Virus record (IMG/VR): IMGVR_UViG_3300017910_000855
Span: 1-54,565 of that record
Reading direction: 5' to 3' (one strand)
Origin: a virus
Taxonomy: Duplodnaviria > Caudoviricetes
Length of the DNA stretch: 54,565 nt
Shown here: positions 1-54,565 of the stretch, in pieces
How positions within the stretch are numbered: position 1 is the first letter of the stretch
How the letters are laid out: each line of letters opens with the position of its first letter
Translations under genes and position numbers: made by a program
Notes under the pieces: generated by a model
Told to the model about the DNA's origin: nothing
Seen by the model: only the letters and a program-made list of their open reading frames with translations
The model's database searches: none

Positions 1-72
1 GCAATTACTGATATTCAGTTCCAAAATACAGGAGAAGAAGCTAACGTAAGTATAACCCTTCAACCTGTATAA
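1..72 (+). CDS. 3' end of a gene truncated by the window edge
   Basis: Open frame AITDIQFQNTGEEANVSITLQPV* ends at TAA 70-72, immediately before the next ATG at 74. Confidence 0.5.
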   Translation, partial: AITDIQFQNTGEEANVSITLQPV

Positions 73-73
73 G

Positions 74-262
74 ATGGCAAAGAAAGCAGATATAGAAATT
101 AAAAAAAGCAACGCAGGTAAGTTTACTGCGTGGGCAAAAAAGAATATGCCGGGTAAATCGGTATGTGATGCTGCATCAGCAGTAATGAAAAGTAAAAATA
201 ATTATAAACCCAATGTAGTAAAGATGGCGAACTTCGCTAAAAACTTTGGCTGCAGTAAATAA
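74..262 (+). CDS. Small basic hypothetical protein (possible internal virion/DNA-binding)
   Basis: 62 aa, Lys-rich; the IEIKKSNAGKFTAWAK...ANFAKN pattern resembles a motif recalled from Bacteroidota/crAss-like phage proteins. Confidence 0.7.
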   Translation: MAKKADIEIKKSNAGKFTAWAKKNMPGKSVCDAASAVMKSKNNYKPNVVKMANFAKNFGCSK

Positions 263-270
263 GTAATGTT

Positions 271-477
271 ATGAAACAAGGTTACAATGACAGACTTGAT
301 GAGTCTATCGGAAACAAGCACAAGGGTTCGCATTCTCAATCTATGAAAGACAGAAGAGACGAATCAAAAGGAATGGCAAAAGCTATGACAGGTCACGCTT
401 ACAGTGGAGACCACCATATGGATAAACACTATCCATCAAGTGTAAAAGGACATCTATCTAAACTTATTAAAAAGTAA
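271..477 (+). CDS. Small hydrophilic hypothetical protein
   Basis: 68 aa ORF in a tightly packed operon; KQGYNDRLDES...RRDESKGM. Confidence 0.7.
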   Translation: MKQGYNDRLDESIGNKHKGSHSQSMKDRRDESKGMAKAMTGHAYSGDHHMDKHYPSSVKGHLSKLIKK

Positions 478-482
478 AATAG

Positions 483-623
483 ATGGGTAAGTTATTTGTG
501 AAAATAGGATTATGGATGCAAGGTATTTGGTGCAAATTCCAATGCAAATGGAATTGGATTGTATCAAAGTTAATGTTCAAGGTAGCATCTTGTCCGAATA
601 AACTATGTACTTGTAAGAAATGA
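483..623 (+). CDS. Small Cys/Trp-rich hypothetical protein (46 aa, absent from ORF track)
   Basis: MGKLFVKIGLWMQGIWCKFQCKWNWIVSKLMFKVASCPNKLCTCKK*; fills the gap; ATGA overlap with next gene. Confidence 0.65.
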   Translation: MGKLFVKIGLWMQGIWCKFQCKWNWIVSKLMFKVASCPNKLCTCKK

Positions 624-787
624 ATTGGAATGAAAAATCAAAAGGCTTTGGCGACACAGTTGCTAAGGTAACTCAAATAACAGGTATTAAGTCTGTTGTT
701 GATACAGTCGCTAAAAAAGTAGGGAAGGACTGTGGATGCGGAAAAAGACGTGATACACTAAATCGTATAATTCCCTATAAAGATTAA
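620..787 (+). CDS. Small hypothetical protein with DCGC motif (55 aa, absent from ORF track)
   Basis: MNWNEKSKGFGDTVAKVTQITGIKSVVDTVAKKVGKDCGCGKRRDTLNRIIPYKD*; ATGA-coupled, ends 2 nt before next ATG. Confidence 0.75.
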   Translation: MNWNEKSKGFGDTVAKVTQITGIKSVVDTVAKKVGKDCGCGKRRDTLNRIIPYKD

Positions 788-789
788 TT

Positions 790-1257
790 ATGGCATATCA
801 AAAGTTACAACAAACAAGAGCTATTCAGGTTATACCTGCTGATGGTGTAGTTGTTCCAAATCCGGGTGGAGAAGTTGCTTCAGGTCAAAACACCACGTTG
901 CTACAAGACCACCTTGTTGATAGTAATGCTTCGTTTACCGGAAAGGTAAATGTAGGTGCCACTGTGTATAACATTAATGGAGCTAACGCTGCTACTGTTA
1001 CTGCAGTTTCAGAAAACTCTTTAAGGTTATCTGCTGATATATTTACAGGTGCTACAGGAAAGCAGTACATCGTTTACAATATAGACAGTATTGGTCCTGT
1101 ATTATATACAGGCTCAGGTGGACAGATAGATGTTTACACTGCAGGGAATGATTTTGTATCAATCAAAAATGTTCAACCGGGTGTAGTTTTACCATTGATG
1201 GTAAAAACTGTAGAAGCAACAGGAACAACGGCAACAGGAATAATAGCACTTTGGTAA
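790..1257 (+). CDS. Probable virion structural protein (beta-rich)
   Basis: 155 aa, T/V/G/A-rich; shares an internal module with the 13111 tail ring protein. Confidence 0.65.
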   Translation: MAYQKLQQTRAIQVIPADGVVVPNPGGEVASGQNTTLLQDHLVDSNASFTGKVNVGATVYNINGANAATVTAVSENSLRLSADIFTGATGKQYIVYNIDSIGPVLYTGSGGQIDVYTAGNDFVSIKNVQPGVVLPLMVKTVEATGTTATGIIALW

Positions 1258-1328
1258 AATGGATTATGAACTTACAACAACTTTAGGAATAGAAGACATT
1301 GAAGTTGTTTACGAAATAGTAGAAAAGG

Positions 1329-1622
1329 ATGGCTCAGATAGACAAGGATACGACTTTCACTTTAACGATTAAAGACGCAGCAGGATTGGGAGTATTTTTG
1401 GTGGGCATATTGAGTGTCTACTTTACATTGAAAGCAGATATTGCATTGGCAATGGAAAGACCGGAGCCGGTTATTTCGGAACAAGAGTACCATTACAAAG
1501 ATGAGATTGTAAGAAAAACGATTATGCTTACCCAACAAGATGTTGATGGGATAAAAGATGATGTAGAAGAAATAAAAGAAACATTAAAAACACTCGAACA
1601 ACGACTCTATGAAATTCAATAA
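1329..1622 (+). CDS. Single-TM protein with C-terminal coiled coil (lysis-cassette membrane protein, possibly spanin- or holin-like)
   Basis: Hydrophobic segment AAGLGVFLVGILSVYFTL followed by a heptad-rich tail; lies upstream of the amidase. Confidence 0.55.
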   Translation: MAQIDKDTTFTLTIKDAAGLGVFLVGILSVYFTLKADIALAMERPEPVISEQEYHYKDEIVRKTIMLTQQDVDGIKDDVEEIKETLKTLEQRLYEIQ

Positions 1623-1625
1623 GTG

Positions 1626-1976
1626 ATGAAAAAGATTGCTCCTTTATTAGTTTTGTTAATAGGAACTTTATTAGTTTCTCCGGCAAAACCTATAGAGGAA
1701 CATAAACCAAGTAAAACGCATAAATTAACTGTACTTCAAATTAATGCAAAATGGAACTCTGCCAATGCAGTAGATATTGATAGGTTAAAAAACTGTAATA
1801 TCGAATGGGCATTCCTCGAAGACCAAAATCACACGGTCAGGCAAAAGTTCAAAAAGATTCCCTTTATAATTATCAAAGAATACGATGAACCATTATTAGT
1901 GTGGGAAGGTAACATTATGTTTGAACCAACAGTTACCTTAGAAGAATTACAAACACACGTAAATAATTATAAATAA
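1626..1976 (+). CDS. Exported thioredoxin-fold-like protein lacking CxxC
   Basis: Signal peptide MKKIAPLLVLLIGTLLVSPA; VLQINAKWNSAN aligns with the Trx motif VDFxAxWCxxC; KKIPFIII resembles the cis-Pro strand. Confidence 0.5.
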   Translation: MKKIAPLLVLLIGTLLVSPAKPIEEHKPSKTHKLTVLQINAKWNSANAVDIDRLKNCNIEWAFLEDQNHTVRQKFKKIPFIIIKEYDEPLLVWEGNIMFEPTVTLEELQTHVNNYK

Positions 1977-2101
1977 TGGCTAAACTGCATATCGCAAATT
2001 ACATCAAAAAGACTTACAAAAAAAGACCGGGAGTGCATTCAAAGAATGCATCGAAAGGTCAATCAGGTTATAAACAAAAATATAGAGGGCAAGGAAGATG
2101 A
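1976..2101 (+). CDS. Small highly basic peptide ending KYRGQGR (41 aa, absent from ORF track)
   Basis: MAKLHIANYIKKTYKKRPGVHSKNASKGQSGYKQKYRGQGR*; TAATG and ATGA overlaps with both neighbours. Confidence 0.75.
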   Translation: MAKLHIANYIKKTYKKRPGVHSKNASKGQSGYKQKYRGQGR

Positions 2102-2532
2102 TACCATCAGAAATAAGAAAAATTATAATACACTGTTCTGCGACAAGAGCAGGAGACGATTCCGTAAATGCTGCAGTCATTGATAAATGGCACAAAGCAA
2201 GAGGGTGGTCAGGAATAGGCTACCACTTTGTAATTCTTATAGACGGAACAATTGAAACAGGTAGAAAGATAAATGTTCGTGGAGCTCATACGAAGGGGTT
2301 GAATAGTGAATCTTGGGGTATATGTTACGTGGGTGGAGTTGAACAAGATGGCAAAACTCCAAAAGACACAAGAACTGAAAAACAAAAAGACTCTTTAGCA
2401 TACCTTTTGTACTTTCTAAAGTTACTTGCACCTGAAGCTACGATACACGGACACAGAGATTTTTCACATAAAGCGTGTCCAAGTTTCGATGCTACTGAAG
2501 AATACAAATCAGAAAATTGGAAAAAGCTATGA
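2098..2532 (+). CDS. Endolysin, N-acetylmuramoyl-L-alanine amidase (T7 lysozyme/Amidase_2 type)
   Basis: IIIHCSAT, WHKARGWSGIGYHFVI, GAHTKG, GICYVGG, IHGHRDF..KACPSF Zn-amidase motifs. Confidence 0.95.
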   Translation: MIPSEIRKIIIHCSATRAGDDSVNAAVIDKWHKARGWSGIGYHFVILIDGTIETGRKINVRGAHTKGLNSESWGICYVGGVEQDGKTPKDTRTEKQKDSLAYLLYFLKLLAPEATIHGHRDFSHKACPSFDATEEYKSENWKKL

Positions 2533-2924
2533 AAGAGATATTTAAAAAGATATTTGGACTTGATAACTTAGGTCAAAAAATTGGAGACCTTGTTGATAGA
2601 TTTGTTCAAACCAAAGAAGAAAAAGCTGAGTTTGAAAAAGAACTTACACAGATATTCATTGAAGCTGAAAAAGATATGCAACAAAACGTAACGGAGCGTT
2701 GGAAGGCTGATATGGGTTCTGATTCGTGGCTTTCTAAAAACGTAAGACCATTGGTTTTGTTGTTTCTTATTGTATCTACTATTGTGATGATATTCATAGA
2801 TGCAGGTGCTATAAAATTTAACGTACAAGAAAATTGGGTGGACTTACTTCAGATAGTTTTAATCACTGTAATTTCAGCATATTTTGGTGGAAGGTCGTTC
2901 GAAAAGATTAAAAATAAAAAATAG
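2529..2924 (+). CDS. Holin (3TM/GTA-holin-like)
   Basis: RWKADMGSDSWLSKNVRPLVL, two hydrophobic helices, AYFGGRSFEK tail; ATGA overlap with the amidase suggests start 2529. Confidence 0.8.
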   Translation: MKEIFKKIFGLDNLGQKIGDLVDRFVQTKEEKAEFEKELTQIFIEAEKDMQQNVTERWKADMGSDSWLSKNVRPLVLLFLIVSTIVMIFIDAGAIKFNVQENWVDLLQIVLITVISAYFGGRSFEKIKNKK

Positions 2925-2932
2925 TATCTTTG
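2925..2932 (+). promoter_or_regulatory. Bacteroidota-type -7 promoter element TATCTTTG
   Basis: Matches TAnnTTTG, intergenic, 20 nt before ATG 2952. Confidence 0.6.
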
Positions 2933-2951
2933 TAAAACAAAATTAAATCAA

Positions 2952-3179
2952 ATGACAAAGTTAAGTACAGAAGAGTTAGATGAACTTCAAAATTTAAACA
3001 CGGAGTTTACAAAACTTAAAATATCTCTTGGGGATTTAGAAATCCAAAAGAGTCAAATCATTTCTGAAATCGCAGCTATAAAAATTAAGTTCGGTCAGAA
3101 TGAAAAGAAGCTAATTGAAAAATATGGACAAGATTCTGTTATCAATATACAGACAGGAGAGGTCCAACAAAAAAAGTAA
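2952..3179 (+). CDS. Small coiled-coil hypothetical protein
   Basis: 75 aa helical, ends KYGQDSVINIQTGEV. Confidence 0.75.
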   Translation: MTKLSTEELDELQNLNTEFTKLKISLGDLEIQKSQIISEIAAIKIKFGQNEKKLIEKYGQDSVINIQTGEVQQKK

Positions 3180-3182
3180 AAG

Positions 3183-3800
3183 ATGTCAAAAATAAGTTCA
3201 TATCCTATTGTCACTGCTACCGAGCAAGACCTTATTATTGTAAGTGAAGTAAACGGAACACCATCTGATGTAACTAAAAACATTCAGGTTAAATCTATTA
3301 TTGATTTAGCAGGAACTGCAATTCTTACAGGGATGATAAACAACTTTGCATCTCAGGGGTCAGGTGGATATGACTATATGGAATGGACTTCAAATGTTAC
3401 TCCTGATACACAAATACCTTTGTTTAAAGTACCTTGTGATATGCAACTTCAAAAAGTTGGTTGGATTTGGTGTGGTGCTGCACCTTTGACTATTACAGGT
3501 ACAGACAATATAACTATAAGTATTGGTCAAATACCTGACGACCCACTAATGCCGGGTTCAGGTCAAGACGCAGTTATTGGAAATTATGTAGAAGACCACA
3601 AGATTGTTACTTTTGATAATACCAATGATGGCACAAGACCTTCAGGAATCAAAGACTTTACAAGTTCACAAACTGCATACAATCTCCAACAAGGAGACAA
3701 CCTTGCAGTTGTAGCAACAGAGGTAGGTACAATTATGCCTATGGATGGAGAACTTTCATTGTCTTTTTATTTTAGATTAATAAATAGTTCCGGCTACTAA
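3183..3800 (+). CDS. Probable virion/fibre-type structural protein
   Basis: N-terminus MSKISSYP...DLIIVSE...TKNIQV resembles fibre anchor segments; beta-rich C-terminal domain. Confidence 0.55.
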   Translation: MSKISSYPIVTATEQDLIIVSEVNGTPSDVTKNIQVKSIIDLAGTAILTGMINNFASQGSGGYDYMEWTSNVTPDTQIPLFKVPCDMQLQKVGWIWCGAAPLTITGTDNITISIGQIPDDPLMPGSGQDAVIGNYVEDHKIVTFDNTNDGTRPSGIKDFTSSQTAYNLQQGDNLAVVATEVGTIMPMDGELSLSFYFRLINSSGY

Positions 3801-3809
3801 TATAATGAA

Positions 3810-4037
3810 ATGGATATACGTAAAATCTCAGTTGGTCCTGATTACAAGTCAGGAGCAATGCACTACTTGATAGGACAAAGTGTTTTAAATGCAACACATA
3901 GCATTCACTTAATAAAACATTACGAAGAAACAGATTCTATAAAAATATGGATAGAAGATGAGGATGGAGTAGTAACGTGTTGGAAAGAGTTTAATTCCAA
4001 TATGCCTATATCCATTGAGTACAATATAAACTTCTAA
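3810..4037 (+). CDS. Conserved-type phage hypothetical protein
   Basis: IRKISVGPDYKSGAMHY...WKEFNSNMPISIEYN; coupled to the next gene. Confidence 0.75.
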   Translation: MDIRKISVGPDYKSGAMHYLIGQSVLNATHSIHLIKHYEETDSIKIWIEDEDGVVTCWKEFNSNMPISIEYNINF

Positions 4038-4600
4038 TGAAATCCATATATCAGTTTATAGTTAAACCTGTAGACAACAAAAGATACAACAATACTAAAA
4101 ATATAGGCGGTATTGACTTTGTTGTCAGTACATCTGAAGAAGATGTATCAGCTTCAAATCGTGAAGCAATAGTCATAGAGACTCCACTAAGTTACAACGG
4201 ACCCATATCAAAAGGCGATACATTGTTAGTACATCACAATGTGTTTAAGTTCTATAATGATATGTATGGTAGAAGACAAAGTGGAAAAAGTTTTTTTAAA
4301 GAAAACATTTTCTTTGTAGACTACGACCAATTCTTTGCATACAAAAAAGAAGACAAGTGGTACGGTTATGACAGGTATTGCTTTTTAAAACACATACCTC
4401 CAAAGGATAGCTATATATATAAACCTCTAACCAAAGAGCCACTTATGGGGAAAATTGTTATATTAAATGACACATTGAGAGAGAAAGGACTCAAAGAAGG
4501 AGATACTGTTTGCTATAAACCTGACCAAGAATATGAGTTTAGAGTAGATGACGAAATTTTATGGAGGATGTATGACCACTCAATTACATTAAAATTATGA
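4037..4600 (+). CDS. Co-chaperonin GroES-like protein (two tandem GroES-like domains)
   Basis: Two units of pattern FIVKP...IV...KGDTL/V (ISKGDTLLVHHNVF; GLKEGDTVCYKP); upstream of terminase. Confidence 0.55.
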   Translation: MKSIYQFIVKPVDNKRYNNTKNIGGIDFVVSTSEEDVSASNREAIVIETPLSYNGPISKGDTLLVHHNVFKFYNDMYGRRQSGKSFFKENIFFVDYDQFFAYKKEDKWYGYDRYCFLKHIPPKDSYIYKPLTKEPLMGKIVILNDTLREKGLKEGDTVCYKPDQEYEFRVDDEILWRMYDHSITLKL

Positions 4601-4875
4601 ATACAAAAGAAACTAAATTAAAAATAATTGAAGCAGGTCATCAGGCAGTAGAGCAACTTATAAAGGTAGCAAAAGAAAAAATAATAAAACCTGACCCTGA
4701 AGATGATTTGGCTGCAGACAGATTAAAGAACGCAGCAGCCACAAAAAAACTTGCAATCTTTGATGCTTTTGAAATACTCAAAAGGGTTGAAGAGGAAAGA
4801 GAGATTCTTGAGGGAGGCACAAGTAATTCTAAGATAGATACAAAACAAGGATTTGCAGAAAGAAGGTCTAAATAA
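4597..4875 (+). CDS. Probable terminase small subunit
   Basis: 92 aa helical protein directly upstream of TerL; ADRLKNAAATKKLAIFDAFEIL. Confidence 0.6.
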   Translation: MNTKETKLKIIEAGHQAVEQLIKVAKEKIIKPDPEDDLAADRLKNAAATKKLAIFDAFEILKRVEEEREILEGGTSNSKIDTKQGFAERRSK

Positions 4876-4876
4876 T

Positions 4877-7081
4877 ATGTACAGGGTAGTCCAAGATTGG
4901 ATACCCAAAAGTGTTGTAACCAACAAGAATAGAAATAAGTCTTGGATATATGGTTACAATAAACAGTATGATGTTATTGTTATATCAAAGACCGGAGAGA
5001 TAGGAGATGTAGTCGATATTGCATCACTTAAAATAGCTTTACCAAAAGAACCAAAAGAGTGTCTTCAAAGACACTCAGATAAAAAGAAGCAGTATTGGGA
5101 AAGACAAGAGCTACCAAAACCTTTAAATAAAATATCATCCATCTTTCAGTGGAATGAGATGCCATCTGACTTCAAGTCAAGATGGGTAGATTATATAGAA
5201 GCTGAGTTTGACAATAGAGAACTTGGTTTTTGGTTTATGAATAATGGTAAACCAACTTATATAACCGGAGCTCATTATATGTATTTGCAATGGACTAACA
5301 TTGATGTTGGTTACCCTGAATACAGAGAAGCTAATAGATTATTATATATCTTTTGGGAAGCGTGTAAAGCAGACAAAAGAAGTTTCGGAATGATATATCT
5401 AAAAATTAGACGTTCAGGATTTTCTTTTATGTCTTCTTCAGAGTGTGTGAATACAGGTACTTTAGCTAAGGATTCTCGTGTAGGTATTTTATCTAAAACA
5501 GGAGCTGATGCTAAAAAAATGTTTACTGATAAAGTTGTTCCCATCAACAGTAGACTTCCATTCTTTTTCAAACCTATAATGGATGGAATGGATAAACCTA
5601 AAACAGAGTTAGCTTACAGAGTACCTGCGTCAAAGATTACTAAAAAGAATATGTATGATGTAGAAGACGATGAGATTCAAGGACTTGATACCACGATAGA
5701 TTGGAAAAATACAGATGATAACAGTTATGATGGAGAAAAACTTTTGTTACTTGTACACGATGAAAGTGGTAAATGGTTGAAACCAAATAATATACTTAAC
5801 AATTGGCGAGTTACAAAAACTTGTTTACGTTTAGGGAGTAAGATTATTGGAAAATGTATGATGGGGTCTACCTCAAATGCATTGAGCAAAGGTGGAGATA
5901 ATTTTAAAAAACTATTTTACGATTCTGATATAACAAAACGTAATGCTAATGGTCAAACCAAAAGCGGTTTATATTCACTATTCATTCCTATGGAATGGAA
6001 TATGGAAGGATTTATTGATAGGTATGGAATGCCTGTTCTTGAAAATCCTATTGAACCCATTGAAGGAGTAGATGGAGAATACATAGACCAAAGTGCATTG
6101 AACTATTGGGAGAATGAAGTTGAGTCTTTGAAACACGACCCTGATGCATTAAACGAATACTATAGACAATTCCCACGAACTGAATCTCACGCTTTTAGAG
6201 ATGAAAGCAAACAGTCATTATTTAATTTAACTAAGATATATCAACAGATAGATTATAATGACGCAATGATTACAGAACAATATGTAACTCGTGGTTCTTT
6301 TTCGTGGAAAAATGGAATCAAAGATACACAAGTAATCTTTTCTCCGGATAAAAGAGGAAGGTTCTACATAACTTGGGTTCCAAATAAAAACTTACAAAAT
6401 AACTATTACACTAAACACGGAGTCAAGTATCCCGGAAACGAACACATAGGTGCGTTTGGATGTGACTCTTACGATATTAGTGGAACGGTTGGAGGTGTTG
6501 GCTCTAATGGAGCTTTACACGGATTGACTAAATTTAGTATGGAAGAGGCACCATCTAATGAATTTTTTTTAGAATACATTGCGAGACCTCAAACTGCTGA
6601 GATATTTTTTGAAGACGTATTGATGGCTTGTGTATTTTACGGAATGCCTATATTAATAGAGAATAACAAACCAAGATTATTATACCACTTCAAAAACAGA
6701 GGGTACAGAGGATTTGCTATGAACAGACCTGATAAGGTATTCACTAAACTATCTAAAACAGAAAAAGAGTTAGGAGGAATACCAAACTCAAGTGAAGATG
6801 TAAAACAAGCTCACGCTGCTGCGATAGAATCATATATAGAAAATTTCGTAGGTTTAAGGTCAGATGAGGATATGAGTTCAATGGCTTTCAATAGAACATT
6901 GGAAGATTGGGCAAAGTTTGATATTAGCAACAGAACTAAGTATGATGCGTCTATAAGCTCAGGTTTAGCAGTAATGGCTTGTCAAAAGCATCTATATCAG
7001 CCTGAAAGAAAAGAGTCAAGAATTATGTTTAACTTTGCAAGGTATAGTAATACAGGCAAAACAAGTCAGATAATTAGATGA
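4877..7081 (+). CDS. terL: Terminase large subunit
   Basis: Walker A-like LKIRRSGFS, Walker B LLVHDESGKW, motif III GSTSN, nuclease GCDSYD and C-terminal YDASIS; start ATG 4877 preferred. Confidence 0.9.
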   Translation: MYRVVQDWIPKSVVTNKNRNKSWIYGYNKQYDVIVISKTGEIGDVVDIASLKIALPKEPKECLQRHSDKKKQYWERQELPKPLNKISSIFQWNEMPSDFKSRWVDYIEAEFDNRELGFWFMNNGKPTYITGAHYMYLQWTNIDVGYPEYREANRLLYIFWEACKADKRSFGMIYLKIRRSGFSFMSSSECVNTGTLAKDSRVGILSKTGADAKKMFTDKVVPINSRLPFFFKPIMDGMDKPKTELAYRVPASKITKKNMYDVEDDEIQGLDTTIDWKNTDDNSYDGEKLLLLVHDESGKWLKPNNILNNWRVTKTCLRLGSKIIGKCMMGSTSNALSKGGDNFKKLFYDSDITKRNANGQTKSGLYSLFIPMEWNMEGFIDRYGMPVLENPIEPIEGVDGEYIDQSALNYWENEVESLKHDPDALNEYYRQFPRTESHAFRDESKQSLFNLTKIYQQIDYNDAMITEQYVTRGSFSWKNGIKDTQVIFSPDKRGRFYITWVPNKNLQNNYYTKHGVKYPGNEHIGAFGCDSYDISGTVGGVGSNGALHGLTKFSMEEAPSNEFFLEYIARPQTAEIFFEDVLMACVFYGMPILIENNKPRLLYHFKNRGYRGFAMNRPDKVFTKLSKTEKELGGIPNSSEDVKQAHAAAIESYIENFVGLRSDEDMSSMAFNRTLEDWAKFDISNRTKYDASISSGLAVMACQKHLYQPERKESRIMFNFARYSNTGKTSQIIR
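5059..5074 (+). repeat. 16-bp palindrome copy 1 (inside terL, read as CLQRH)
   Basis: GTGTCTTCAAAGACAC, extends to GAGTGTCTTCAAAGACACTC. Confidence 0.97.
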
Positions 7082-9513
7082 AAGATATTAAAATAAACAT
7101 TTCATCTGCAGGTTTTCCAAGTCAATTTGTGTCAGATGCAGAAAAAGCTACTGACGAGTATGGATTGATGATAGGTCAAGCTATTCAATATGAATGGTTT
7201 CGTAAAGACGGAAACGGTTGCAGATTCTATGACCAATGGCGAGAGTTTCATAGGTTAAGATTATATGCAAGAGGCGAACAATCCATAAGAAAATATAAAG
7301 ACGAATTAGCTATTGATGGCGATTTATCTTACTTAAATTTAGATTGGACTCCTGTTCCGGTAATTCCAAAGTTTGTTGATATTGTTGTCAACGGAATGGC
7401 AGACCGTTTATTCAAAGTAAAGGCATATGCACAAGATGCAATGTCTCAAGCCAAGCGTTCTAAATATCAGGATATGATAGAAGGACAGATGGCAGCAAAA
7501 GACCAATTGGAAATCATTCAAAAGAAAAGTGGGTATGACCCATTTATAATGCCTTCAGAAGAACTTCCTAAAAGTGATGAAGAGCTTTCCCTGTATATGC
7601 AGTTAAACTACAAACCTGCAATTGAGATTGCTGAAGAAGAAGCAATCAATACTATATTAGATGAGAATCATTACGTAGATTTAAGAAAAAGATTTGATTA
7701 TGACCTTACCACATTAGGGATTGGTGTAGCTAAACACGAGTTCTTAAAAGGTTCAGGGGTTGAAGTTTCATATGTTGACCCTGCAAATATCGTTTACAGT
7801 TATACTGAGGACCCTCATTTTAAAGATTGTTTCTATTGGGGAGAAGTAAAAACTCTACCGATTACAGAGCTACTTAAAATAGACCCTTCATTAACTACAT
7901 CTGACTTAGAAGAAATATCTAAGTATAGTCAATCTTGGTATGACTATTACAATGTAGCACAGTTTTATGAGAATGATATTTTCTATAGAGATACCGTAAC
8001 ACTTCTTTACTTCAATTATAAAACCACTCAAAAGATGGTTTATAAAAAGAAAGTAATGGCTACAGGCGGTAATAAAGTTATTGAGAAAGATGATAGTTTT
8101 GACCCACCGGTTGAAGTAATGGAAGAAGGTAACTTTGAAAAGTTTGAAAAAACTATTGATGTATGGTATGATGGTGTAATGGTAATGGGAACTAACATTC
8201 TTTTGAAGTGGGAACTTGCTAAGAATATGGTCAGACCAAAATCTACAAGCCAACACGCTTTACCTAATTACGTTGCAGTTGCACCAAGAATGTACAAAGG
8301 TGTGTTAGAGTCTTTAGTAAGACGTATGATTCCATTTGCGGATTTAATACAAATGACACACTTGAAGCTACAACAAGTAATTGCAAGAGTAGTTCCTGAT
8401 GGAGTTTACATTGACGCAGATGGACTGAACGAAGTTGACTTAGGAACCGGAGCTGCCTATAACCCTGAAGATGCACTAAGATTATATTTCCAAACCGGTA
8501 GTGTAATTGGTAGAAGCTATACTCAGGATGGAGATTACAATCAAGGTAAAACTCCTATTCAACAACTTACCTCAAACTCAGGTGCATCGAAAACTCAAAT
8601 GCTTATTACTAATTATAATCATTATTTGAATATGATTAGAACCGTAACAGGACTTAATGAAGCACGAGACGCAAGTACACCTGACCCTAACTCTTTAGTG
8701 GGTCTACAAAAACTTGCAGCACTAAATTCAAATGTAGCTACAAGACATATACTCGATGGTAGCTTGTATATATTTAGAAGTTTAGCAGAAGCACTTACTT
8801 ATAGAATAGCTGATATTTTAGAATATGCAGACTTCAAAGATGACTTTGCTAATAAAATTGGAAAGTATAATGTTTCATTGTTAAATGAAATAACAGACTT
8901 ATACATATATGACTTTGGTATATTCATTGAAGTAGCACCTGACGAAGAACAAAAAGCTCAACTTGAGCAAAACATTCAAATGGCATTATCTAAACAAGAT
9001 ATTAATTTAGAAGATGCTATTGACATTAGAGAAATTAAAAATCTAAAACTTGCTAATCAGTTGTTGAAATTAAAACGTCAACAAAAGCAAGATAGAGAAG
9101 AGCAGATGAAAATGCAGCAACAAGCAATGACTGCACAACAAAATCTAAAGTCTCAAGAGATGGCTGCACAATTAGCTATGAAGAAACAAGAGATGGAGCT
9201 TCAAGGTAAGATGCAGTTGAAACAAGCAGAGATTGCATTTGAAATCGAAAAGATGAATAATGAAGCTAAGTTAAAATCTCAATTGATGGCAGAAGAGTTT
9301 AATTACAATCAACAGTTGAGAAACATTTCAGAAACTGCTTTGCAACAGAGAGAGACACAAAGAGAAGAAGCAAAAGAAAAAAGAATCTCTCAACAAAACA
9401 CACAACAGTCAAAATTAATTAATCAACGTAAAAACAATTTGCCACCTCAAGTATTTGAATCAAATGAGGATAGTTTAGACGGCTTCGATTTAGCCGAGTT
9501 TTCTCCAAGATAA
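7078..9513 (+). CDS. Portal protein
   Basis: 811 aa after TerL; LDWTPVPVIPKFVDIVVNG; Gln-rich coiled-coil C-terminal barrel as in P22/crAss-type portals. Confidence 0.88.
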   Translation: MKDIKINISSAGFPSQFVSDAEKATDEYGLMIGQAIQYEWFRKDGNGCRFYDQWREFHRLRLYARGEQSIRKYKDELAIDGDLSYLNLDWTPVPVIPKFVDIVVNGMADRLFKVKAYAQDAMSQAKRSKYQDMIEGQMAAKDQLEIIQKKSGYDPFIMPSEELPKSDEELSLYMQLNYKPAIEIAEEEAINTILDENHYVDLRKRFDYDLTTLGIGVAKHEFLKGSGVEVSYVDPANIVYSYTEDPHFKDCFYWGEVKTLPITELLKIDPSLTTSDLEEISKYSQSWYDYYNVAQFYENDIFYRDTVTLLYFNYKTTQKMVYKKKVMATGGNKVIEKDDSFDPPVEVMEEGNFEKFEKTIDVWYDGVMVMGTNILLKWELAKNMVRPKSTSQHALPNYVAVAPRMYKGVLESLVRRMIPFADLIQMTHLKLQQVIARVVPDGVYIDADGLNEVDLGTGAAYNPEDALRLYFQTGSVIGRSYTQDGDYNQGKTPIQQLTSNSGASKTQMLITNYNHYLNMIRTVTGLNEARDASTPDPNSLVGLQKLAALNSNVATRHILDGSLYIFRSLAEALTYRIADILEYADFKDDFANKIGKYNVSLLNEITDLYIYDFGIFIEVAPDEEQKAQLEQNIQMALSKQDINLEDAIDIREIKNLKLANQLLKLKRQQKQDREEQMKMQQQAMTAQQNLKSQEMAAQLAMKKQEMELQGKMQLKQAEIAFEIEKMNNEAKLKSQLMAEEFNYNQQLRNISETALQQRETQREEAKEKRISQQNTQQSKLINQRKNNLPPQVFESNEDSLDGFDLAEFSPR

Positions 9514-9541
9514 CTGAATAAAATGAACAAAAATTTATTAT

Positions 9542-9549
9542 TAACTTTG
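9542..9549 (+). promoter_or_regulatory. Bacteroidota-type -7 promoter element TAACTTTG
   Basis: TAnnTTTG, intergenic before the scaffold gene. Confidence 0.6.
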
Positions 9550-9565
9550 TACAAAATTAAATCAA

Positions 9566-10699
9566 ATGGAAATTAAAGTAAGAGCAGTTGAGGGAACTGA
9601 ACAAAAATCCCAAGCAGAAATAGAAGCAAAACTATTAGAAGATGCCGAAGCTAAAAATGAGGCAACTAACGTGGAGAGAGTGGAAGTTAGCAATGAGAGT
9701 TCCACCCCCACAGAAAAGCAAGAAAGTGTACAGTCGGAAGACGAAGCACCAAAAGAAACAACTCAACCCTCAGAGTTAAAAGAGGAAGACGTTCTTTCAT
9801 TTATTAAGAATAGATACGAAAAAGAGTTTACGTCTGTAGACCAACTGTTTGACCAAAAAGAATCAAACGAGGAACTACCCGAAGATGTAAAGGCTTATTT
9901 CGAATATAAAAAGACTACAGGTAGAGGAATGGATGATTATGTAAAACTTAATCGAGATTTTTCTGCTATGGAGGAAGACCAACTTTTGTCTGAATATCTT
10001 ATTTCAAGTGGCGAAGCTACAGACTTAGAAGATGTAGATGTCCTGATGGATGACTACAGATTTGATGAAGAGCTTGACGAGGAAAAGGATATAAAGAAAA
10101 TAAAGTTGGCAAAGAAAAAAGCTATTGCTAAAGCTAAAAAGTTTTTTACGGAGCAAAAGGAAATGTATAAACAACCCCTTGAGTCAAGCACGGTTGGAGT
10201 TTCTGAGGAGCAACAAAAAGAACTTGATAGCTATAAGCAGTATTTAGCTGAGGCTAAAAGCAACCAAGAGGAGTTGCAAAGAAGAAGAGATTGGTTCGTC
10301 AATAAGACGGATGAAGTATTTCAGGATTTCAAAGGTTTTGATTTCAAGATAGGAGATACTACTTTGACTTTCAATCCGGGCGAAGCTGATAAGATTAAGA
10401 GTGCTCAATTGGATACTAATTCTTTTATAAAGAAATATGTAGACGAAAAATCAGGACTTATAAATAATATCAGTGGATACCACAAAGCGTTAGCCGTAGC
10501 AATGAATCCGGACAAATTTGCTTCGTTCTTTTATGAGCAAGGCAAAGCTGATGCAACGGAAAGTGTAACACGTAAAATGAAAAATGTCGATATGACAGAA
10601 CGTAAAGCACCGCAGTTGTCAAGCCGTAAGGATGGTTTGCAAATTAGGTCTATTTCCACACCGAGTGGAAGAGGCTTAAAGATTAAAAGTAGAAAATAG
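9566..10699 (+). CDS. Probable capsid scaffolding/assembly protein
   Basis: Acidic N-terminus, helical, located between portal and major capsid genes. Confidence 0.65.
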   Translation: MEIKVRAVEGTEQKSQAEIEAKLLEDAEAKNEATNVERVEVSNESSTPTEKQESVQSEDEAPKETTQPSELKEEDVLSFIKNRYEKEFTSVDQLFDQKESNEELPEDVKAYFEYKKTTGRGMDDYVKLNRDFSAMEEDQLLSEYLISSGEATDLEDVDVLMDDYRFDEELDEEKDIKKIKLAKKKAIAKAKKFFTEQKEMYKQPLESSTVGVSEEQQKELDSYKQYLAEAKSNQEELQRRRDWFVNKTDEVFQDFKGFDFKIGDTTLTFNPGEADKIKSAQLDTNSFIKKYVDEKSGLINNISGYHKALAVAMNPDKFASFFYEQGKADATESVTRKMKNVDMTERKAPQLSSRKDGLQIRSISTPSGRGLKIKSRK

Positions 10700-10729
10700 T
10701 AAAGTTTAAAAATTTAAAAATTAGAAATT

Positions 10730-12220
10730 ATGGCAGGTAATTTTACAGGTCCCGGTTTTGACCTTCAGCCATCGGCACAACAGGTGCCTTTGAGCACAAA
10801 CTACATCCAAAATTTCGACTTCTTGAATCAGTATCTTCCTGATACATATGAAAAAGAATTTGAAAGATATGGAAACAGAACGATTAGTTCGTTCTTGAGA
10901 TTAGTAGGAGCAGAGCTTCCTTCTAATTCAGATTTAGTAAAATGGGCAGAGCAAGGTAGGCTTCACGTGAAGTATACAGAGGTTGGTTCGGCTGCAGCAC
11001 AAGGTGCAGCAGAAGCAGTATTCCAAATTAATGACCCGGCTGCTCCGGCAAACACGGTAACTACAGGACAGAATCCATTCTCAGCACAAGGCGGTATCGC
11101 ACTTAGAGAAGGACAAACTGTTGTTGTACACCAAAATGACGGTTCAGGCGAGAACAAAGGAATCGTAACTGATGTTGACCTAACTGTTTCTCCAATCACT
11201 GCGACTGTTGCTTTTTATGAAGCAGGTGGTCTTGTGACTGCAGGTACAGGTGCAGGTAACTCAGATGTAACTATCTTTATCTATGGTTCTGAATTTAAAA
11301 AAGGAACTGTTGGAATGGATGGTTCACTTGAGTCTGATGACTTCATTTTCGAAAACTCTCCAATCATTATCAAAGATAAGTATGCAGTATCAGGTTCTGA
11401 TATGGCACAGATTGGTTGGATTGAAGTTACAACTGAAAACGGAGCAACAGGATACCTATGGTATATGAAGTCTGAGCACGAAACAAGACTACGTTTCGAT
11501 GACTATCTTGAAACTGCAATGGTAGAAGCAGTTCCTGCTGAAGCAGGTTCAGGTGCAGCTACTGCAGCGACTAACCCTAACTTTGGTAACAAAGGTTCAG
11601 AAGGTATCTTCTACACAGTTGGACAAAGAGGAAATCTTTGGACAGGTGGTGTGCCTGATGCATTAGCAGATTTCGATACTATTATCGGAAGGCTTGACGC
11701 TCAAGGTGCGATTGAAGAAAATGTTATCTTCTTGGATAGAGATTTTGGTTTTGCAATTGACGATATGTTGGCTGCTCAAAACTCTTATGGTGCAGGTGGT
11801 ACTTCTTACGGATTGTTTGACAATGACGAAGAAATGGCACTTAACTTAGGATTCTCAGGATTCCGTAGAGGATATGACTTCTATAAGACTGATTGGAAAT
11901 ATCTAAACGACCCAACAATGAGAGGTGGTTTAGCAGTTGGAGCACCCGGTGTTGGTGGTTCAGGTGCAATCAACGGTCTTCTTGTTCCTGCAGGTTCTAC
12001 ATCTGTGTATGACCAAGTTCTTGGTAAAAATGCTAAGAGACCTTATCTACACGTAAGATATAGAGCTTCAGAAACTGAAGATAGACGTTATAAGACTTGG
12101 ATTACAGGTTCTGCAGGTGGTGCAGCTACAAGTAGCTTAGATGCTATGGAAGTACACTTCCTATCAGAAAGATGTGTTTGTACAATGGGTGCAAACAACT
12201 TCGTACTGTTCGAAGACTAA
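10730..12220 (+). CDS. Major capsid protein
   Basis: 496 aa; QYLPDTYEKEFERYGNR, WAEQGRLH, GFRRGYDFYKTDWKYLND; followed by a terminator; position in head module. Confidence 0.88.
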   Translation: MAGNFTGPGFDLQPSAQQVPLSTNYIQNFDFLNQYLPDTYEKEFERYGNRTISSFLRLVGAELPSNSDLVKWAEQGRLHVKYTEVGSAAAQGAAEAVFQINDPAAPANTVTTGQNPFSAQGGIALREGQTVVVHQNDGSGENKGIVTDVDLTVSPITATVAFYEAGGLVTAGTGAGNSDVTIFIYGSEFKKGTVGMDGSLESDDFIFENSPIIIKDKYAVSGSDMAQIGWIEVTTENGATGYLWYMKSEHETRLRFDDYLETAMVEAVPAEAGSGAATAATNPNFGNKGSEGIFYTVGQRGNLWTGGVPDALADFDTIIGRLDAQGAIEENVIFLDRDFGFAIDDMLAAQNSYGAGGTSYGLFDNDEEMALNLGFSGFRRGYDFYKTDWKYLNDPTMRGGLAVGAPGVGGSGAINGLLVPAGSTSVYDQVLGKNAKRPYLHVRYRASETEDRRYKTWITGSAGGAATSSLDAMEVHFLSERCVCTMGANNFVLFED

Positions 12221-12230
12221 TATGTTTTAA

Positions 12231-12267
12231 AAGGGGGAGTGTCTTCAAAGACACTCCTACCTTTTTT
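12231..12267 (+). terminator. Intrinsic terminator after the capsid gene; its stem-loop is palindrome copy 2
   Basis: GGAGTGTCT-TCAA-AGACACTCC hairpin followed by TACCTTTTTT. Confidence 0.8.
12239..12254 (+). repeat. 16-bp palindrome copy 2 (intergenic)
   Basis: GTGTCTTCAAAGACAC. Confidence 0.97.
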
Positions 12268-12293
12268 ATTGTTTAAAATTAAATCGATTAAAA

Positions 12294-13031
12294 ATGAAAT
12301 TTGAATTAAAAGATAGAGTTTACAAACTCACAAGAGACCGAGCACCTTTATCGTGTATTATTCCTTCACGAAGCTCACGAAACGCAGCCTTGTTATACTT
12401 TGATGAGGAAAAAGGAATTAACCGTGCAATAAGATATTCCATAAACCAAAAGAGTTGTTTTGAAGATGAACAAGACGGTAATGTTGTAGTTACCCCTGTT
12501 ATCTTTGAGGATGGAATGTTACGTGTTCCAAAAAATAATCCCGTATTACAAGAATTTTTACATTACCATCCTTTGAATGGTAGAAAGTTTGTAGAGGTAG
12601 ATTATGGTAAAGACGCACAGGAAGAGGTTGACCAACTTACTGCCGAAGTAGACGCATTGGTAGAAGCTAAATCTCTAAGTATAGAACAACTTGAAAACAT
12701 AGGAAGAGTTGTGTTTACTAAAGATGTTAGTACAATGACTACATCTGAACTACGTAGAGACATCTTGGTTCTTGCAAAGAAAAATCCTGAAGCGTTTTTA
12801 AATTTAATTTCTGACCCAAAACTAAAATTACATTCTACTGTACAACAGTTTTTTGACGCAAAACTTCTTTCATACAGAAACAAAAAGCGTGATGTATATT
12901 TTAACTTGGAAGGAAATAAAAAGAAATTAACTACAATTCCGTTTGGTGCTGACTCCATTGAGTATTTAGCAGATTGGTTTCAATCCGATGACGGTGTTGA
13001 CACATTAGTTTTTTTAGAGAAACAATTGTAG
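12294..13031 (+). CDS. Hypothetical protein of the head module
   Basis: 245 aa ORF with AT-rich leader, flanked by terminators. Confidence 0.8.
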   Translation: MKFELKDRVYKLTRDRAPLSCIIPSRSSRNAALLYFDEEKGINRAIRYSINQKSCFEDEQDGNVVVTPVIFEDGMLRVPKNNPVLQEFLHYHPLNGRKFVEVDYGKDAQEEVDQLTAEVDALVEAKSLSIEQLENIGRVVFTKDVSTMTTSELRRDILVLAKKNPEAFLNLISDPKLKLHSTVQQFFDAKLLSYRNKKRDVYFNLEGNKKKLTTIPFGADSIEYLADWFQSDDGVDTLVFLEKQL

Positions 13032-13051
13032 TGAATTAGTCTATTGTCAAG

Positions 13052-13082
13052 AAGGGGGGTTTAACGACCCCTCTTTTTTTTT
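13052..13082 (+). terminator. Intrinsic terminator
   Basis: GGGGGT-TTAACG-ACCCCT hairpin followed by T9. Confidence 0.8.
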
Positions 13083-13085
13083 GTG

Positions 13086-13093
13086 TATCTTTG
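13086..13093 (+). promoter_or_regulatory. Bacteroidota-type -7 promoter element TATCTTTG
   Basis: TAnnTTTG directly after the terminator, 18 nt before ATG 13111. Confidence 0.6.
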
Positions 13094-13110
13094 TAACAAA
13101 GTATTTACAG

Positions 13111-14070
13111 ATGATAAATTCGGTTAGAAACACAGTATTGTCTATACTTAATAAAAATAATTACGGATACATTTCTCCCTCTGATTTTAATTTGTTTGCC
13201 AAACAAGCACAGTTAGATATATTTGAGGATTATTTTTATCAGTATAACTATCAGCTTAATAAAGAAAACCAAAGAGCATCAGGTACAGGATATGCTGATA
13301 TTACTAAAGGTTATGAAGAAGTGATAAACATTTTTTCAGAAACCAAGTTTCTATTGCATAATGTAAATAACAAATTTTTTACACCAAGTTTAGTCACTAC
13401 AAATGATAACTATTATCTTTTAAATAAAGTATTAGTTTACACTCGACTGCTAACTTCAGGTGTAAATACCGCAACACAATTAGGAGCTTTAGTAGATAAC
13501 AATGCCAACTTTGTGGCAGCAGGAGTACAGGTTGGAGATATAGTGGGTAACACCACAACTAATCAAACTGCTTTTGTTTCTAATGTTACTATAAGTACAC
13601 TTATATTGGTAGATGAGTTAGGAAACGCTGCAAATATATTTGCCAACTTTCCTGAAGGCTATGTAATATATGATGATAGTGTTGTTAACGAAGCGGAAAA
13701 AGTAACGCAAAGTAAAATTACAATGCTTAACAATTCTTTGTTAACTGCTCCATCTACAATGTTTCCGGCATACACTCAGCAAGAACCTAATTTAACTTTA
13801 TTTCCTGCAAGTATAAATACTATCGGTGCAGTTCTGTGTCAATACATAAGGTATCCAAATGACCCCAAGTGGACATATGTTAACCTTACAGGTGGAGAGC
13901 CTACGTTTGACCAATCGCAACCGGACTTTCAAGATTTTGAGTTAACTATATCTGATGAACCTACATTGGTATTGAAGATATTGCAGTACGCAGGTATGTC
14001 AATAAGAGAAGTATCTGCGGTGCAGTTTGCTCAGGGATTAGAACAAAAAGAAGACCAAGACGAAAAATAA
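13111..14070 (+). CDS. Tail ring/tubular (head-tail adaptor) protein
   Basis: MINSVRNTVLSILNKNNYGYISPSDFNLFAKQAQLDIF N-terminus and YIRYPNDPKW resemble crAss-like ring proteins; start moved to ATG 13111. Confidence 0.65.
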   Translation: MINSVRNTVLSILNKNNYGYISPSDFNLFAKQAQLDIFEDYFYQYNYQLNKENQRASGTGYADITKGYEEVINIFSETKFLLHNVNNKFFTPSLVTTNDNYYLLNKVLVYTRLLTSGVNTATQLGALVDNNANFVAAGVQVGDIVGNTTTNQTAFVSNVTISTLILVDELGNAANIFANFPEGYVIYDDSVVNEAEKVTQSKITMLNNSLLTAPSTMFPAYTQQEPNLTLFPASINTIGAVLCQYIRYPNDPKWTYVNLTGGEPTFDQSQPDFQDFELTISDEPTLVLKILQYAGMSIREVSAVQFAQGLEQKEDQDEK

Positions 14071-14076
14071 TAAACT

Positions 14077-15000
14077 ATGCCTTATATATCACAATATCAG
14101 TATTACGAAAATGGTGGGAATGCACCCGAAAACGAAAATTGGGGTTCTTATCAATATGTTTCGTTGTACGATATAGTTAACAACTTTATGTTGATGTATG
14201 CAGGTAATCATTCTTTAATTAACAACGAGGAAAGATATAAGGTTTTATTTCACGCAAAACGAGGAATACAAGAACTAAATTATGATGCGTTTAAAGAAAT
14301 AAAAATTTTAGAACTTACTGTATGTAACACATTAAGATATGTGCTTCCATCTGACTTTGTTAATTGGGTTAGAATATCTGTATATAAAAATGGTTTGCTC
14401 TATCCTTTGACTGAAAACATACAAACAAATTGGAGCAGTGCTTATCTACAAGATAATGACTGTAGAATTTTGTTTGACCAAGACGGAAACGCATTAAGTC
14501 CTCAGTATTCAAACATAGATATTGATAGAATAATGGGTAGCAAAAAATCCATATACCTAAACGCTAACAATCCGTTTCACGGATATGAAGGGTATTGTTG
14601 TGATGGTATGTGGTATTTTGATTATGAGATAGGTTCACGTTTTGGTTTGAACACTGAGACGGCAAACGCAAACCCTACATTCAAGATTGACAAGAAAGGC
14701 GGAGTAATAAACTTTAGTTCTGATATGGCTAATCAAAGTGTTATTCTCGAATATGTATCTGATGGAATGGAAAATGGAGACAATACAGAAATCAGTGTAA
14801 ATAAATTATTTGAGGATTACATATATGCTTATATAGAATATGCCATACTTAACTCTAAGTTAGGAGTGCAAGAATACGTCATTGCAAGAGCAAAAAAGAG
14901 ACGAGCTGCACTTTTAAGAAACGCAAAAATTAGAATGAGTAACATACATCCGGGTAGACTCTTAATGAATTTAAGAGGTCGGGATAAATGGCTAAAGTAA
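14077..15000 (+). CDS. Tail ring/structural protein
   Basis: 307 aa between adaptor and muzzle genes; FHAKRGIQELNYD, LPSDFVNWVRIS, LEYVSDG. Confidence 0.65.
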   Translation: MPYISQYQYYENGGNAPENENWGSYQYVSLYDIVNNFMLMYAGNHSLINNEERYKVLFHAKRGIQELNYDAFKEIKILELTVCNTLRYVLPSDFVNWVRISVYKNGLLYPLTENIQTNWSSAYLQDNDCRILFDQDGNALSPQYSNIDIDRIMGSKKSIYLNANNPFHGYEGYCCDGMWYFDYEIGSRFGLNTETANANPTFKIDKKGGVINFSSDMANQSVILEYVSDGMENGDNTEISVNKLFEDYIYAYIEYAILNSKLGVQEYVIARAKKRRAALLRNAKIRMSNIHPGRLLMNLRGRDKWLK

Positions 15001-15001
15001 T

Positions 15002-18000
15002 ATGGCTAACGTACAAAGAAATTTTATAAAAGGTGTAATGAATAAAAGTCTCGATGAGAGACTTTTGCCTAATGGTCAATACGTTGACGCATTAAATGTA
15101 CGTTTAGGTTCTACAGAAGACTCTGAAATAGGTTCTGTAGAAAACAGTAAAGGTAACTCTAAACTTACCTCTCTTGAATACAACGGAAATGTAGTTGGTC
15201 AAACAGGTCAAGCCAAATGTATTGGTGCTTATGAAGACGGTGCAAATGAAACTTTGTATTGGTTTGTTCACGACCCTGATTTTCAATCGAGTCCTACAAA
15301 CAAAATTGATTTAATAGTTTCTTTAAATGTACAAACAAATGTATTGACATATCACGTTATAAGCGTGGATGATGGAGGTGGTATCAATACAACTTTAAAT
15401 TTTAACGACACTTATTTAATCACAGGAGTAAATCTTGTAGATAACACACTATTGTTTTTTACTGATGATTTGAATCCTCCTCGTGTAATAAACGTAACTA
15501 AAAACTATCCCAACCCTGTAGCATTAGTAGATGGCTTTACACCTAACTCTATTCTTGTTATTAAAAAACCACCATTAAATTCTCCTAATGTAGTAGCTCA
15601 ACCCACTTCTTCTCAAAACAATTTTTTAGAAGATAGGTTTGTTTGCTTTGCTTACAGATATAAATATGCAGATGGAGAATACTCTGCAACTTCACAGTTC
15701 TCAAATCCTGCGTTTCTGCCGGGTGCATTTGATTATAGTTTTGCAACAGGATTAAATGAAGGAATGTTGAACCTTGCTAATCAAGCTACCATAGAATATA
15801 ATTCAGGAGATGACTTAGTTGTAGGTATAGATTTATTGTGGAAGGATAATGCTACCGGATTAATACGTGTAATTGAAAAGTTAGATAAAAGTGTATTAGG
15901 GTTAATCAATAACACCAACTACACCTATACTTTCAGTAATAGTAAAGTATTTACAGTTTTACCTGATAGTGAGATTTTAAGATTGTATGACAATGTTCCA
16001 CGTTTAGCACAAGCTCAAACTATTATGGGCAATAGGTTAATGTATGGAGATTATTTAGAACAATATAATTTAGTATCAAAATCAGGCTTTCCTCTCAACT
16101 TAGATTATACGGTAGAAAAAATATCTAATGATGTTGGGTTGTCTGAATTAGAAGATGAACTAACCACAGGTAACTATTTAATAAATGGTAACCAAACTGC
16201 AGACAATGCAATAATTACATTCAAAGATATAGGCTTACTTGATTTAAAAGCAGGTGCTGCTATAGACTTTACAATAGTTTTTGAGCACTTTGCTTTTACA
16301 GGTCAAGCACCTTTTCCGCAACAAACAACAGGACAGTCCGAGATAAACTTTCAATATGTTTTACCTCAAGATTTTGCAAGTGCTTTTGAACTCGCAAACA
16401 GTGTAGACTTTATTGAAAAGATTGGAACCATAACTAACATTGAGCCTGTAGCAACCGCTTGTGATGGAAGTACGTTTACAGATTTATTTAACTGTATTAT
16501 TCCTCAAACCTTAGACACTTTAGAAAAATATGAAAGCGGTATAGATGCGGTTGGAGAACCAATTAGAATTATTTCAAGTCCGGGTTCAGACGACATAGGG
16601 TTTCAGCTACCTGCAATGAGTTTTGTAGACGACCCTACCGGAGCAGCTATAACACAAACTGTATATGAATACTATAGCATAATAAGTTCACAAGGTACAT
16701 TCCAAGAATTAGGAGACCCAAAAAGTTTACATAGTAACAGAAGTTACGAGATAGGTATAATTTATATGGATGAGTTTAATCGTGCCACAACTGCATTGGT
16801 TAGCGATACTAACACCATTCACGTTCCGTGCTCTGATTCAGAATTAGCAAATTCAATTAGAGTAACTATACCTCCAACACAACAGGCTCCTGAGTGGGCA
16901 CGTAGATATAAATTCTGTATAAAAGCAAACAAAGAAAATTACTTTAATGTTTATTCTTCTTTCTTTTTTAGAGACCCTACAACTTCAGCAGATTACTTTT
17001 TATTAGAAGGTCAGAACTCTCGTAAAGTAGAAGAGGGAGATATACTTACAGTAAAAGCAGACACAAATGGACCTTTACGTAGATGTGCTAATGCAACAGT
17101 GTTAGAAAAGAAATCCCAACCTGCAGACTTTTTAGGAAATGAAGATGATGGAGCTCCACCTCTTGACCCAAGTGGTGCAATTATTCCTATACCGGCAGGA
17201 GTGTATATGAAGTTAAGAGCTAATGAGTTTTCTACTACAGTACCTGAATTACCTACAGTAAACTTTGGAGAAAAAAGTAGTAAAGGAAGTGGTTGTAGAA
17301 TTGTTCACTATCCTGTACAAATAGAAGACCCTTCCACTCCGGGTACTTATATTGATTACACTATACCGGCAGGTAGTAGAATTAGAATAGTAATTGACAA
17401 CTATAGAAGAGGTAATACAGATAAATTATTTGGTGGAGTAAGTAAAAAAATATGGTTTGTTGATGCAGACTTTACTGCTTCTCAAGATTATCCAAATTTT
17501 GTCGATTGGTTTAATGGAGACAATGTAGCATTGGCTTTACAACAACAAGGAAGTGATGAAGGAACAGGTGTTTCCGGACCAAACTACAACCCTGTACTTG
17601 ACGGAGGTTTATTGAGTTGTGAGACAGGTCGTATTTCTTGTGTGTTTGAAACTCCGGCAGCTTCAGGACAACCGCAGAATACTTTTACAGTAAAAAGCTC
17701 TAAAGGTTATTCAGGTAGTAATAAAAACGCAAGGTTAAAAGTAAGAATAGAGGTTTTAAGAAGCACTTCTTTTATTGCTTTTGAAACAGAACCTCAAGAC
17801 GCTCAACCTGATGTTTGGTTTGAAAGCTCAAAATCTTATGAAATTGCTCAAGCAAATAGTTGTGTATTTACATTCAACGCATCAGGAGCAGAAACAGGTC
17901 CTATACAGTTTGATTATACAGATTTAGCAGGACTTCCTGCATCTGTAATTTTACAACCGGGAACAAATCAAGAGGTAGTTGGAGAGTGTGGCTCTGCTTC

Positions 18001-21000
18001 TATAAACCCATCTACTCCGGCATCTCAACCAACCACAGTAATTACAAGTGCCACTCAAGCTGAAGGAACGCATCTTGGTAACGTACAAAATCAAACTACA
18101 ACAGACCCTGCAATTATAGACACCGCATTCTTTAACTGCTACTCTTTTGGTAATGGAGTTGAAAGCTATGTTATTAGAGATGCTATCGCTAAAAATGAAG
18201 TAGCTTTAGGAAACAGAGTTACATCTACATCTGCTCAAGACTATCAGGAAATTAGAAGGTTTTCAGATATTACATATAGCGGTGTATTTAATGACGAATC
18301 AAACGTCAACAAACTTAATGAGTTTAACTTAGGTTTGTTAAACTTCAAATCATTAGAAGAAACCTATGGTCCTATCTACCTTATTGATGGAAGGGAAACA
18401 GATATATTGGTTTTACAGGAAGATAAAATATCTTATGTTTTAACCGGAAAAAATTTATTATCAGATTCAACAGGAGGCGGAAGTGTATCTTCTGTACCTG
18501 AAGTATTGGGTACTCAGATAGCTCGTATAGAAGAGTATGGTATTAGCTTTCATCCTGAAAGTTATGCTAAGTGGGGAGCTAACAAGTTCTTTACAGATGC
18601 CAAAAGAGGAGCGGTTATTCAGCTCAAAGGTTCATCTGCACAAAACGAACAATTGACCGTAATATCTGAAGCAGGTATGCGTAGTTGGTTTAGGGATTTA
18701 TTTTCTTCATCTTTTAATACACAAAAATTAGGTGGGTTTGACCCATATATGAATGAATATGTATTAAGCTCAAACACTGAGTTTGTACCTGAAATTGTTG
18801 AATGTATTGATTGTGGTATATCAAGAACTGTTATAGCAACAAGTACACAAGATGTAAACTTCTGTGTAAATGTAGGTGCATTGGTTGGAGACTCAATAGT
18901 TACATATAATGTTATTGGTGCCAATCAAGATACCTTTGACATATCCGCTACGTATGACGGAACCACAGTAACTTCAGGTCCAACAGGAGTTTCAGGAAGT
19001 CTTACTGTAGTTAAAGATGATATTGCAGTTGATGAAGTAGAAATACAAGTTACCTCTACCGGTTCTACGCAATTAGAAATTACAGTCGAGTGTCCGTTTG
19101 CTCAAGAAATAACTATAATTCAAGTTTGTTACTCTCTTGATGCAGATGCCGGAGAGTTTATTCATAATGAATATAGATGGGCAGATGGAGCATTTAACTC
19201 TCCATTACAATCTGAGCAAGTAGAATTAGTGTCAGGTATAAGTAACCCACTTATTTCTCAATACTCACAAGTTACAGGACCACAAGGTGGAGGATTCATT
19301 CCGGCTGATGGTGCCACGATTAGTATAATATCCAACAGAATACCACCTATTGATGACTATGTATTTGACCCTGCAGTTGATGAGCTTAGGTATTTAAGAA
19401 CCAACACGTTCTTTGCTAACACTCCGAACGATATGGCTGCATTACTTGCTGCTTCAAACAATGCCACTCCGATTACAGGAGGACCAAATCAATTTGAAGC
19501 ACAATTTACTATGCCGTCAACTAATGACGAGTATTTGTATTTGATATACAATTATCGTAGAGCTACAGAAGTTCAATTGTGTGCAGGTACAAGTATATTC
19601 TCAGTGTGCTGCGAGTGTACTGAAGAGAATTTAATTGTAAGACAATGTCGTCAAGATTTCCCTGCGGTTAGCAATCAATATGTAATACCTCAAACTGCCG
19701 GTTTAGTTCCCGGAGTGTTTGTAACTATTGACCAAGCTGATTCAGATTGCGTGTTTGAAGTTATTACCACAACTATAGAAAGTGTAAATGCTGCGGTAAC
19801 GTCAGTAAGAAATGACATAACGGATTGTGATGAAGTTTGTCAGCAGTATATAATTACAAACAATAGCACAACAAGTACATTAGGTGCTACATATGTAGAC
19901 TGTGATGACGATGATGTTTCATTTGCATTACAACCTTTACAATCTGAAACGGTGTGTGCAAAAGTATTTAACATCACTCCCGGTCCGGGCATAGATTACT
20001 CTATAAGTCTACAGAACTGTGAATGTCAAACTCCTGAGCCACCTAATAATTTTGACGTAAGACAATGTAGATTAGATGGTGTCGTAGTAAATGAAGTTGT
20101 TTCAGGAATACCGGGTGTACAGACAGGCTCGTTTGTAACCCTTACTTCTCCGGCAGATTGTGTATATGAAGTGTTTGGCACTACAGGTCAACAACCAAGT
20201 GCAAGTATAAATCAACTATTAAACATTACATCTTGTACAGATGTATGTCAACAATACTCGGTATTTAACAATAGTCCTGACCAATCTCACGTTCTTGATT
20301 TCATAAATTGTGATGACGAAGGAGACCAAGTTACTATTGGTATCGGTCAAACAGTAGTGTTATGTATGAAGGATATTATTGGAACTCCTTCTACGGAACT
20401 TGACATAACTTTAGACAACTGTCTATGTAACCAAAACTTTTATGATGCTCAACTTTGTGAGATAAGTGCAGTCACAGATGTTCCTCTAAATGTTGACCCT
20501 CTTGTGGTGGTGGCAGACCCAACTAATCAATTAGCAATAGGATACCACGTATTTATTAATGGTTGTGCCTATGAAATACAAGCTACTTCAAGTGGTCCTG
20601 CAACCGCTACATACTCTTCGTTTAGTGCTTCATTTAATTGTAATGACGCTTGTAACACCTATGAGATAGATAATGTAACGGCATTCACGTGGACATTAAA
20701 CTATAAAGATTGTAACGGAGTTTCTCAAACTGAAAACATATCTCCGGGTACAACTATAGATAGATGTATAAGTGAATGGACAGGAGGACAACCTGCAGGA
20801 GTTGTGATTAGACATAAATCTTGTGGTTGTAATTTAGACCAAAACTTAGTTTTAAGAAAATGTAGACAAGATGGTGTAATTACAGAAGTTATTGCTCCGA
20901 ACGACACAGGTGCTATAGTTGTAGGAGATTTTGTTGTCATAGCAAGTGACCCTGATTGTCCTTATGAAGTGGTTAATGTAACTTTTGATTCTCCAAATGC

Positions 21001-24000
21001 AACAATACAAGGCTCATTAAGTATCACAGATTGTAGTGATGTTTGTCAGACTTATACATTAGAGAATACCACTAACAGTGTGAGAGCGGTAGAATACAAA
21101 GACTGTAATGGTGTAACTCAAGGTGCATCTATAGACCCATTTGGCACTCTTACTATTTGTTTAACTGAAATGGTAACAGACCCTAACATTGATTGGTTAG
21201 ATATAAATCTTGTTAGTTGTACGTGTTTAAATATAAGAGTTCAGCAGTGTAGATTAGATGGAGTTGTTGAGCAAGAGGTTTTAACTAACACTCTAAACGC
21301 AAGTGTAGGAGACTTTATATCTATTGATGCTGACCCTAATTGTGCTTGGGAAGTAATTGAACTAACTACTGATGGAGTTACAGGTCCTGATGCAGTGGCT
21401 TTACTAAACATAAACGATTGTACTGAAGTTTGTCAAACTTACACTTTAACAAATGTAGGCACAGGTATAATTTCAGTTAATTATCTTGATTGCGATAACA
21501 ATTCACAAACCATTGGTGTTGAAGTAGGAATCCCTCAAACCATCTGTGCTAAAGATATAACTAATGTACCTGACATTACGGTGGCTTTAACTGATTGTAC
21601 TTGTACAATTGTTCCAAACGAGAAATGGTTAATTCAACTTTGTTTAGACTCTGTATTATTCCCTTCAGGTGGGATAACTGCGATAATAGAAGCTCCAAGC
21701 GGTTTGCTTTCTGTAGGAGATTTTGTTTCAATACAAAACTTTAACCCTCAACCACCTCAACCAAACAATGCAGATTGTGCTTGGCAGGTTATTGGAAGTT
21801 CTGAAAGCAATCCAACTGAAACATTTAAAAACAAATTGAGTATAACTGATTGTACAGACAACTGTGTAACTTACGTAGTTACTCTCGCTCAAGGTGCTCA
21901 ACCTGTAACAATAGAATACATAGATTGTGACGGTAACACACAAACAAATACTCTTGTTAGCGGACAACCGCAAAATAACTATATGTGTTTGAAATCCGTT
22001 GTTTCTATATCAGGAGACACAAATAACATAGATGCTTCTCTTTATAATTGTGGATGTTTGTCTAAAAAACAACTTCGCCTTTGTGAGGGGGGTACAACTT
22101 CTAATCCTGTTCCAACTCAAAACTTAGTTGTGGATGACCCTACATTTGCTATTGACATAGGAGATATAGTTATCGCTAATGATGGTACGTATGAATGTAG
22201 CTATACCGCAATTGACTATGCTCCTGAATTAACCCCTGTTACAGGTACAGTTTCTTCTGTAGACAAGACAGGAGACTGTGCTGATTACTGTAGAGTATAT
22301 AGAGTGTTCGAACAATCAGGAGGAACTCAAAGTGTTACATTTAGAGATTGCTCAAATAGTTCATTGATAATAACTTTCAATTATACCAACACAGGTAGTA
22401 ATCCTCTATTTATTTGTGCAAGGGAAATAATTAATTATTCAGGAAGTCCAAGTATAAGAGTGGAGGAATGCGACTGTGACAACACGTGGTTATTACGTAT
22501 TTGTAGACCACCAAACACAGGTAATGCAACCGGCTCTCCGGATACAATTTATGGAGAAGGAGCTACAAACAACTTGAATATAACTACAGGAGACGTAGTT
22601 AATGTAGGGGGTTGTGCTTATAATGTTATAGCTCAAATGAAAGACCAAAACACCACTCCTGTTACTATAGATTCTATAGCTGCAGTATCAGATTGTGATG
22701 GTGTATGTGTTGAGATGGAAATAACTAACATATCAGGTTCAACTACTTCATCACAAAACTATGTAGACTGTAATGGTGTGACACAAAACACAGGTAGTAT
22801 TGCACCGGGCGATTCACTTACAGTCTGTATGGCAGGTGGACAAGGTGGATGGGTTCCAAGTTTGAATACATCAGTATTTTCTGCAGATGTAGTTGGGTGT
22901 TCTTGTTCAATTGTTCCTACGTATAGGGCAGAAATCGTGAATACTGCAACTTTCTATGGAGGCGGTATAGCTCCCAACAACTATACACTTAACCCTGTGG
23001 TTGATTCGTATTATGTATATGATACACAAAACCAATTAGCAATTAATGACTTTATAGATATAGGTGGTTTGATGTATGAGATAACTCAAACAGAACCTCC
23101 AATGTCTAATCCTCCACTTCCATTGCAGTTTCCACCACCTGCAGGTACATTTACTAAGTTGACAGGAGTGTCTGCATCAGATGCGTGTGCTCAGTATTTA
23201 GTAAAGTGGCTTACTTCAGGAACTTTTTCATACGTTGATTGTAACGGAAATAATGGTGGAATGAGTAGAGCTGCCGGAACTGAAGCAATAATTTGTATGA
23301 GAACCGTGAATCCATCTACTTCTGCGTCTTTTACAATAGACCTTTATGGAAGGGGAGATTGTAACACGGGCATAACGGAAATAAGACAAGCAAGTTTATG
23401 TAATCTTGGTAATCAAACTCCTGACCCTACCGCATTCCCATCAAGTATATTTAATATCCGTTTTGATAATTCATTAGGAAAATATCAAACAGGAGACCAA
23501 GTGTGGGTTGGAGATTACAAATATAATGTAGGTGGAACTACTGTAACTAACCCAACAGATTTATCTTATGTTACAGATTTCCAACCTAATAACTGTGAAA
23601 GCGGTTGTGCTACTTATAGTGTAAGAATGACAAGCGGTAGTGACTTGCTTTCTTATATAGGATGTAACGGAGACACTGAAGCTATAACAGTTACTACTAC
23701 CCCACAAACTATTTGTGCTCAATCTTTTAACTCAGCTTTCCCACCATTAATGCAGGTTACAATGACACAACCTTGTTGTGGATATGGGTATGATACAGGT
23801 ACAAATACTGCAGCAGTATGTAAAGAAATAATGGTTACACGAATCCAAAACACTTACCCTTATGGAGCCGTGTACGCAAGAGATTGTAATTTAGGTAATT
23901 TAGTTACACTTCCTATTAGTGCTCAAGGTTTCTATGACAGAAGTAAAGGATGTATATCTCAAATTACAGGTATTAATGGTTCGGTAAGAATCCAAACAAT

Positions 24001-24772
24001 AAACTGTAACTGTAAAGGATTCAGCAAAGCTGACGGAAACGCTTGTCAATATAAACTTGAAGTAACTCGAATCAACGCAGGTACTTCTTTAGCTCCCGGA
24101 TTGAGCACAACAGAAATTATGGACTCACAATGTCAAACAGGACAACCGGATGCCGGATGGAACGAGTGGCGAGTTGCGGAATTTATCCAATACAGAGACG
24201 TAGTTTGGAGTGGAGAAGAAGCATTTGAAGTAACAGGCTTTGTTGATGCAAGTACACCGACAACTAAGGACCTTACATTTTGGAATAAAGAGATAACAGT
24301 TAATGATGTATGTAATACTTATACAATTAGCAACAGCACAGGTAGTCCACAATCCTTTAGTTATATTGACTGTGGCACAAATACTGAAGTAACTGATACA
24401 ATAGGACCGATTGGAACATTCAAAGTATGTGCTAAACAATTCACATCTTTGCCAAACGGAGTGGGTGCTGAACTTTCAGATGAATGTTGTAGTGCATTTT
24501 TTGGTACAGTAGACTTGTGTAAAATGTATAGATTACGAAACCAAACCTCAAGTCCTATAACTGTAGAGTGGAAAGATTGTGACGGAAATAATCAAACCTA
24601 TACTTTTGGTCAATTTGGTCAAGTTACTGTCTGTGCGAAAGAAATTGTTGCTCTTAATGGAGCAACACAACAAATACAAAGTTGTAATGGGTGTGATGAT
24701 ACGTTGCAGGTTCAAGAGTATTATGGAAGTTGTAATAATTGTCGTCAACCTAATAGTCAACCACCGGTTTAA
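15002..24772 (+). CDS. Tail stabilisation/'muzzle' protein (P22 gp10-like N-terminal part) with a long Cys-rich repeat extension
   Basis: MNKSLDERLLPNGQYVDALNVR start, LFFTDDLNPPRVIN, RLYDNVPRLAQAQTIMGNRLMYGDY, GISFHPES..FFTDAKRGAV; about 13 Cys-rich repeats from ~19628. Confidence 0.8.
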   Translation: MANVQRNFIKGVMNKSLDERLLPNGQYVDALNVRLGSTEDSEIGSVENSKGNSKLTSLEYNGNVVGQTGQAKCIGAYEDGANETLYWFVHDPDFQSSPTNKIDLIVSLNVQTNVLTYHVISVDDGGGINTTLNFNDTYLITGVNLVDNTLLFFTDDLNPPRVINVTKNYPNPVALVDGFTPNSILVIKKPPLNSPNVVAQPTSSQNNFLEDRFVCFAYRYKYADGEYSATSQFSNPAFLPGAFDYSFATGLNEGMLNLANQATIEYNSGDDLVVGIDLLWKDNATGLIRVIEKLDKSVLGLINNTNYTYTFSNSKVFTVLPDSEILRLYDNVPRLAQAQTIMGNRLMYGDYLEQYNLVSKSGFPLNLDYTVEKISNDVGLSELEDELTTGNYLINGNQTADNAIITFKDIGLLDLKAGAAIDFTIVFEHFAFTGQAPFPQQTTGQSEINFQYVLPQDFASAFELANSVDFIEKIGTITNIEPVATACDGSTFTDLFNCIIPQTLDTLEKYESGIDAVGEPIRIISSPGSDDIGFQLPAMSFVDDPTGAAITQTVYEYYSIISSQGTFQELGDPKSLHSNRSYEIGIIYMDEFNRATTALVSDTNTIHVPCSDSELANSIRVTIPPTQQAPEWARRYKFCIKANKENYFNVYSSFFFRDPTTSADYFLLEGQNSRKVEEGDILTVKADTNGPLRRCANATVLEKKSQPADFLGNEDDGAPPLDPSGAIIPIPAGVYMKLRANEFSTTVPELPTVNFGEKSSKGSGCRIVHYPVQIEDPSTPGTYIDYTIPAGSRIRIVIDNYRRGNTDKLFGGVSKKIWFVDADFTASQDYPNFVDWFNGDNVALALQQQGSDEGTGVSGPNYNPVLDGGLLSCETGRISCVFETPAASGQPQNTFTVKSSKGYSGSNKNARLKVRIEVLRSTSFIAFETEPQDAQPDVWFESSKSYEIAQANSCVFTFNASGAETGPIQFDYTDLAGLPASVILQPGTNQEVVGECGSASINPSTPASQPTTVITSATQAEGTHLGNVQNQTTTDPAIIDTAFFNCYSFGNGVESYVIRDAIAKNEVALGNRVTSTSAQDYQEIRRFSDITYSGVFNDESNVNKLNEFNLGLLNFKSLEETYGPIYLIDGRETDILVLQEDKISYVLTGKNLLSDSTGGGSVSSVPEVLGTQIARIEEYGISFHPESYAKWGANKFFTDAKRGAVIQLKGSSAQNEQLTVISEAGMRSWFRDLFSSSFNTQKLGGFDPYMNEYVLSSNTEFVPEIVECIDCGISRTVIATSTQDVNFCVNVGALVGDSIVTYNVIGANQDTFDISATYDGTTVTSGPTGVSGSLTVVKDDIAVDEVEIQVTSTGSTQLEITVECPFAQEITIIQVCYSLDADAGEFIHNEYRWADGAFNSPLQSEQVELVSGISNPLISQYSQVTGPQGGGFIPADGATISIISNRIPPIDDYVFDPAVDELRYLRTNTFFANTPNDMAALLAASNNATPITGGPNQFEAQFTMPSTNDEYLYLIYNYRRATEVQLCAGTSIFSVCCECTEENLIVRQCRQDFPAVSNQYVIPQTAGLVPGVFVTIDQADSDCVFEVITTTIESVNAAVTSVRNDITDCDEVCQQYIITNNSTTSTLGATYVDCDDDDVSFALQPLQSETVCAKVFNITPGPGIDYSISLQNCECQTPEPPNNFDVRQCRLDGVVVNEVVSGIPGVQTGSFVTLTSPADCVYEVFGTTGQQPSASINQLLNITSCTDVCQQYSVFNNSPDQSHVLDFINCDDEGDQVTIGIGQTVVLCMKDIIGTPSTELDITLDNCLCNQNFYDAQLCEISAVTDVPLNVDPLVVVADPTNQLAIGYHVFINGCAYEIQATSSGPATATYSSFSASFNCNDACNTYEIDNVTAFTWTLNYKDCNGVSQTENISPGTTIDRCISEWTGGQPAGVVIRHKSCGCNLDQNLVLRKCRQDGVITEVIAPNDTGAIVVGDFVVIASDPDCPYEVVNVTFDSPNATIQGSLSITDCSDVCQTYTLENTTNSVRAVEYKDCNGVTQGASIDPFGTLTICLTEMVTDPNIDWLDINLVSCTCLNIRVQQCRLDGVVEQEVLTNTLNASVGDFISIDADPNCAWEVIELTTDGVTGPDAVALLNINDCTEVCQTYTLTNVGTGIISVNYLDCDNNSQTIGVEVGIPQTICAKDITNVPDITVALTDCTCTIVPNEKWLIQLCLDSVLFPSGGITAIIEAPSGLLSVGDFVSIQNFNPQPPQPNNADCAWQVIGSSESNPTETFKNKLSITDCTDNCVTYVVTLAQGAQPVTIEYIDCDGNTQTNTLVSGQPQNNYMCLKSVVSISGDTNNIDASLYNCGCLSKKQLRLCEGGTTSNPVPTQNLVVDDPTFAIDIGDIVIANDGTYECSYTAIDYAPELTPVTGTVSSVDKTGDCADYCRVYRVFEQSGGTQSVTFRDCSNSSLIITFNYTNTGSNPLFICAREIINYSGSPSIRVEECDCDNTWLLRICRPPNTGNATGSPDTIYGEGATNNLNITTGDVVNVGGCAYNVIAQMKDQNTTPVTIDSIAAVSDCDGVCVEMEITNISGSTTSSQNYVDCNGVTQNTGSIAPGDSLTVCMAGGQGGWVPSLNTSVFSADVVGCSCSIVPTYRAEIVNTATFYGGGIAPNNYTLNPVVDSYYVYDTQNQLAINDFIDIGGLMYEITQTEPPMSNPPLPLQFPPPAGTFTKLTGVSASDACAQYLVKWLTSGTFSYVDCNGNNGGMSRAAGTEAIICMRTVNPSTSASFTIDLYGRGDCNTGITEIRQASLCNLGNQTPDPTAFPSSIFNIRFDNSLGKYQTGDQVWVGDYKYNVGGTTVTNPTDLSYVTDFQPNNCESGCATYSVRMTSGSDLLSYIGCNGDTEAITVTTTPQTICAQSFNSAFPPLMQVTMTQPCCGYGYDTGTNTAAVCKEIMVTRIQNTYPYGAVYARDCNLGNLVTLPISAQGFYDRSKGCISQITGINGSVRIQTINCNCKGFSKADGNACQYKLEVTRINAGTSLAPGLSTTEIMDSQCQTGQPDAGWNEWRVAEFIQYRDVVWSGEEAFEVTGFVDASTPTTKDLTFWNKEITVNDVCNTYTISNSTGSPQSFSYIDCGTNTEVTDTIGPIGTFKVCAKQFTSLPNGVGAELSDECCSAFFGTVDLCKMYRLRNQTSSPITVEWKDCDGNNQTYTFGQFGQVTVCAKEIVALNGATQQIQSCNGCDDTLQVQEYYGSCNNCRQPNSQPPV
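19628..24772 (+). repeat. Tandem protein-level Cys-rich repeats (~125-150 aa units, about 13 copies of the core module)
   Basis: Recurrent pattern xRxC...GDFV...C.YEV...DC..VC..Y...N....Y.DC.G....I.P....IC....C.C. Confidence 0.9.
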
Positions 24773-24782
24773 AATTTAATAT

Positions 24783-25706
24783 ATGGCAGCATTTGGAAAT
24801 TATTTTATTGATTCAACAACACTTGCATTAGCAACCGCAGTGTTTACAGATAACGCATTGTCTAATCCTGCACCTGACGGATTTTATTCTCAAGGTACAG
24901 TGGTTAGAGAGCAAGTTAATGGATTATTAACTGCAGTTCAAACGTGTCCGAGTTGTACGTTCCCTTGTGGACAAGGTATATCCGCAGGTGGTGGACAAGG
25001 TATCTATGATGTAAACTTTAGTGCAGGTAACTCTACAGGTCCTGTAATTATATATTTTCAGGTAACATCTATCCCTGATGGTATAAGGATATTATACAAT
25101 AATACTTATTATAATGAGCTGACCACAACTAACTTTGGATATGCAGCATCTCAAACTGCTTCGAATTATACATACATTGGTAACACCGGTAATGATTGTG
25201 GTATTGCAGCTACACTAAACGCAGGTGGGTATCAGAACCTTAATGAATTTAATTGGAATGGTGCATCTTTTGATACTGTAGGCACAACAGGTGTGGTTAC
25301 AGGAGCAGGAACAGATGTTCAATTAACAAATGGAAATCCGGGATGGGCAACTATATATTTCCCAAAAACTCTTCAGACACCTGAAGATGCTTTGATTCAG
25401 ATATTCGGTCCTTGTAATCAAACAGGATGGGATATAGAAATAAATTGTCCTGTGCCATTGACAGGTGTTCCAACATCAGGTCTTGCACCCGGTCCTTGTT
25501 TAACAGAGAATTTACCTAACACTTACTATAACATTCCAAATAGAGGTGGTGTCGCAGGAGACCCTCAAATAAATGAGTTTTACGTAAGTGATGCTAATGG
25601 GGTTAATAAAGTTTTATCAGGTACTTATATTATTGAAGTATCAGGTGTAAGAAAAGAAATTGTAGTAGATGTAAATGGGGTAATTACAAGTGTTACTACG
25701 TGCTAA
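24783..25706 (+). CDS. Probable tail appendage/fibre-associated protein
   Basis: APDGFYS, CPSCTFPCG, beta-rich; ends VDVNGVITSVTTC; lies within the tail module. Confidence 0.6.
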   Translation: MAAFGNYFIDSTTLALATAVFTDNALSNPAPDGFYSQGTVVREQVNGLLTAVQTCPSCTFPCGQGISAGGGQGIYDVNFSAGNSTGPVIIYFQVTSIPDGIRILYNNTYYNELTTTNFGYAASQTASNYTYIGNTGNDCGIAATLNAGGYQNLNEFNWNGASFDTVGTTGVVTGAGTDVQLTNGNPGWATIYFPKTLQTPEDALIQIFGPCNQTGWDIEINCPVPLTGVPTSGLAPGPCLTENLPNTYYNIPNRGGVAGDPQINEFYVSDANGVNKVLSGTYIIEVSGVRKEIVVDVNGVITSVTTC

Positions 25707-25708
25707 AA

Positions 25709-25724
25709 GTGTCTTTAAAGACAC
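25709..25724. repeat. 16-bp palindrome copy 3 (perfectly symmetric variant, intergenic)
   Basis: GTGTCTTTAAAGACAC between stop 25706 and ATG 25739. Confidence 0.95.
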
Positions 25725-25738
25725 AAAAAATTTAAGAT

Positions 25739-26554
25739 ATGAGTCAAAATTATACATTAACATATAGCGAAACATCACAAGGGTTTCCTTCGTTTTATTC
25801 TTTTTTTCCTGATTATATGATTGGGATGAATCAGTTTTTTTATACGTTCAAAAACGGAAACTTATATAAGCATAATACCAACAATAACTATAACACTTTT
25901 TATGGAACTACTTATCCCTCTACTATAACAAGTGTATTCAATGACCAACCGTTGGAGAATAAAATTTTTAAAACTTTAAATTTAGAAGGAGATGATTCGT
26001 GGTCAGCAGAGTTAACTACTGATATACAAACCACAGGGTTTATTGATGATGATTGGTTTGAAAAAAAGGAAGCAGCTTGGTTTGCGTTTGTTAGAACTGA
26101 TGGACCAACAGGTGCTAACACCGTTGAAACCGAGTGGGAGTTACGCTCTTTAAATGGTATAGGTAGAAGTATTGCCGTTACAGGTATTCCAACTAACCCT
26201 GTAATAGATTTTGATTTAGCAATTAACATTGGAAGTATAATAAGTGTAGGAGATAATTTATATTTTTCTGTTCCACCCTATGATACCCCTCAATTCGCAG
26301 GTGTAGTTACTGATATTAATGTAAATAAAGTATTAGGATTAAATAGATTAATTGTAAACGCTACAGTACCGGGAGCAGTAGTTCCGATACCTTTGCAAGA
26401 TGCTTACTATCTGTATATTAAGAATCCTATAGCGGAATCACACGGTTTATTAGGTCACTATTGTGAGTTTAAATTAACTCTTTCTTCAACTAAAGCTATT
26501 GAGCCATCAGAGTTATTTGCGGTAGAATCAGAAGTAATGAAATCATTCCCCTAA
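25739..26554 (+). CDS. Tail protein resembling the C-terminal part of the stabilisation/muzzle protein
   Basis: TLTYSE..QGFPSFYSF.P, YTFKNGNLYKHN, FND.PLENKIFKTLNLEG, FEKKEAAWFA. Confidence 0.6.
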   Translation: MSQNYTLTYSETSQGFPSFYSFFPDYMIGMNQFFYTFKNGNLYKHNTNNNYNTFYGTTYPSTITSVFNDQPLENKIFKTLNLEGDDSWSAELTTDIQTTGFIDDDWFEKKEAAWFAFVRTDGPTGANTVETEWELRSLNGIGRSIAVTGIPTNPVIDFDLAINIGSIISVGDNLYFSVPPYDTPQFAGVVTDINVNKVLGLNRLIVNATVPGAVVPIPLQDAYYLYIKNPIAESHGLLGHYCEFKLTLSSTKAIEPSELFAVESEVMKSFP

Positions 26555-26561
26555 AAATTAC

Positions 26562-26569
26562 TATCTTTG
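26562..26569 (+). promoter_or_regulatory. Bacteroidota-type -7 promoter element TATCTTTG
   Basis: TAnnTTTG, intergenic, only 7 nt before ATG 26577 (near-leaderless if real). Confidence 0.5.
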
Positions 26570-26576
26570 TAGTTAA

Positions 26577-26990
26577 ATGGAATTAAGTATAAGACCGTTA
26601 ATAGACGGAGATTATGAAACCATTCTAAAGCAATGGTGGATAGATTGGGGATGGGAACCTCCACAGAAAGATTTCCTTCCGCAAGAAGGCACCGGTGGTT
26701 TAATGATTATGGATGGCGACACTCCGGTTTGTGCGGGTTTTATCTATACATCCAACTCAAGTGTGGCTTGGGTAGATTGGATAGTATCCAATAAAAACTA
26801 TAGAAAAAAACCTGAACGTGCTAACTCTATTAAATGGCTTATAAGTAGTTTAGAAAGTTTAGCAAAAAGAACAGGACATAAATATGTTTATGCTCTTATA
26901 AAACATAAAGCATTGATTGGTGTATATGAAAGTCTTGGCTTTACAAAAGGAGACGCTTACACTACAGAACTAATTAAAACGATTAATTAA
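26577..26990 (+). CDS. GNAT-fold acetyltransferase-like protein (positional analogue of T7 gp13)
   Basis: IRPL start, PVCAGFIY, WIVSNKNYRK, VYESLGF; precedes the internal virion proteins. Confidence 0.7.
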   Translation: MELSIRPLIDGDYETILKQWWIDWGWEPPQKDFLPQEGTGGLMIMDGDTPVCAGFIYTSNSSVAWVDWIVSNKNYRKKPERANSIKWLISSLESLAKRTGHKYVYALIKHKALIGVYESLGFTKGDAYTTELIKTIN

Positions 26991-26991
26991 T

Positions 26992-27888
26992 ATGGCAATA
27001 GCAACTACAACGGCATTAGCAATTGGAAGTTTAGCAGTCTCTGCAGGTAGTGCTGCAATGTCATTTGGTCAAGCCGGTGTTCAAAAACGTAAACAAGAAG
27101 AAGCCGAGCGTAAAGCTGCTCAAATGATGAAAGATGCTCGTGCTAAACTCGATGTAAATTATATGGAAGACCTTGATATAAACAAGGAGATATATGATAT
27201 GCAGAGAGATAAGGTTTTACAACAAACCGCAGGTCTTACCCAAGCAGGTATTGAAGGAGATGCAAGAGGTGCTGCAGCAACTGCCGGAAGAGTAGCACAA
27301 GCAGGTGCTGAAGGACAAAGAGCGGTTCGTGCTTCACAAGAACAAGAGTTGAATAAGTTGGAGCAACTAACTGCAAAAGAAGATTCTCGTCTTAGAGATA
27401 TGGGTGTTCAATTAGATTTAGGCGAACTTGCCGGAGCACAACAGGCAGCAGCCGATGCACAACGAGCTCGTGCTGCCGCTCAACAACAAGGGTTTCAATC
27501 TGCAACTTCCGCAGCGATGCAAGGAATACAATTAGCAGTTCCATTATTTAGTGGTGGAGCAGGTGCTCAAAAAGAAGCTCTAAGTAATATGGACTTTTCA
27601 GGAGAACAATTTGCAGATTTTAAAGTAGGAGACCAAAACATTGCTGATGTTAATTTTGCAGATATGAGTAGAGGAGATTTCAGACAGTTTCAAAAAAGTT
27701 TAGACCCTACTCAATCACAACTCATTTTTGGAAGCGAACAGTTTCAAACTGCTTTTGATGCAGCAAAACCTAAAGAGATAGGAAACCCATTTGGATTACA
27801 GTATGGTTCAGGAATGGCAGGAGCAAGTCAAATGGACCCTGAAATGATGAGACAGTTTATGTTATTTCAACAAATGATGAACCGATAA
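26992..27888 (+). CDS. Internal virion (ejection) protein 1
   Basis: Ala/Gln/Gly-rich helical protein with hydrophobic N-terminus, typical of podoviral ejected proteins. Confidence 0.65.
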   Translation: MAIATTTALAIGSLAVSAGSAAMSFGQAGVQKRKQEEAERKAAQMMKDARAKLDVNYMEDLDINKEIYDMQRDKVLQQTAGLTQAGIEGDARGAAATAGRVAQAGAEGQRAVRASQEQELNKLEQLTAKEDSRLRDMGVQLDLGELAGAQQAAADAQRARAAAQQQGFQSATSAAMQGIQLAVPLFSGGAGAQKEALSNMDFSGEQFADFKVGDQNIADVNFADMSRGDFRQFQKSLDPTQSQLIFGSEQFQTAFDAAKPKEIGNPFGLQYGSGMAGASQMDPEMMRQFMLFQQMMNR

Positions 27889-27891
27889 CAT

Positions 27892-29823
27892 ATGAGTACG
27901 TATTATAAATATGTCGAACGGAGTGTAGACGACCAAATAAATTGGGCAGAAGTTGGAAAGAATATGTCCGATATGCTCAAGAATGAAGCTGCTGCTCGTG
28001 AAGCAAAGAAGGCAGAAATTAATGAGGCTTCAAGGCAGTTTGGTTTAGACCTATCTAATGCACCTACAGGGGATTACGATGCAGGTAATACGTTTGCTGC
28101 AGAATATGCAAACGGAATGCAAGAGTACAGACTAATGCAAGACCGTATGTTAAAAAACGGTACATTAAGTTTGAGAGATTATGCACGTAACAGAGCAAAC
28201 TCCACAGATGGAACAACTCAAATGTTCGACCTTGCAAAAGAATACCAAGCTGAATATAGTGAAAAAATGAAGAGATGGGAAGGAGATGAGTCTTCTTTCC
28301 GTGAGGTTTGGGAAATGGAACAAGCTGAAGGTCTTGGCAATTTAAGAGACGTGGGTGGGTATATCAATCCAACTAACGGAGTTATTAGTATAGGAAAAAA
28401 AGTTGCAGGAAAAGATGGTGTAAAACGATTAAGTTCAGACCCTAATGATTTTGTAACAGTTCCTGAAATGAAAAACAGGTTAAAAGCAAAATATAATAGG
28501 TTTGATGTTCTTGCTTCAACTGAAAACGCAGCAGATTCACTTGGAGAATTTAAAAGAGATGTAGTAAAGTATGCTCAACAAGGAAGTTTGAATAGTATAT
28601 TAAGTACCATTGATGCAAAAGATGGAGATTACGGTCTTGAAGGAGAACAGTTTGCAGCTAATTACAGAGCTTGGGAAGATGACCAAGTTTCGTCAATGAT
28701 GGTAAACCCAAACGATGTATCATCTGTACTTACTGACTATAAACTTAACGGTCCAAACGGACAGAAATATAGCTTCACGTATGACAAAGAGGCTTTTGAT
28801 AATCAAGGTGCGGATGGTAATTTAATCTTTTTAGACCGTTCCGAGAACCCTGCAGGTACACCTGTATTCACTTCTAAACAAGAAACGGAAGTAAAAGAAG
28901 CATTGAAGGTAGCAATACGTTCACAAATTGATGATAAAATAGAGCGTAAGGCTGCAGGATTTACACCGTATGAACCACAAGCAAGAACCACTAAAGCAGA
29001 CAGAGATACCTCACAAGAAAACATTGTAACTGAATTTAGTAGATTATTCTATGATGATGCAGACGGTAAGAAAACTGCAGCAGATGCAATACGTGCTTAC
29101 AATCCTAATATCAAATCAATCTTACCAAGCGAAGATGGAAACTCTGTTATCTTTACAATGAATGATGGTACAACAGAAACTATTCGATTAGATGACACCA
29201 ATGAGATTGACTTCATTAAGCGTGGTGCCAACTTTGCATTGCCACAAGACAAAAAGATTGCAGACATTGATGAGGTTGTAAGACGTAGTGGTAAGTTTAA
29301 ATATGATGAAGACGGAAACTTAGTATTAAGACCTGCATCATTAAATGTCAGCTTTGATTCTCAAGGAGGACAAGTAACTACACTACCATTTAACGAAGCC
29401 TTTATCGCAAATGAAGGTAAGAAAATTAGTGGTCCAACTATCTTGAAAGATGCAGGTGCAGCAATGACAGAAGCTCAAGAAGATGAGGCATTAGCTGCAT
29501 TAAATCAAATGATTACTTCTATACCGGGTCTTAGTAAAAATAACGTAACCACTCGTGGTTTCTATGCAGGAGGTGGAAAAGGTATAAGAGTAACTATTGA
29601 TGGTAAAACTTTTGACATAGAACTTGATGACGCTACTAAAGCTCCTGAGCAATTTGAGAAAGTCAAGAAAGCTCTGTTAGACCAAGCAGTAAAAAGTCAA
29701 GCTCTTCTTTTAGATGAAAAAGGAAAAGAAGAATACGTAAGTAATTATGGTACAGTAAAACCTAACACAGGAGCACAAGGCGGAAACGTATCATCCGGTT
29801 CTGTTCCACGAAGAAACAACTAA
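27892..29823 (+). CDS. Internal virion (ejection) protein 2
   Basis: 643 aa, Cys-free, helical; lies between ejection protein 1 and the giant protein. Confidence 0.6.
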   Translation: MSTYYKYVERSVDDQINWAEVGKNMSDMLKNEAAAREAKKAEINEASRQFGLDLSNAPTGDYDAGNTFAAEYANGMQEYRLMQDRMLKNGTLSLRDYARNRANSTDGTTQMFDLAKEYQAEYSEKMKRWEGDESSFREVWEMEQAEGLGNLRDVGGYINPTNGVISIGKKVAGKDGVKRLSSDPNDFVTVPEMKNRLKAKYNRFDVLASTENAADSLGEFKRDVVKYAQQGSLNSILSTIDAKDGDYGLEGEQFAANYRAWEDDQVSSMMVNPNDVSSVLTDYKLNGPNGQKYSFTYDKEAFDNQGADGNLIFLDRSENPAGTPVFTSKQETEVKEALKVAIRSQIDDKIERKAAGFTPYEPQARTTKADRDTSQENIVTEFSRLFYDDADGKKTAADAIRAYNPNIKSILPSEDGNSVIFTMNDGTTETIRLDDTNEIDFIKRGANFALPQDKKIADIDEVVRRSGKFKYDEDGNLVLRPASLNVSFDSQGGQVTTLPFNEAFIANEGKKISGPTILKDAGAAMTEAQEDEALAALNQMITSIPGLSKNNVTTRGFYAGGGKGIRVTIDGKTFDIELDDATKAPEQFEKVKKALLDQAVKSQALLLDEKGKEEYVSNYGTVKPNTGAQGGNVSSGSVPRRNN

Positions 29824-29825
29824 TA

Positions 29826-32800
29826 ATGAACGAGGAATACTTACAGGAACTCTACAACTATTTAGGTCAGAATGACGAGAGTTTTTCTGCAGAAGTTGAT
29901 TTTGCTACATTCACTTCGGATATGCAAGACCAACAATATGCTGCTCAAATATATAATTATTTAGGTGGTCTCGATGACACATTTAAAATGGAAGTAAATG
30001 TGAATCAGTTCTTTGAAGATATAGGAGCAGTAAAAAAAAAAGACGAACCAAAACAAAGTGGGGATTTACCTTCGGAAGATGGTTCATCGGAATCAGTCGA
30101 GATTGAAGAGGTTGATTTCAACACCCTCAAAACTCCAAATCCAAATGAAGTTATAGGAAGAGACACAAGAGCTGCAGACTATGTAGACCCTATGACGATG
30201 GTAGGAATGTATCCTGACCAAAACACTCTTGATTTAGCTCGTGCACAACAAGCTGCAGATTTTAAATTTACTGCTCAACTTGTTCAACAAGATGAGCCTG
30301 AACTCACAGAGATACAAGCTCAAGAGGAAGCAGAAAGAGCAGTTAACATTGAAACTGAAACTACAGGTCGTGAAGAAGTAATTCAAACTCAAGAGTTTAA
30401 CGATGCTCTTAGCAAAACTAATGTTGAAGCTATACAAATGGAAGAGGGAGAAGCAGTTCCTTATTTCAACGATATGTATTCTCAATACGGTTTTGTTTTT
30501 AGACCAATAGGTTTAGGAGATGCAATGGAAGTTACTACTGTGTTAGCAGATGGTAGTGTGGCTAAAGAAGAGATTGACTTAGACCCTTTTACTACCAAAG
30601 GTGCAGAAACAGAATCACAAAAACTCAAAGCGTTTGTACAGAAATACGCTAAAAAACCTGAAGAAGCAAGAGAGGAAGCTGAAAGCAACTTTGCACAAGC
30701 TGCTTTGAAAGCTAAGTATTTACGAAACACTCCAAGAATAAATGCCGATGGAACTGAATCAACTGTAATGTTTCAGTCTGCGGTTATAGATGGGAAGAAT
30801 GTAGTTTACCCAACCTTGTTCCCTATCAATCCAAATTTATCAACTACCAATCCTGAGTATTGGACAGAGTTAGATGGGATGGAAGCCTATGAAGAAGCCG
30901 TAAAACGTGGAGAGGTATTTAATTTTGGAACTGCAGAAGAAGCAGATGAGTTTGCAGCAGGGTCTTGGAAAGACTATAATAGTATTGATGCAGAAGGTAA
31001 TCGTTTCTTTGATGAAAGAGGTTATGATTATTTAGAAGTTCGTAATCAATTTGATGAATATGAAAGAGCACGAGACGTTTCATTTTTTATAGAAGACAGG
31101 TTAAAAGAAGGTAGACAACAATTTGGTTTCGGAGATAAAAAAGAACTTAAAAATCTAACACCTGAAGAGCAAGAAAAGTACGGTTATCTTTATACCGAAA
31201 ACGGTCTTTTACGAGCAGATTTAGAACAAATTCTTGAAAGAGAACAAAAAATAGTTGATGAACTACAAGAGATATATACTGACGATGACCTTCAAGAAGT
31301 AAGAGAAGACTTTGATGTGTTTATTGACAAACAGTTTCAACAACTTAGTCAAGAAGCCTCGCTCAGTAATGCTTCGGCAAAGTATATACAGAATGAATTA
31401 GAAGCAAATTCTTTTGCAGAGTTTGGTGTAGGTATAGAAGAATTATATAACTACATACCTGATGATGTGGAAGGTGCACAAATGAGAGATGCTATTCTTA
31501 CTTCATATCAGGCAAGTAAGGATGTTCAACAATTAGCTGCTGATAAATATGAAGTGGGTCAAACTTTTTTAGATGGAAAGTTTGATGAAGAACTACGTGG
31601 AGAAATAGTAGAGAACTATGCAGGAATGCAGCAACAAATTACTGAAGGTCTTAACAGAGGAAAAGCAGGTAATGAAATACTAAAGATAGCTCTTGGCTTA
31701 GAAGATGTTGACGATGAGGAATCTACTGCACAAATTGCTCAACGTATTGTTGATTTTATGGAGGCATCTAACACAGGTAAAACAAGTAGAGCTATGTCTC
31801 GTTGGCATAGTGCAAGAGGTTTTAGAGAAGCGTGGGATGCGTTTAGTGATAACCCTGCAGAGTTGGCACTTAGTTTTGCAGCCAATAGTATCAGTCAAAT
31901 GCTTCCTTATGGTACTAAAATTATTGGAATATCTACAGGTTCAGGTATTGCTACAGGTGCGGGAATCGGAGCAACCGGTTTTGTCACAGGTCCGGGTGGA
32001 GTATTAACCACAGGTGGAGGTGCAATTGCAGGTGGTGCTTGGGGTTTGAGAACAGGGTTTGCTGCAACGTCACTTGCGTTAGAGTATACTAATGCGGTTA
32101 TGGAGGCAATGACCAACAATGGTTATGATGTCTTAAATTCTAATGACGTAGCTATTGCTTTGAGCGATGAAAATGTTTGGGCAGAAGGAAGAGAACGAGG
32201 ATTAAAAAGAGGTATACCTATCGCTATGGTAGATATGCTTTCATCCGGTCTTGCAGGTCGAGTATTTAAGGTAGGAAAAACTGCAAGTCGAGGAAGACGA
32301 TTAGGTGTGCAAGTTGGAGAGCGTTTAGTTTTTGACCCGATAGCAGAAGCAACAGGGGAATTGGCAGCACAAATAAATGTAGGAGATGAAATAGACTATA
32401 AAGAGATATTTGCAGAAGCCATAGGTGGTATTGGTAACAATGCACCTTTCGCAGCTTTAAATATGGCTCTTGATGTACGAGCACAAAACAACACTAACAT
32501 AGCAAATGACCTTACTACTATAGCCGGTATTAACAGAGAGGTTGGTGGGATATTCAAACCAACTCCAACTCGTGTTTCTAATTGGGCAAACAATATGGAA
32601 CGTCTTGGTCAGATAAGTAAAGAAACAAACCAAAGAATACAACTTAATTTAGGTCTCAGACAAGACGCACTAAACGTATTAGAAACTACTCAAGGCAAGG
32701 TAGATGGAGATGTATTAAACAGAACAATGGAATTGTTGGCTGCCAAGCAAGAGCTTGAGTCTACTCCAAACAGAAAGCAAGTCTTTGCATCCAAGATAAA

Positions 32801-35800
32801 AGAAATTAATACAGAACTTGCAGAGTTAGCGGAAACAAAAAAAGTAAGACCTTCTGTAAGCACGGCTACTAACCAACAAATAGAACAAGGAAATACTTTT
32901 CAGCAAGGATTCCAAACAAACGTAGCAGGTATAGGACTTGTAGAGCAAACTTCAGATACTGATATAAGAGAAACGGCACAATCAAAATATACTATCAATG
33001 GTAAATCGTTAACACGTAGAAAGTTTTTGAACAGAATTAACGATATGTCTCCCAAGCAGTTAAAGGCAGCCAACATTACCATAGATAATGATGAGCAAGT
33101 AACTGATATATTAACTGAAAAATTTGGAACAGATGCCATTCAAGAGCAAGAAACAGGAAGCGTATCTCCGAATCAACGAACCGGAGATATACAATCGTTG
33201 GAAGAAGCGGTACGGACCGTTCAGCAAGAACAAACCACAGAACCTGAGACCACTCAGGAGGGTACGGTAGTAACAGAAGAACAAACTGTAGAGGAGCAAC
33301 CTGATGTAACTCCACAACCTGCAGTAGTTCCTCAATCACTTGTAAGACCTACACGTGCAGACGTTACTGCATTTGACAACAATACAATAGATGAAGCACG
33401 ACTTGACAGAATCCTTGCAGGGATAGCTGACAAGCAAATCGCAAACAAAAAACTTACAGTATTTCAGCAGAGAGTAGCAGAAAATAATCAAGCACGTATT
33501 GATGAAATAGTGTCTTCAAAGACACTAACAGATGAGGTTGCTGATTTAGAAGCAACTCTACAAACCCCTAAAGGAAAAGTAGATTTTAAATCAGAGTCTA
33601 AGTTTGTGCCTGATACTGATGAGGTTTCGCAAATAACCAAGACCATAAACGAGTCGCAGTCCGGTAATGTCTTTACAGATTTAGAAGAAACTACAGATGA
33701 ATCAGCATCAATAAATGTAGACGAACTAAATCAACGAACGGACAATGACATCCAAAGCATTGAAGATTTATCAATTGTAAAAGGTATACCGGTGGTCTTC
33801 ACTATTTCAGACCAACTAACTACGGGTCCTGTTACAAACGAATTGACAGGTAATACCATTGATAACCTTAGAGGTGGATTAGGATTTACCGGAACTGAAG
33901 GTAATCAAAATGCAGCGTGGGCAAACACTACCGAAGCAGAAGCAGGTACTATAATTGAGAAAGCTACGCAGGTATATGAAGCTAACAAACCAACCTTTGA
34001 AGAGTTTTGGGCAGCTAATCCTGAATACAATGGACACGTTCCTATGCCTGTTGTTAAAATGGGAGAAGGTTCTATTCTTTCAAATGAAGCTACTTTCCGG
34101 GTGTTTAAAGATAATTTAAGTAAAATACCTGAAGCTAACAGAAAGAAAGCCTTAGACGAGCTTGTAAGCAATTTACAAGCACGTATAGATGCACGTCAAG
34201 CAACAATAGATAAAGGTCAAGCATCCGAGTTGACAATAAGAAACTATAAAAAAGAAGTAGCAGGACTACAAGAACTAATCAAATTGATTAATGAAAGCGA
34301 TGCTAAACTACTTGATGATGTGGTATCAACAGAGTTTATACAACAACTGTCTCTTCCTACACGTAGAAGTTTTATAGAGCGTTTGACTTTTGGTCAACCT
34401 AATAGAGCACGTACATCTAAAAAACCAAGTAAGGGTCAAAAGAAAATACCTAATATACTTATTGAAGGTATGGACACTGACGCAGTTAATCTTGTACACC
34501 TTGCTACAATTACAGACTTAATTACAGAACCTCAGCTCAAAGATGTTCCTCAACGTAGTATCATTGCGTTACAAGCAGTAGATGTTTTGAACCCTGAAGT
34601 AATTAAAAGTGTACACCCTAACTATCCGTTTGGTGTAAAAGGTAAAACAATTGGAGTTCTACAAAATCCACAATCCATTGTATCAGTATATCCTGAAGCA
34701 TATCAAAATGCTATTAGAGGTTTAGTTGCTGAAGAAGGTAAAGGTAAAGTAGTTACAGAAGGTCAAAGAAAGAGAGCTACTATAGAAGAAAGAAAATCAA
34801 TGCCAAAAGCAGGGGAACTTGCACCATCAAGTGTAGGTACTATCCTTACAGAAACTCTTGGTGTTCAAAACGGACTACCAAATACGGAGTTTATTGGAGC
34901 TATATCGCAAGGTAATGTAGACAACGCTACCAAGTTAACTGCTTTTATGAACATAGCTTTCCCTCAAACAAACATTACAACAGATAGAGCTACGTTCGAC
35001 ACAGTAATGGAGCAAGAGAACGTACAAAAATACAAGAAGGGAGACCAAATTATTTATGGTGTTACAGTTGATGGAGATATTTATATTAATCCTGATGTAC
35101 ACAATTCAGAGTCTGCACTGTTCAATACTTCGATTCACGAGATGGGTCACGTATGGACTGATTATCTACAGACTACCAAGAAAGGTAAAGCAATATACGC
35201 TAAGGGTGTCAACCTTGTAAAGCAAACACAAGAATATCAAAGACAGTTAAAGAAGTTTGATGGCAACGAAGCTAAGGCTGCTAATGAAACTATAGCCATC
35301 TTGATTGGAAACAAAGGACAAACAATAGCAGATGCATCTTTGAAGTCTAAGTTCCAACAGTGGTTGCTTGGAATGTGGAACTATATTAAGTCGCAGTTTA
35401 CACAGACTCAAGACTTAACCGCAGAACAAATACAAGACCTAACTCTTGATGAGTTTATTGGGTCCGCACTTGCAGATATATTTGCAGGTAAGCAAATCAA
35501 ATTGACTGACAGTCAATTAAAGAAAATGAAAAACCCTGAAGCTGCATTTAGTAGTGAGATGTCTATCACTGCTATTGTAGAACGAGGTAGAGAGAATGGG
35601 TTTTCTGATGCGTCTATACGAGAAGTATTAAGAGGCAGAGGTTTTGCTGCAGCAGATATTAACGAAGCTATGACTTATCAGGTAGACCTCTTCAACGAGT
35701 TACCTTCAGAGTTCAGAAGAGTTGAGGGTGGTATTCTACGTGCGGCTAAATTATTTAATGATGTCAATGTAGCATTACAAAAGTTCGCTACATCAGGCAG

Positions 35801-38800
35801 ACCTAATGTTATTGGTAGAAGAAGAGTTAAATCTTTTGCAGACATTCGTCAAAAAGCACAGGAGTTAATTCAAGACCATCCTATATATAAAGAACAAAAC
35901 GAACAAGTTCAGATGGAACTTCGTAGTGGTTTAGACAGGTCTCTTGGTTATAGAGGAAATAAAAATGTATCTCAAGAGATAGGAAAAATAAGAGAGGCAC
36001 TAAAGCAAAGAAGAGTAGGAGCAAAAAATTTAAAAGACGCACAGTTGCGTTTAAAGAATTTTATCAGAGCCAACTTACCTAAGTCTAAAAACTACAGTCA
36101 AGCACAGATAAACAGATTAATAAACACTGTAGCCAATACTAACTTAGATAACTTTCAAGCTCAAACCGAAAAGGTTTTGAAGATTGTTGAGCAGCAAAGA
36201 GCTAAGATAAAACGTGATGTTATTGCTGATATAGTTAAAACAGTAAAAGCAAAAGCACGACCAAGAAAACAATCAGGTAAGCCAAGACCGAAGGGTATTG
36301 ATGCGATAGGACAAGTAGTATTTGCTAACATTAAAACTGTAATGGATGCAGTTAGCATAACCAATCCTGAAGCAAGAGCTCAGGCATTACAAGATATTAA
36401 AGATAAGTTAGATGCGAATCGTATTGTAATTGACAACGCTATTCAGAAGCAGATAAACAATGAAGAACTGACTCTGCAGGAGGAAAGTTTGATGCAATTA
36501 CAGTTGGCTTATGACCAATTCTCTGACCTTGATACTGCATCTTTGGAGGTAGCACAAGCACTACTTGAAGATGTAAAGCAGCAAAAAGCTGAATCAATTT
36601 TGCGTTTTAACAACAGAAGACTGCAAAAAGCTGCAAGAGCCGAAGCAGTAGCAGAAGAAGCTACCAATCAAATTAAAGAAACTAATGCAGATTTATTTAA
36701 TGAAGATGGTAGTTTAAAGGATAGTAATGAGCTTAATGAAGATAGAGATGCTATTCAAAAAGACTTCACTGCTCGTGGTATTGTAAAGAAAGTGTTCTTA
36801 AAAATAAGAGACAATATATTTGGTAGAGCACAAAGCAAGATTACTAACTTTAAAAATCTACTTACGCATTTAGGTACGGTCACAAACTTTTTAGATAGAA
36901 AAAACAAAGGACTAAATATATTCCGTGACAAAGTATATCGTAAACTAAATAGAATGGAAGAGGTCGCACTTCAGAATATGAGAGTGATGCGACAAAAGGT
37001 AGATGAGATTGCAAGTGAAGCCGGGATTGAAGGTGGTTTCATAGGGGTAGAGAGTTTAGTAAACAGAGCTTTAGGTACAAGTAAAACAGGTGTGCCTAAT
37101 ACTAAAACATTAAATTTAGTTACAACTAAAACAGGTAGAAAATACAAGTCTGAGTTCAACGCAAATCAATTGCTTAGAATATATGCATTAAGTAAGAACC
37201 CTGTTCAACGTGCAAAATTAGAAGCACAAGGAATCACAGATGCGGTGTTAGCTGATATTGCTACAGACTTGGGTCCTGAACTTACTTCGTTTGCAGACAA
37301 GATGGTTGACTATCTAAGTACAGATTACTTCAATCAAACCAATTCAGTTTACAAACAAGTGAACGGAGTTAACTTAGGATTTGTAGAGAACTATTTCCCA
37401 ACTAAAACTATTGCAGCTAAAGTAGATGCTAAGATGTTGGAAGACGGAGACTTCAATGGTATCTTCTCTGCCGAAACTGCACCTGCATTTAAAGACAGGG
37501 TAGACTACGGTAGTGATGTTAATTTAAAAGAAGGAACATTTACAAATGTATTGATGAACCATATGGAAACTATGGAGCGATACAAAGCGATGGCTGCAGG
37601 TGTTCAAGAGCTGAACTCCTTCTTTAATATACCTGCAGTTAATACATTGCTTGATGTATCAGGAACTAAGACATTAGTAAAAACATTAGTTAATGCAACA
37701 GTTAATCCTCAATCGGCTGCCAAAGCAGACGGTGTGAGCAGTGGTGTATTAGAATGGTTTCAGAGAAAGTTTACTTCTTTTGCATTAGCATTCAAAGTAA
37801 TTCAAATTGCAAAACAGGCAACATCTTTTGTCAATGCATTTGAGCAATATAGTTACTTACCTAAAGACAGTAAAGTTCCAAAAGTATTACAAGGACCGCT
37901 TGACCTTATGATGTTTACTGTAGACGGTGCAGGTGTCTTGTTTGATATGGCAAAAGACCTTGTAGGTTTGGATGGAGCAATATCAAAAGCTCGTAAGATG
38001 TCAGCTCAGTTTGACCAACGTGTACGTGAAGGTTTAGAGGGAGATGTGTATGGACTTGAAACCGGTAGCCAAACATTTAAACAAGCCGGTAAAGGAACAG
38101 GTTTGTACAGAAGATTTGTGGATGGATTTAAAAGACTCTCTTCACGACCAACTATCATCGGAGATATAATGGGAGTGATGGGTTATTATATAAACTACAA
38201 ACGTAATATCGCTAATGGTATGAGTGAGGCACAGGCATTGGAGGAGTTCAATGATTACAATGCCACTCAGCAAACAAGAAGAGCAACAGAAAAAATTCCG
38301 TTACAATTGAAAGGAGACTTTGCTTCTAAAGGATTTACAATGTTTGGTAGTACATTATTCTTGCAAATAAACAAAGTAATGTCAAGTGCAACCAACATAA
38401 TGAGAGCGTTGGGTAGCGGAAAAGTTCCAAGCAAACAAGATATACGAGGATTCTATTTAAACTTTGCAGTTGCCAACATATTGTTTACAGGTATGTCAAA
38501 CATTGCACTTCTTACACGTGGAGATAGTGAAGACAGAGATGCGTTCTATCGTAAATTAAAAGATGCGATGATGGGATTGAACTTAATGTATCAGATTCCT
38601 TATTTGGGTGCAGCAATTGAGAAAGGTATAAACACATATAGAGGAGATAGAAAACCTGTTAGTGATGTTACTAATCCATTTGCATCTATTCAAAGTAAGA
38701 TACAGAAAAACTTTAGAGATAATCCTGACTCAGCATTTAAGAATACCATATTGCCTTTAATTGAAATCGCTATGGGTGCACAAGTGGACCCATTCATTGG

Positions 38801-39116
38801 GATGTTCAATGCAAGTAAAGATATACTAAAAGGAGATATGAGTTCAGAAGAGTATTACAATAATGTATACGACTTCTTAGGTATCACTCCATCATATAGA
38901 CCGGGATATGGACAGAAAGGTTCTTCAGTCAAAGGTATCATTCCACAAGGAGGTATTAAAACAAAGACAGACCTGAAGCGTTACGACCCTGAGTTGTATG
39001 AACAGGTGTATGGAGAGAGAGATAGAATTAAAAAGGAACAAAAAGAATTAAGAAAACAAGCACTTCAAGACTTGGGTTACAAAGAAGTAGGAGGTAAACT
39101 TTATCCTATTGAGTAG
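29826..39116 (+). CDS. Giant internal virion/polyvalent protein with zincin-like HExxH motif
   Basis: 3096 aa, no Cys seen; Gly-rich hydrophobic segment GIATGAGIGATG...GGAWG; SIHEMGHVW at 35136-35150. Confidence 0.75.
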   Translation: MNEEYLQELYNYLGQNDESFSAEVDFATFTSDMQDQQYAAQIYNYLGGLDDTFKMEVNVNQFFEDIGAVKKKDEPKQSGDLPSEDGSSESVEIEEVDFNTLKTPNPNEVIGRDTRAADYVDPMTMVGMYPDQNTLDLARAQQAADFKFTAQLVQQDEPELTEIQAQEEAERAVNIETETTGREEVIQTQEFNDALSKTNVEAIQMEEGEAVPYFNDMYSQYGFVFRPIGLGDAMEVTTVLADGSVAKEEIDLDPFTTKGAETESQKLKAFVQKYAKKPEEAREEAESNFAQAALKAKYLRNTPRINADGTESTVMFQSAVIDGKNVVYPTLFPINPNLSTTNPEYWTELDGMEAYEEAVKRGEVFNFGTAEEADEFAAGSWKDYNSIDAEGNRFFDERGYDYLEVRNQFDEYERARDVSFFIEDRLKEGRQQFGFGDKKELKNLTPEEQEKYGYLYTENGLLRADLEQILEREQKIVDELQEIYTDDDLQEVREDFDVFIDKQFQQLSQEASLSNASAKYIQNELEANSFAEFGVGIEELYNYIPDDVEGAQMRDAILTSYQASKDVQQLAADKYEVGQTFLDGKFDEELRGEIVENYAGMQQQITEGLNRGKAGNEILKIALGLEDVDDEESTAQIAQRIVDFMEASNTGKTSRAMSRWHSARGFREAWDAFSDNPAELALSFAANSISQMLPYGTKIIGISTGSGIATGAGIGATGFVTGPGGVLTTGGGAIAGGAWGLRTGFAATSLALEYTNAVMEAMTNNGYDVLNSNDVAIALSDENVWAEGRERGLKRGIPIAMVDMLSSGLAGRVFKVGKTASRGRRLGVQVGERLVFDPIAEATGELAAQINVGDEIDYKEIFAEAIGGIGNNAPFAALNMALDVRAQNNTNIANDLTTIAGINREVGGIFKPTPTRVSNWANNMERLGQISKETNQRIQLNLGLRQDALNVLETTQGKVDGDVLNRTMELLAAKQELESTPNRKQVFASKIKEINTELAELAETKKVRPSVSTATNQQIEQGNTFQQGFQTNVAGIGLVEQTSDTDIRETAQSKYTINGKSLTRRKFLNRINDMSPKQLKAANITIDNDEQVTDILTEKFGTDAIQEQETGSVSPNQRTGDIQSLEEAVRTVQQEQTTEPETTQEGTVVTEEQTVEEQPDVTPQPAVVPQSLVRPTRADVTAFDNNTIDEARLDRILAGIADKQIANKKLTVFQQRVAENNQARIDEIVSSKTLTDEVADLEATLQTPKGKVDFKSESKFVPDTDEVSQITKTINESQSGNVFTDLEETTDESASINVDELNQRTDNDIQSIEDLSIVKGIPVVFTISDQLTTGPVTNELTGNTIDNLRGGLGFTGTEGNQNAAWANTTEAEAGTIIEKATQVYEANKPTFEEFWAANPEYNGHVPMPVVKMGEGSILSNEATFRVFKDNLSKIPEANRKKALDELVSNLQARIDARQATIDKGQASELTIRNYKKEVAGLQELIKLINESDAKLLDDVVSTEFIQQLSLPTRRSFIERLTFGQPNRARTSKKPSKGQKKIPNILIEGMDTDAVNLVHLATITDLITEPQLKDVPQRSIIALQAVDVLNPEVIKSVHPNYPFGVKGKTIGVLQNPQSIVSVYPEAYQNAIRGLVAEEGKGKVVTEGQRKRATIEERKSMPKAGELAPSSVGTILTETLGVQNGLPNTEFIGAISQGNVDNATKLTAFMNIAFPQTNITTDRATFDTVMEQENVQKYKKGDQIIYGVTVDGDIYINPDVHNSESALFNTSIHEMGHVWTDYLQTTKKGKAIYAKGVNLVKQTQEYQRQLKKFDGNEAKAANETIAILIGNKGQTIADASLKSKFQQWLLGMWNYIKSQFTQTQDLTAEQIQDLTLDEFIGSALADIFAGKQIKLTDSQLKKMKNPEAAFSSEMSITAIVERGRENGFSDASIREVLRGRGFAAADINEAMTYQVDLFNELPSEFRRVEGGILRAAKLFNDVNVALQKFATSGRPNVIGRRRVKSFADIRQKAQELIQDHPIYKEQNEQVQMELRSGLDRSLGYRGNKNVSQEIGKIREALKQRRVGAKNLKDAQLRLKNFIRANLPKSKNYSQAQINRLINTVANTNLDNFQAQTEKVLKIVEQQRAKIKRDVIADIVKTVKAKARPRKQSGKPRPKGIDAIGQVVFANIKTVMDAVSITNPEARAQALQDIKDKLDANRIVIDNAIQKQINNEELTLQEESLMQLQLAYDQFSDLDTASLEVAQALLEDVKQQKAESILRFNNRRLQKAARAEAVAEEATNQIKETNADLFNEDGSLKDSNELNEDRDAIQKDFTARGIVKKVFLKIRDNIFGRAQSKITNFKNLLTHLGTVTNFLDRKNKGLNIFRDKVYRKLNRMEEVALQNMRVMRQKVDEIASEAGIEGGFIGVESLVNRALGTSKTGVPNTKTLNLVTTKTGRKYKSEFNANQLLRIYALSKNPVQRAKLEAQGITDAVLADIATDLGPELTSFADKMVDYLSTDYFNQTNSVYKQVNGVNLGFVENYFPTKTIAAKVDAKMLEDGDFNGIFSAETAPAFKDRVDYGSDVNLKEGTFTNVLMNHMETMERYKAMAAGVQELNSFFNIPAVNTLLDVSGTKTLVKTLVNATVNPQSAAKADGVSSGVLEWFQRKFTSFALAFKVIQIAKQATSFVNAFEQYSYLPKDSKVPKVLQGPLDLMMFTVDGAGVLFDMAKDLVGLDGAISKARKMSAQFDQRVREGLEGDVYGLETGSQTFKQAGKGTGLYRRFVDGFKRLSSRPTIIGDIMGVMGYYINYKRNIANGMSEAQALEEFNDYNATQQTRRATEKIPLQLKGDFASKGFTMFGSTLFLQINKVMSSATNIMRALGSGKVPSKQDIRGFYLNFAVANILFTGMSNIALLTRGDSEDRDAFYRKLKDAMMGLNLMYQIPYLGAAIEKGINTYRGDRKPVSDVTNPFASIQSKIQKNFRDNPDSAFKNTILPLIEIAMGAQVDPFIGMFNASKDILKGDMSSEEYYNNVYDFLGITPSYRPGYGQKGSSVKGIIPQGGIKTKTDLKRYDPELYEQVYGERDRIKKEQKELRKQALQDLGYKEVGGKLYPIE
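33510..33525 (+). repeat. 16-bp palindrome copy 4 (in giant gene, read as VSSKT)
   Basis: TAGTGTCTTCAAAGACACTA. Confidence 0.97.
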
Positions 39117-39131
39117 TGTCTTCAAAGACAC
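39116..39131 (+). repeat. 16-bp palindrome copy 5 (convergence point of the two arms)
   Basis: TAG-TGTCTTCAAAGACA-CTA, 39114-39133; both ends are the stop codons of the convergent genes. Confidence 0.97.
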
Positions 39132-39544
39132 TAATAATACTTTATGTATCTAAACTCTTTTTGTTTATCATAATACACCATTAGTTCTGTATCATTGACC
39201 GCACCCTCACGAGGTTTTCTTCCACCCCATTTAACTACTCCTTCTAAGTGCGTAGGTTTGCCGTAGATAATTCCATCATCACACGCCCATATCATTACAG
39301 GGTTTAGTCTTTTATCACAGAGCTTCACAACTTTACGAGCTGCTACCGGAAGAGGGTAAGCGTTAGATATTGTTCGGTATCTACCTTTTACTTCTGCATA
39401 AGCTATTAGCTTTCCTTTTTCATCAAAGACCCTGTAGTCTACATCGTTCGGGTCGAGCTTCTTATATGAACCATTGAAACGATTTACAAATTTTTCTATA
39501 GCTTTCTTTTCTCTTTCTAAATCTTGATTGGATTCAAATCTCAT
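39131..39544 (-). CDS. PD-(D/E)xK nuclease-like protein
   Basis: DVDY...YAEVKGR motif; start MRFESNQD at 39544 overlaps the upstream stop. Confidence 0.65.
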   Translation of the reverse strand: MRFESNQDLEREKKAIEKFVNRFNGSYKKLDPNDVDYRVFDEKGKLIAYAEVKGRYRTISNAYPLPVAARKVVKLCDKRLNPVMIWACDDGIIYGKPTHLEGVVKWGGRKPREGAVNDTELMVYYDKQKEFRYIKYY

Positions 39545-39930
39545 TTGTTGTGTATTTCCATATGACATCGTGCACACAACACTACACACTTGTCTATTTC
39601 TTTTTTGATGCTCTCTATTGCCATACCTTTTGCCGGTGCTTCTCCTATGGCAAACTCTTTATTGTCTTGTGGATGATGAAACTCTAACGCTCGTGCCGTG
39701 AAATCAGCGTGAGTTTCTTTTGAGTATCCACATTTTGCACAGGCAGAGTTTCTTTTATATTGTTTCAACCAAGCACGAATGTTTTGTCTTCGTTGAGTTT
39801 TAACTCCCTGCACACACTTCTTACATTTAGCACGTGGTATATTCACACCTGCTTTTGTGTACCTACCTGTTAAGTAGTAGTCACTTATTGGTTTGTTTTC
39901 TCCGCAACAGGTACATTTCTTATAGGTCAT
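39541..39930 (-). CDS. HNH endonuclease with Zn-binding motifs
   Basis: CTCC, CKKC, CAKCG, LEFHH...KCVVLCARCHMEIH. Confidence 0.8.
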   Translation of the reverse strand: MTYKKCTCCGENKPISDYYLTGRYTKAGVNIPRAKCKKCVQGVKTQRRQNIRAWLKQYKRNSACAKCGYSKETHADFTARALEFHHPQDNKEFAIGEAPAKGMAIESIKKEIDKCVVLCARCHMEIHNK

Positions 39931-40114
39931 CCTCCATTGAATCGTGAAGATATTTTAATTCATTCATCAATGAAAGAGTCACAGTCTTTGCTTCATCTAT
40001 TTCCCTATCAGCAAGAGCTTCGTATAAATCTGTGAGTCGCTCGTGTAATCCATCCATTAGATAGTTGATGTGTTTTATTCTTTCATTATCTATGGATGAA
40101 ACACCTCTACTCAT
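39920..40114 (-). CDS. Hypothetical protein
   Basis: 64 aa ORF overlapping both neighbours in the operon. Confidence 0.65.
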   Translation of the reverse strand: MSRGVSSIDNERIKHINYLMDGLHERLTDLYEALADREIDEAKTVTLSLMNELKYLHDSMEDDL

Positions 40115-40364
40115 TGCTCTTTACATCTCTTTCGTCATCCATTGCACCGAGAAACTGTTTCCCCATACTTGGATTTATTTTCTTAATAAGGTTATAGATT
40201 CGTCTTGAGTTTTTTCTGACCGTTTCCTTTTCGGATTTATTAGAGTCAATACCAAGATTGGTATACATAGCACAGTCAATGCGTAAAAGCTCGTCAATTT
40301 TTTGACGGTCTTTCCAAGACTTGAACTCGTAGACTTTCTCTATGTCGTCAATCTTATACACCAT
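40107..40364 (-). CDS. Hypothetical protein
   Basis: 85 aa; KIDELLRIDCAMYTNLGIDS; operon packing. Confidence 0.7.
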   Translation of the reverse strand: MVYKIDDIEKVYEFKSWKDRQKIDELLRIDCAMYTNLGIDSNKSEKETVRKNSRRIYNLIKKINPSMGKQFLGAMDDERDVKSNE

Positions 40365-40878
40365 TTAATACACTGTTTAGTTTACGCTTGAACTTGTTTA
40401 GTTTTTCTTCATTCAAGTTCCGTTCTTCGATTATGTCGTACAGATAATCATACTTTTGATAACTTTTTAGACTATCTTTCAACCGTTCTACTAACAAATT
40501 TAAACTTTTATTTTGGTTTTCCAAATCATTTATAGATACAAGTAGCTCTTGTCTTGTGGAAAACTTATGAGGAGAGTTGCTTCTTTCGTCAAAAAAAAGC
40601 TGCCTAATCAAGTAATAATCTTCACGTAACTCTTTGTCTATATCGAACAAATCCTCGAAGAGATTAAGTCCGTGCATTATAGTTGCGTGGTTTTTATTTA
40701 AACTTCTTGCGATAGCAGTGTAGCTATATCTACATTCTGTTAACAATTTGTAGTATATCATTCGTGCGTTGATATACTCTTGCTTACGTGTTTTGTTTTC
40801 TACATCTACTGAAAGATACTCTTCAATTAATTTAGTTAGAGATTTTTTTATCTTGGGTTCTACGGTTTGTCTGTGCAT
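40354..40878 (-). CDS. DnaA C-terminal (domain IV)-like HTH protein with coiled-coil tail
   Basis: TRKQEYINARMIYYKL...YSYTAIARSLNKNHATIMHG matches the DnaA domain IV pattern. Confidence 0.75.
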   Translation of the reverse strand: MHRQTVEPKIKKSLTKLIEEYLSVDVENKTRKQEYINARMIYYKLLTECRYSYTAIARSLNKNHATIMHGLNLFEDLFDIDKELREDYYLIRQLFFDERSNSPHKFSTRQELLVSINDLENQNKSLNLLVERLKDSLKSYQKYDYLYDIIEERNLNEEKLNKFKRKLNSVLNGV

Positions 40879-41203
40879 TGTATTTTGATTTAAGTATATT
40901 ATTGTCTATTACATAATCAAGGTAATCATCTACCTCAATAAGTTCGATGTCCATAAGTAGTGGTGCTTCATCAGGTTGGTTTACGTATTCTATTTCAAAG
41001 TATATGGGTGGCTCGTATGTTGTTACAACTCCGCCAATCCTCTGACTCCATCCGGATTTTTCAGGAAAAGCATCGTAAGACATCTCCACTTGCGTGGCTA
41101 TTTCGATTCCAACATTACGAGGGAACTCTTTTAGTTTCGATACAAACCAATCATCTACCTCGTAGTAATCAGTCTCCTGTGTATACCTCTGTTCGTAAGC
41201 CAT
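40832..41203 (-). CDS. Acidic hypothetical protein
   Basis: Likely start MAYEQRY at 41203. Confidence 0.6.
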   Translation of the reverse strand: MAYEQRYTQETDYYEVDDWFVSKLKEFPRNVGIEIATQVEMSYDAFPEKSGWSQRIGGVVTTYEPPIYFEIEYVNQPDEAPLLMDIELIEVDDYLDYVIDNNILKSKYNAQTNRRTQDKKISN

Positions 41204-41411
41204 ACTTTTTAAGTTCTTTAATCCTATACTCTTGTAGTTTAGAAAGTGTTCCACTTGGTTTTTTAATTTCACTAAACAATACATCCGTGTTAGGTGGTAT
41301 GGCTATCAAATCAGGTATTCCATTTTTGTTTGTCTTAACTAATTTGATTACGTAATATCCTTGACTTTCAAGTTCCTTTATCCTCTTCGTTTGTATTTGT
41401 TGTTCTGTCAA
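41169..41411 (-). CDS. VRR-NUC domain nuclease
   Basis: TEQQIQ...GYYVIKL...GIPDLIAI...FSEIKKPSGTLSKLQEYR; TTG start. Confidence 0.85.
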   Translation of the reverse strand: MTEQQIQTKRIKELESQGYYVIKLVKTNKNGIPDLIAIPPNTDVLFSEIKKPSGTLSKLQEYRIKELKKYGLRTEVYTGD

Positions 41412-41598
41412 TTTTGGTGTTGTTAATATAGTCCATTATGAATCCTGCTAATACGATTGCATTCATCCCTACTGATGCTAATATCTCGTGTAAATCTTGG
41501 TATACATTAGTCGACAAATGAATGTGACCTACTATCCAAAAAGGCATCGCAAGGTTTTGACTAATCCAAATAACAAGAAAGCTAATGAACTTTTTCAT
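41368..41598 (-). CDS. Small membrane protein
   Basis: Two hydrophobic segments. Confidence 0.6.
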   Translation of the reverse strand: MKKFISFLVIWISQNLAMPFWIVGHIHLSTNVYQDLHEILASVGMNAIVLAGFIMDYINNTKIDRTTNTNEEDKGT

Positions 41599-42834
41599 TT
41601 AATACAAAGTTAGTAAATCCCTTTTAAAGTGAGTGACCGTGTAGTCTTTCTTCTTTATCACTGCTCTGTATATATCTTTTTCTATACCGTGCTTGGAGAA
41701 TATCCAATACACTTTACTGTTGACTCTATCCTTAGTAGTCATACGGTCTCGGCTTTGCCAATAGCTTGTGGCTGAGAAGTCTATGTTGTAGTAAACGATA
41801 GCGTCTGCTTCACGTAAGCTGATTCCTTCACGACCTGAAACAATTTGTAACGCAATGTTTTTATCCGTGTTACTAAACTCTTCAAGTGTGTTACAAAGTG
41901 TGTCTTTGAAGACACTCTTCAATGCTTTGTATTCTTCCCGAAACTTGTAGAAGATGGCTATCTTTTGGTTTCCAAAGTAATCTTTAATGAACTCTGCTTT
42001 GGTTCTGTCTATTGTTATCGAGTCTCCACTTTCAAATTTTACAGTGCCTGAATAAAGCTGATGTAACTTCTGCATAAGTTTAGCAGGAGTATCTCCAAGT
42101 ATAGTGTTATCATTACCCTCTACCACTCTATCTTTTTTCAACCTTTCTGCTAACACATATGTGGTGTTATTCATTTCCACCCACATTATCTCTTCATTTA
42201 TTTCGTTTTTAAAACCGGCTTCCTTTTGCGTGAAAGATATGGTGTATGGTTTCATTTCATCAAGTATCTTTTTCATACCTCTTGAATAATCATTTACATA
42301 ATTAGAATTAATTTTTCTTTGACGAACCTGAACATACTCACGAGCGAACTTGTAAAAGGAAGTGTGTTTACTGAATGGGTTAGATGGAATACCAAACACC
42401 TGATGATACATTTGACTGTAGCTCTCAGGTGTTGGTGTTCCTGACATCAAACATAAATACGGATTGTATTTCTTGACAATGTCTTTAATATCTTTAGCTC
42501 TCTTGCTTGGCTTGGGGAACGCACCAAGTGTGTGTGCTTCGTCTACAATTAGCATATCATAAGGAAGATTATCAATCTTATGAAGCGACTCGTAGTTAAT
42601 AACAGTTATGTTATATGATGGCTTCAATAAAAGAAAGTCTGATTCAATACTGCTTATGGCTTTCTTCTTTGTAACAAACAAAACTTCTTTACATCCTAAC
42701 ACTTGTGCAATGCCAAGACTCGTTAATGTTTTTCCTGTCCTTACTTCCATAGCGAGATAAACAAATCCTTTATCTTGGATTATCTCAGTTGCTTTATCTA
42801 TTATTTCCCATTGGTACTTTCTGTACTTGAACAT
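41599..42834 (-). CDS. Superfamily 2 (SNF2-like) helicase
   Basis: YQ motif, EVRTGKT (Walker A), LIVDEAH, SGTP, GREGISL, QSRDR. Confidence 0.9.
   Translation of the reverse strand: MFKYRKYQWEIIDKATEIIQDKGFVYLAMEVRTGKTLTSLGIAQVLGCKEVLFVTKKKAISSIESDFLLLKPSYNITVINYESLHKIDNLPYDMLIVDEAHTLGAFPKPSKRAKDIKDIVKKYNPYLCLMSGTPTPESYSQMYHQVFGIPSNPFSKHTSFYKFAREYVQVRQRKINSNYVNDYSRGMKKILDEMKPYTISFTQKEAGFKNEINEEIMWVEMNNTTYVLAERLKKDRVVEGNDNTILGDTPAKLMQKLHQLYSGTVKFESGDSITIDRTKAEFIKDYFGNQKIAIFYKFREEYKALKSVFKDTLCNTLEEFSNTDKNIALQIVSGREGISLREADAIVYYNIDFSATSYWQSRDRMTTKDRVNSKVYWIFSKHGIEKDIYRAVIKKKDYTVTHFKRDLLTLY
41900..41915 (-). repeat. 16-bp palindrome copy 6 (in helicase, read as VFKDT)
   Basis: GTGTCTTTGAAGACAC on + strand. 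Confidence 0.97.
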
Positions 42835-43049
42835 CTTTCTGCAAAAATTTTAATTGAATAGTTTATATTTTCTCTTATTTGTTTGTCCTCCCTTGAGTTC
42901 CATTTGTACTCATCAACAAACCGTGCATTCTTTCCCCTGCCTATCTTCCGTTTGTATGTAGCACACATTACAGACCGCAGTACGATTAAGTTTTTTACGT
43001 GTTCACAATCACTAAATCCGTAAGTCTCTTCCAACAATTCTGCCTTCAT
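42801..43049 (-). CDS. Hypothetical protein
   Basis: 82 aa ORF in operon. Confidence 0.6.
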   Translation of the reverse strand: MKAELLEETYGFSDCEHVKNLIVLRSVMCATYKRKIGRGKNARFVDEYKWNSREDKQIRENINYSIKIFAERCSSTESTNGK

Positions 43050-43254
43050 CTATAATTTTTTTTACTATACTACATCTTTCAAAGTCTTCAACCGAAGCAA
43101 AGTAATCAAGCATATCTTCAAGTGTCTTTGAAGACACAGGTTCTTCAGGGTTGAATACAAAATATCCTTCATCACTTATTATTAGTTCCTCCAATGTTTT
43201 ATCCCCTGTAAAAACATTTAAGGTGTTAATCATTGCTCGGTTTATATCAGACAT
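43012..43254 (-). CDS. Hypothetical protein with UVR-like C-terminal motif
   Basis: LDYFASVEDFERCSIVKK. Confidence 0.65.
   Translation of the reverse strand: MSDINRAMINTLNVFTGDKTLEELIISDEGYFVFNPEEPVSSKTLEDMLDYFASVEDFERCSIVKKIIDEGRIVGRDLRI
43122..43137 (-). repeat. 16-bp palindrome copy 7 (coding, VSSKT)
   Basis: GTGTCTTTGAAGACAC on + strand. Confidence 0.97.
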
Positions 43255-45661
43255 CTAATCTATTTTGAGTTGAAACTTCATCCTCTCTTTTAATTCTCAT
43301 CCACCTTCCTGTGTTATCTCTTCCCTCTTGTGGACTTGCTCCTGATTTGAATGTAGCAAACGCAGACATCCATTTGTTAAATCTAATCCTACTGATTGTA
43401 AGTTTAGCTTTGGGTCCGTAGTCAGGATACTGCTCTATGAAATCGAGATAAGCAGAAGATAAATTTATTTTAGTATCACGCTGCAGCAATGGGTTAGATT
43501 CGCTGCCATTAATTAATCCACACCACTCAATAAAATCGTGCGAAGTTTCTGCGGATAGTTGTCTAATCTTTAGGTTCACAAACTTGCTCTCTACTAATCC
43601 TGTAACTAAATAACCTTGTAGGCATTTAATCATATAGTTATCAAACGCACACCACTCATCATCATTCCAATCTCCAAAGAATAGTTTATTAAATTCGTCA
43701 AGCGGAGTATAGTTTTTATTGTAGTGTTGATGGAGTTCAAGTTCCCACTTTCGCCTCGCAAAAGAATTACCGCTACCTTTAATTGCATAGTTGGTAGTGA
43801 TAGCTATCTTCGGAGACTTTTCAAATGGTATCTTGATTGCATCTTTGTTTTTCTTTTCAAGTGTAAGTCCTTCGGTTACTACCGAAAACAATCTTTCAAA
43901 ATCAAAATGCTTTCTCACATCATCGAACACAAGTATCTGTGTGTCTGCTGATACAAGTTGGTATGCAAATGAACGCTCAAATGTAAAAGACTTTCCGTCA
44001 ATAGTTACAACCTTTTTCATCTGTGCTAATGCGTTCATAAAGATTCCTTTCCCTGTGCCTCCTTCGGGGTTGTCTGATATTACCTCATCATTTAATATCA
44101 CTGCCGGACAGTAAGATAAATTTTTATGACCGTGCATCAAGAAACCTATCGTTGATTCCATTGACTTAACTCTATCGTCTTCCCCTTTACATATGTTGCG
44201 GATGAATTTTTTATAGTCAGTGTCTGCTTCACACATAGTAAAGTTCCTGTCTATAACGTGGTCTTTCCAAACGTAACCACCCAAGTCAATGTAATCTATC
44301 ATCGTTATTTCTTTCTTAGTTACCTTGACTGCACAGTTTCTATAATACAAATACGAAGTGTCTTTGTTATCTTCTATAAAATAAATATCTATGGTAGATA
44401 GCAACGTAAGAAACTCTTCTTTAAAAAATCTTGTGTGGTCTGCAAAATAATTGTAGATAGATAAATCATCAATCTCAATGAGATGGTTTAAGATAAAATC
44501 TTTTATGGCTTTCTCGTCAGTGTGGTCTATAAGATTGTTGGTTACCTTGACAAACACATAGTTCTTACTGCCTTCAGGACAATACTTGTAGAAACCGTTG
44601 TCTTCTAAAAACTGTTTGAATAGAACGTGTATTACTTTTATTACACCCTTCTCATTCTTACTCCAAAACTGAGTCTCTTGTGCTTCTTCGTCTATACGAG
44701 TAAGCACTGCATCTATTACTTCGCCCTCCAAGTGAGACTCTTCGAGTTGAGAGCGGAGTTCTTTTTTTGATGCACCACGTTTGAGTTTTACTTTGAGATT
44801 CTGAACACGCTCCTCATCTTCATAATACTTTGTGCCAAAGTTGACGGTGTTAGCATATGCCGAGTCTATAGTTCTGTTGATTTCATTCTCGGTAAATCCT
44901 GATGCTTGATAGTTTGATAGTATGTATCCTGCTAACGATTTGTTTATTCCAAAATCATTGAAAGCTGATGCAAGTATAAAGCAGTTGTTGTTTCTGTTAC
45001 CCTCTGTCATTGGGTATTTTTTAGTCCACCACTTTACAAGTATCTCTACTATCTTGTTCTCGTCTGTAATAGGTATGGTTGGAACATCTCTATACTGATG
45101 CTTCTCTTGATACTCACGCTCCTCAATCTTATCCCATACTGATGAGTTCTCATTCACATAAATCAGAGGGTCATAAGATTCGTAACAAACACGTGATAAA
45201 TTTTTACAAGCTACATCAAACTTATCATTGTTAAAATGTTTCTGTAAACTATTGAAGTAGTTCACGTGGTTATCTACATCTTGAGGTATCTTTACTAATA
45301 CCTTGAGACCTTTCCCACTTGGAGATATAAATACTGAATAGGTATACGGAGACTTTGTTATGTTCTCCTTGTCCACTAATAGTTCTTTGCTTTTTTCGTA
45401 GCCGTCAAAATCTAAACATATCAAACCTGAATGTTCCTGTATAGAATTGTCGTTACGTTTTGTAAAGACTCCACTAAAACAGATTGCGGGTAACTGTTTC
45501 TTTAATTCGTTACGCACATCTTTCTTCTGTTCTAATCTAATTCGCTTCACTAATTCCTTTGAAGCACCGTTCTTTATCCTTTCTACTATATGCCCTACCT
45601 CTCGGTGGAAGGGAGCATCTGTCTCTTTAATGTTTCTAAATATCGTAATCTTTGATGTCAT
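43247..45661 (-). CDS. Primase-helicase (BT4734/VirE-N-like primase domain, PriCT-like domain, P-loop helicase)
   Basis: KKQLPAICFSG, SGLICLDFD, FISPSGKGLKVLV, EGNRNNNCF, EGGTGKG, LVFDD, ITTNY. Confidence 0.85.
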   Translation of the reverse strand: MTSKITIFRNIKETDAPFHREVGHIVERIKNGASKELVKRIRLEQKKDVRNELKKQLPAICFSGVFTKRNDNSIQEHSGLICLDFDGYEKSKELLVDKENITKSPYTYSVFISPSGKGLKVLVKIPQDVDNHVNYFNSLQKHFNNDKFDVACKNLSRVCYESYDPLIYVNENSSVWDKIEEREYQEKHQYRDVPTIPITDENKIVEILVKWWTKKYPMTEGNRNNNCFILASAFNDFGINKSLAGYILSNYQASGFTENEINRTIDSAYANTVNFGTKYYEDEERVQNLKVKLKRGASKKELRSQLEESHLEGEVIDAVLTRIDEEAQETQFWSKNEKGVIKVIHVLFKQFLEDNGFYKYCPEGSKNYVFVKVTNNLIDHTDEKAIKDFILNHLIEIDDLSIYNYFADHTRFFKEEFLTLLSTIDIYFIEDNKDTSYLYYRNCAVKVTKKEITMIDYIDLGGYVWKDHVIDRNFTMCEADTDYKKFIRNICKGEDDRVKSMESTIGFLMHGHKNLSYCPAVILNDEVISDNPEGGTGKGIFMNALAQMKKVVTIDGKSFTFERSFAYQLVSADTQILVFDDVRKHFDFERLFSVVTEGLTLEKKNKDAIKIPFEKSPKIAITTNYAIKGSGNSFARRKWELELHQHYNKNYTPLDEFNKLFFGDWNDDEWCAFDNYMIKCLQGYLVTGLVESKFVNLKIRQLSAETSHDFIEWCGLINGSESNPLLQRDTKINLSSAYLDFIEQYPDYGPKAKLTISRIRFNKWMSAFATFKSGASPQEGRDNTGRWMRIKREDEVSTQNRLDV

Positions 45662-45674
45662 AAATTTAAGTTTA

Positions 45675-45800
45675 GTGTCGACTTTGTGTCGACTTTGTGT
45701 TAAGTTTCTCGCTGAGTATCAGTGAGTTGCTTACTTTGTTAACTTTTTTCTATCGTATAAGAAAAAAAAATAAAATAGAAATAAGTAATATAAATAATAA
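45675..45800. other. Candidate replication origin/regulatory region
   Basis: Tandem GTGTCGACTTT x2 plus GTGT (45675-45700), IHF-consensus match TATCAGTGAGTTG (45717-45729), very AT-rich tract 45742-45800; upstream of the primase-helicase. Confidence 0.45.
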
Positions 45801-45829
45801 ATGGTCTGTTAACTCGTCACTCATAGGTC

Positions 45830-45857
45830 AAAAAAAGGGAGAGCCGAAGCTCCCCCC
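45830..45857 (-). terminator. Intrinsic terminator after ssb
   Basis: Minus strand GGGGGAGC-TTCG-GCTCTCCC followed by T7. Confidence 0.85.
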
Positions 45858-45876
45858 TCGTTATGAATAATACAAA

Positions 45877-46155
45877 TTAAAAAGGTAAGTCTACTTCTGC
45901 CTGACTTGCTTCAGTAACTTCTGCCTTTTTGTTTTCAGGTGTCCAAGTATCAAGCTCCATATATGGATTGCCACTCTTGGCATACTTGATGTTCATATTT
46001 ATCCACCCATTCTTTTGGTGTTTCTTCATAAAAGAAACCGCCTCGTCACATTTTACCGATACTCTACCGACTACAAAGTCAGGAGCATTATCTTGTCTTT
46101 TGAATGAGAAACCATCGGCAAAGATTTTCTCTTCGTTGTTTTGCACTTGTGCCAT
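45877..46155 (-). CDS. Single-stranded DNA-binding protein (phage type)
   Basis: Short OB-like body with acidic tail ending EVDLPF; next to recombination genes. Confidence 0.7.
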   Translation of the reverse strand: MAQVQNNEEKIFADGFSFKRQDNAPDFVVGRVSVKCDEAVSFMKKHQKNGWINMNIKYAKSGNPYMELDTWTPENKKAEVTEASQAEVDLPF

Positions 46156-46157
46156 AA

Positions 46158-46322
46158 TTAATTAATTATAATGTTACGTTCCAAAAAATATATTGTTGCC
46201 TTGATTATTTGTTTTTTCTCGGCACGAGTTTCACAAGTGTTTGGAACTTCCACTACGTGGACTCGTTTATTTTTAAATAGTCGTGTCTTCAAAGACACTA
46301 TTAGGTTTTTAAATTTCCTCAT
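46158..46322 (-). CDS. Small basic hypothetical protein
   Basis: Likely start MRKFKN at 46322. Confidence 0.5.
   Translation of the reverse strand: MRKFKNLIVSLKTRLFKNKRVHVVEVPNTCETRAEKKQIIKATIYFLERNIIIN
46283..46298 (+). repeat. 16-bp palindrome copy 8 (only copy antisense to local transcription; read as VSLKT)
   Basis: GTGTCTTCAAAGACAC on + strand within the minus-strand arm. Confidence 0.97.
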
Positions 46323-47070
46323 AGAAATAGTATTGGTTAATATCTTCCGTAGGATTCTCCCCAAAAAACTTTCGGTAAATCTCTACGGCTTTCTCAACCT
46401 TCTCTTTTCCCCTGTCTAAAGACTCTTGACTTACGGTGTAAGCACCCATCATTAGACTTGTTTTATCTATAACAAGGAACATCATCGGCTTATTAAATAA
46501 AGTCGAATAGATATACGCTTGACTATCGTAATTATACTTACGAAAATTCCAACGAAAGTCATTAATGTTTCCTGTTGTTTTAAGGTCAAAGAGAAAGTCT
46601 TTCCCTACGATGTCTGCTTTTCCTTTCCAAACTTCCCCGCAAATTTCACTGATGGCGGGTACTTCGTAGGTATTTTTGTCGTCTGCAATATAGTTAAAAA
46701 AGTCGAAATTAGTTTTCATAGCTTCAACCCAACGCTCGACCTCATCTTTTTCTCTTTGCAGTAACGCAAAGTTTCTCGGTCTGTTACTGTTAGCTTGTAA
46801 CTCTGCAACATACTCCTTATACTTCTTTGTATTACGAGACGCTACGTCTATGAAATCCCACTCTTCTGCCTTAGATGGTTCTAAAAACAATTGATGGAAG
46901 TATCTACCCATTGCAAACTCTTTGGTGTCTTCACGCTTTTGTCCAAACTCTTTTGGATTTTTAAGCAAGGTTCCAATGTCTGAATTAGATAGATACTTTC
47001 TGCCTATACCGTTGTAGTATTCGTTATCATCACGTAACAATTCTACTACTTGTTTATCCTGCACTGCCAT
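46309..47070 (-). CDS. RecE/exonuclease VIII-like PD-(D/E)xK exonuclease (DUF3799-like)
   Basis: YLSNSDI, GRYFHQLFLEP, WKGKADI...DLKTT, YNYDSQAYIY. Confidence 0.85.
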   Translation of the reverse strand: MAVQDKQVVELLRDDNEYYNGIGRKYLSNSDIGTLLKNPKEFGQKREDTKEFAMGRYFHQLFLEPSKAEEWDFIDVASRNTKKYKEYVAELQANSNRPRNFALLQREKDEVERWVEAMKTNFDFFNYIADDKNTYEVPAISEICGEVWKGKADIVGKDFLFDLKTTGNINDFRWNFRKYNYDSQAYIYSTLFNKPMMFLVIDKTSLMMGAYTVSQESLDRGKEKVEKAVEIYRKFFGENPTEDINQYYFYEEI

Positions 47071-47072
47071 AA

Positions 47073-47600
47073 TTAAATGTGCTTTTTGATTTCTGCTTTC
47101 GCAAGATTAGGTATAGAATACTTTTGTTGAAGAGTCTTGACTATCTTGGTTAGACCCATAGACTTGTTAGCTACAACCCACTTCATTACTTTATCCCAAT
47201 TCTCATCTCCAATATCTAATTTGATTTTGCTTGGTGTCTTTGAAGACACTGAGTCTTGGTTGGCTATAGCATTCTTAACTTCATCTGCTGAGGCAACTGA
47301 TGTTTCGAGTCCGATACCAAAGTTTGCTAACGCTCTACCCCACGCTGAGGTCTCGCAGTTCTCTACATAAGATGTCTTATTAATAAAGGTACTTCCCTTC
47401 TCTTCCTCTGCCATTCCTGTGGCGATTACTTTTCCTTCATCGTCAGAAATTGTAGCAAGTATAAGGATTGATTTGTCTGTCTTCTCTAACACTTCTGATG
47501 TTAGTGAATAGTTTGGGTAAGTCTTTCTAAAATAGATGAGTCTCTCGTTTACTTCAACGTACTCTTTACCCTTGATGTTTACTGTTTTTAATTTAGTCAT
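47073..47600 (-). CDS. Single-strand annealing protein (Rad52/Sak-like)
   Basis: IKGKEYVEVNERL, ATGMAEE, ENCETSAWGRALANFGIG; adjacent to exonuclease and SSB. Confidence 0.75.
   Translation of the reverse strand: MTKLKTVNIKGKEYVEVNERLIYFRKTYPNYSLTSEVLEKTDKSILILATISDDEGKVIATGMAEEEKGSTFINKTSYVENCETSAWGRALANFGIGLETSVASADEVKNAIANQDSVSSKTPSKIKLDIGDENWDKVMKWVVANKSMGLTKIVKTLQQKYSIPNLAKAEIKKHI
47234..47249 (-). repeat. 16-bp palindrome copy 9 (coding linker, VSSKT)
   Basis: GTGTCTTTGAAGACAC on + strand. Confidence 0.97.
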
Positions 47601-48027
47601 TTGATATTAGATTTAATTTTGATTTTATTTTACTGTATCTCTCCAAGATATTTTGTCGAGACATTTTTAAGGATTGAATTTGTTTAGGATTCTTCCTACC
47701 ATTCATTTCCTTTTTAATTGACCGCTCAACTTTATCAAGTTTTATACGATAGTTAGACAAAGATAATTCATAGACTCCAAACCTCCAACCTTTTTGTAGA
47801 AAAACTTCAAGCAAATCAAAGTCTACAGGTTTGTACCACTCTCCACCCAATGCGGTGTTAAGTATCTTTATTTCCTTTGTCTCGTTATCTTGCATAATCT
47901 TACATCCATATAAGATTCTTGCCTGATAGCCATCGCCATCCACGTTCACAGAAAACTCATCTGTGATGGCTTGTTCCATTACATCGTCTAAGCAATACTT
48001 ATGCAAGTTCTCTGCAAATAGTGTCAT
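47593..48027 (-). CDS. Hypothetical protein
   Basis: Start uncertain; MTLFAEN at 48027 chosen to limit overlap. Confidence 0.6.
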   Translation of the reverse strand: MTLFAENLHKYCLDDVMEQAITDEFSVNVDGDGYQARILYGCKIMQDNETKEIKILNTALGGEWYKPVDFDLLEVFLQKGWRFGVYELSLSNYRIKLDKVERSIKKEMNGRKNPKQIQSLKMSRQNILERYSKIKSKLNLISND

Positions 48028-48286
48028 AGTCCATATCTTCTGATACCTTGTCAGATACCTGTTCGATTCCGTGAATGATTGATGAATGTCCAACCTTGTA
48101 TCCATAGTCTTCCATATACTCCTGTATGTATCTGATTTGCATAGGTCGGTGGTAACATAGATAGTATAACAGATGCCTTGCATCTACCAAGTCTCTACGT
48201 TTTGATTTAGTGAATATCTCTTCTTCGGTTATGTTAAATGTGTTTAACACACGTTCAAGGTATTCATTGAATACTCCTTTTTTCAT
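47999..48286 (-). CDS. Second DnaA domain IV-like HTH protein
   Basis: EEIFTKSKRRDLVDARHLLYYLC...HSSIIHGI. Confidence 0.75.
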   Translation of the reverse strand: MKKGVFNEYLERVLNTFNITEEEIFTKSKRRDLVDARHLLYYLCYHRPMQIRYIQEYMEDYGYKVGHSSIIHGIEQVSDKVSEDMDYDTICRELA

Positions 48287-48486
48287 AGCTTATTATTATT
48301 GTTGCAAAAGATTTTACCGAACGTAACAAATAAGTCGTTCAGTTCATCTATTGCAGAATTAGAATTGTGATTTTCTTTTGTGTGAAGTTCCGACATCCAT
48401 TCATTAAACTGATATGAGTCGTCTATAAATGAGTCGTGATTCTCCTGTTCACGCATCTGCGTAAACATCTCTTTTGATTTTGACAT
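48283..48486 (-). CDS. Hypothetical protein
   Basis: MSKSKEMFTQMRE; preceded by a promoter-like element. Confidence 0.65.
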   Translation of the reverse strand: MSKSKEMFTQMREQENHDSFIDDSYQFNEWMSELHTKENHNSNSAIDELNDLFVTFGKIFCNNNNKL

Positions 48487-48506
48487 AACTATAATGTTTG
48501 ATTGAG

Positions 48507-48538
48507 TAAATATAATGATTGTTTATTTATTGTGCAAA
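48507..48538 (-). promoter_or_regulatory. Putative Bacteroidota sigma-A promoter (variant -7)
   Basis: Minus strand TTTG-N20-TATATTTA. Confidence 0.5.
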
Positions 48539-48813
48539 TCTTTTTGATTCTTTCTTATCTGCACTTTCAATAAAAGCAGGTATCCAATTAAGTCAGACAC
48601 CGTGTCTTCGGTTGCGTCAGTTATTCCACGCATCTTAATACGAGAAAGTTTATCGTCTATCCTCGCACACAACCCTTCCACTGCATCCAACTTACTGAAT
48701 ATCTTTGGTGGATTGTTAGCCGTATCGCCATATGCTTTATTCTTTTCAATGAGTAGCATTACTATTTTTCGTGCCTCATCTTTTATCAGGTCAGCCGTCT
48801 TACTCATTGCCAT
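48523..48813 (-). CDS. DUF1599/nucleotide-modification-associated domain 1-like protein
   Basis: EKNKAYGD, ARIDDKLSRI, EDTVSDLIGYLLL. Confidence 0.75.
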   Translation of the reverse strand: MAMSKTADLIKDEARKIVMLLIEKNKAYGDTANNPPKIFSKLDAVEGLCARIDDKLSRIKMRGITDATEDTVSDLIGYLLLLKVQIRKNQKDLHNK

Positions 48814-49150
48814 AATATGTATTAAAGACAACCTCTTCCAACAATGGTAGTTCAGTAGACACTGCGTCTCCTGTTTCTGTAACTGTCCACCAATCTCCAT
48901 TCTTTAGCAACTGAATGTATCGGTTTCCAATGTACATCATCACTTGCGTACAGTCTTCACTAACCGTTCCTTTCTGCTCAAAGTTTTCGAAGAAATCCTT
49001 TTTGGTTATGAGTCTTCCTGTGTCTTTGAAGACACTAAGTGTTAGCGGTTCGTCTTTGTCCGCTAATTGTTGCATCCTTTGGATGTAGTTTGTGTCTGCT
49101 TTACTGCGTAACTTTTCGGCAGTAGCTTCCTTTAAATAAATTGATTTCAT
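48800..49150 (-). CDS. Hypothetical protein
   Basis: 116 aa ORF with AT-rich leader. Confidence 0.7.
   Translation of the reverse strand: MKSIYLKEATAEKLRSKADTNYIQRMQQLADKDEPLTLSVFKDTGRLITKKDFFENFEQKGTVSEDCTQVMMYIGNRYIQLLKNGDWWTVTETGDAVSTELPLLEEVVFNTYYGNE
49020..49035 (-). repeat. 16-bp palindrome copy 10 (coding, VFKDT)
   Basis: GTGTCTTTGAAGACAC on + strand. Confidence 0.97.
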
Positions 49151-49151
49151 T

Positions 49152-49370
49152 TTAATTAAATTTTATATCTAAATTTAGATTGGTTATTAATATGTGTTCA
49201 AGCTCATCGTATGTGATATTGAAAAAGTCCTGTGCTTTATCCGTATAGATATAGGAGTCGTTTACTTTATCAAAAGTCCACGTGCTTTTCCCATATCTTT
49301 CTTGGGTTATGCGACTTGCAATTTCACTAACAACAGGAATGAAGTCCTCGTTATCAATAGTGTTTTTCAT
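49152..49370 (-). CDS. Hypothetical protein
   Basis: Likely start MKNTID at 49370. Confidence 0.65.
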   Translation of the reverse strand: MKNTIDNEDFIPVVSEIASRITQERYGKSTWTFDKVNDSYIYTDKAQDFFNITYDELEHILITNLNLDIKFN

Positions 49371-49375
49371 TTGAT

Positions 49376-49624
49376 TTAATTTTCTGAAGACCATTCTTTG
49401 TGCGTCATTACCAAGCAGTCTCCTACTATTACACGACCACACATTGCTGATACTTCAAGGTTCATAGGTAAATTTTCTAAGTGTCCTTCCTCGTTTACAA
49501 GTATTACCCAATCACTTGTATACACAGGTTCTATCCACCCACCAACTGCTTTCTGCTTTGCCTCAAGACCTGCATAATCGTAGTCGTTGATGGTTCTTCC
49601 GTCTGCTTTAATTATCCGTGCCAT
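49376..49624 (-). CDS. DUF3846-like protein
   Basis: QKAVGGWIEPV, LVNEEG...LPMN, IVGDCLV. Confidence 0.75.
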   Translation of the reverse strand: MARIIKADGRTINDYDYAGLEAKQKAVGGWIEPVYTSDWVILVNEEGHLENLPMNLEVSAMCGRVIVGDCLVMTHKEWSSEN

Positions 49625-49767
49625 AACTCATCCTCCTTCATTTGTTCTTCAACGTCATCAAGGTGTGCGTTGACGGTGCGTACTACGTGCAATGGCACGT
49701 TCACTAACTTCTCAACTGTTCCGTCATCGAATTTTATTTCGATGTTCCAAGCAACTATCGTTTTCAT
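49612..49767 (-). CDS. Small hypothetical protein (51 aa, absent from ORF track)
   Basis: MKTIVAWNIEIKFDDGTVEKLVNVPLHVVRTVNAHLDDVEEQMKEDELWHG*; fills the gap with overlaps on both sides. Confidence 0.65.
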   Translation of the reverse strand: MKTIVAWNIEIKFDDGTVEKLVNVPLHVVRTVNAHLDDVEEQMKEDELWHG

Positions 49768-50048
49768 AAGTGACCTCCTATCTCTAATTTATCACAATCA
49801 AATCTCCATTCTGATTCTGATTCAGGTTCATTCATAAATGATTTGTTGTGGTCATTAGCATCATCATCTGTTCCGAAGCCATACTCGTATGTTGCTTCGT
49901 TCATTGCGTTATCTATCTTATCGACATACAAATCTTCATTATCCCATAAGTATTCGATTAACTGTGCCGAGTTTAAGTTTTCAGGCACGTCTATTTCTAC
50001 CGATGCAAATTTGTGGTAGACACTGCGTTGTTGTATTCTAACTTTCAT
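49764..50048 (-). CDS. Acidic hypothetical early protein
   Basis: Likely start MKVRIQ at 50048, downstream of a promoter. Confidence 0.7.
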   Translation of the reverse strand: MKVRIQQRSVYHKFASVEIDVPENLNSAQLIEYLWDNEDLYVDKIDNAMNEATYEYGFGTDDDANDHNKSFMNEPESESEWRFDCDKLEIGGHL

Positions 50049-50071
50049 TTGATTTAAGTTTAATGTTTGTT

Positions 50072-50103
50072 CAAAGATAGTACAAAGTTTTGAACTATCC
50101 AAA
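50072..50103 (-). promoter_or_regulatory. Bacteroidota sigma-A promoter
   Basis: Minus strand TTTG-N20-TATCTTTG, matching the -33/-7 consensus. Confidence 0.8.
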
Positions 50104-50406
50104 TTTTATATCCGTGAGTTTGACCCACCAATGTCCGTCAATGATTTTCTTATTCGCTTGACTCCACCATTGTGTCTTTGAAGACACTGACTTAGGTAGG
50201 TATCCAACTTCGATTCCTATCTTCAACCCCAACTTCAGTGCCTCATCAATCTCATCGTGCGACTCAATCAGTGAGTCGGTATCATCATCGTGAATAACGT
50301 ACAACTCGTGACCGAGCCATATCTCTTCACGTTTTTTCTCTCCCTGTTTCATTTGGTCAGTAACGTCTAACCAAACGAACCTGTCTTTAGATAAATGTAT
50401 TGCCAT
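50095..50406 (-). CDS. Hypothetical early protein
   Basis: 103 aa ORF coupled to the upstream gene. Confidence 0.7.
   Translation of the reverse strand: MAIHLSKDRFVWLDVTDQMKQGEKKREEIWLGHELYVIHDDDTDSLIESHDEIDEALKLGLKIGIEVGYLPKSVSSKTQWWSQANKKIIDGHWWVKLTDIKFG
50172..50187 (-). repeat. 16-bp palindrome copy 11 (coding, VSSKT)
   Basis: GTGTCTTTGAAGACAC on + strand. Confidence 0.97.
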
Positions 50407-50648
50407 TACTCATCCCATTTTAATTCCAACTCGTAGTCGTCTGTTGCAACTTGGTCTATCGTTTGAAAGATTTGCTCCGTAATCCAATCGTTGCTCAGTG
50501 CGTCTTTTAATACTCCCATTGCTACTTCGGAGTCGCATTTGTAATTCTGCGTCACATCTTGCAAGTGCCACAGAGAAAAGGTTTGAAACCCACGCACCTC
50601 TAACTCTTTGCGTAAGTCGTGCGTTGATACTGATTTTAAATTTTCCAT
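50406..50648 (-). CDS. Hypothetical early protein
   Basis: Likely start MENLKS at 50648; the longer ORF-track start runs into the ribozyme. Confidence 0.7.
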   Translation of the reverse strand: MENLKSVSTHDLRKELEVRGFQTFSLWHLQDVTQNYKCDSEVAMGVLKDALSNDWITEQIFQTIDQVATDDYELELKWDE

Positions 50649-50666
50649 AATGTATGATTTAAGATT

Positions 50667-50717
50667 TCTGTTTCTGTCTTTTGACTTCATCAGCACGGAC
50701 ACACATCCGTGAACAGA
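50667..50717 (-). ncRNA. Hammerhead ribozyme, type III, variant (HH-B)
   Basis: Minus strand UCUG-U-U^-CACGGA[UGUGUG]UCCGUG-CUGAUGA-AGUC[AAAA]GACA-GAAA-CAGA; core intact; GUU triplet and A-A mismatch at the base of stem II. Confidence 0.8.
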
Positions 50718-50720
50718 GCA

Positions 50721-50736
50721 GTGTCTTTGAAGACAC
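50721..50736 (-). repeat. 16-bp palindrome copy 12 (intergenic, abutting ribozyme HH-B)
   Basis: GCAGTGTCTTTGAAGACACTGC, 50718-50739. Confidence 0.97.
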
Positions 50737-50747
50737 TGCCTTGCGGT

Positions 50748-51824
50748 TTAGGAGAAACGTAGCACCTCTTCTTGCCCAAACCAAGTATCACATCCATTGC
50801 AGTGATAGTTATTGAAACCGTCAAACTCCAAGTCGTGACAACAGTCAACACAAATAGGATTGTCGTTTGGATTGTAGTCGTCAGCAGACATATCATCAAA
50901 CAAATCAACCTGTGTGCAAGGTGGTGTGTCGTCAACAAAGTCAACTGTATCAACCCAACGTCTTGTTGGTGTAACAACCCTTTGGTAGTCTTTGATATGA
51001 TTACTACCATTCCATTCCTTTTCCTCTTGTGGATTGAAGTATATCCAAGCAGTGATGGTTTTGTTCTTCATCTTGATAGGTATCTGCTTTCTGCAGTACC
51101 ATTGTGGGTGTCCTTCCAATCCGTCTAACCTACGTAGAGTATCGTCTGATACTTTGAACACGTCTACAACTACGTTGTGACCTTTCCCTTTCTTCTCAAT
51201 CAGAAATGGGATACCACGTGATACCATTGGGTACTTGTCTTTGGTCTCGCCTTTTCCAAGATGCTTTGAATTAGTTAGGTAAGTGTAGTAGTTACCAAAC
51301 CCTTTCTTTAGTGTACCATACACCGCCACAACATTGCTTTGCAATACGTTGGTTTTCGAATACCATACTCCGTCTTTCAATGTATACAAATGCTTGTTGA
51401 AGATTTGAAACGAACGAGTACGGGTATTGATTGCCACGAAACGAGCATCGAACTTTGCCAACGATTGTTTCCAAGTGTGACGAGGAGAACGACCCAACTT
51501 GATAGCCAAGTCTTCTGTGTCTGTCATATTTTTGTTGCCGTAGCCACGAACGGTGCCGTTCATCATAAGCAACTCGTCTTTGTTGTTACCGCAGACGAAT
51601 GGGTGTGTGTTTTCCTTACAGATTTTACCAACCGTTGCATACCTGAAGTGTGCAATGTATGGTCTGTCGTTGTCCAACACACCGAACTCTTTTGATTGAT
51701 GATAGCTGACCTCGAACGTGTCGAGCCATACGATTCCCAATCCGTGAGGATTGATACGTGATGAATTTTTAAGTATCTCACGTGATACTGATTTACCTTT
51801 TTGTTTGATAATAATAATACACAT
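50748..51824 (-). CDS. Class II glutamine amidotransferase fused to gamma-glutamylcyclotransferase (AIG2-like) and a C-terminal Zn ribbon
   Basis: True start M-C-I-I (Ntn nucleophile Cys2) at 51824; NPHGLG, HFRYAT, HPF, NG, TDTE; VAVYGTLKKG, LDGLEGHP.WY.R; CVDC...CNGC. Confidence 0.9.
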   Translation of the reverse strand: MCIIIIKQKGKSVSREILKNSSRINPHGLGIVWLDTFEVSYHQSKEFGVLDNDRPYIAHFRYATVGKICKENTHPFVCGNNKDELLMMNGTVRGYGNKNMTDTEDLAIKLGRSPRHTWKQSLAKFDARFVAINTRTRSFQIFNKHLYTLKDGVWYSKTNVLQSNVVAVYGTLKKGFGNYYTYLTNSKHLGKGETKDKYPMVSRGIPFLIEKKGKGHNVVVDVFKVSDDTLRRLDGLEGHPQWYCRKQIPIKMKNKTITAWIYFNPQEEKEWNGSNHIKDYQRVVTPTRRWVDTVDFVDDTPPCTQVDLFDDMSADDYNPNDNPICVDCCHDLEFDGFNNYHCNGCDTWFGQEEVLRFS

Positions 51825-51844
51825 AGTGTTTGGTTTTGTGAGCA

Positions 51845-51860
51845 GTGTCTTTGAAGACAC
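51845..51860 (-). repeat. 16-bp palindrome copy 13 (5' leader between promoter and GATase start)
   Basis: GTGTCTTTGAAGACAC on + strand. Confidence 0.97.
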
Positions 51861-51888
51861 AGAACTCTGATTTAACATTTGATTTAAA

Positions 51889-51920
51889 CAAAGATACGAC
51901 TAAATTTAGACATATCCAAA
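51889..51920 (-). promoter_or_regulatory. Bacteroidota sigma-A promoter
   Basis: Minus strand TTTG-N20-TATCTTTG; shares TTTGGATA with the 50072 promoter. Confidence 0.8.
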
Positions 51921-52082
51921 TTACCTACTGACAACTGCAGTAAATTTATTTCTGACTATCCATTTGTACGTGCCTACATTTTCATTGTAGATTTTGTCAA
52001 TGGCTTCCCATTTCGTGTGAGCAGGTACAACTTTGATTAGCTTACCTGCATACCTTACTTTAAAATATCTCATCGCTTCCAT
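51921..52082 (-). CDS. Small hypothetical protein (53 aa, absent from ORF track)
   Basis: MEAMRYFKVRYAGKLIKVVPAHTKWEAIDKIYNENVGTYKWIVRNKFTAVVSR*; TAATG coupling. Confidence 0.7.
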   Translation of the reverse strand: MEAMRYFKVRYAGKLIKVVPAHTKWEAIDKIYNENVGTYKWIVRNKFTAVVSR

Positions 52083-52249
52083 TACAATTCAAATAATTCA
52101 TCAAGCAAGTAACCTTTGGTTCTGTTGATGTAGTTAATAAAATTGTCGCAATGATTCTTGTCGTTGAACTCTTTGGTCACGACCCACTCGCCACGATTAT
52201 TTCCGTACGAGACTTGTCCTGTCTTGAAGACTAATTGAACTTTGTACAT
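52082..52249 (-). CDS. Small hypothetical early protein
   Basis: Likely start MYKVQL at 52249 after an A-rich leader; the longer ORF-track start overlaps the ribozyme. Confidence 0.7.
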   Translation of the reverse strand: MYKVQLVFKTGQVSYGNNRGEWVVTKEFNDKNHCDNFINYINRTKGYLLDELFEL

Positions 52250-52268
52250 AACTTTTAATTTAATGTTT

Positions 52269-52330
52269 GACATAGAGGTAGTGTCTTTGAAGACACCACC
52301 TTTCGGGTATTCAACCCTCATCAGTATGCC
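52269..52330 (-). ncRNA. Hammerhead ribozyme, type I (HH-C); stem III is the 16-bp palindrome
   Basis: Minus strand GGCAUA-CUGAUGA-GGGU[UGAAU]ACCC-GAAA-GGUGGUGUCU[UCAA]AGACACUACC-U-C^-UAUGUC; all three stems pair, canonical core, CUC triplet. Confidence 0.88.
52281..52296 (-). repeat. 16-bp palindrome copy 14 (inside ribozyme HH-C)
   Basis: GTGTCTTTGAAGACAC on + strand. Confidence 0.97.
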
Positions 52331-52548
52331 TATACTCGGTCTGCTTTCCAACCTTGATAGATTAGTGAAAAGATAACTCCACTAATGAACAACAAGAACA
52401 TTCCAACGAACCCTACATACACCCACTGATACCACACAAAAGTATGTTGTGATATGATGTGAATGAATAAACGTAGCACCATTGATAGAACTCCGATGGC
52501 AACGATTGTTGTTACTGACTTTTCGATTGTGTTAACTAAATTTCTCAT
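52330..52548 (-). CDS. Small two-TM membrane protein flanked by ribozymes
   Basis: Likely start MRNLVN at 52548 (72 aa); two hydrophobic helices. Confidence 0.7.
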   Translation of the reverse strand: MRNLVNTIEKSVTTIVAIGVLSMVLRLFIHIISQHTFVWYQWVYVGFVGMFLLFISGVIFSLIYQGWKADRV

Positions 52549-52575
52549 AATGTTTGATATTAAAATTATTTGTTT

Positions 52576-52626
52576 CCTGTTTCGACCTTTTGGTCTCATC
52601 AGCACAAGCACTCACTTGTGGACAGG
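52576..52626 (-). ncRNA. Hammerhead ribozyme, type III (HH-A)
   Basis: Minus strand CCUG-U-C^-CACAAG[UGAGUG]CUUGUG-CUGAUGA-GACC[AAAA]GGUC-GAAA-CAGG; fully canonical core, GUC triplet, G10.1-C11.1. Confidence 0.93.
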
Positions 52627-52647
52627 GGGAGCATTCGCTCCCTCTCA

Positions 52648-53667
52648 TTATCTCAACCCTTTGGATTGTATTTCCTCTCGGAACTTAGCGAGAGCGATGT
52701 CACTCTCGTCAACTCCACGTTTGATGTATGTACCCCAAACTTGTCGGTTACCGCTCATTGAAAGTCGGTTTGGTCTTCCGCTCCACCACTTTTCGAACCA
52801 ACCGATTGTGCTTTGCTCCACACGACCTGTCTTGACGAACTTGTGAAAGTCTTTTGCCAACTCAATGACCGCATCGGTCTTGGTCTCGTTCTTGTCGTAC
52901 ATTCCCATAAGGATTGGTCTGACTGCATTCCAAAACCCTCGTATGCTCTTGCCATTGACCCCATAGTCAAGTATTAAGTACATTAGCTCGTAACGTCTCA
53001 TCAACTGCTTTACTGACTGCACTCTGCTCGGTATACGGAACTCGATACACTCGTCAACGATTTTGCAAACAGAGTATTTTACTACTCGCTCTTGATGTCT
53101 CTCGAAACGGAACTCACTCATCATTCTTGGATTCCACTTGCAGTAGTGATTCGACAAACGATGTCTGAACACTGACAACAGGATTGATGCATATGGAGCA
53201 ACTTTGTCAGCCAACTCTTGACCTGTCAACCCCTTACAAGCAACTGTGATGTGACCACCGCAACTGCTATCGCTCGGACTGAACTCATCATTGATGATGT
53301 GCTTGGCTTCAACAAACATATTGAACACCTTTGTTCGCCACATTGACTTACCTACCAAAGGTAGAACGTGTGTGACTGCTTCATAACCGCAACTACTATC
53401 AGTCTCAAACCCACAAAATAATGGGTACTCCTTGATTGAACTCCTGTGCAACCTCGTTTTCTCGATTTCAAAACCGATAGTGAACTTGCTCTCGAACTCG
53501 TCTCCGTCTACAACAACATTGGTTCTGTCTGTAGATTGCAACCCTTTGATTTCAGATTGCTTTGCTTTGGTTCTGAAGATTGGACTTGGTTTGCTATGGT
53601 ATGATGATACACTACCACGTCTGTCTGTGTCTCTGATTTCTTCGAACCTTGTTACTAAATTATTCAT
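52648..53667 (-). CDS. Putative amidoligase (COOH-NH2 ligase, glutamine synthetase-like fold)
   Basis: TIGFEIEK, ETDSSCGYEAVT, DSSCGGHITV, IEFRIP. Confidence 0.8.
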   Translation of the reverse strand: MNNLVTRFEEIRDTDRRGSVSSYHSKPSPIFRTKAKQSEIKGLQSTDRTNVVVDGDEFESKFTIGFEIEKTRLHRSSIKEYPLFCGFETDSSCGYEAVTHVLPLVGKSMWRTKVFNMFVEAKHIINDEFSPSDSSCGGHITVACKGLTGQELADKVAPYASILLSVFRHRLSNHYCKWNPRMMSEFRFERHQERVVKYSVCKIVDECIEFRIPSRVQSVKQLMRRYELMYLILDYGVNGKSIRGFWNAVRPILMGMYDKNETKTDAVIELAKDFHKFVKTGRVEQSTIGWFEKWWSGRPNRLSMSGNRQVWGTYIKRGVDESDIALAKFREEIQSKGLR

Positions 53668-53683
53668 TGTGCTACGTGTTTTT

Positions 53684-53699
53684 GTGTCTTTGAAGACAC
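53684..53699 (-). repeat. 16-bp palindrome copy 15 (intergenic, 16 nt before amidoligase start)
   Basis: GTGTCTTTGAAGACAC on + strand. Confidence 0.97.
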
Positions 53700-53702
53700 T
53701 GA

Positions 53703-54347
53703 TTAATTATTGATTTGATTAAACCTTTCAACCATTTGGTCATTCAGTTTTGTAAACAACTCTACGATGAGGTTATCGGTGTTGTTGTCTTCACAAACTC
53801 CACTCATCTTGATACCGCTCTCGGTTAGTCTGATAGAGAAACCGCTATCGCCATTGATTCCGTCTTTCGCAAGACTGAATGTTGCAAAGGTTTTCTCTCT
53901 TGAAACTTCGGTGTCTTCGCCACTGATTTCTGCTTTCGCAAACTTCAATAGACTCTCGATACTTCTGTTAGCGTCTTCGCCATTGTTCTCTGCTTTTGTG
54001 CATTCTCTTTTGAACTTCGTAACGATTCTTTGGTTTTCTTCTTGCAGTTTACCCGCCTTGACCATTTTGTAACCGAACGACTTTTGCCAACCGAATACCC
54101 TGTTGAAAAAGACTTCTGTGTTACTCCATTCGATACCATTGTCTTCGAGCAGTGTCTTGGTCTCGCTTGACTTGAACCACTCGACTGATTGGCTAACTAA
54201 CTTCGCTAACTTTAGCGACTTGTCGAACTTCGACTTCTTTGCATCGGCAACCTCACTCTGTAGATTGAAGATTGACTGAAAGTTTACATTCGAACGTACT
54301 TCGGCAGAGGTTAAAAAGTCTGCCTCGATTTGCATTAAATTACTCAT
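53703..54347 (-). CDS. First gene of the early arm; hypothetical protein with a possible HTH-like segment
   Basis: 214 aa; helical segment WSNTEVFFNRVFGWQKSFGYKMVKAG. Confidence 0.75.
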   Translation of the reverse strand: MSNLMQIEADFLTSAEVRSNVNFQSIFNLQSEVADAKKSKFDKSLKLAKLVSQSVEWFKSSETKTLLEDNGIEWSNTEVFFNRVFGWQKSFGYKMVKAGKLQEENQRIVTKFKRECTKAENNGEDANRSIESLLKFAKAEISGEDTEVSREKTFATFSLAKDGINGDSGFSIRLTESGIKMSGVCEDNNTDNLIVELFTKLNDQMVERFNQINN

Positions 54348-54408
54348 AACTTGTTGATTTTAAATTAATTACGTTTAATTGAGGATTATTCCTCGTTCAT
54401 TACTTGTG

Positions 54409-54438
54409 TAAATATAGTCTTTTTCTGCATTCCCACAA
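54409..54438 (-). promoter_or_regulatory. Putative early promoter (variant -7)
   Basis: Minus strand TTG-N19-TATATTTA upstream of the first early gene. Confidence 0.55.
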
Positions 54439-54565
54439 GGGTTTTCTTTCATTTTTTTTCATCCTGTGTCTAATTCTCTTTTGTCTTTTGATTGTCAACA
54501 GGTTACGTCAAACGTGTTCCTTGTCTTTTGTATTGGCTCAAAAAATGTCGCTCAGGTGCTAAGGA

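Follow-up and report, generated by a model that had tools for sequence, protein, structure and literature searches.

Our results demonstrate that the 16-bp palindrome GTGTCTTCAAAGACAC, which recurs throughout the 54,565 nucleotides of DNA analyzed here (the whole stretch, termed the window, a complete 54.6-kb podophage genome), is the form taken here by a palindromic element that is found throughout the phage family, whose copies occupy conserved slots and whose word is replaced in a concerted, lineage-specific manner. The phage carrying it is of marine type. In the terminase gene the synonymous sites of the copy are frozen, which is selection on the letters themselves, and the intergenic copies are predicted hairpins in the RNA of the early transcript, one of them embedded in the fold of a hammerhead ribozyme. 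We tentatively propose, with slightly less than even confidence, that the 16-mer is an operator, in a KorB- or stoperator-like layout, of the protein encoded by the first early gene (P0001), and that it is used as an RNA hairpin as well.

Fourteen exact copies of GTGTCTTCAAAGACAC are present in the window, five on the plus strand (5059, 12239, 33510, 39116, and 46283) and nine on the minus strand, compared with a mean of 0.00 and a maximum of 0 in 100 dinucleotide-preserving shuffles; a 15th copy, at 25709, is TA centered (Table 1). The 15 starts and the great excess over chance that had been reported from the sequence alone were thus reproduced. When up to 2 mismatches were allowed to GTGTCTTNNAAGACAC, 15 matches were obtained (0.27 expected), all with 0 mismatches in the arms, and there are therefore no degenerate copies. 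As had also been noted, 11 of the 15 copies lie at or beyond 39065, in the last 15.5 kb, and the genic copies are read in three sense frames, CLQRH (5059), VSSKT (33510, 43122, 47234, and 50172), and VFKDT (41900 and 49020). The earlier division into eight genic and seven intergenic copies changes on recounting to seven genic (with 49020 uncertain) and eight intergenic, because relatives support a later start (MCIIIIKQ) downstream of the copy at 51845; the copy at 52281 lies inside a predicted hammerhead ribozyme. The copies are not an assembly artifact, as contigs of two DNA runs, each from a separate study, match the window exactly over 47461 to 53706, with 0 other letters, and many independent IMG/VR contigs carry the word in these slots too. 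Two RNA runs (X1 and X2) yielded low-depth contigs of relatives only (shares of 0.07 and 0.06), from which RNA ends and cleavage are unreadable.

TABLE 1 Copies of the palindrome and associated features in the window
Feature	Position	Strand	Remark
Copy in terminase large subunit gene, frame C-L-Q-R-H	5059-5074	+	Exact match; slot common to 44 family loci
Terminator-like copy, 19 nt past 496-aa virion structural (capsid-like) gene	12239-12254	+	Slot common to 34 loci
TA-centered, fully symmetric copy between two structural genes	25709-25724		Stop 3 nt before, ATG 14 nt after
Copy in 3096-aa gene, frame V-S-S-K-T	33510-33525	+	Exact match
Copy forming the entire gap where two genome arms converge	39116-39131	+	Each stop codon overlaps by one base
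Copy in helicase gene, frame V-F-K-D-T	41900-41915	-	Slot common to 25 loci, center mostly reversed
Copy in 80-aa ORF, frame V-S-S-K-T	43122-43137	-	Orthologous copy in L128
Intergenic copy, 10 nt past exonuclease stop	46283-46298	+	Slot common to 18 loci (CA 6, TG 6)
Copy in 175-aa gene, frame V-S-S-K-T	47234-47249	-	Orthologous copy in L128
Copy in 251-nt stretch, in 116-aa ORF (V-F-K-D-T) or intergenic	49020-49035	-	Exact match
Copy in 103-aa gene, frame V-S-S-K-T	50172-50187	-	Orthologous copy in L128
Predicted type III hammerhead, directly 3' of the copy at 50721	50667-50717	-	Pattern search
Intergenic copy, 12 nt past GGACT-domain gene	50721-50736	-	Slot common to 23 loci
Copy 20 nt before supported start (MCIIIIKQ) of GGACT-domain gene	51845-51860	-	Slot common to 31 loci
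Predicted type I hammerhead, stem III holding the palindrome	52269-52330	-	Own pattern search and fold
Copy forming apical part of stem III of predicted type I hammerhead	52281-52296	-	Minimum-energy fold is a three-way junction, z -4.65
Predicted type III hammerhead, canonical core	52576-52626	-	Pattern search and fold
Unrelated GC-rich hairpin GGGAGC-GAAU-GCUCCC	52627-52642	-	Family palindrome in that slot in 22 relatives
Copy between first and second early genes	53684-53699	-	Slot common to 23 loci
First early gene, 214 aa (P0001), candidate binder	53703-54347	-	Predicted helix-turn-helix and homodimer

Among 155 fetched loci, 151 share proteins with the window, including 120 stretches that were found by the word alone. 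The element consists of lineage-specific 5-bp outer arms (here GTGTC/GACAC) around a shared TT-YR-AA core, and at least eight arm versions were found (GTGTCTT, GTGTCCT, GTCTCTT, GTCCGTT, GAGGGTT, GAGAGTT, GTGTCGTT, and GTGTACA). Within each genome the copies agree with one another and occupy the same slots; in three of the 33 relatives anchored on the GGACT gene (L131, L137, and L150), the fetched stretch contains no more than one GTGTCT-stem palindrome. The symmetry continues through the center of the palindrome (T7/A10 and Y8/R9), where a hairpin loop needs none. Compensatory double changes make up 4 of 18 two-mismatch variants, compared with a rough chance share of about 3%, in a count that leaves out the GTGTCG-arm group (MW202828, L151, and L137); one compensatory pair within the terminase gene is synonymous. 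Single-arm transitions give G-U 7 times and C-A 6 times on the sense strand (14 versus 10 by strand), and since there is no asymmetry, this test cannot separate RNA from DNA.

The sequence-only reading had described the repeat as oriented with transcription. In the window this is correct, as 12 of 13 copies (the symmetric and junction copies aside) read TTCAAA on the sense strand, the exception and sole copy with a TG center being that at 46283. Across the family it is not: sense-strand centers are CA in 73 cases, TA in 30, TG in 28, and CG in 15, and the helicase slot is TG in 19 of 25 relatives versus CA in 2. A copy located 206 to 357 nt upstream of the first early gene in 25 relatives has no preferred center (TA 9, TG 4, CA 2, and CG 2).

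Conservation at synonymous sites, which had been suggested as a check on the coding copies, was seen in the terminase large subunit gene. The peptide CLQRH is present in 31 of 82 terminase genes, 29 of which contain the exact 16-mer, and the codons of the motif are 97 to 100% uniform in the genes with CLQRH, versus an average of 59% for the commonest codon in 27 columns of the same sequences with an invariant amino acid. Terminases without the motif have different peptides of equal length at its place. Genic copies in other lineages are found at other places.

The hairpin of the bare 16-mer folds with only -7.1 kcal/mol, and several intergenic copies are extended by their flanks. At 12239 the palindrome is the core of an extended stem (GGAG..CUCC) followed by U6, with an RNA fold of -21.3 kcal/mol (z -5.71); this is the only copy with the G+C-rich hairpin and U tract of an intrinsic terminator, and no U tract follows any of the other 14. 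The stem at 50721 is extended by GGCA..UGCU, and this copy ends where the type III hammerhead starts. At 51845 there is outer pairing (GAG../..CUC) across an internal loop, in a slot that in relatives is occupied by the palindrome proper to each lineage. At 53684 a stop codon lies 4 nt before the copy and an ATG 16 nt after it, and most of the 14 copies in MW202828 are likewise just past a stop codon, with an ATG 16 to 23 nt downstream in seven.

Three hammerheads are predicted in the window, each with the CUGANGA ... GAAA core, three stems, and an NUH cleavage site in the proper order; the consensus searched was a general one, not drawn from a tool. The type I ribozyme at 52269 to 52330 consists of stem I (GGCAUA/UAUGUC) followed by CUGAUGAG, stem II, GAAA, and stem III, with a predicted cut after the C at 52275. 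In the type III ribozyme at 50667 to 50717, the cleavage site is GUU and stem II has an A-A pair at its base; near-identical counterparts are present in L126 and L129. Across the family, 36 sources yielded 76 hammerheads on the sense strand, and the opposite strand yielded none. The palindrome is stem III in 13 of 18 type I hammerheads. Of the 58 type III hammerheads, 36 have it directly 5', and 16 have a different hairpin, at least 6 bp long, at that place. The same arrangement is seen in other lineages. The folds were stable, with z-scores of -4.65, -3.38, and, for the terminator-like copy at 12239, -5.71. Rfam cmscan reported no hammerhead or other ribozyme in the window (E up to 1) or in five relatives (gathering score), and its sole match, snoR4a at 13309 to 13385, was below the gathering score and was taken as chance. 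That none of the three ribozymes in the window was reported by Rfam suggests that many phage hammerheads escape curated models. No published account of the palindrome or hammerheads of this phage family was found in titles and abstract openings, and some of these metagenomic ribozymes might already be included in the hammerhead alignments of PMC3088659 (Dataset S1).

The candidate for a protein that binds the palindrome is P0001, which is encoded in 80 of 80 loci anchored on the neighboring gene. An AlphaFold2 model based on 27 sequences (pLDDT 84.5; a single-sequence model with pLDDT 47 was discarded) contains helices at residues 77 to 85 and 89 to 104, and residues 77 to 104 are predicted to form a helix-turn-helix. 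The protein is also predicted to be a symmetric homodimer, with an ipSAE of 0.83 versus 0.00 for the best control. This mark was attained by 20 of 30 homodimers and by 1 of 23 single chains with solved structures; the runs had at least 97% of contacts in common, and the partner pLDDT was 85. No Pfam or PHROG family was assigned to P0001 (nor any Pfam family to the 27 aligned relatives), sequence searches of the PDB gave nothing below E 1.7, Foldseek gave nothing in the PDB at E of 0.001 or less, and BFVD gave only four unnamed relatives. Leads from the protein atlas consisted only of DUF3102 at 26%, a Borrelia partition protein, and a ParB_N protein at TM 0.35. In VIA comparisons, in which the best row overall had a Z of 5.9, KorB (1r71_A) scored Z 5.1 (rmsd 4.1, 95 aligned), 8qa8_A scored Z 4.7 (rmsd 2.9, 80 aligned), and Spo0J (1vz0_A) scored Z 4.7 (rmsd 4.6, 98 aligned); P1 ParB was matched by Foldseek at E 0.5 to 0.7. 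The modeled likeness to the KorB, Spo0J, and P1 ParB folds is in the range of noise, and we regard these as weak leads.

The predicted helix of P0001 differs in most lineages with a different palindrome. P0001 proteins of the GTGTCT type (76 nonredundant, down to about 34% identity) keep [QK]KS[FY]x[YFH]K..K, with K89, S90, and K94 invariant; in the GTCCGT type the helix is NKSFFYDMVK, despite 44 to 45% overall identity, and the GAGGG, GAGAG, GTCTC, GTGTCG, and GTGTAC types each have another helix. Columns that discriminate the classes number 6 of 19 in residues 84 to 102 versus 12 of 121 elsewhere. The exceptions are L486 and L381, which have the canonical helix with mostly GTGTCC arms, and likewise L362 and L420, in which the arms are GTGTCC or GTGTCA. 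Since the helix and the palindrome each track phylogeny, their covariation is not independent evidence for each lineage. Among 79 further loci retrieved with the helix as the search pattern (an 80th match was L140), a canonical helix was accompanied by GTGTC arms in all 76 of the 76 loci having any repeated stem, which tests one direction only. Other candidate binders were rejected: in an identity table with thin coverage, neither the DnaA_C helix-turn-helix protein (40354 to 40878) nor two small conserved proteins (620 to 787 and 45877 to 46155) depended on palindrome type.

The sequence-only reading had left a choice between a site for a dimeric DNA-binding protein and an RNA hairpin, and both options are still alive, each with new concrete support. 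The former has gained a candidate dimeric helix-turn-helix protein whose predicted helix differs with the palindrome, and the latter has gained copies built into predicted hammerhead ribozymes and a terminator. We infer both the binding of P0001 to the DNA word and the effect of this binding. In the mechanism we propose, a P0001 dimer would bind 16-mer sites scattered across the genome, most densely in the early operon, and would thereby modulate early transcription or turn it off. Given that the site is palindromic, intergenic copies may have been placed where the early RNA needs a hairpin and could double as such: the copy at 52281 would serve as stem III of the type I hammerhead, that at 50721 as the hairpin that ends the upstream product of the type III cut, that at 12239 as the stem of a terminator, and that at 39116 as the point of convergence of the two arms. 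The exactness of the copies, their family specificity, the selection at the level of letters, the concerted versions, the symmetry of the center, the candidate dimer, the difference of its predicted helix with the palindrome, the upstream copy without a preferred center, and the weak ParB/KorB leads make an operator a serious possibility, if one just short of an even chance. The bias of the center (CA 73 versus TG 28), the compensatory changes, and the replacement hairpins point to pairing and away from an operator. It is possible, but on balance rather unlikely, that one word is read twice, as a double-stranded operator of a lineage-specific early regulator and as the RNA stem or guard hairpin of ribozymes, which would couple the control of early transcription to the processing of the same transcript. 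Drift in the specificity of P0001 would then cause the whole set of operators and ribozyme stems to be rewritten together. In a bolder form of this proposal, P0001 or another factor would bind the RNA hairpin and switch hammerhead cleavage on or off.

The main rival is an element that acts only in RNA, as a hairpin of the transcript, with the DNA palindrome having no role of its own. Such hairpins would guard the 3' ends that hammerhead cuts and exonucleases leave behind and would insulate the A-rich leader of each following gene, and an RNA-binding factor with sequence specificity may recognize them. The ribozymes, with the palindrome as stem III or as the 5' hairpin and with a sense-strand location in this and other lineages, the stable folds, the bias of the center, the compensatory changes, the position of the MW202828 copies relative to stop and start codons, and the unrelated hairpin in one slot of the window all agree with this explanation. 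However, structure alone does not explain the identity of all copies within a genome, the concerted switch of the word, or the exact genic copies at lineage-specific places, and a hairpin does not need four symmetric loop bases (T-Y-R-A). The weakness of the bare hairpin, single-arm transitions without strand preference, the mostly reversed center in the helicase slot, and the fact that no RNA-binding protein was recognized among the ORFs scanned also argue against it, and we consider a role in RNA only to be doubtful, although far from negligible.

The palindrome works on either strand, the highest density of copies is in the region of replication and early genes, near the primase, helicase, and exonuclease genes, and they flank small variable early ORFs. 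This raises the possibility of a single-stranded DNA hairpin or cruciform signal in replication or recombination, with which the compensatory changes and the lack of strand bias between G-T and C-A would also be consistent. We regard this reading, of which lagging-strand primase sites and short shared linkers that aid the exchange of early modules between related phages would be examples, as improbable, since the different P0001 helix in other lineages would be left unexplained and 16 bp is short for homologous exchange. Apparent motif-to-motif junctions in the reads, examined as recombination joints at 46279, 46300, 49037, 50720, and 53683, are ends of read contigs that align partially and carry the flanks of other copies in the window, and no recombination at the copies was evident in the read-data contigs. 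A parS-like centromere or loading site of a ParB-type partition or condensation system in a plasmid-like carrier state would likewise consist of a 16-bp palindrome with a YR center, have several copies inside genes, and lie near replication genes, as parS does, and P0001 gave weak ParB/KorB leads. However, the ORFs scanned, about 40 out of roughly 60, included neither a ParB N-terminal (CTP-binding) domain nor a ParA-type ATPase, genes for an integrase or for plasmid maintenance were not seen, and P0001, with its fold matches within noise, has only 214 residues, all of which makes this explanation highly improbable. An N4-like hairpin promoter for a virion RNA polymerase, considered on account of the two giant ORFs, was judged unlikely, as no polymerase family was found and copies lie in genes and in the late region; of these ORFs, that of 3256 aa matches only a PHROG virion structural family and that of 3096 aa matches nothing in PHROG.

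The proposed operator with dual use can be compared with several known systems. RK2 has about 12 KorB sites, and we know of none that doubles as an RNA element. A short multicopy palindrome with some copies in genes, as in the ParB-parS and KorB systems, is found here as well. KorB is a dimeric helix-turn-helix global repressor that binds operators (OB), and the RK2 OB is, like the 16-mer, a short perfect palindrome repeated near and far from promoters over a replicon of roughly 60 kb, as far as the excerpted account goes (PMC11790492). In the same excerpts, KorB is a CTP-dependent sliding clamp of the ParB family that carries an N-terminal domain (PMC11790492), and no such domain was found in P0001. 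The modeled likeness of P0001 to the DNA-binding domain of KorB is weak and within noise. Stoperators, such as those bound by L5 gp71, are asymmetric, strictly oriented with transcription, and recognized by the immunity repressor of a temperate phage. Like Cluster A stoperators, the 16-mer has numerous identical copies within the short gaps between the genes of operons; unlike them, it is palindromic, its orientation is a bias (12 of 13 in the window and CA over TG in the family) rather than single and fixed, no lysogeny genes were seen, and none of the ORFs scanned was recognized as belonging to an integrase or repressor family. In the excerpted account of Cluster A, the bound phage protein is thought to block elongation (PMC4351075).

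Palindromes that recur in the genomes of lytic phages have been reported before without an explanation, for example the 17-bp repeats TGTTCGG-N3-CCGAACA of the Cluster O mycobacteriophages (Corndog and its relatives), according to excerpts of PMC4351075. The features of the Cluster O type in those excerpts are all found here: 7-bp invariant inverted arms, a variable center, tens of copies per genome, a greater density toward one genome end, about one-third of the copies in coding regions, and a nontemperate phage without lysogeny genes (PMC4351075). Sequence, center length, host phylum, and phage family differ, and the ribozyme link, the lineage versions, and the candidate binder found here are not described for Cluster O in the excerpted text (PMC4351075). 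The present family is a tractable case: its metagenomic relatives number in the hundreds, the word exists in at least eight natural versions, there is one candidate protein, whose predicted helix changes with most of these versions, and predicted ribozyme stems are made of the word. If P0001 binds, the phage family would provide a series of naturally occurring specificities within a new helix-turn-helix family and a clear example of one sequence under joint selection at the DNA and RNA levels.

On the RNA side, the predicted cuts between early genes would leave a 3' hairpin on the upstream mRNA, as in the early RNA of T7. There, RNase III cuts between genes and a hairpin is left at the 3' end of the upstream mRNA. 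Unlike in T7, the RNA of this phage would cleave itself, and the hairpin has only 6 to 7 bp (up to 12 with flanks), which is below the length requirement of RNase III. Hammerheads in phage and prophage operons, for which processing into gene-length mRNAs was proposed, were reported by Perreault et al. in 2011, and in the operons of the excerpted account, as here, several hammerheads punctuate a polycistronic phage transcript between genes (PMC3088659). What differs from the operons in those excerpts (PMC3088659) is that one genome-wide palindrome supplies stem III or the hairpin before the ribozyme, and that the same word is also found in genes and in the late region, where no ribozyme accompanies it.

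No near-identical phage record was found for the early region; the word of the window is absent from the closest record, MW202828.1, and the first 50 kb of the elemo phage NC_055852.1 contained no enriched 12-mer. Among the 80 listed of at least 120 matches in bacterial genomes, there was no enrichment of the word in a host genome, and matches were single and scattered, except for two MAG contigs, of 56.5 kb and 32 kb, which carry five and two copies, respectively.

An exact search of the window returned 14 copies of the 16-bp word GTGTCTTCAAAGACAC, 5 on the plus strand and 9 on the minus strand, against a mean of 0.00 in 100 dinucleotide-preserving shuffles. With the centre left free and up to two mismatches allowed, 15 matches were found where 0.27 were expected, the fifteenth being a TA-centred copy at 25709. 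All 15 have perfect arms, so the copies are exact, with no halo of decayed copies, and the repeated palindrome described from the sequence alone is confirmed. The concern that it might be an assembly artefact was answered by contigs from two DNA runs of different studies, which are identical to the window (a single contig of 54,565 bases, the entire assembly) over 47461-53706. The minus-strand early arm holds 11 of the 15 copies, and the copy at 39116 spans the entire gap between the converging arms, overlapping both stop codons.

PHROG and Pfam scans indicated a tailed phage. The nearest GenBank record is MW202828.1 (71-75% amino acid identity), followed by Flavobacterium "elemo" and Cellulophaga podophages. 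Residues 1-763 of the 3256-aa ORF match a PHROG virion structural family, its sole match; PHROG gave none for the 3096-aa ORF, which shares only 28% identity with its counterpart in MW202828.

Features of the window, with coordinates where assigned
Feature	Coordinates	Strand	Basis or remark
Terminase gene	4853-7081	+	PHROG and Pfam scans
Portal gene	7078-9513	+	PHROG and Pfam scans
Virion protein genes, including two giant ORFs	15002-24772 (3256 aa); 29826-39116 (3096 aa)	+	PHROG and Pfam scans
Amidase and holin genes		+	PHROG and Pfam scans
Early and replication arm	54347 down to 39131	-	
Early-arm genes: GGACT-domain, exonuclease, primase, helicase, DnaA_C-type protein, PDDEXK nuclease	50748-51878 (GGACT-domain)	-	
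First early gene (214 aa)	53703-54347	-	
339-aa gene	52648-53667		
Type III hammerhead	52576-52626	- (sense)	Pattern search
Type I hammerhead	52269-52330	- (sense)	Copy 52281, lengthened by GGUG/UACC, forms stem III
Type III hammerhead	50667-50717	- (sense)	Begins at the end of the extended hairpin of copy 50721

The exact word occurs in at least 120 IMG/VR stretches, and 151 of 155 fetched loci have proteins in common with the window, so the word belongs specifically to this phage family. The 80 matches listed from the bacterial genome collection were single and taxonomically scattered, the exceptions being two MAG contigs, WTJX01000555.1 (L249, L278; 56.5 kb, 5 copies) and JBMZDR010000022.1 (L301; 32 kb, 2 copies), binned in Cytophagales and Flavobacteriaceae MAGs, respectively. 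Their size and copy number suggest that they may be phages of this family, and their binning is at most a hint of host range. Among the matches listed there was no sign that any host chromosome uses the word.

When the sites of relatives were mapped onto the window through protein matches, conserved positions (slots) emerged in the terminase gene (44 loci), after the capsid-like gene (34), in the helicase gene (25), after the exonuclease gene (18), after and upstream of the GGACT gene (23 and 31), and between early genes 1 and 2 (23). In 25 loci, a further slot that the window lacks precedes the first early gene by 206-357 nt. Between the divergent arms, 70 nt upstream of this early-operon palindrome, L057, L067, L124, L125, L133, L135, L136, L138, and other related loci carry short C-rich repeats (CCGCTCC, CCCTGT, CCGTTA-like). 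These may mark an origin or the end of the genome. Both the repeats and that palindrome copy are absent from the window, whose length falls about 5 kb below that of most relatives.

Selection on the letters themselves is evident in the terminase gene. In 82 terminase genes collected by protein similarity, with one of six query peptides adjoining the site, that site falls within a variable linker. C-L-Q-R-H is encoded there in 31 genes, 29 of which carry the exact 16-mer, and codon uniformity is 97-100% across its five positions; at 27 control columns where the amino acid is invariant in these sequences, the most frequent codon has an average share of 59%. One sequence has a synonymous double change (TGC...AGG) that leaves the arms complementary. 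Members without the word carry peptides of equal length (VYKRS, IHSRS, TPQRH), indicating that the word was not inserted.

Other lineages carry their own versions. MW202828.1 lacks the window's word and has 14 copies of GTGTCGTTAACGACAC, all in the early arm. Further relatives use GTCCGTT-YR-AACGGAC, GTGTACA-YR-TGTACAC, GTGTCCT-YR-AGGACAC, GTCTCTT-YR-AAGAGAC, GAGGGTT-YR-AACCCTC, or GAGAGTT-YR-AACTCTC, and a few keep GTGTCT arms around a free four-base centre. The shared part is TT-YR-AA and the variable part the outer five bases. Copies agree within each genome and occupy the window's slots, such as just upstream of the GGACT start and before hammerheads; in-gene copies of other lineages sit elsewhere, for example in the primase gene. 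Such concerted replacement across a genome, together with new in-gene copies, is what would be expected of a sequence-specific reader acting in trans; structure alone would not produce it.

A candidate reader is the 214-aa product of the first early gene, which all 80 loci fetched through the adjacent 339-aa gene encode. The protein had no sequence match in Pfam, PHROG, or PDB. An AlphaFold2 model from a 27-sequence alignment (pLDDT 84.5) has a helical N-terminal domain with a helix-turn-helix (77-85, 89-104; "..VFGWQKSFGYKMVKAG.."), followed by a small C-terminal region of beta/alpha type. The homodimer prediction scored 0.83 against 0.00 for the best control, with at least 97% of contacts common to runs and a partner pLDDT of 85. 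Among solved structures, 20 of 30 homodimers and 1 of 23 single chains attained the mark, counts that apply only approximately because our own alignment was used. The prediction supports pairing as a homodimer. In the second helix, [QK]KS[FY]x[YFH]K..K is kept in 76 nonredundant proteins of GTGTCT-type genomes, even where overall identity drops to about 34%. Proteins of the GTCCGT type, at 44-45% overall identity, have NKSFFYDMVK, those of the GAGGG type ..SDRSQANLLVR.., and those of the GAGAG type ..GARTTPDLLVR..; the GTCTC, GTGTCG, and GTGTAC types have yet other second helices. Columns that separate the classes make up 6 of 19 in residues 84-102 versus 12 of 121 elsewhere. The second helix thus tracks the palindrome, with the caveat that protein and palindrome share one phylogeny; exceptions are L486, L381, and L362, relatives with a canonical helix despite GTGTCC arms. 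The likeness of the candidate to the DNA-binding domains of KorB, Spo0J, and P1 ParB is within noise.

The word also has a place in RNA. After hammerhead cores were seen in the flanks of relatives, a pattern search with a hammerhead consensus located three in the window, all complete and confined to a 2-kb stretch of the early operon, with concordant predicted minimum-energy folds (z -4.65, -3.38, and -4.18). Rfam cmscan reported none of the three at E values up to 1, and curated models seem to miss this group, with dozens more in the family. In the window and 35 related stretches, both strands of which were searched, all 76 hammerheads lie on the sense strand. Directly 5' of the 58 type III ribozymes is the family palindrome in 36 cases and another hairpin of at least 6 bp in 16, with none found in 6; in 13 of 18 type I ribozymes the palindrome serves as stem III. 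An unrelated hairpin (52627-52642) precedes the window's hammerhead at 52576 where 22 relatives carry the palindrome, which argues that a hairpin is needed at that position and that the family word is its usual supplier. The cuts are predicted at 52275, 52621, and 50712. In both layouts, cleavage would leave the upstream product with a 3' end a few bases past the hairpin. A terminator-like fold is predicted for copy 12239 when its flanks and the U6 run are included (z -5.71).

That the word acts through RNA alone is the main rival reading, less probable than the composite one proposed below. Pairing would account for the bias of sense-strand centres (CA 73, TA 30, TG 28, CG 15) and for compensatory changes in 4 of 18 two-mismatch variants, against a rough expectation of about 3% (GTGTCG-arm group of MW202828, L151, and L137 left out). 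Against a reading as RNA only, the symmetry extends through the four "loop" bases, single-arm transitions favour neither strand (7 versus 6 on the sense strand, 14 versus 10 by strand), no centre is preferred in the slot that precedes the early operon, and the bare hairpin is weak (-7.1 kcal/mol). The helicase slot, where the centre is mostly reversed (TG 19 versus CA 2), speaks against it too; the orientation with transcription proposed earlier holds in the window but is not fixed in the family. We conclude that the sequence is constrained at both the DNA and the RNA level. The earlier alternatives of a dimeric DNA-binding site or an RNA hairpin each gain support, from the candidate protein and the ribozyme stems. 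Single-stranded DNA signals seem improbable as an explanation and a partition site highly improbable.

We tentatively propose that a dimer of the 214-aa protein binds the palindromes on DNA and controls early transcription, with a second use of the word as an RNA hairpin. The expected effect of binding is to modulate early transcription or switch it off, most sites being in the early operon and one upstream of it in relatives. Intergenic sites would be placed where an RNA hairpin is useful, which would account for copies in ribozymes and a terminator as well as for the mild bias of the centre. We infer each step, from a dimeric helix-turn-helix to binding of this word and from binding to repression.

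The proposed arrangement resembles KorB operators and stoperators. Among described phenomena, the closest is a 17-bp palindrome found in Cluster O mycobacteriophages, with 34 copies in Corndog, invariant arms, about one-third of copies in ORFs, and no known function (PMC4351075). Hammerheads flanking phage genes are already known (PMC3088659). Among titles and abstract openings, we found no paper on the palindrome or hammerheads of this phage family. What is new is one word common to operator-like sites and ribozyme stems, a set of lineage-specific words that forms a natural series, and a candidate protein.

Several minor observations concern annotation. An Rfam snoR4a match at 13309-13385, inside a structural gene, scored 34.6 bits, below the gathering score of 50, and was taken as chance. 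The 339-aa gene has no Pfam hit and adjoins the GGACT gene in 80 of 80 loci fetched with it; the GGACT protein also has weak class II glutamine amidotransferase matches. Longest-ORF starts are apparently wrong at 51824-51878 and 50637-50702. Relatives and a conserved MCIIIIKQ peptide place the GGACT start about 54 nt downstream of 51878, and the following gene probably starts at the ATG after the hammerhead rather than at GTG 50702. Finally, the RNA-run contig of a relative skips 220 nt (49145-49364), and the contigs of both DNA runs switch at 49383 to one shared alternative sequence; this region is a variable small-ORF cassette of the early arm.

What the first reader, a model, noticed from the sequence alone, without database searches (positions are those of the whole stretch)
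50667..52626. Early operon punctuated by three hammerhead ribozymes linked to a genome-wide palindrome
Seen: within 2 kb, three intergenic gaps on the sense (minus) strand each hold a complete hammerhead fold (CUGAUGA core, stem II, GAAA, stem III, NUH, stem I), at 52576-52626, 52269-52330 and 50667-50717. They follow the amidoligase, the 2-TM gene and the GATase-GGCT gene. Two of the three touch the dispersed 16-bp palindrome. Established: hammerheads self-cleave after NUH, leaving a 2',3'-cyclic phosphate and a 5'-OH; hammerheads are known in phages but their roles are mostly unexplained. Inference: the phage cuts its early polycistronic RNA into gene-sized units without host RNases, functionally like RNase III processing of T7 early mRNA. 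Each upstream product would end in or near a hairpin, and the 5'-OH ends could be more stable.
Basis: partly seen in the sequence, partly recalled or inferred. Interest (0 to 1): 0.96.

Follow-up and report, generated by a model that had tools for sequence, protein, structure and literature searches.

The report
Three hammerhead ribozymes between phage genes
Three real self-cutting hammerhead RNAs sit between early genes of an uncultured marine phage, each just behind a stable hairpin; this is a clean new example of an arrangement known in phages since 2011, and its purpose is still untested.

Summary
A descriptor scan finds three complete hammerheads in the window, all on the minus (gene-sense) strand at the stated coordinates. 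Shuffled windows give 0.02-0.04. Forty of 41 related viral contigs carry such motifs, always on the sense strand, with heavy compensatory change in all three stems. Rfam's curated models miss them.

Cleavage always falls 2-9 nt behind a strong hairpin. This is often the lineage's own dispersed palindrome, which forms stem III in type I copies. 85% of 55 type III gaps have such a hairpin, against 12% of 243 gaps without a ribozyme.

The most likely role is host-independent cutting of early transcripts into hairpin-ended upstream RNAs and 5'-OH downstream RNAs. This matches the hypothesis of Perreault et al. 2011 (PMC3088659), who showed in vitro cleavage of three comparable arrays.

No RNA evidence could be obtained here. 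A host-type promoter-like site lies inside the "operon".

This scan has already noted hammerhead arrays in phage early operons on much other DNA, and palindromes used as stem III. Verdict: a new member of a known kind, of moderate interest.

The parts
52576..52626 (-). HH1, a type III hammerhead. Stem III is 5 bp, the site is GUC (H17 = 52621, cut 52621/52620), stem I is 6-7 bp with a UGAGUG-type loop, the core is CUGAUGA, stem II is GACC/GGUC with loop AAAA, then GAAA.
   Evidence: (77.6 bits); weak and misaligned Rfam Hammerhead_3 hit of 21.5 bits
52627..52642 (-). GC-rich hairpin (6 bp, 4-nt loop) between the stop codon of the 339-aa gene and HH1. It would be the 3' end structure of the upstream cleavage product.
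52269..52330 (-). HH2, a type I hammerhead. Its stem I 5' strand starts at the last base of the upstream TAG stop. Stem II is 4 bp with a 5-nt loop, stem III is 11 bp, the site is CUC (H17 = 52275, cut 52275/52274). A 25-nt leader runs to the AUG at 52249.
   Evidence: 68.7 bits
52281..52296 (-). Copy of the dispersed 16-nt palindrome that forms the apical part of HH2 stem III.
50667..50717 (-). HH3, a type III hammerhead with a GUU site (H17 = 50712, cut 50712/50711) and an A.A mismatch at 10.1/11.1. An 18-nt leader runs to the AUG at 50648.
   Evidence: (73.4 bits)
50718..50739 (-). Extended palindrome hairpin (10 bp; the 16-mer is at 50721-50736). It lies 8 nt after the GATase/GGCT stop and directly abuts HH3.
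52648..53667 (-). 339-aa gene upstream of HH1. 'Amidoligase' is only a lead.
52330..52548 (-). 72-aa gene with two hydrophobic stretches, bracketed by HH1 and HH2. The predicted excised RNA is 346 nt (52620-52275).
50748..51824 (-). GATase-like / gamma-glutamyl cyclotransferase fusion gene upstream of HH3.
51889..51920 (-). Bacteroidota-type promoter-like site (TTTG ... TAnnTTTG) inside the 'operon'. It is followed by palindrome copy 51845-51860 and the AUG at 51824.
   Evidence: strict pattern at the same place in 17 of 29 relatives

Best explanation
The three elements are genuine, selected hammerhead ribozymes (two type III, one type I) in the leftward early/replication arm. The phage is an uncultured marine podophage related to the Flavobacterium elemo phages.

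Shown: the motifs, their strand, their position in gene gaps, and their conservation with compensatory changes. Also shown is their tight coupling to a hairpin that ends 2-9 nt before the cleavage site.

Inferred: as RNA polymerase reads through a gene gap, the ribozyme folds and cuts itself without any host RNase. The upstream RNA then ends in a stable hairpin plus a 2',3'-cyclic phosphate. With type I copies the whole ribozyme body stays on this 3' end. The downstream RNA starts with a 5'-OH 25-65 nt before the next AUG. With type III copies the ribozyme body stays on this 5' end.

The effect would be that transcription continues while each gene or gene block gets its own protected ends, and so its own stability and translation. 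This works like RNase III processing of T7 early RNA.

At the junction after the GATase/GGCT gene, the closing pair of stem II is A.A or U.U in most relatives. This may set a slower or partial cut there (inference).
For: Three full motifs were found against 0.02-0.04 expected, and each folds to the hammerhead junction as its minimum-energy structure.

Forty of 41 related loci have at least one motif, and every hit is on the gene-sense strand. The type III model gives 69 matches in 43 sources. Seven of these were not found by my descriptor. The type I model gives 35 matches, 12 of them outside its training set.

On 57 distinct type III sequences, 241 cells show changes on both sides against 75 in shuffles. 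Pairing is 94.8%, against 31-40% when the partners are slid. The core is invariant, and loop residues in loops I and II are invariant.

The same three-ribozyme order occurs in L002 and L004, where the 339-aa protein is 60% and 55% identical. A ribozyme follows the GATase/GGCT gene in 17 of 30 relatives.

Layout: for type III the median distance is 33 nt from the stop and 24 nt to the AUG. In 51 of 60 a hairpin ends within 3 nt of the ribozyme. 45 of 60 have an upstream fold of -10 kcal/mol or better, against 1.9% of random 32-mers. 85% of 55 type III gaps have such a hairpin after the stop, against 12% of 243 gaps without a ribozyme.

Three comparable arrays were shown to cleave in vitro, and the same hypothesis was stated, by Perreault et al. 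2011.
Against: There is no cleavage or RNA-end evidence. The RNA-library runs gave only short, low-depth contigs, and one 151-nt contig spans HH3 uncut. It may be DNA or uncut RNA.

Rfam's curated hammerhead models do not reach threshold for any of the three.

HH3 lacks the G10.1-C11.1 pair. Perreault et al. call this pair the most conserved after 15.1-16.1.

The ribozymes are dispensable. 13 of 30 relatives lack one after the GATase gene. One relative has C for U at core position 4. The nearest GenBank phage, MW202828.1, shows none in 14.9 kb.

A promoter-like site inside the block means that not all genes need come from one transcript.

My sequence sets were chosen by a pairing descriptor, so the percentage paired is partly circular. 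My gene calls for the gap statistics are crude.
Confidence: 0.6

Rival explanations
1. The ribozymes cut, but their main use is tuning rather than punctuation. Slow or conditional cores would set fixed or condition-dependent ratios of joined to separated transcripts, or would destabilise one side, so as to time early gene expression.
For: At the junction after the GATase/GGCT gene, 16 type III copies in relatives are 6 A.A, 6 U.U and only 3 G-C at 10.1/11.1, plus one with a core change. Over all sites the 54 distinct copies are 32 G-C, 14 U.U and 8 A.A. Perreault et al. raise regulated cleavage for slow phage variants.
Against: No ligand-binding or switch element is visible. The loops that should give fast folding are conserved in the variants as well. 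The effect of A.A in this extended context is unknown.
Confidence: 0.15
2. The link between ribozyme and palindrome is incidental. The palindrome would serve a DNA-level or protein-binding role of its own. Ribozyme stems and gene gaps would simply be places where it is tolerated, and hairpin-plus-ribozyme units would mark or promote shuffling of early gene cassettes.
For: Only 2 of 15 palindrome copies in the window touch a ribozyme. Copies inside genes are kept at homologous places in relatives in different reading frames, so the word itself is selected. One copy sits in a 5' leader behind a promoter-like site. Gene content between ribozymes differs among relatives. Earlier notes of this scan on other phages reached this reading.
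Against: Strong hairpins after the stop are specific to ribozyme gaps: 85% of 55 type III gaps against 12% of 243 other gaps. The flanks of the palindrome covary to extend the stem. HH1 and other copies use unrelated hairpins in the same position. Both points argue for a need for a hairpin next to the cut.
Confidence: 0.12
3. The RNA between two ribozymes, for example the 346-nt piece carrying the 72-aa membrane gene, is excised and its 5'-OH and cyclic-phosphate ends are joined by a host RtcB-type ligase into a circular or spliced RNA.
Against: The two flanking ribozymes are of different topology and their remnants do not pair with each other. Perreault et al. looked for circular or spliced products in other arrays and found none. 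No back-joined contig was seen, though the data were too thin to count.
Confidence: 0.04
4. Type III copies mainly trim the 5' ends of transcripts that start just upstream, removing the triphosphate leader, rather than separating cistrons.
For: The cultured elemo phage has a type III copy 14 nt before the first gene of its leftward operon, in the divergent promoter region. Perreault et al. report a similar halovirus HF1/HF2 case.
Against: In the window, HH1 and HH3 sit 21-30 nt after a stop codon with no promoter-like site in the gap. Type I copies start on the upstream stop codon and need read-through.
Confidence: 0.06
5. The motifs are chance look-alikes or dead relics without activity.
For: All Rfam scores are below threshold. 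One relative carries a core mutation.
Against: The shuffle expectation is 0.02-0.04 against 3 found. The core is invariant and the stems covary across 57 and 19 distinct sequences. The strand bias is absolute.
Confidence: 0.02

Closest known systems
Clustered hammerhead ribozymes flanking single genes or short gene blocks in prophages (Perreault et al. 2011, PMC3088659; passages read)
   Same: Several co-oriented hammerheads of mixed types lie between genes of phage origin. The proposed role is the same: processing long phage transcripts into gene-length mRNAs. A natural U10.1-U11.1 variant is already reported there.
   Different: Here the host is a lytic-type marine podophage family and not a prophage. 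The ribozymes are conserved family-wide in the first kilobases of the early arm. Each is coupled to a hairpin or lineage-specific palindrome just 5' of the cut. A conserved A.A variant occurs at one junction. No biochemistry has been done here. Their supplementary alignment could not be opened, so these sequences may already be in it.
Hammerhead ribozyme types III and I (Rfam RF00008, RF00163)
   Same: All core nucleotides, the three helices, the NUH site and the conserved loop residues are present.
   Different: The scores are far below Rfam's gathering thresholds. HH1 gives 21.5 against 48.5 bits, and HH2 and HH3 are not reported at all. Standard annotation therefore misses this compact subclass (49-68 nt).
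Hammerhead variant HHphage of haloviruses HF1/HF2 (as described in PMC3088659)
   Same: A ribozyme a few nucleotides upstream of an early phage gene. In that case a mapped 5' end lies next to the cleavage site.
   Different: That is a single ribozyme at the head of an operon in an archaeal virus with a variant core. The nearest parallel here is the elemo phage copy, not the window's three.
RNase III processing of phage T7 early mRNA (recalled knowledge; no call)
   Same: It works alike. Cuts between cistrons of a read-through transcript leave hairpins at the 3' ends of the upstream products.
   Different: T7 uses a host protein enzyme acting on double-stranded RNA sites. Here the RNA cuts itself and leaves 5'-OH and cyclic-phosphate ends. 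This element is not a member of that system.

Membership tests
Hammerhead ribozyme (class) | Conserved core C3-U4-G5-A6-N7-G8-A9 and G12-A13-A14 | tested here: met
   All three have CUGAUGA and GAAA. These columns are invariant in 57 type III and 19 type I sequences, apart from N7.
Hammerhead ribozyme (class) | Three helices around the core, an A15.1-U16.1 pair and a cleavage triplet N-U-H | tested here: met
   Descriptor hits have stems I/II/III of 7/4/5, 6/4/11 and 7/3/5 bp, with sites GUC, CUC and GUU. The minimum-energy folds agree.
Hammerhead ribozyme (class) | Helices supported by compensatory changes in homologues | tested here: met
   12 of 16 pairs change on both sides, giving 241 such cells against 75 in shuffles. 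Slid controls pair at 31-40% against 94.8%. Caveat: the set was chosen by a pairing descriptor. Model hits outside that set exist.
Hammerhead ribozyme (class) | G10.1-C11.1 pair at the base of stem II | tested here: inconclusive
   HH1 and HH2 have G-C and HH3 has A.A. The family as a whole has 32 G-C, 14 U.U and 8 A.A among type III copies. A natural U.U is known. I found no report on A.A.
Hammerhead ribozyme (class) | Self-cleavage giving 2',3'-cyclic phosphate and 5'-OH ends | not testable with these tools
   The RNA-library contigs are uninformative.
Rfam Hammerhead_3 / Hammerhead_1 | Score at or above the curated gathering threshold | tested here: not met
   No match at gathering thresholds. 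HH1 gives 21.5 bits against 48.5 and is misaligned. HH2 and HH3 are not listed even on 91-96-nt stretches at E up to 10.
Clustered phage/prophage hammerhead arrays (Perreault 2011) | Several co-oriented hammerheads flanking single genes or short blocks in phage DNA | tested here: met
   Three lie within 1.96 kb, flanking a 72-aa gene and a three-gene block. Relatives have up to five in one 6.7-kb locus by my descriptor (L034). Further viral contigs have up to nine type III model hits in one locus, the weakest near 29 bits.
Viroid-like / retrozyme circular RNA | Unit flanked by like hammerheads whose halves re-pair to allow ligation; non-coding unit | tested here: not met
   The flanking ribozymes are of different topology and sequence, and the unit between them encodes proteins.

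The most novel reading that the evidence does not exclude
The hairpin and the ribozyme form one two-part punctuation module used across a large family of marine Bacteroidota podophages. A lineage-specific RNA hairpin, possibly read by a co-evolving phage factor, marks where messages should end. A hammerhead placed 2-9 nt behind it turns read-through transcription into hairpin-capped 3' ends and 5'-OH leaders without any host enzyme. The choice of type I or type III decides which product keeps the ribozyme body. Conserved weakened cores (A.A or U.U at 10.1/11.1) at one junction act as hard-wired dials for partial cleavage.
Probability: 0.3. Interest if true: 0.6.

Novelty: new member of a known kind. 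Interest (0 to 1): 0.4.

Why it matters
The biological purpose of bacterial and phage hammerheads has been open since 2011, and a 2019 review still calls it undefined.

This family offers many natural replicates. More than 120 viral contigs carry the motif. The layout is very regular. The association with a hairpin is clear and testable. One junction has a conserved non-canonical core.

A cultured relative exists: the Flavobacterium elemo phages, with one well-formed copy and one weaker copy.

The result also shows that Rfam-based annotation misses this compact subclass.

It does not reveal a new kind of system.

Tried and rejected
**Rfam.** At gathering thresholds over the whole window there were no hits. 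At E up to 10 over the whole window no hammerhead was listed. On 2.1 kb only HH1 appeared, weakly. On two short stretches HH2 and HH3 were not reported. I therefore used my own descriptor and two covariance models.

**DNA search.** Searching the 3.4-kb region against the GenBank phage collection gave no match. Relatives were found through proteins instead.

**RNA evidence.** The run search found only small-share RNA-library holders kept as contigs. Laying four of them gave 15 short pieces at low depth. One 151-nt contig from X5 covers 50603-50753 across the HH3 site. One X3 contig carries a relative's type I ribozyme. No starts, ends or joints are usable, so this is no evidence for or against cleavage or circularisation.

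**Protein labels.** The 339-aa protein has no Pfam, PHROG or PDB match. The Atlas gives only a lead to Amidoligase_2. The 3096-aa protein has no Pfam or PDB match. I could not test my idea that it holds a virion RNA polymerase, so I dropped it.

**Palindrome as promoter.** I considered this reading. Intergenic copies sit 2-18 nt after stop codons, at variable distances from the next AUG, and one sits at the convergent junction of the two arms. I therefore prefer a 3'-end hairpin reading. The copies inside genes remain unexplained.

**Literature.** Searches for this phage group together with hammerheads, or for a hairpin-coupled layout, found nothing specific. Dataset S1 of PMC3088659 may already list such sequences.

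**Papers seen.**
- PMC3088659: passages.
- PMC6765202: passages.
- PMC8782182: search listing and start of the abstract only.
Full report
**What is in the sequence**

The minus strand of 50600-52700 carries genes. These are a 339-aa gene, a 72-aa two-helix membrane gene, two small genes, a GATase/GGCT fusion and an 80-aa gene.

- HH1: type III, 52626-52576, GUC.
- HH2: type I, 52330-52269, CUC.
- HH3: type III, 50717-50667, GUU.

My descriptor demands the full core, three helices, the A15.1-U16.1 pair and an NUH site in any of the three topologies. It finds these three and nothing else on either strand.

In 300 dinucleotide shuffles of the window it averaged 0.02 hits. Allowing a mismatch at 10.1/11.1 it averaged 0.04, and it never reached 3. 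Each RNA alone folds into the three-way junction as its minimum-energy structure.

**Curated models miss them**

Rfam gives no match at gathering thresholds. In a 2.1-kb search only HH1 appears, misaligned, at 21.5 bits against a threshold of 48.5. HH2 and HH3 are not reported even when 91-96 nt are searched alone at E up to 10. Membership therefore rests on the defining features and on comparative evidence.

**Relatives**

The window is a linear viral record of 54,565 nt, about 90% complete. It has a plus arm of structural genes and a minus arm of early and replication genes. The 3256-aa protein carries a crAss muzzle domain.

The nearest GenBank phages are MW202828.1 and the Flavobacterium elemo phages. 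The primase/helicase is 71% identical to the former, and 41% identical to the latter over the part aligned, 35% of the query.

Protein-guided scans of viral contigs gave 41 loci. These have 46-95% identity to the 339-aa protein or 50-71% to the GATase/GGCT protein. Forty of the 41 carry at least one descriptor hit, every one on the gene-sense strand, with up to five per locus. The one without is cut off at the end of the 339-aa gene.

This gave 57 distinct type III and 19 distinct type I sequences, the window's own included.

On the type III alignment the core is invariant, and so are loop residues in loops I and II. Twelve of 16 pairs change on both sides. There are 241 such cells against 75 in column shuffles. 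Sliding the partners drops pairing from 94.8% to 31-40%.

Because the set was chosen by a pairing descriptor, the percentage paired is partly circular. The diversity of pair types, the absolute strand bias and the shuffle expectation are not.

A covariance model of type III finds 69 places in 43 sources. Seven of them were missed by my descriptor. A type I model finds 35 places, 12 outside its training set. In the window the two models find only HH1, HH3 and HH2.

A core-plus-stem-II word found at least 120 further stretches of viral contigs. In the 80 fetched loci the type III model found 142 matches. Up to nine lie in one locus, the weakest near 29 bits.

L002 and L004 keep the same order of three ribozymes around the same genes, with compensatory stem changes.

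**Layout**

For type III copies the median distance is 33 nt from the stop codon and 24 nt to the next AUG. In 51 of 60 distinct contexts a hairpin ends within 3 nt of the ribozyme. 45 of 60 have an upstream fold of -10 kcal/mol or better, against 1.9% of 1500 random 32-mers. 37 of 60 hold a GTGTC...GACAC palindrome.

Type I copies begin on the upstream stop codon (median distance 0). They carry the hairpin as their own stem III and cut about 20 nt before the AUG.

In both topologies the cut therefore falls just 3' of a strong hairpin.

Using crude gene calls, 85% of 55 gaps with a type III ribozyme have a strong hairpin in the 45 nt after the stop. This compares with 12% of 243 gaps without a ribozyme, or 15% of the 167 such gaps of at least 60 nt. 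The hairpin is thus tied to the ribozyme and is not a default feature of gaps.

**The palindrome**

The 16-mer has 15 copies in the window against 0.05 expected. By its asymmetric centre, 13 follow the gene strand, one is antisense and one is symmetric.

Relatives carry the same word or a lineage-specific one with both arms changed. Their type I ribozymes use their own version as stem III.

Intergenic copies lie 2-18 nt after stop codons, and one forms the whole junction between the two arms. About half the copies lie inside genes. Three that I checked are kept at homologous places in closer relatives, at one place in two different reading frames. The nucleic-acid word, not the peptide, is therefore selected.

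One copy lies between a Bacteroidota-type promoter-like site and the GATase/GGCT start. The strict pattern is found at the same place in 17 of 29 relatives, each followed by a palindrome, in several lineages one of a different sequence.

Only 2 of the 15 copies touch a ribozyme. The palindrome therefore has a wider role that I cannot name. The ribozymes use it, or another hairpin as in HH1, as the structure next to the cut.

**Variation and loss**

A ribozyme follows the GATase/GGCT gene in 17 of 30 relatives with a complete gene end. The 16 type III copies among them are 6 A.A, 6 U.U and 3 G-C at 10.1/11.1, plus one with C at core position 4. Over all sites the 54 distinct copies are 32 G-C, 14 U.U and 8 A.A.

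A natural U.U has been reported. The conserved A.A at one junction suggests a deliberately slower ribozyme there, which is inference.

MW202828.1 has none in the 14.9 kb fetched. The cultured elemo phage has a good type III copy 14 nt before the first leftward gene. It also has a weaker type I candidate whose stem II is poor.

**What is known**

Perreault et al. 2011 report that multiple hammerheads often flank single genes or short blocks in prophages. They state that long phage transcripts may thus be processed into gene-length mRNAs. They showed cleavage of three roughly 2-kb arrays in vitro and of one in E. coli, and they failed to detect circular or spliced products (passages read).

A 2019 review says this role is still only suggested.

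My seven literature searches found nothing on this phage group or on a hairpin-coupled layout. Supplements were closed.

This scan has itself noted such arrays in many other genomes. It has also noted palindromes used as stem III in several, and the same module in a related genome.

**Verdict**

The ribozymes are real and under selection. Self-cleavage is very likely for HH1 and HH2 and likely for HH3.

The best reading is host-independent cutting of read-through transcripts, which gives hairpin-ended upstream RNAs and 5'-OH downstream RNAs. That reading is inferred from layout only.

The finding is a well-supported new member of a known kind. Its one useful new point is that the hairpin and the cut are coupled.

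Noticed in passing
window 5059-53699 (15 copies): Copies of the 16-nt palindrome inside genes are kept at homologous positions in closer relatives. At one place it is read in two different frames (VSSKT against SVFKDT), usually in variable linker regions. Selection therefore acts on the DNA or RNA word. Its function is unknown.
   Followed up: partly
window 51845-51920 (minus strand): A Bacteroidota-type promoter-like site (TTTG, then 17-23 nt, then TAnnTTTG) is followed about 25 nt later by a palindrome copy and about 20 nt after that by the GATase/GGCT start codon. The strict pattern recurs at this place in 17 of 29 relatives, each followed by a palindrome, in several lineages one of a different sequence. 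A second similar site lies at 50072-50103.
   Followed up: partly
window 39116-39131: The two gene arms converge on one palindrome copy that overlaps both stop codons. No U-tract follows on either strand.
   Followed up: no
window 15002-24772 and 29826-39116: There are two giant structural-arm proteins. The 3256-aa one starts with a crAss muzzle domain (PF25731, E 1.6e-12). The 3096-aa one has no Pfam or PDB match. The elemo phages have a comparable 3694-aa 'structural protein' at the same end of the arm.
   Followed up: partly
L043 (NC_055853.1) 17864-17922 and 16043-16104, minus strand: The cultured Flavobacterium phage elemoF_6-3D has a type III hammerhead 14 nt before gp59, at the head of the leftward operon. 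It also has a weaker type I candidate (44.3 bits, poor stem II) that overlaps the annotated plus-strand ORF gp66. That ORF may be spurious.
   Followed up: partly
L018 7143-7199: At the syntenic place after the GATase/GGCT gene, this relative has C instead of U at core position 4, yet still scores 68 bits. It may be a decaying or inactive copy.
   Followed up: no
related loci, type III copies: The base at 10.1/11.1 goes with the cleavage triplet. U.U copies mostly have GUA, A.A copies GUU or GUC, and G-C copies mostly GUC. This suggests three old paralogous lines of the ribozyme.
   Followed up: no
window 13309-13385 (+): Sub-threshold Rfam match to a eukaryotic snoRNA family (snoR4a, 34.6 bits against 50, E 0.015) inside an AT-rich coding region. 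It is most likely chance.
   Followed up: no

What the first reader, a model, noticed from the sequence alone, without database searches (positions are those of the whole stretch)
52269..52330. Type I hammerhead whose stem III is the genome-wide palindrome
Seen: after GAAA the RNA reads GGUG-GUGUCU[UCAA]AGACAC-UACC-UC, so the 16-mer forms the apical part of stem III. Stem I is GGCAUA/UAUGUC, and the ribozyme begins at the stop codon of the upstream gene. Cleavage would leave a 25-nt A/U-rich leader before AUG 52249, with an alternative in-frame AUG 1 nt from the new 5' end. Inference: either the palindrome works as an RNA hairpin tag whose binding protein could modulate cleavage (a natural protein-responsive ribozyme), or a DNA operator has been placed where a hairpin is tolerated.
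Basis: partly seen in the sequence, partly recalled or inferred. Interest (0 to 1): 0.9.

Follow-up and report, generated by a model that had tools for sequence, protein, structure and literature searches.

The report
Hammerhead ribozyme capped by phage-wide hairpin
A genuine self-cutting hammerhead RNA lies between two early genes of an uncultured marine phage, and one of its helices is a copy of a 16-letter hairpin that this phage family repeats along its genomes and places just before ribozyme cut sites, probably to cap the end of the cut message.

Summary
Window 52330-52269 (minus strand) is a complete type I hammerhead with a canonical core. The apex of its 11-bp stem III is one of 14 exact copies of GTGTCTTCAAAGACAC.

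The placement is not coincidental. Four related phage contigs carry the same type I ribozyme with a palindrome in stem III. One of them (G002) uses that phage's own variant.

A GTGTC-N6-GACAC hairpin ends 5-14 nt before the scissile bond in 108 of 117 distinct type III modules found in IMG/VR. Where it is missing, a generic GC hairpin usually replaces it (12 of 18).

Next to ribozymes the loop always reads UCAA on the RNA sense strand (62 to 0), and the stem is lengthened by its flanks. This favours an RNA hairpin that stays at the 3' end of the upstream cleavage product.

A protein-gated ribozyme is not supported. A DNA operator remains a live rival: a ribozyme-free relative has 14 perfect palindromes, copies lie inside genes, and the arms are invariant.

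This scan noted the hairpin-then-hammerhead layout before on other phage DNA. I found no description of it in print.

The parts
52269..52330 (-). Type I hammerhead ribozyme, 62 nt. Stem I 5' strand 52330-52325; CUGAUGA 52324-52318; stem II hairpin 52317-52305; GAA 52304-52302; stem III hairpin 52301-52276; C17 52275; stem I 3' strand 52274-52269.
   Evidence: Direct reading. The minimum-energy fold equals the hammerhead junction. Own descriptor against shuffles. Relatives keep all pairs through compensatory changes.
52281..52296 (-). Copy of the family-wide 16-nt quasi-palindrome GUGUCU-UCAA-AGACAC. It forms the apical 6 bp and the loop of stem III.
   Evidence: 15 and 14 copies; 0 in shuffles and in the control. 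Same element in stem III of four related ribozymes.
52274..52275 (-). Predicted scissile bond, after C17 (52275) and before U1.1 (52274). The palindrome ends 6 nt upstream of it.
   Evidence: Position follows from the hammerhead core. Cleavage itself is not shown.
52330..52599 (-). Upstream small hydrophobic-protein ORF. Its TAG stop (52332-52330) overlaps the first G of the ribozyme.
   Evidence: The C-terminus WK(A/E)DR(V/A)* is conserved in G001 and L042, and the stop abuts the ribozyme in all five lineages.
52082..52273 (-). Downstream gene. The likely start is AUG 52249, 25 nt after the cut. An in-frame AUG at 52273-52271 lies inside the stem I 3' strand, 1 nt after the cut.
52576..52642 (-). 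Type III hammerhead (52626-52576) preceded by an unrelated hairpin GGGAGC-GAAU-GCUCCC (52642-52627). The G001 orthologue has the palindrome at this position.
   Evidence: RF00008 gave 21.5 bits against a cut-off of 48.5, misaligned.
50667..50740 (-). Palindrome (50736-50721, lengthened by GGCA/UGCU) abutting a type III hammerhead (50717-50667). The cleavage site is GUU, and the pair at 10.1-11.1 is A-A.
53684..53699 (-). Dispersed palindrome copy, 3 nt after the TAA stop of the upstream gene and 16 nt before AUG 53667.
51845..51860 (-). Dispersed palindrome copy, 20 nt (A/C-rich) before the MCIII... start (ATG 51824) of the GATase-II/GGCT gene.
12233..12270 (+). Palindrome copy (12239-12254) forming the apex of a longer hairpin followed by a U run. 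It looks like a terminator and lies after the 496-aa virion structural gene.
   Evidence: Reading of the flanks only.
39116..39131 (.). Palindrome copy at the point where the + and - gene arms converge.

Best explanation
This is a real cis-cleaving type I hammerhead. It is one of three hammerheads within 2 kb of the leftward early operon of an uncultured ~55-kb marine podovirus, probably of Flavobacteriia.

Inferred mechanism:
1. As the operon is transcribed, the RNA cuts itself after C52275.
2. The upstream message (small membrane-protein gene) keeps the whole ribozyme. It ends in the 11-bp stem III hairpin plus C with a 2',3'-cyclic phosphate.
3. The downstream message starts with a 5'-OH, 25 nt before AUG 52249.

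The palindrome is in stem III because this phage family places a stable hairpin 5-14 nt 5' of every hammerhead scissile bond.
- In type III units that hairpin lies just outside the ribozyme, abutting stem III.
- In the type I topology the only helix at that position is stem III itself, so the palindrome becomes its cap.
- The slot is filled either by the family palindrome or by a generic GC-rich hairpin.

The role at ribozymes is therefore an RNA-level structural one: a 3'-end cap for the upstream product, and possibly a stacking partner for stem III. The palindrome's sequence-specific role, read by an unknown factor, is added on top of this.

Shown: the motif, its conservation and covariation, the geometry, and the polarity. 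Inferred: cleavage, the protective role, and the existence of a reader.
For: (1) The core and helices are canonical. No type I hit of comparable quality occurred in 300 shuffles.

(2) In 13 type I relatives, 156 of 156 cells are paired and 10 of 12 pairs show compensatory changes, against 28-40% paired when the partners are slid. The pattern scan did not demand stems I or II. Its four true relatives (L042, L044, L046, L047) still have them, with stem II GGGU/ACCC changed to GUUC/GAAC or GACC/GGUC.

(3) In the nine related genomes, searched without reference to the palindrome, I found 18 hammerheads in 8 genomes.
- Nine have an exact GTGTC-N6-GACAC just 5' of the cut, three of them inside stem III of a type I ribozyme.
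- All 8 of 8 type III copies have a hairpin ending 0-1 nt before the stem III strand: six exact palindromes, one wobble-degenerate palindrome, one generic.

(4) IMG/VR holds 103 stretches with a palindrome followed by a hammerhead core.
- In the 85 loci held, 134 of 153 type III hammerheads have the palindrome within 80 nt of the cut.
- Of 117 distinct modules, 108 have it 5-14 nt from the cut.

(5) Of 18 distinct type III copies without it, 12 have another hairpin of -12.9 to -19.6 kcal/mol ending at the same position.

(6) Polarity, on unique contexts:
- Next to hammerheads the loop reads UCAA on the coding strand in 62 cases and UUGA in 0, with 13 ambiguous.
- Among distinct modules the centres are TCAA 71, TTAA 17, TCGA 4 and TTGA 2.

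(7) Palindromes next to hammerheads are lengthened by 3 or more flanking pairs in 56 of 69 cases. Dispersed copies have no extension in 117 of 163.

(8) All 15 type I relatives have a stem I of exactly 6 bp, an A before it and AA after it. The 13 aligned in A2 also share a 4-bp stem II with a 5-nt U...U loop. This fits a tertiary contact typical of natural hammerheads.
Against: - No experiment or read data show cleavage.
- Rfam's hammerhead models do not reach threshold.
- In a 201-nt context the minimum-energy fold lacks stem I.
- The covariation set was collected with a descriptor that demands pairing, so 100% paired is partly by construction.
- The orientation counts are not phylogenetically independent.
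- The cap model does not explain the exact conservation of the 16-mer.
- It does not explain copies inside genes in three frames.
- It does not explain dispersed copies without flank pairing, or their 16-23 nt spacing to start codons.
- A relative has 14 palindromes and no hammerhead, so the palindrome has a function independent of ribozymes.
Confidence: 0.6

Rival explanations
1. DNA operator or stoperator-like site. The palindrome is read in double-stranded DNA by a phage protein, probably a symmetric dimer, at many sites. It sits in stem III only because the apex of an obligatory RNA hairpin is one of the few intergenic places where a 16-bp palindrome costs nothing.
For: - The arms GTGTC/GACAC are invariant, and single-mismatch variants occur almost only at pair 6/11.
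- G002 has variable centres, with C.A as frequent as U.G on the sense strand (4 against 4).
- Some lineages have perfect palindromes: centre TTAA in G003, G004 and G008, and 14 copies of GTGTCGTTAACGACAC in MW202828.1, which has no hammerhead by pattern.
- Copies lie inside genes in all frames, and the helicase copy has opposite centre polarity in G000 and G001.
- 117 of 163 dispersed copies have no flank pairing, more than the control value of 89.
- A DnaA-C-type helix-turn-helix protein is encoded at 40354-40878.
Against: - A symmetric DNA reader predicts equal TCAA and TTGA. Observed: 62 to 0 next to hammerheads and 103 to 30 elsewhere.
- U.G exceeds C.A, 28 to 13.
- At G002 10668 the hairpin is kept only through two G.U wobbles.
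- Generic hairpins replace the palindrome at the same position.
- The distance to the scissile bond is fixed.
- The helix-turn-helix protein has no match in G003, which does have palindromes.
Confidence: 0.22
2. Protein-gated ribozyme. A protein that binds the hairpin tag switches cleavage of this hammerhead on or off.
For: RNA-level features of the palindrome next to ribozymes. The exact sequence conservation implies a specific reader.
Against: - In 117 distinct type III modules the tag lies outside the catalytic fold.
- Type I relatives of the same architecture use ordinary 5-9 bp stems III.
- The tag here sits 5 bp away from the core on an 11-bp helix that folds without help.
- There is no candidate RNA-binding protein: Pfam and PHROGs gave no RNA-binding family for the 27 window proteins scanned; the shortest ORFs of the early block were not scanned.
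Confidence: 0.1
3. Cistron-boundary tag. The palindrome marks the 5' edge of each translation-initiation region and directs a protein-dependent event there, either an endonucleolytic cut or ribosome loading. Hammerheads provide a protein-independent cut at the same place.
For: - Of 154 dispersed copies, 67 have an ATG opening an ORF of 40 or more codons within 60 nt (control 224 of 739). Forty-nine of the 67 lie 16-23 nt away, with a mode of 22.
- In MW202828.1 five copies start exactly 3 nt after an annotated stop and are followed by A/C-rich leaders and ATG.
- The distance from palindrome to ribozyme cut (mode 11) falls inside that leader.
Against: More than half of the dispersed copies (87 of 154) have no such start nearby. 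No nuclease candidate was identified. Copies at the convergence point (39116) and in a terminator-like hairpin (12239) lie at gene ends, not at starts.
Confidence: 0.12
4. Chance. A hammerhead-like string happens to overlap one palindrome copy.
For: None beyond the failure of the Rfam models.
Against: Zero of 300 shuffles at comparable stringency. The element is conserved with compensatory changes. The same arrangement occurs in four other contigs, including a lineage-specific palindrome variant.
Confidence: 0.01

Closest known systems
Clustered cis-acting hammerheads flanking single genes in prophage and phage operons (Perreault et al. 2011, PMC3088659; passages read)
   Same: Several hammerheads of mixed types lie within ~2 kb and flank individual small genes of a phage transcript. 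The proposed role is processing of a long RNA into single-gene messages. The core is canonical.
   Different: The passages I read do not mention a hairpin fixed 5' of the cut, or a genome-wide palindrome built into or abutting the ribozyme. Their supplements were not available to me.
Rfam Hammerhead_1 (RF00163, type I) and Hammerhead_3 (RF00008)
   Same: Same catalytic core, the same three helices, and the type I topology (stem I open).
   Different: Scores are far below the gathering thresholds. RF00163 gave no match on the element. RF00008 gave 21.5 bits against 48.5 on the neighbouring type III. I have not tested why; the 26-nt stem III hairpin is my guess.
Stoperators of Cluster A mycobacteriophages (abstract of PMC9283540 seen; L5 details recalled)
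   Same: A short exact motif repeated at many sites across a phage genome. It is mostly co-oriented with transcription and lies in short intergenic gaps and sometimes inside genes.
   Different: Stoperators are asymmetric 13-mers bound by a monomeric immunity repressor of temperate phages. This element is a quasi-palindrome. I found no integrase or repressor among the proteins scanned. The element is geometrically coupled to ribozyme cut sites.
Start-associated sequences (SAS/ESAS) of Cluster K mycobacteriophages (PMC3203893, passages read)
   Same: 11-19 oriented copies per genome, confined mostly to the non-structural half. They lie at a fixed short distance upstream of start codons, upstream of unrelated genes. 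Their function is unknown.
   Different: SAS is a 13-bp asymmetric motif 3-7 bp from the start and contains a Shine-Dalgarno core. This element is a 16-nt hairpin 16-23 nt from the start, and it is linked to ribozymes.
Engineered ribozyme-plus-hairpin insulators such as RiboJ, and protein-responsive hammerheads with a protein-binding hairpin grafted on a stem (recalled, no call)
   Same: A hammerhead combined with a defined hairpin gives a transcript a context-independent end. A stem apex is used as a docking site.
   Different: Those are synthetic. In RiboJ the hairpin follows the cut, whereas here it precedes it.

Membership tests
Hammerhead ribozyme | Core nucleotides C3 U4 G5 A6 N7 G8 A9, G12 A13 A14, A15.1, U16.1, H17 (criteria of Perreault et al. 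2011, seen) | tested here: met
   CUGAUGA at 52324-52318, GAA at 52304-52302, A52301, U52276, C52275.
Hammerhead ribozyme | Standard pairs directly adjacent to the core (1.1-2.1, 10.1-11.1, 15.1-16.1) | tested here: met
   U52274-A52325, G52317-C52305, A52301-U52276. G-C at 10.1-11.1 and A-U at 15.1-16.1 are invariant in 13 of 13 relatives.
Hammerhead ribozyme | Three helices around the core, supported by covariation | tested here: met
   The minimum-energy fold equals the junction. 156 of 156 cells are paired, and 10 of 12 pairs have changes on both sides. Caveat: the sequences were collected with a pairing-dependent descriptor, apart from the four found by the pattern.
Hammerhead ribozyme | Type I topology (stem I open, stems II and III closed) | tested here: met
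   Order of elements.
Hammerhead ribozyme | Tertiary contact between stem I and loop II, or a pseudoknot | tested here: inconclusive
   All 15 type I relatives have a stem I of exactly 6 bp with a conserved A before and AA after. The 13 aligned in A2 have a 4-bp stem II with a 5-nt U...U loop. These fit a contact, but I could not define a pairing scheme.
Hammerhead ribozyme | Score above the Rfam gathering threshold (RF00163 or RF00008) | tested here: not met
   I read this as a limit of the models, because every sequence-defined criterion is met.
Hammerhead ribozyme | Site-specific self-cleavage giving a 2',3'-cyclic phosphate and a 5'-OH | not testable with these tools
   The RNA-run contigs were uninformative.
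Stoperator-like DNA operators | Many dispersed copies of one exact motif, mostly co-oriented with transcription | tested here: met
   14 exact copies. 103 sense to 30 antisense away from ribozymes.
Stoperator-like DNA operators | Bound by a phage repressor that blocks elongation; temperate life style | not testable with these tools
   No integrase or repressor family among the proteins scanned. One DnaA-C helix-turn-helix protein was found. Binding was not tested.
Start-associated sequences (SAS-like) | Fixed short distance to downstream start codons of unrelated genes | tested here: inconclusive
   49 of 154 dispersed copies lie 16-23 nt before an ATG that opens an ORF of 40 or more codons. 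87 of 154 have no such start within 60 nt.

The most novel reading that the evidence does not exclude
The 16-nt hairpin is an RNA tag of a hybrid system that punctuates messages. A conserved, still unidentified factor reads GUGUC...GACAC hairpins at cistron boundaries.

In ribozyme-free relatives the factor itself defines the RNA ends or the loading of ribosomes. In this lineage hammerheads make the cut next to the tag. The type I form, with the tag as stem III, is the most compact fusion.

Binding of the factor could then decide whether the cut message is kept, translated or degraded. In the type I form it could also gate cleavage, which would make it a natural protein-responsive ribozyme.
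Probability: 0.15. Interest if true: 0.85.

Novelty: new variant of a known kind. Interest (0 to 1): 0.6.

Why it matters
Thousands of bacterial and phage hammerheads have been known since 2011, but their biological role is still open. This phage family offers a rule that can be tested: a stable hairpin, often one exact family-wide 16-mer, lies 5-14 nt before every cut. The rule holds in two different ribozyme topologies, which points to the 3' end of the upstream product as the thing under selection.

The type I case shows that a ribozyme helix can also carry a sequence-specific genomic element. That is the arrangement needed for natural cross-talk between a protein and a ribozyme.

The units are also compact natural insulators between cistrons in hosts that do not use Shine-Dalgarno sequences. 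That host trait is inferred from the leaders seen here.

Tried and rejected
Rfam. A gathering scan of the whole window and E<=10 scans of two sub-regions gave no usable hammerhead call for the type I element. I relied on direct reading, my own descriptor and comparative data instead.

Public RNA runs. The 3.4-kb stretch is held almost fully by many seawater DNA runs. Only 6-9% of its sampled words are held by four RNA-labelled runs. Laying those four gave contigs only, mostly from 95-99% relatives. One relative's contig runs across the type I cut site, and one exact contig spans the 50717-50667 hammerhead. Contigs cannot show ends, and DNA may be present in these libraries. This says nothing on cleavage.

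Virion RNA polymerase or hairpin-promoter idea (N4-like or crAss-like). The 3256-aa protein has a crAss muzzle-like N-terminus. Neither giant protein has a DFDxD-type motif. The phi14:2 study reports no common motif upstream of its early transcripts (passages). I dropped the idea.

Host-type promoter at the palindrome. The 16-23 nt gap to the ATG is A/C-rich. I saw no Bacteroidota -7 box there, by reading of the sequences; the box consensus is recalled. Judged unlikely.

It is present in G001, G002 and MW202828.1. It is absent at E<=1e-3 from Elemovirus, which has no palindrome, but also from G003, which has palindromes. The result is inconclusive.

AUG 52273 as the true start of a leaderless message. 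The AUG in the stem I 3' strand is conserved in 5 of 5 lineages. It is in frame with three unrelated downstream genes, but in L047 it is followed by a stop after 9 codons. I read the conserved UAUGUCAAACAU as part of the RNA module. A dual start is left open.

Cultured relatives. BLASTN with both ribozyme units found nothing relevant among 50,697 phage records. The nearest records by protein are a metagenomic podovirus (MW202828.1: 75% terminase, 71% primase) and Elemovirus at 41-46%. I therefore found no isolate for bench work.

Literature. Searches found no paper linking hammerheads with a genome-wide palindrome or with flavobacterial phages. The 16-mer string occurs in 0 papers of the held library. 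Subscription papers and supplements were not searched.

Rows dropped before counts:
- Two long-stem-II type I copies (G003a, G004a) and one 105-nt copy (L110) were left out of alignment A2 because they misaligned.
- The two 'type II' hits have minimal stems, and I treat them as chance.
- Sites with an ambiguous local coding strand are reported separately (13 and 34).
Full report
1. The observation.

On the minus strand, 52330-52269 reads GGCAUA-CUGAUGA-GGGU(UGAAU)ACCC-GAA-A GGUGGUGUCU(UCAA)AGACACUACC U-C^-UAUGUC. This is a complete type I hammerhead.
- The core is C3-A9 = CUGAUGA and G12-A14 = GAA, with an A15.1-U16.1 pair and C17.
- Stem I has 6 bp, stem II has 4 bp with a 5-nt loop, and stem III has 11 bp.
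- The criteria used by Perreault et al. 2011, core identity and no mispair next to the core (passage), are all met.
- The 70-nt minimum-energy structure is exactly this junction: -25.5 kcal/mol, z = -4.55, 0 of 200 shuffles as stable.
- My own type I descriptor finds one hit in the window. In 300 shuffles it finds 2 hits at the loosest setting and 0 at the two stricter settings.

The first G is the last base of the TAG stop 52332-52330. The cut lies between 52275 and 52274. A 25-nt leader runs to AUG 52249. An in-frame AUG lies 1 nt after the cut.

The 16-mer 52296-52281 forms the six apical pairs and the loop of stem III. GTGTCT-N4-AGACAC occurs 15 times in the window and never in 100 shuffles. 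Fourteen copies are exact.

Rfam does not call the element. It gives only 21.5 bits, misaligned, for the textbook-looking type III copy next door. I treat this as a limit of the models.

2. The setting.

The window is a whole IMG/VR virus record of 54,565 bp, about 90% complete.
- Genes run rightward from 790 to 39116: terminase, portal, virion proteins and two giant proteins, one with a crAss muzzle-like N-terminus.
- Genes run leftward from 54347 to 39131: small early genes, a GATase-II/GGCT fusion, primase and helicase.
- The nearest GenBank records by terminase are a metagenomic podovirus from a freshwater spring (75% identity) and phages of Flavobacterium, Cellulophaga, Tenacibaculum and Maribacter below 60%. 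The host is therefore probably a member of Flavobacteriia. This is an inference.

I confirmed both as type III, at 52626-52576 and 50717-50667. The second has a GUU site and an A-A at 10.1-11.1.

3. Relatives.

The 339-aa neighbouring protein recovered eight related contigs at 46-95% identity. All eight carry GTGTC-N6-GACAC repeats, 5 to 16 sites each, with 0 matches to the control pattern.

I searched the nine genomes for all three hammerhead topologies without using the palindrome. This gave 18 hammerheads in 8 genomes. The descriptor gives 9 hits per 100 shuffles at its loosest setting.

The type I ribozyme recurs with the identical 16-mer in stem III in G001, L042 and L047. In G002 it recurs with GTGTCCAGTAGGACAC. 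That sequence belongs to G002's own repeat family, which keeps the arms and lets the centre vary. Stem II differs between these lineages (GGGU/ACCC, GUUC/GAAC, GACC/GGUC) while pairing is kept.

In an alignment of 13 type I relatives, 156 of 156 cells pair and 10 of 12 pairs change on both sides. Slid controls pair in 28-40% of cells. Most of these sequences were found by a descriptor that requires pairing. The four found by the stem-blind pattern are the less biased evidence. The other six stretches were five copies of one coding sequence and one type III unit.

More distant type I relatives of the same build have ordinary 5-9 bp stems III without the palindrome (G003, G004, G008, L060, L068, L115).

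4. The wider rule.

In the nine genomes the palindrome lies just 5' of the scissile bond in 9 of 18 hammerheads. In three of them it is inside the stem III of a type I ribozyme. In six it is directly in front of a type III ribozyme.

All 8 of 8 type III copies have a hairpin ending 0-1 nt before the stem III strand. Six are exact palindromes. One (G002 10668) is a palindrome kept only through two G.U wobbles. One is the unrelated GGGAGC-GAAU-GCUCCC in front of the window's 52626 copy, where the G001 orthologue has the palindrome.

A scan of IMG/VR for palindrome, 20-45 nt, CTGATGA, 9-18 nt, GAAAC returned 103 stretches. By a rough calculation of mine, about two would be expected by chance.
- The 85 loci held (809,894 bases) contain 153 type III hammerheads.
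- 134 of them have the palindrome within 80 nt upstream of the cut.
- Of 117 distinct modules, 108 have it 5-14 nt from the cut, with a mode of 11. In the window's type I copy the distance is 6 nt.
- Of the 18 distinct type III copies without the palindrome, 12 carry another hairpin of -12.9 to -19.6 kcal/mol ending at the same position.

The common sub-arrangement in both topologies is therefore: hairpin, then the 16.x strand, then H17, then the cut. In type III the hairpin must be an extra element, because the ribozyme stays on the downstream product. In type I stem III is that hairpin.

This scan's earlier follow-ups on other phage genomes reached the same 'hairpin-then-hammerhead' layout (e1-6258751, e1-6217120, e1-6277076). 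My scan independently reproduces the 'over a hundred' figure.

5. RNA or DNA?

For an RNA reading next to ribozymes:
(a) The loop polarity is fixed. On unique contexts, 62 copies next to hammerheads read UCAA on the coding strand and 0 read UUGA, with 13 ambiguous. Among distinct modules the centres are TCAA 71, TTAA 17, TCGA 4 and TTGA 2. A symmetric reader of double-stranded DNA predicts equal numbers.
(b) Of 69 adjacent copies, 56 are lengthened by 3-8 flanking pairs.
(c) Generic hairpins substitute for the palindrome.
(d) U.G variants outnumber C.A variants 28 to 13, and the double change to C-G occurs 19 times.

For a DNA reading, or at least a sequence-specific reader:
- The five outer pairs never vary.
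- In G002, C.A and U.G are equally frequent on the sense strand.
- Dispersed copies mostly lack any flank pairing: 117 of 163, against 89 in the control.
- 30 of 133 dispersed copies with a clear strand are antisense.
- Copies lie inside genes in all three frames.
- The helicase copy has opposite polarity in G000 and G001.
- MW202828.1 has 14 perfect palindromes GTGTCGTTAACGACAC, all in its early region, and no hammerhead by pattern.

In MW202828.1 five copies begin exactly 3 nt after an annotated stop codon. They are followed by A/C-rich leaders and an ATG.

In the window's family, 49 of 154 dispersed copies lie 16-23 nt before an ATG that opens an ORF of 40 or more codons. This spacing recalls the start-associated sequences of Cluster K mycobacteriophages. 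The dispersal and orientation recall stoperators.

I conclude that the hairpin slot at ribozymes is an RNA-level requirement. The palindrome also has a sequence-specific role that does not depend on ribozymes, and its reader and form (RNA or DNA) are undetermined.

6. Mechanism, with its status.

Shown: the motif, its conservation, the geometry and the polarity.

Inferred:
- Self-cleavage after C52275 during transcription of the early operon.
- The upstream product ends in the 11-bp stem III plus C17 with a cyclic phosphate. From established knowledge of bacterial 3' exonucleases (recalled), such an end should resist degradation.
- The 6-bp A/U-rich stem I should let the products part.
- The downstream product begins with a 5'-OH and an unstructured 25-nt A/U-rich leader.

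The conserved A before stem I and AA after it (15 of 15 type I relatives), together with the U...U loop II of the 13 aligned relatives, suggest a tertiary contact. I could not define it.

The sequence after the cut, UAUGUCAAACAU, is conserved in front of three unrelated genes. In L047 it runs into a stop. I therefore assign it to the RNA module, not to the coding sequence. Translation from the AUG 1 nt after the cut remains possible.

7. Against, and limits.
- No cleavage data exist. The RNA-run contigs were uninformative.
- In a 201-nt context stem I is not in the minimum-energy fold.
- The counts of polarity and covariation are not corrected for shared descent.
- The large IMG/VR set was selected by a pattern that includes the palindrome. 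Only the nine-genome set is unbiased.
- I found no candidate RNA-binding protein. The one DNA-binding candidate correlates imperfectly with palindrome presence.

8. Novelty and verdict.

Clustered hammerheads around single phage genes have been known since 2011. This type I ribozyme is a new member of that kind.

The variant feature is the fixed coupling of a family-wide exact hairpin to the cut site, which in the type I form is built into stem III. In the library I could search I found no description of this. This scan has noted the type III form on other genomes.

Its 'not coincidental' inference is supported. Its protein-gated ribozyme is unsupported, and its DNA-operator alternative stays open. 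Interest 0.6.

Noticed in passing
window 52576-52642 and 50667-50740 (minus strand): Two type III hammerheads lie in the same 2-kb stretch. The first is preceded by an unrelated GC hairpin. The second is preceded by an extended palindrome and has a GUU site and an A-A at 10.1-11.1.
   Followed up: partly
window 12233-12270 (+): A palindrome copy forms the apex of a longer hairpin followed by a U run, just after the 496-aa virion structural gene. Here the same 16-mer is nested in what looks like an intrinsic terminator.
   Followed up: no
window 5059-5074; G001 11503; G002 50049; G005 20719; G006 12004; G007 9963: A palindrome copy lies inside the terminase gene at about the same codon (residue ~69-70) in six related genomes. 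In G002 the centre differs.
   Followed up: partly
window 41900-41915 against G001 38235-38250: The palindrome copy at residue ~306 of the helicase has opposite centre polarity in the two phages (TCAA against TTGA on the sense strand). The centre can therefore flip at dispersed sites.
   Followed up: no
MW202828.1 43745-55169 (L149): A freshwater relative has 14 perfect palindromes GTGTCGTTAACGACAC, all in its early region, and no hammerhead by pattern. Five start exactly 3 nt after an annotated stop. Two share an identical 19-nt A/C-rich leader before the ATG.
   Followed up: partly
window 52269-52274 and the equivalents in L046, L042, L047, L044: The stem I 3' strand contains an AUG 1 nt after the predicted cut in all five lineages. 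It is in frame with three unrelated downstream genes and is followed by a stop in L047. Cleavage could create a nearly leaderless message.
   Followed up: partly
Its neighbour 50748-51878 is a GATase-II/GGACT fusion whose likely start is the MC... at 51824.
   Followed up: no
window 40354-40878 (-): A 174-aa protein has a DnaA C-terminal helix-turn-helix domain (32.4 bits, cut-off 31.5). Homologues occur in G001, G002 and MW202828.1, but not in G003 or Elemovirus.
   Followed up: partly
window 15002-24772 (+): The 3256-aa virion protein has an N-terminus like the crAss-phage muzzle protein (PF25731, 46.8 bits). The neighbouring 3096-aa protein matches no family.
   Followed up: no
dispersed palindrome copies, flanking positions -1 and +1: The bases flanking dispersed copies pair less often than expected: 46 of 163 pair, against about 74 expected from the shuffled-partner control. 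It looks as if lengthening of the hairpin is avoided away from ribozymes.
   Followed up: no

What the first reader, a model, noticed from the sequence alone, without database searches (positions are those of the whole stretch)
52275..52620. Ribozyme-excised 346-nt RNA carrying one small membrane-protein gene; could circularise
Seen: the 72-aa two-TM gene (52330-52548) is bracketed by two co-oriented hammerheads. Predicted cuts release a 346-nt RNA, and HH-C to HH-B releases a 1563-nt RNA. Established: 5'-OH plus 2',3'-cyclic phosphate ends are RtcB substrates, and tandem hammerheads generate circular RNAs in retrozymes. Inference: the phage may make a stable linear or circular mini-mRNA for a membrane protein, for example a superinfection-exclusion or host-takeover factor.
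Basis: inference. Interest (0 to 1): 0.8.

Follow-up and report, generated by a model that had tools for sequence, protein, structure and literature searches.

The report
Hammerhead-bounded small phage mRNA
Two genuine self-cutting hammerhead RNAs bracket a small membrane-protein gene in a marine phage and most likely cut out a linear, hairpin-capped single-gene message, a known kind of phage arrangement; nothing found supports a circular RNA.

Summary
On the minus strand there is a type III hammerhead at 52573-52628, cutting at 52621|52620. A type I hammerhead at 52267-52332 cuts at 52275|52274. They bracket a 72-aa, two-TM gene (52330-52548), and the piece between the cuts is 346 nt. A third, variant type III hammerhead (50664-50719) gives the 1563-nt piece. 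My scan found 83 hammerheads on coding strands of the window and 41 related loci, 0 on opposite strands and 0 in 20 shuffles. Stems covary, and no ribozyme lies inside a long ORF.

Most likely the ribozymes cut the early polycistronic transcript into gene-length mRNAs. Each upstream product ends in a stable hairpin. The 346-nt unit keeps both ribozyme bodies as structured end caps.

Circularisation is unsupported. The joined ends would rebuild neither ribozyme, and no conserved helix pairs the ends. Five of 11 homologous TM genes sit in multi-gene units. The phage has no RtcB, the host is unknown, and the RNA runs were uninformative.

Perreault et al. 2011 described hammerheads flanking single phage genes and looked for circles without finding any. 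This scan has noted hairpin-plus-hammerhead phage cassettes before on other DNA. I class this as a new member of a known kind.

The parts
52627..52642 (-). Hairpin GGGAGC-GAAU-GCUCCC, 4 nt after the stop codon (52648-52650) of the 339-aa gene and flush against stem III of the type III hammerhead. It becomes the 3'-terminal hairpin of the upstream product.
   Evidence: Sequence; fold of 52573-52650. 50 of 61 distinct type III copies in relatives have such a hairpin, against 6.2% of 600 random 39-mers.
52573..52628 (-). Type III hammerhead. H17 = C at 52621; the cut falls between 52621 and 52620.
   Evidence: Hand reading; scan; R1 77.4 bits; minimum-energy fold equals the hammerhead fold, z -2.98; covariation in A1.
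52275..52620 (-). Predicted 346-nt excised RNA: 5'-OH, stem I and II hairpins of the type III ribozyme, a 27-nt A/U-rich leader, the 72-aa ORF, the whole type I ribozyme body, then a 2',3'-cyclic phosphate.
   Evidence: Cut sites. Homologous units of 346 nt (L004), 349 nt (L015) and 335 nt (L009, L010). Fold z -3.5. The end chemistry follows from the established hammerhead mechanism and is not shown here.
52330..52548 (-). Gene for a 72-aa protein with two hydrophobic helices. It belongs to a conserved syntenic family.
   Evidence: ORF; hydropathy; alignment A3, 16-71% identity over 10 relatives; no Pfam, PHROG or Atlas assignment.
52267..52332 (-). Type I hammerhead. Its first three bases are the UAG stop codon of the 72-aa gene. 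Stem III contains the genome-wide palindrome (52283-52298). C17 is at 52275; the cut falls between 52275 and 52274.
   Evidence: Hand reading; R2 70.1 bits; minimum-energy fold equals the hammerhead fold, z -4.16; covariation in A2.
50712..52274 (-). Predicted 1563-nt next unit. It carries two small ORFs and the GATase-II/GGACT gene (Met-Cys start at 51824; stop at 50748).
50664..50719 (-). Variant type III hammerhead with a GUU cleavage site and A.A at positions 10.1-11.1. It is preceded flush by the palindrome hairpin at 50718-50739. The cut falls between 50712 and 50711.
   Evidence: (73.5 bits). The same variant sits at the orthologous site in L002, L011 and L014.

Best explanation
The window is a whole uncultured marine phage of about 55 kb, related to podophages of Flavobacteriaceae. 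Its minus-strand early arm is probably read as one long transcript from about 54.4 kb leftwards.

Three self-cleaving hammerheads sit in three intergenic gaps around the amidoligase-like gene, the small TM gene and the GATase/GGACT gene. They cut this transcript as it is made. Each cut does two things. It leaves the upstream RNA ending in a stable hairpin plus a 2',3'-cyclic phosphate, which substitutes for a terminator and should shield the end from 3' exonucleases. It also gives the downstream RNA a 5'-OH end and a fixed leader. That leader is a structured ribozyme body followed by about 20 unstructured A/U-rich nt after a type III element, or about 22 nt (possibly almost none) after a type I element.

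The 346-nt piece is therefore a linear, monocistronic mRNA for a conserved two-TM protein. Hairpins cap both ends, so its level and translation are uncoupled from its neighbours.

Shown here: the ribozyme folds, their covariation, their strand and intergenic placement, the hairpin coupling, and conservation of the unit. Inferred: cleavage in vivo, the polycistronic precursor, stabilisation, and that the product stays linear.
For: Real ribozymes: 83 coding-strand hits, 0 opposite-strand hits and 0 in 20 shuffles.

Type III alignment of 55 distinct sequences: 94.5% of cells paired against 70.6% in shuffles and 31-42% when slid. 12 of 15 pairs show double changes, and stem I shows them in 6 of 6 pairs.

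Type I alignment of 17 sequences: 100% of cells paired, 10 of 12 pairs with double changes, 26-38% when slid.

Model hits are 66 of 66 and 32 of 32 on the coding strand of 41 loci.

Placement: 0 of 85 distinct ribozymes lie inside a same-strand ORF of 100 aa or more. Type III copies start a median 33 nt after the previous stop and cut a median 70 nt before the next ATG. Type I copies overlap the previous stop (median -2) and cut a median 22.5 nt before the next ATG.

Hairpin coupling: 50 of 61 against 6.2%. In type I the long stem III is itself that hairpin.

No terminator-like site lies on the minus strand of 50000-54565. One promoter-like site sits upstream of the first gene, although overall site counts are not above shuffles.

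Unit conservation: the TM gene is alone between two cuts in 6 of 11 cases, in units of 335-380 nt.

Five relatives that are 94-100% complete each carry 3-4 hammerheads, all within 2.2-4.3 kb around this module.

Precedent: Perreault et al. 2011 (PMC3088659, passages read) saw hammerheads flanking single genes in prophages. They showed cleavage of three such arrays in vitro and of one in E. coli, and proposed processing into gene-length mRNAs.
Against: No RNA evidence at all. The two RNA runs that hold any of this phage are oligo-dT libraries kept as contigs, with scattered pieces 90-99% alike and nothing interpretable over 52275-52620.

Cleavage was not assayed.

The alignments used for covariation were picked by a filter that demands pairing, so the percentage paired is inflated. 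The strand bias, shuffles and slid controls do not depend on that filter.

Rfam's own thresholds are not met in the window.

The 50.7-kb copy has A.A at 10.1-11.1. I found no activity data for this; Perreault reports the U.U variant as active.

Stabilisation by 5'-OH, cyclic phosphate and hairpins is inferred from general RNA-decay knowledge, which has not been tested in Bacteroidota.

Hammerheads are absent from the rest of the early arm, so 'general punctuation' does not explain why only this module is cut.
Confidence: 0.65

Rival explanations
1. Circular mini-mRNA. After both cuts, a host RtcB-type ligase joins the 5'-OH and the 2',3'-cyclic phosphate of the 346-nt RNA, giving an exonuclease-proof circular message for the membrane protein.
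For: The end chemistry is the substrate of RtcB (established; passages of PMC8782182). Engineered ribozyme-flanked RNAs are designed for circularisation by RtcB (the Tornado design, as described in PMC10729303). RtcB occurs in 74 of 301 sampled genomes of the class that holds a Chitinophagaceae MAG, so a Bacteroidota host could have it (the tally includes one unpublished genome, G090). The size of the unit is conserved at 335-349 nt in five phages.
Against: The joined ends would rebuild neither ribozyme. For the type III element, position 16.2 would be C opposite C at 15.2; for the type I element, the 3' arm of stem I is lost. So there is no viroid/retrozyme-type self-ligation or monomer logic.

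No end-to-end pairing appears in the minimum-energy folds. The expected number of end pairs is 8.5 in the window but 0.8, 3.2 and 0.09 in three homologous units, so it is not conserved.

Unlike Tornado, the ribozymes stay on the excised RNA.

In 5 of 11 homologues the TM gene shares its unit with other genes, and in L012 and L024 no ribozyme follows it.

The phage has no RtcB and the host is unknown.

Perreault et al. looked for circular or spliced products of prophage arrays and detected none (data not shown).

No back-joint appeared in the laid runs, but these are contigs and weak evidence.
Confidence: 0.06
2. 3'-end formation for the upstream genes is the selected function. The hairpin-plus-ribozyme unit acts as a factor-independent terminator substitute, and the 346-nt piece is a by-product of two such ends lying close together.
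For: The hairpin is flush with the cut in 50 of 61 type III copies and is built into every type I copy. No U-tract terminators lie on this strand. The type at a given boundary is interchangeable: type I, type III or none after the TM gene, and type I in L027 against type III elsewhere after the GATase gene.
Against: This differs from the main explanation only in emphasis. It does not explain the conserved loop nucleotides or the fixed leader length downstream. Palindrome hairpins without ribozymes also occur, at 51847 and 53686, so a hairpin alone is evidently used elsewhere.
Confidence: 0.17
3. The ribozymes are marks of a mobile or selfish gene module. The hammerhead-bounded cassettes would move between phages through RNA or recombination, with no benefit for expression.
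For: The hammerheads cluster only around the amidoligase / TM / GATase-GGACT module in six genomes. Gene content between cuts varies among relatives.
Against: No reverse transcriptase or integrase was seen among the early-arm proteins scanned. Ribozymes at orthologous sites covary like vertically inherited elements. Nothing shows cassette transposition.
Confidence: 0.05
4. One or more of the hammerheads is catalytically dead, so no 346-nt RNA is made.
For: Sub-threshold Rfam scores. The 50.7-kb copy has A.A at 10.1-11.1.
Against: Both elements that bound the 346-nt piece have every core nucleotide and G10.1-C11.1. Helices are kept by compensatory changes across dozens of phages. One family member passes Rfam's Hammerhead_3 cut-off, 48.7 against 48.5 bits.
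Confidence: 0.04

Closest known systems
Clustered hammerheads flanking single genes or short gene blocks in prophages and phages (Perreault et al. 2011, PMC3088659; passages read)
   Same: Several hammerheads of mixed types lie on the coding strand and bracket individual genes whose identity varies. The proposed role is processing of long phage transcripts into gene-length mRNAs. U10.1-U11.1 variants occur. The circular or spliced product idea was already raised there.
   Different: Here the host range is marine Flavobacteriaceae podophages. The cluster is confined to one module (amidoligase-like / 2-TM / GATase-GGACT). Most type III copies are fused to an upstream hairpin. Type I copies contain the upstream stop codon. 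I did not see hairpin coupling in the passages I read; the figures and supplements, which may show it, were not seen.
Retrozymes and viroid-like circular RNAs with hammerheads (Cervera et al. 2016, PMC4918200; search listing and abstract only)
   Same: Two co-oriented hammerheads excise an RNA of a few hundred nt with 5'-OH and cyclic-phosphate ends.
   Different: Retrozymes use the same hammerhead type in direct repeats, so the circle regains a whole ribozyme, and they are non-coding (recalled from knowledge of the family). Here the two ribozymes are of different types, the junction rebuilds neither, and the RNA is a plain mRNA in a DNA phage.
Tornado-type engineered circularisation by flanking ribozymes plus RtcB (Litke and Jaffrey 2019, recalled; described in PMC10729303, passages)
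   Same: Flanking self-cleaving ribozymes generate RtcB-compatible ends on an insert.
   Different: In Tornado the ribozymes are cut off and a stem brings the ends together (recalled). Here both ribozyme bodies stay on the excised RNA, and no conserved closing stem exists.
RiboJ-type ribozyme insulators of synthetic biology (Lou et al. 2012; recalled, not read here)
   Same: A hammerhead at the 5' end of a cistron removes the variable upstream RNA and leaves a fixed, structured 5'-OH leader. This works like the type III element before the TM gene.
   Different: RiboJ is an engineered part. The natural elements here also create the 3' end of the preceding message.
Hammerheads in UTRs and intergenic regions of fungal and plant RNA viruses (PMC13725137; passages)
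   Same: A type I hammerhead fills a short intergenic region and cuts a few nt before the next start codon (7 nt in PtFV1). Compare 1 nt or 25 nt here.
   Different: Those are eukaryotic RNA viruses where cap-independent translation is at stake, not a DNA phage of bacteria.

Membership tests
Hammerhead ribozyme (Rfam clan CL00010) | Conserved core: C3 U4 G5 A6 N7 G8 A9, G12 A13 A14, A15.1-U16.1, and H17 that is not G | tested here: met
   All three window copies carry it. H17 is C, C and U.
Hammerhead ribozyme (Rfam clan CL00010) | Three helices around the core, maintained by compensatory changes | tested here: met
   12 of 15 and 10 of 12 pairs show changes on both sides; slid controls give 26-42% paired. 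Caveat: the sequences were chosen by a pairing filter.
Hammerhead ribozyme (Rfam clan CL00010) | G10.1-C11.1 closing pair of stem II | tested here: inconclusive
   Met in the two copies that bound the 346-nt RNA. A.A in the 50.7-kb copy. 24 of 55 type III relatives have A.A or U.U. U.U is reported active (PMC3088659).
Hammerhead ribozyme (Rfam clan CL00010) | Score at or above Rfam's gathering threshold | tested here: not met
   0 hits in the window; 21.5 against 48.5 bits in E-value mode. Among the 16 loci searched (140,317 nt), only one hammerhead, L034:2225-2277, passes, at 48.7 bits.
Hammerhead ribozyme (Rfam clan CL00010) | Site-specific self-cleavage | not testable with these tools
   Needs in vitro transcription or end mapping.
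Retrozyme / viroid-like hammerhead circRNA | The excised monomer regains a complete hammerhead when its ends are joined | tested here: not met
   The junction ...CCUC|CACAAG... gives C-C at 15.2-16.2 for the type III element and lacks the type I stem I 3' arm.
Retrozyme / viroid-like hammerhead circRNA | Circular RNA detected (back-joined reads, RNase R resistance) | tested here: inconclusive
   No back-joint in 4 laid runs, but all are contigs and the RNA runs barely cover the phage.
RtcB-dependent circularisation (Tornado-like) | A ligase is available in phage or host | tested here: inconclusive
   None in the phage. The host is unknown. RtcB is present in 74 of 301 sampled genomes of a Bacteroidota class.
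RtcB-dependent circularisation (Tornado-like) | A helix that brings the two ends together | tested here: not met
   No 5'-3' pairing in the minimum-energy folds of four homologous units; ensemble end-pairing is not conserved.
Phage holin | Small TM protein encoded next to the endolysin | tested here: not met
   The lysis pair lies on the other arm: Amidase_2 at 2098-2532 and a GTA_holin_3TM protein at 2517-2924. The 72-aa gene sits in the early arm.

The most novel reading that the evidence does not exclude
The two different hammerheads release a 346-nt message that a host RtcB ligase closes into a circle that cannot be re-cleaved. Because the junction rebuilds neither ribozyme, the circle would be stable. 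The phage would thus make a circular, translatable mRNA for an early membrane protein, which would be a first natural circular mRNA in a bacterial virus.
Probability: 0.05. Interest if true: 0.85.

Novelty: new member of a known kind. Interest (0 to 1): 0.38.

Why it matters
What phage hammerheads are for has been open since they were found in 2011. This family offers a compact test case:
- three to four ribozymes tied to one gene module;
- a conserved unit of about 340 nt holding one small gene;
- a consistent hairpin-then-cut design;
- a cultured relative with a known host (Flavobacterium phage vB_FspP_elemoE_6-9C on Flavobacterium sp. BAL314) that carries family members.

Simple RNA end mapping in that system would show whether such ribozymes act as protein-free mRNA punctuation and 3'-end makers in Bacteroidota, where translation and RNA decay signals differ from E. 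coli. The circular-RNA idea would matter much more, but nothing here favours it.

Tried and rejected
Rfam: the gathering scan of the whole window gave 0 hits. The E-value scan of the whole window gave 8 weak hits, none of them a hammerhead. A 451-nt scan gave Hammerhead_3 at 21.5 bits in a wrong register. I therefore relied on my own scan and models.

INPHARED blastn of 50000-54565 gave no match.

RNA evidence: the look-up of sequencing runs listed 18 runs holding at least half of the sampled words of 44600-54565. None of these is on record as RNA (14 are listed as DNA, four are of unrecorded kind). The two oligo-dT RNA runs hold only 6-7% of the words. Laying X19, X20, X9 and X14 gave only short scattered RNA contigs and no usable cover or back-joint at 52275-52620, and contigs cannot show ends. 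No conclusion was drawn from this.

Function of the 72-aa protein: no Pfam or PHROG family. The ESM Atlas best score was 0.86, below the 0.9 lead level.

Host rtcB: the host is unknown. A class-level tally (74 of 301) says only that RtcB is neither rare nor universal. That tally includes unpublished genome G090.

MW202828.1 37651-56538, the nearest deposited relative, has no hit with either model.

Holin reading rejected: the lysis pair is elsewhere.

The 89-aa and 93-aa versions of the ORF start at the AUG inside CUGAUGA or at a GTG inside stem I. I treat these as spurious extensions, because relatives align from the MRNL/MKTL start.

Supplements of PMC3088659 (alignments, figures S1-S8) could not be seen. 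They may already contain members of this family or the hairpin feature.
Full report
WHAT IS THERE

The window is a complete IMG/VR virus record (54,565 bp, linear, about 90% complete). Genes run on the plus strand up to about 39.1 kb and on the minus strand from there to the right end.

Reading the minus strand between 52650 and 52260 gives, in order:
- the TAA stop of a 339-aa gene (52650-52648);
- a hairpin GGGAGC-GAAU-GCUCCC (52642-52627);
- a type III hammerhead: stem III CCUGU/ACAGG, C17 at 52621, stem I CACAAG/CUUGUG with loop UGAGUG, CUGAUGA, stem II GACC-AAAA-GGUC, GAAAC;
- 27 A/U-rich nt;
- a 72-aa ORF (52548-52330);
- a type I hammerhead whose first three bases are that ORF's UAG: stem I GGCAUA/UAUGUC, CUGAUGA, stem II GGGU-UGAAU-ACCC, GAAA, an 11-bp stem III that contains the genome-wide palindrome, then U16.1 and C17 at 52275.

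The predicted cuts at 52621|52620 and 52275|52274 release exactly 346 nt. A third element at 50664-50719 is a type III hammerhead with a GUU site and A.A at 10.1-11.1. The piece from 52274 to 50712 is 1563 nt. Its label 'HH-C to HH-B' makes sense once its own naming is known (note e1-6285830).

IS IT MORE THAN CHANCE

Rfam does not call these elements. There are 0 hits at gathering thresholds. In E-value mode on 451 nt the only hit is a misregistered Hammerhead_3 match of 21.5 bits against a cut-off of 48.5.

I therefore wrote a scan for the core plus three helices. I applied it to both strands of the window and of 41 related loci fetched with the two neighbouring proteins.
- The window gave 3 hits on minus and 0 on plus.
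- The loci gave 80 hits on the coding strand and 0 on the other strand.
- Twenty dinucleotide shuffles of all 382,586 nt gave 0 each.

After removing duplicates there are 55 distinct type III and 17 distinct type I sequences.

For type III, 94.5% of pair cells are standard pairs, against 70.6% in column shuffles and 31-42% when partners are slid. 12 of 15 pairs change on both sides, and stem I does so in 6 of 6 pairs. For type I, 100% of cells pair and 10 of 12 pairs change on both sides, against 26-38% when slid. These sequences were selected by a pairing filter, so the percentage paired is inflated. The strand asymmetry, the shuffles and the variety of pair types are not affected by that.

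Covariance models R1 and R2 find only the three elements in the window: 77.4, 73.5 and 70.1 bits, with the next best at most 13.6 bits. The window copies were among the seeds. In the 41 loci, all 66 R1 hits and all 32 R2 hits are on the coding strand, including copies that were not in the seeds.

Each window element folds into the hammerhead junction as its minimum-energy structure. One family member, L034:2225-2277, passes Rfam's Hammerhead_3 cut-off at 48.7 against 48.5 bits. This ties the family to RF00008.

ANATOMY ACROSS RELATIVES

None of 85 distinct ribozymes lies inside a same-strand ORF of 100 aa or more.
- Type III copies begin a median 33 nt after the preceding stop codon and cut a median 70 nt before the next ATG.
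- Type I copies overlap the preceding stop (median -2) and cut a median 22.5 nt before the next ATG.

The 33-nt gap before type III copies is filled by a hairpin. In 50 of 61 distinct cases the 39 nt that end at stem III fold at -10 kcal/mol or better, against 6.2% of 600 random 39-mers (means -13.6 against -4.3). The hairpin usually ends flush with stem III. In type I copies the long stem III is that hairpin. Every cut therefore leaves an upstream RNA that ends in a hairpin plus a few nucleotides.

In the window the hairpin is the 16-nt palindrome at two of the three sites. The palindrome occurs 15 times in the genome and is oriented with transcription. Its sequence differs between phages while the stem is kept.

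No terminator-like site lies on the minus strand of 50000-54565. One promoter-like site sits upstream of the first gene of the arm, at 54412-54385. Overall counts of such sites are within the range seen in shuffles.

THE EXCISED UNIT

The 72-aa protein has two hydrophobic helices. It belongs to a syntenic family with 16-71% identity to ten relatives and shared N-terminal and C-terminal motifs.

Among these 11 genes:
- Six are alone between two cuts. The window, L004 and L015 have a type III then a type I boundary (346, 346 and 349 nt). L009, L010 and L041 have type III at both boundaries (335, 335 and 380 nt).
- Five share the unit with other ORFs: L002 (673 nt), L011 (1044 nt), L012 (2128 nt), L024 (2496 nt) and L019 (409 nt). 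In L012 and L024 no ribozyme follows the TM gene.

So a single-gene unit is common but not obligatory, and the type of the 3' boundary is interchangeable.

Five relatives that are 94-100% complete carry 3, 3, 4, 3 and 3 hammerheads. In each genome all of them lie within 2.2-4.3 kb around the amidoligase-like / TM / GATase-GGACT module. The window has the same pattern.

The 376-aa neighbour is a GATase-II-like plus GGACT fusion. The 339-aa neighbour matches no family in these libraries. The rest of the minus arm encodes replication and recombination proteins: a primase-type protein, an SNF2-type helicase and PD-(D/E)XK nucleases. I saw no RNA ligase or polymerase among the proteins scanned.

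HOW IT MOST LIKELY WORKS

The early arm is probably read through as one transcript, and the hammerheads cut it as it is made.

The type III element cuts at its own 5' edge, so it stays on the downstream RNA. The type I element cuts at its own 3' edge, so it stays on the upstream RNA. The 346-nt RNA therefore keeps both ribozyme bodies: two hairpins at its 5' end behind a 5'-OH, and two hairpins at its 3' end before a 2',3'-cyclic phosphate.

From general knowledge of bacterial RNA decay, such ends should resist 5'-end-dependent endonucleases and 3' exonucleases. This step is inferred, not shown.

The result would be a discrete linear mRNA for the TM protein, uncoupled from its neighbours. Functionally this resembles engineered ribozyme insulators (RiboJ, recalled). 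It matches the processing model proposed by Perreault et al. 2011 for hammerheads flanking single genes in prophages. They showed cleavage for three such arrays in vitro and for one in E. coli (PMC3088659, passages).

THE CIRCULAR READING

The end chemistry does fit RtcB (PMC8782182, passages). Engineered ribozyme-flanked RNAs are designed for RtcB circularisation (PMC10729303, passages). But the points I could test count against it.
- The joined ends (...CCUC|CACAAG...) rebuild neither hammerhead, so the retrozyme/viroid logic of a monomer that regains its ribozyme does not apply.
- Minimum-energy folds of four homologous units show no pairing between the ends. The ensemble end-pairing seen in the window (8.5 expected pairs) is not conserved (0.8, 3.2, 0.09).
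- The ribozymes stay on the RNA rather than being removed as in Tornado.
- The unit is not always monocistronic, and sometimes lacks the 3' ribozyme.
- The phage encodes no RtcB.
- The host is unknown. The capsid-like protein points to Flavobacteriaceae phages: Flavobacterium elemo phages 46%, Maribacter phage Panino 51%, and Cellulophaga phages. RtcB is present in only 74 of 301 sampled genomes of a Bacteroidota class (this includes unpublished G090).
- Perreault et al. state that they looked for spliced or circular products and found none (data not shown).
- The public RNA data reachable here could not address the question.

I put the circular form at about 5-6%.

COMPARISON AND NOVELTY

The elements are hammerheads by core, helices and covariation, although below Rfam's thresholds. 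The arrangement, with several mixed-type hammerheads bracketing individual phage genes, has been in print since 2011. The U.U 10.1-11.1 variant that is frequent in this family is also described there as active. I did not find the A.A variant of the 50.7-kb copy in the passages I read.

My literature searches found no paper on hammerheads in Flavobacteriaceae phages or on natural circular mRNAs in phages. Subscription papers and supplements were not searched.

This scan has itself noted the same kind of thing many times on other DNA: 274 notes in at least 263 genomes hold all six words of my search on phage hammerheads. They include a 'hairpin-plus-hammerhead mRNA cutter' cassette in another phage (e1-3444182) and a dense array in a 76-kb marine phage (e1-6061571).

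I therefore class this as a new member of a known kind. Its useful particulars are:
- the tie to one gene module;
- the hairpin-then-cut rule;
- the stop codon built into type I copies;
- a cultured relative that carries family members: NC_055854.1, type I at 16302-16363 (57.2 bits) and a type III-like copy at 18096-18153 (38.8 bits).

VERDICT

Interest is moderate (0.38), mainly because the system could make the old question of what phage hammerheads do directly testable.

Noticed in passing
window 5061, 12241, 25711, 33512, 39118, 41902, 43124, 46285, 47236, 49022, 50174, 50723, 51847, 52283, 53686: The 16-nt palindrome GTGTCTTCAAAGACAC (core counted) occurs 15 times, several times inside genes. 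Its asymmetric centre follows the direction of transcription in 14 of 15 copies. In related phages the hairpin at hammerhead sites has a different sequence but keeps the stem (for example GTCCG..CGGAC, GGTGTCC..GGACACC). This points to a hairpin that acts as RNA or single-stranded DNA rather than a fixed protein site.
   Followed up: partly
window 52271-52275; L002 5674-5678; L004 5340-5344; L015 3362-3366: In this subgroup the type I cut is followed by U-AUG, and that AUG is in frame with the downstream ORF in all four phages, although the downstream proteins are not alike. In L004 it is the only start candidate near the 5' end. Cleavage might therefore create a nearly leaderless mRNA. Other type I copies (GUC|UUAACC...) lack this AUG.
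   Followed up: partly
G303 43431-45585; G304 12492-14828; G305 33055-36524; G306 11925-15940; G307 51502-55799: In five near-complete relatives, all 3-4 hammerheads per genome lie within 2.2-4.3 kb around the amidoligase-like / small TM / GATase-GGACT module. None lies elsewhere. Why only this module is punctuated is unexplained.
   Followed up: partly
L043 (NC_055854.1) 16302-16363 and 18096-18153, minus strand: The cultured Flavobacterium phage vB_FspP_elemoE_6-9C carries a canonical type I hammerhead (57.2 bits) and a type III-like one (38.8 bits). The first lies under an annotated plus-strand 'hypothetical protein' (gp65, 16289-16396), which is probably a false gene call.
   Followed up: partly
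alignment A1, columns 35/46: 24 of 55 distinct type III copies have A.A or U.U instead of G10.1-C11.1. U.U goes with GUA sites and A.A with GUU or GUC sites, and the state is kept at orthologous positions. U.U is known to be active. A.A is untested as far as I read.
   Followed up: partly
Most are Saccharibacteria and other Patescibacteria MAGs, often with 2-3 copies within 8 kb.
   Followed up: no
window 2098-2924 and 25739-26554: A lysis pair lies on the late arm: an Amidase_2 endolysin and a GTA_holin_3TM-type holin. A 271-aa protein carries a crAss-type muzzle C-terminal domain.
   Followed up: no
window 52596-52611: The AUG inside the CUGAUGA core is in frame with the 72-aa gene. Mechanical ORF calls therefore give 89-93 aa versions that translate the ribozyme ('...RPKGRNRKQ...'). 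The same artefact appears in L009 and L010.
   Followed up: yes
window 49144-49365: One contig of RNA run X19 skips 220 nt here (depth 3.2, 146 nt on the shorter side). It is probably a deletion variant in a related phage rather than splicing. Not examined.
   Followed up: no
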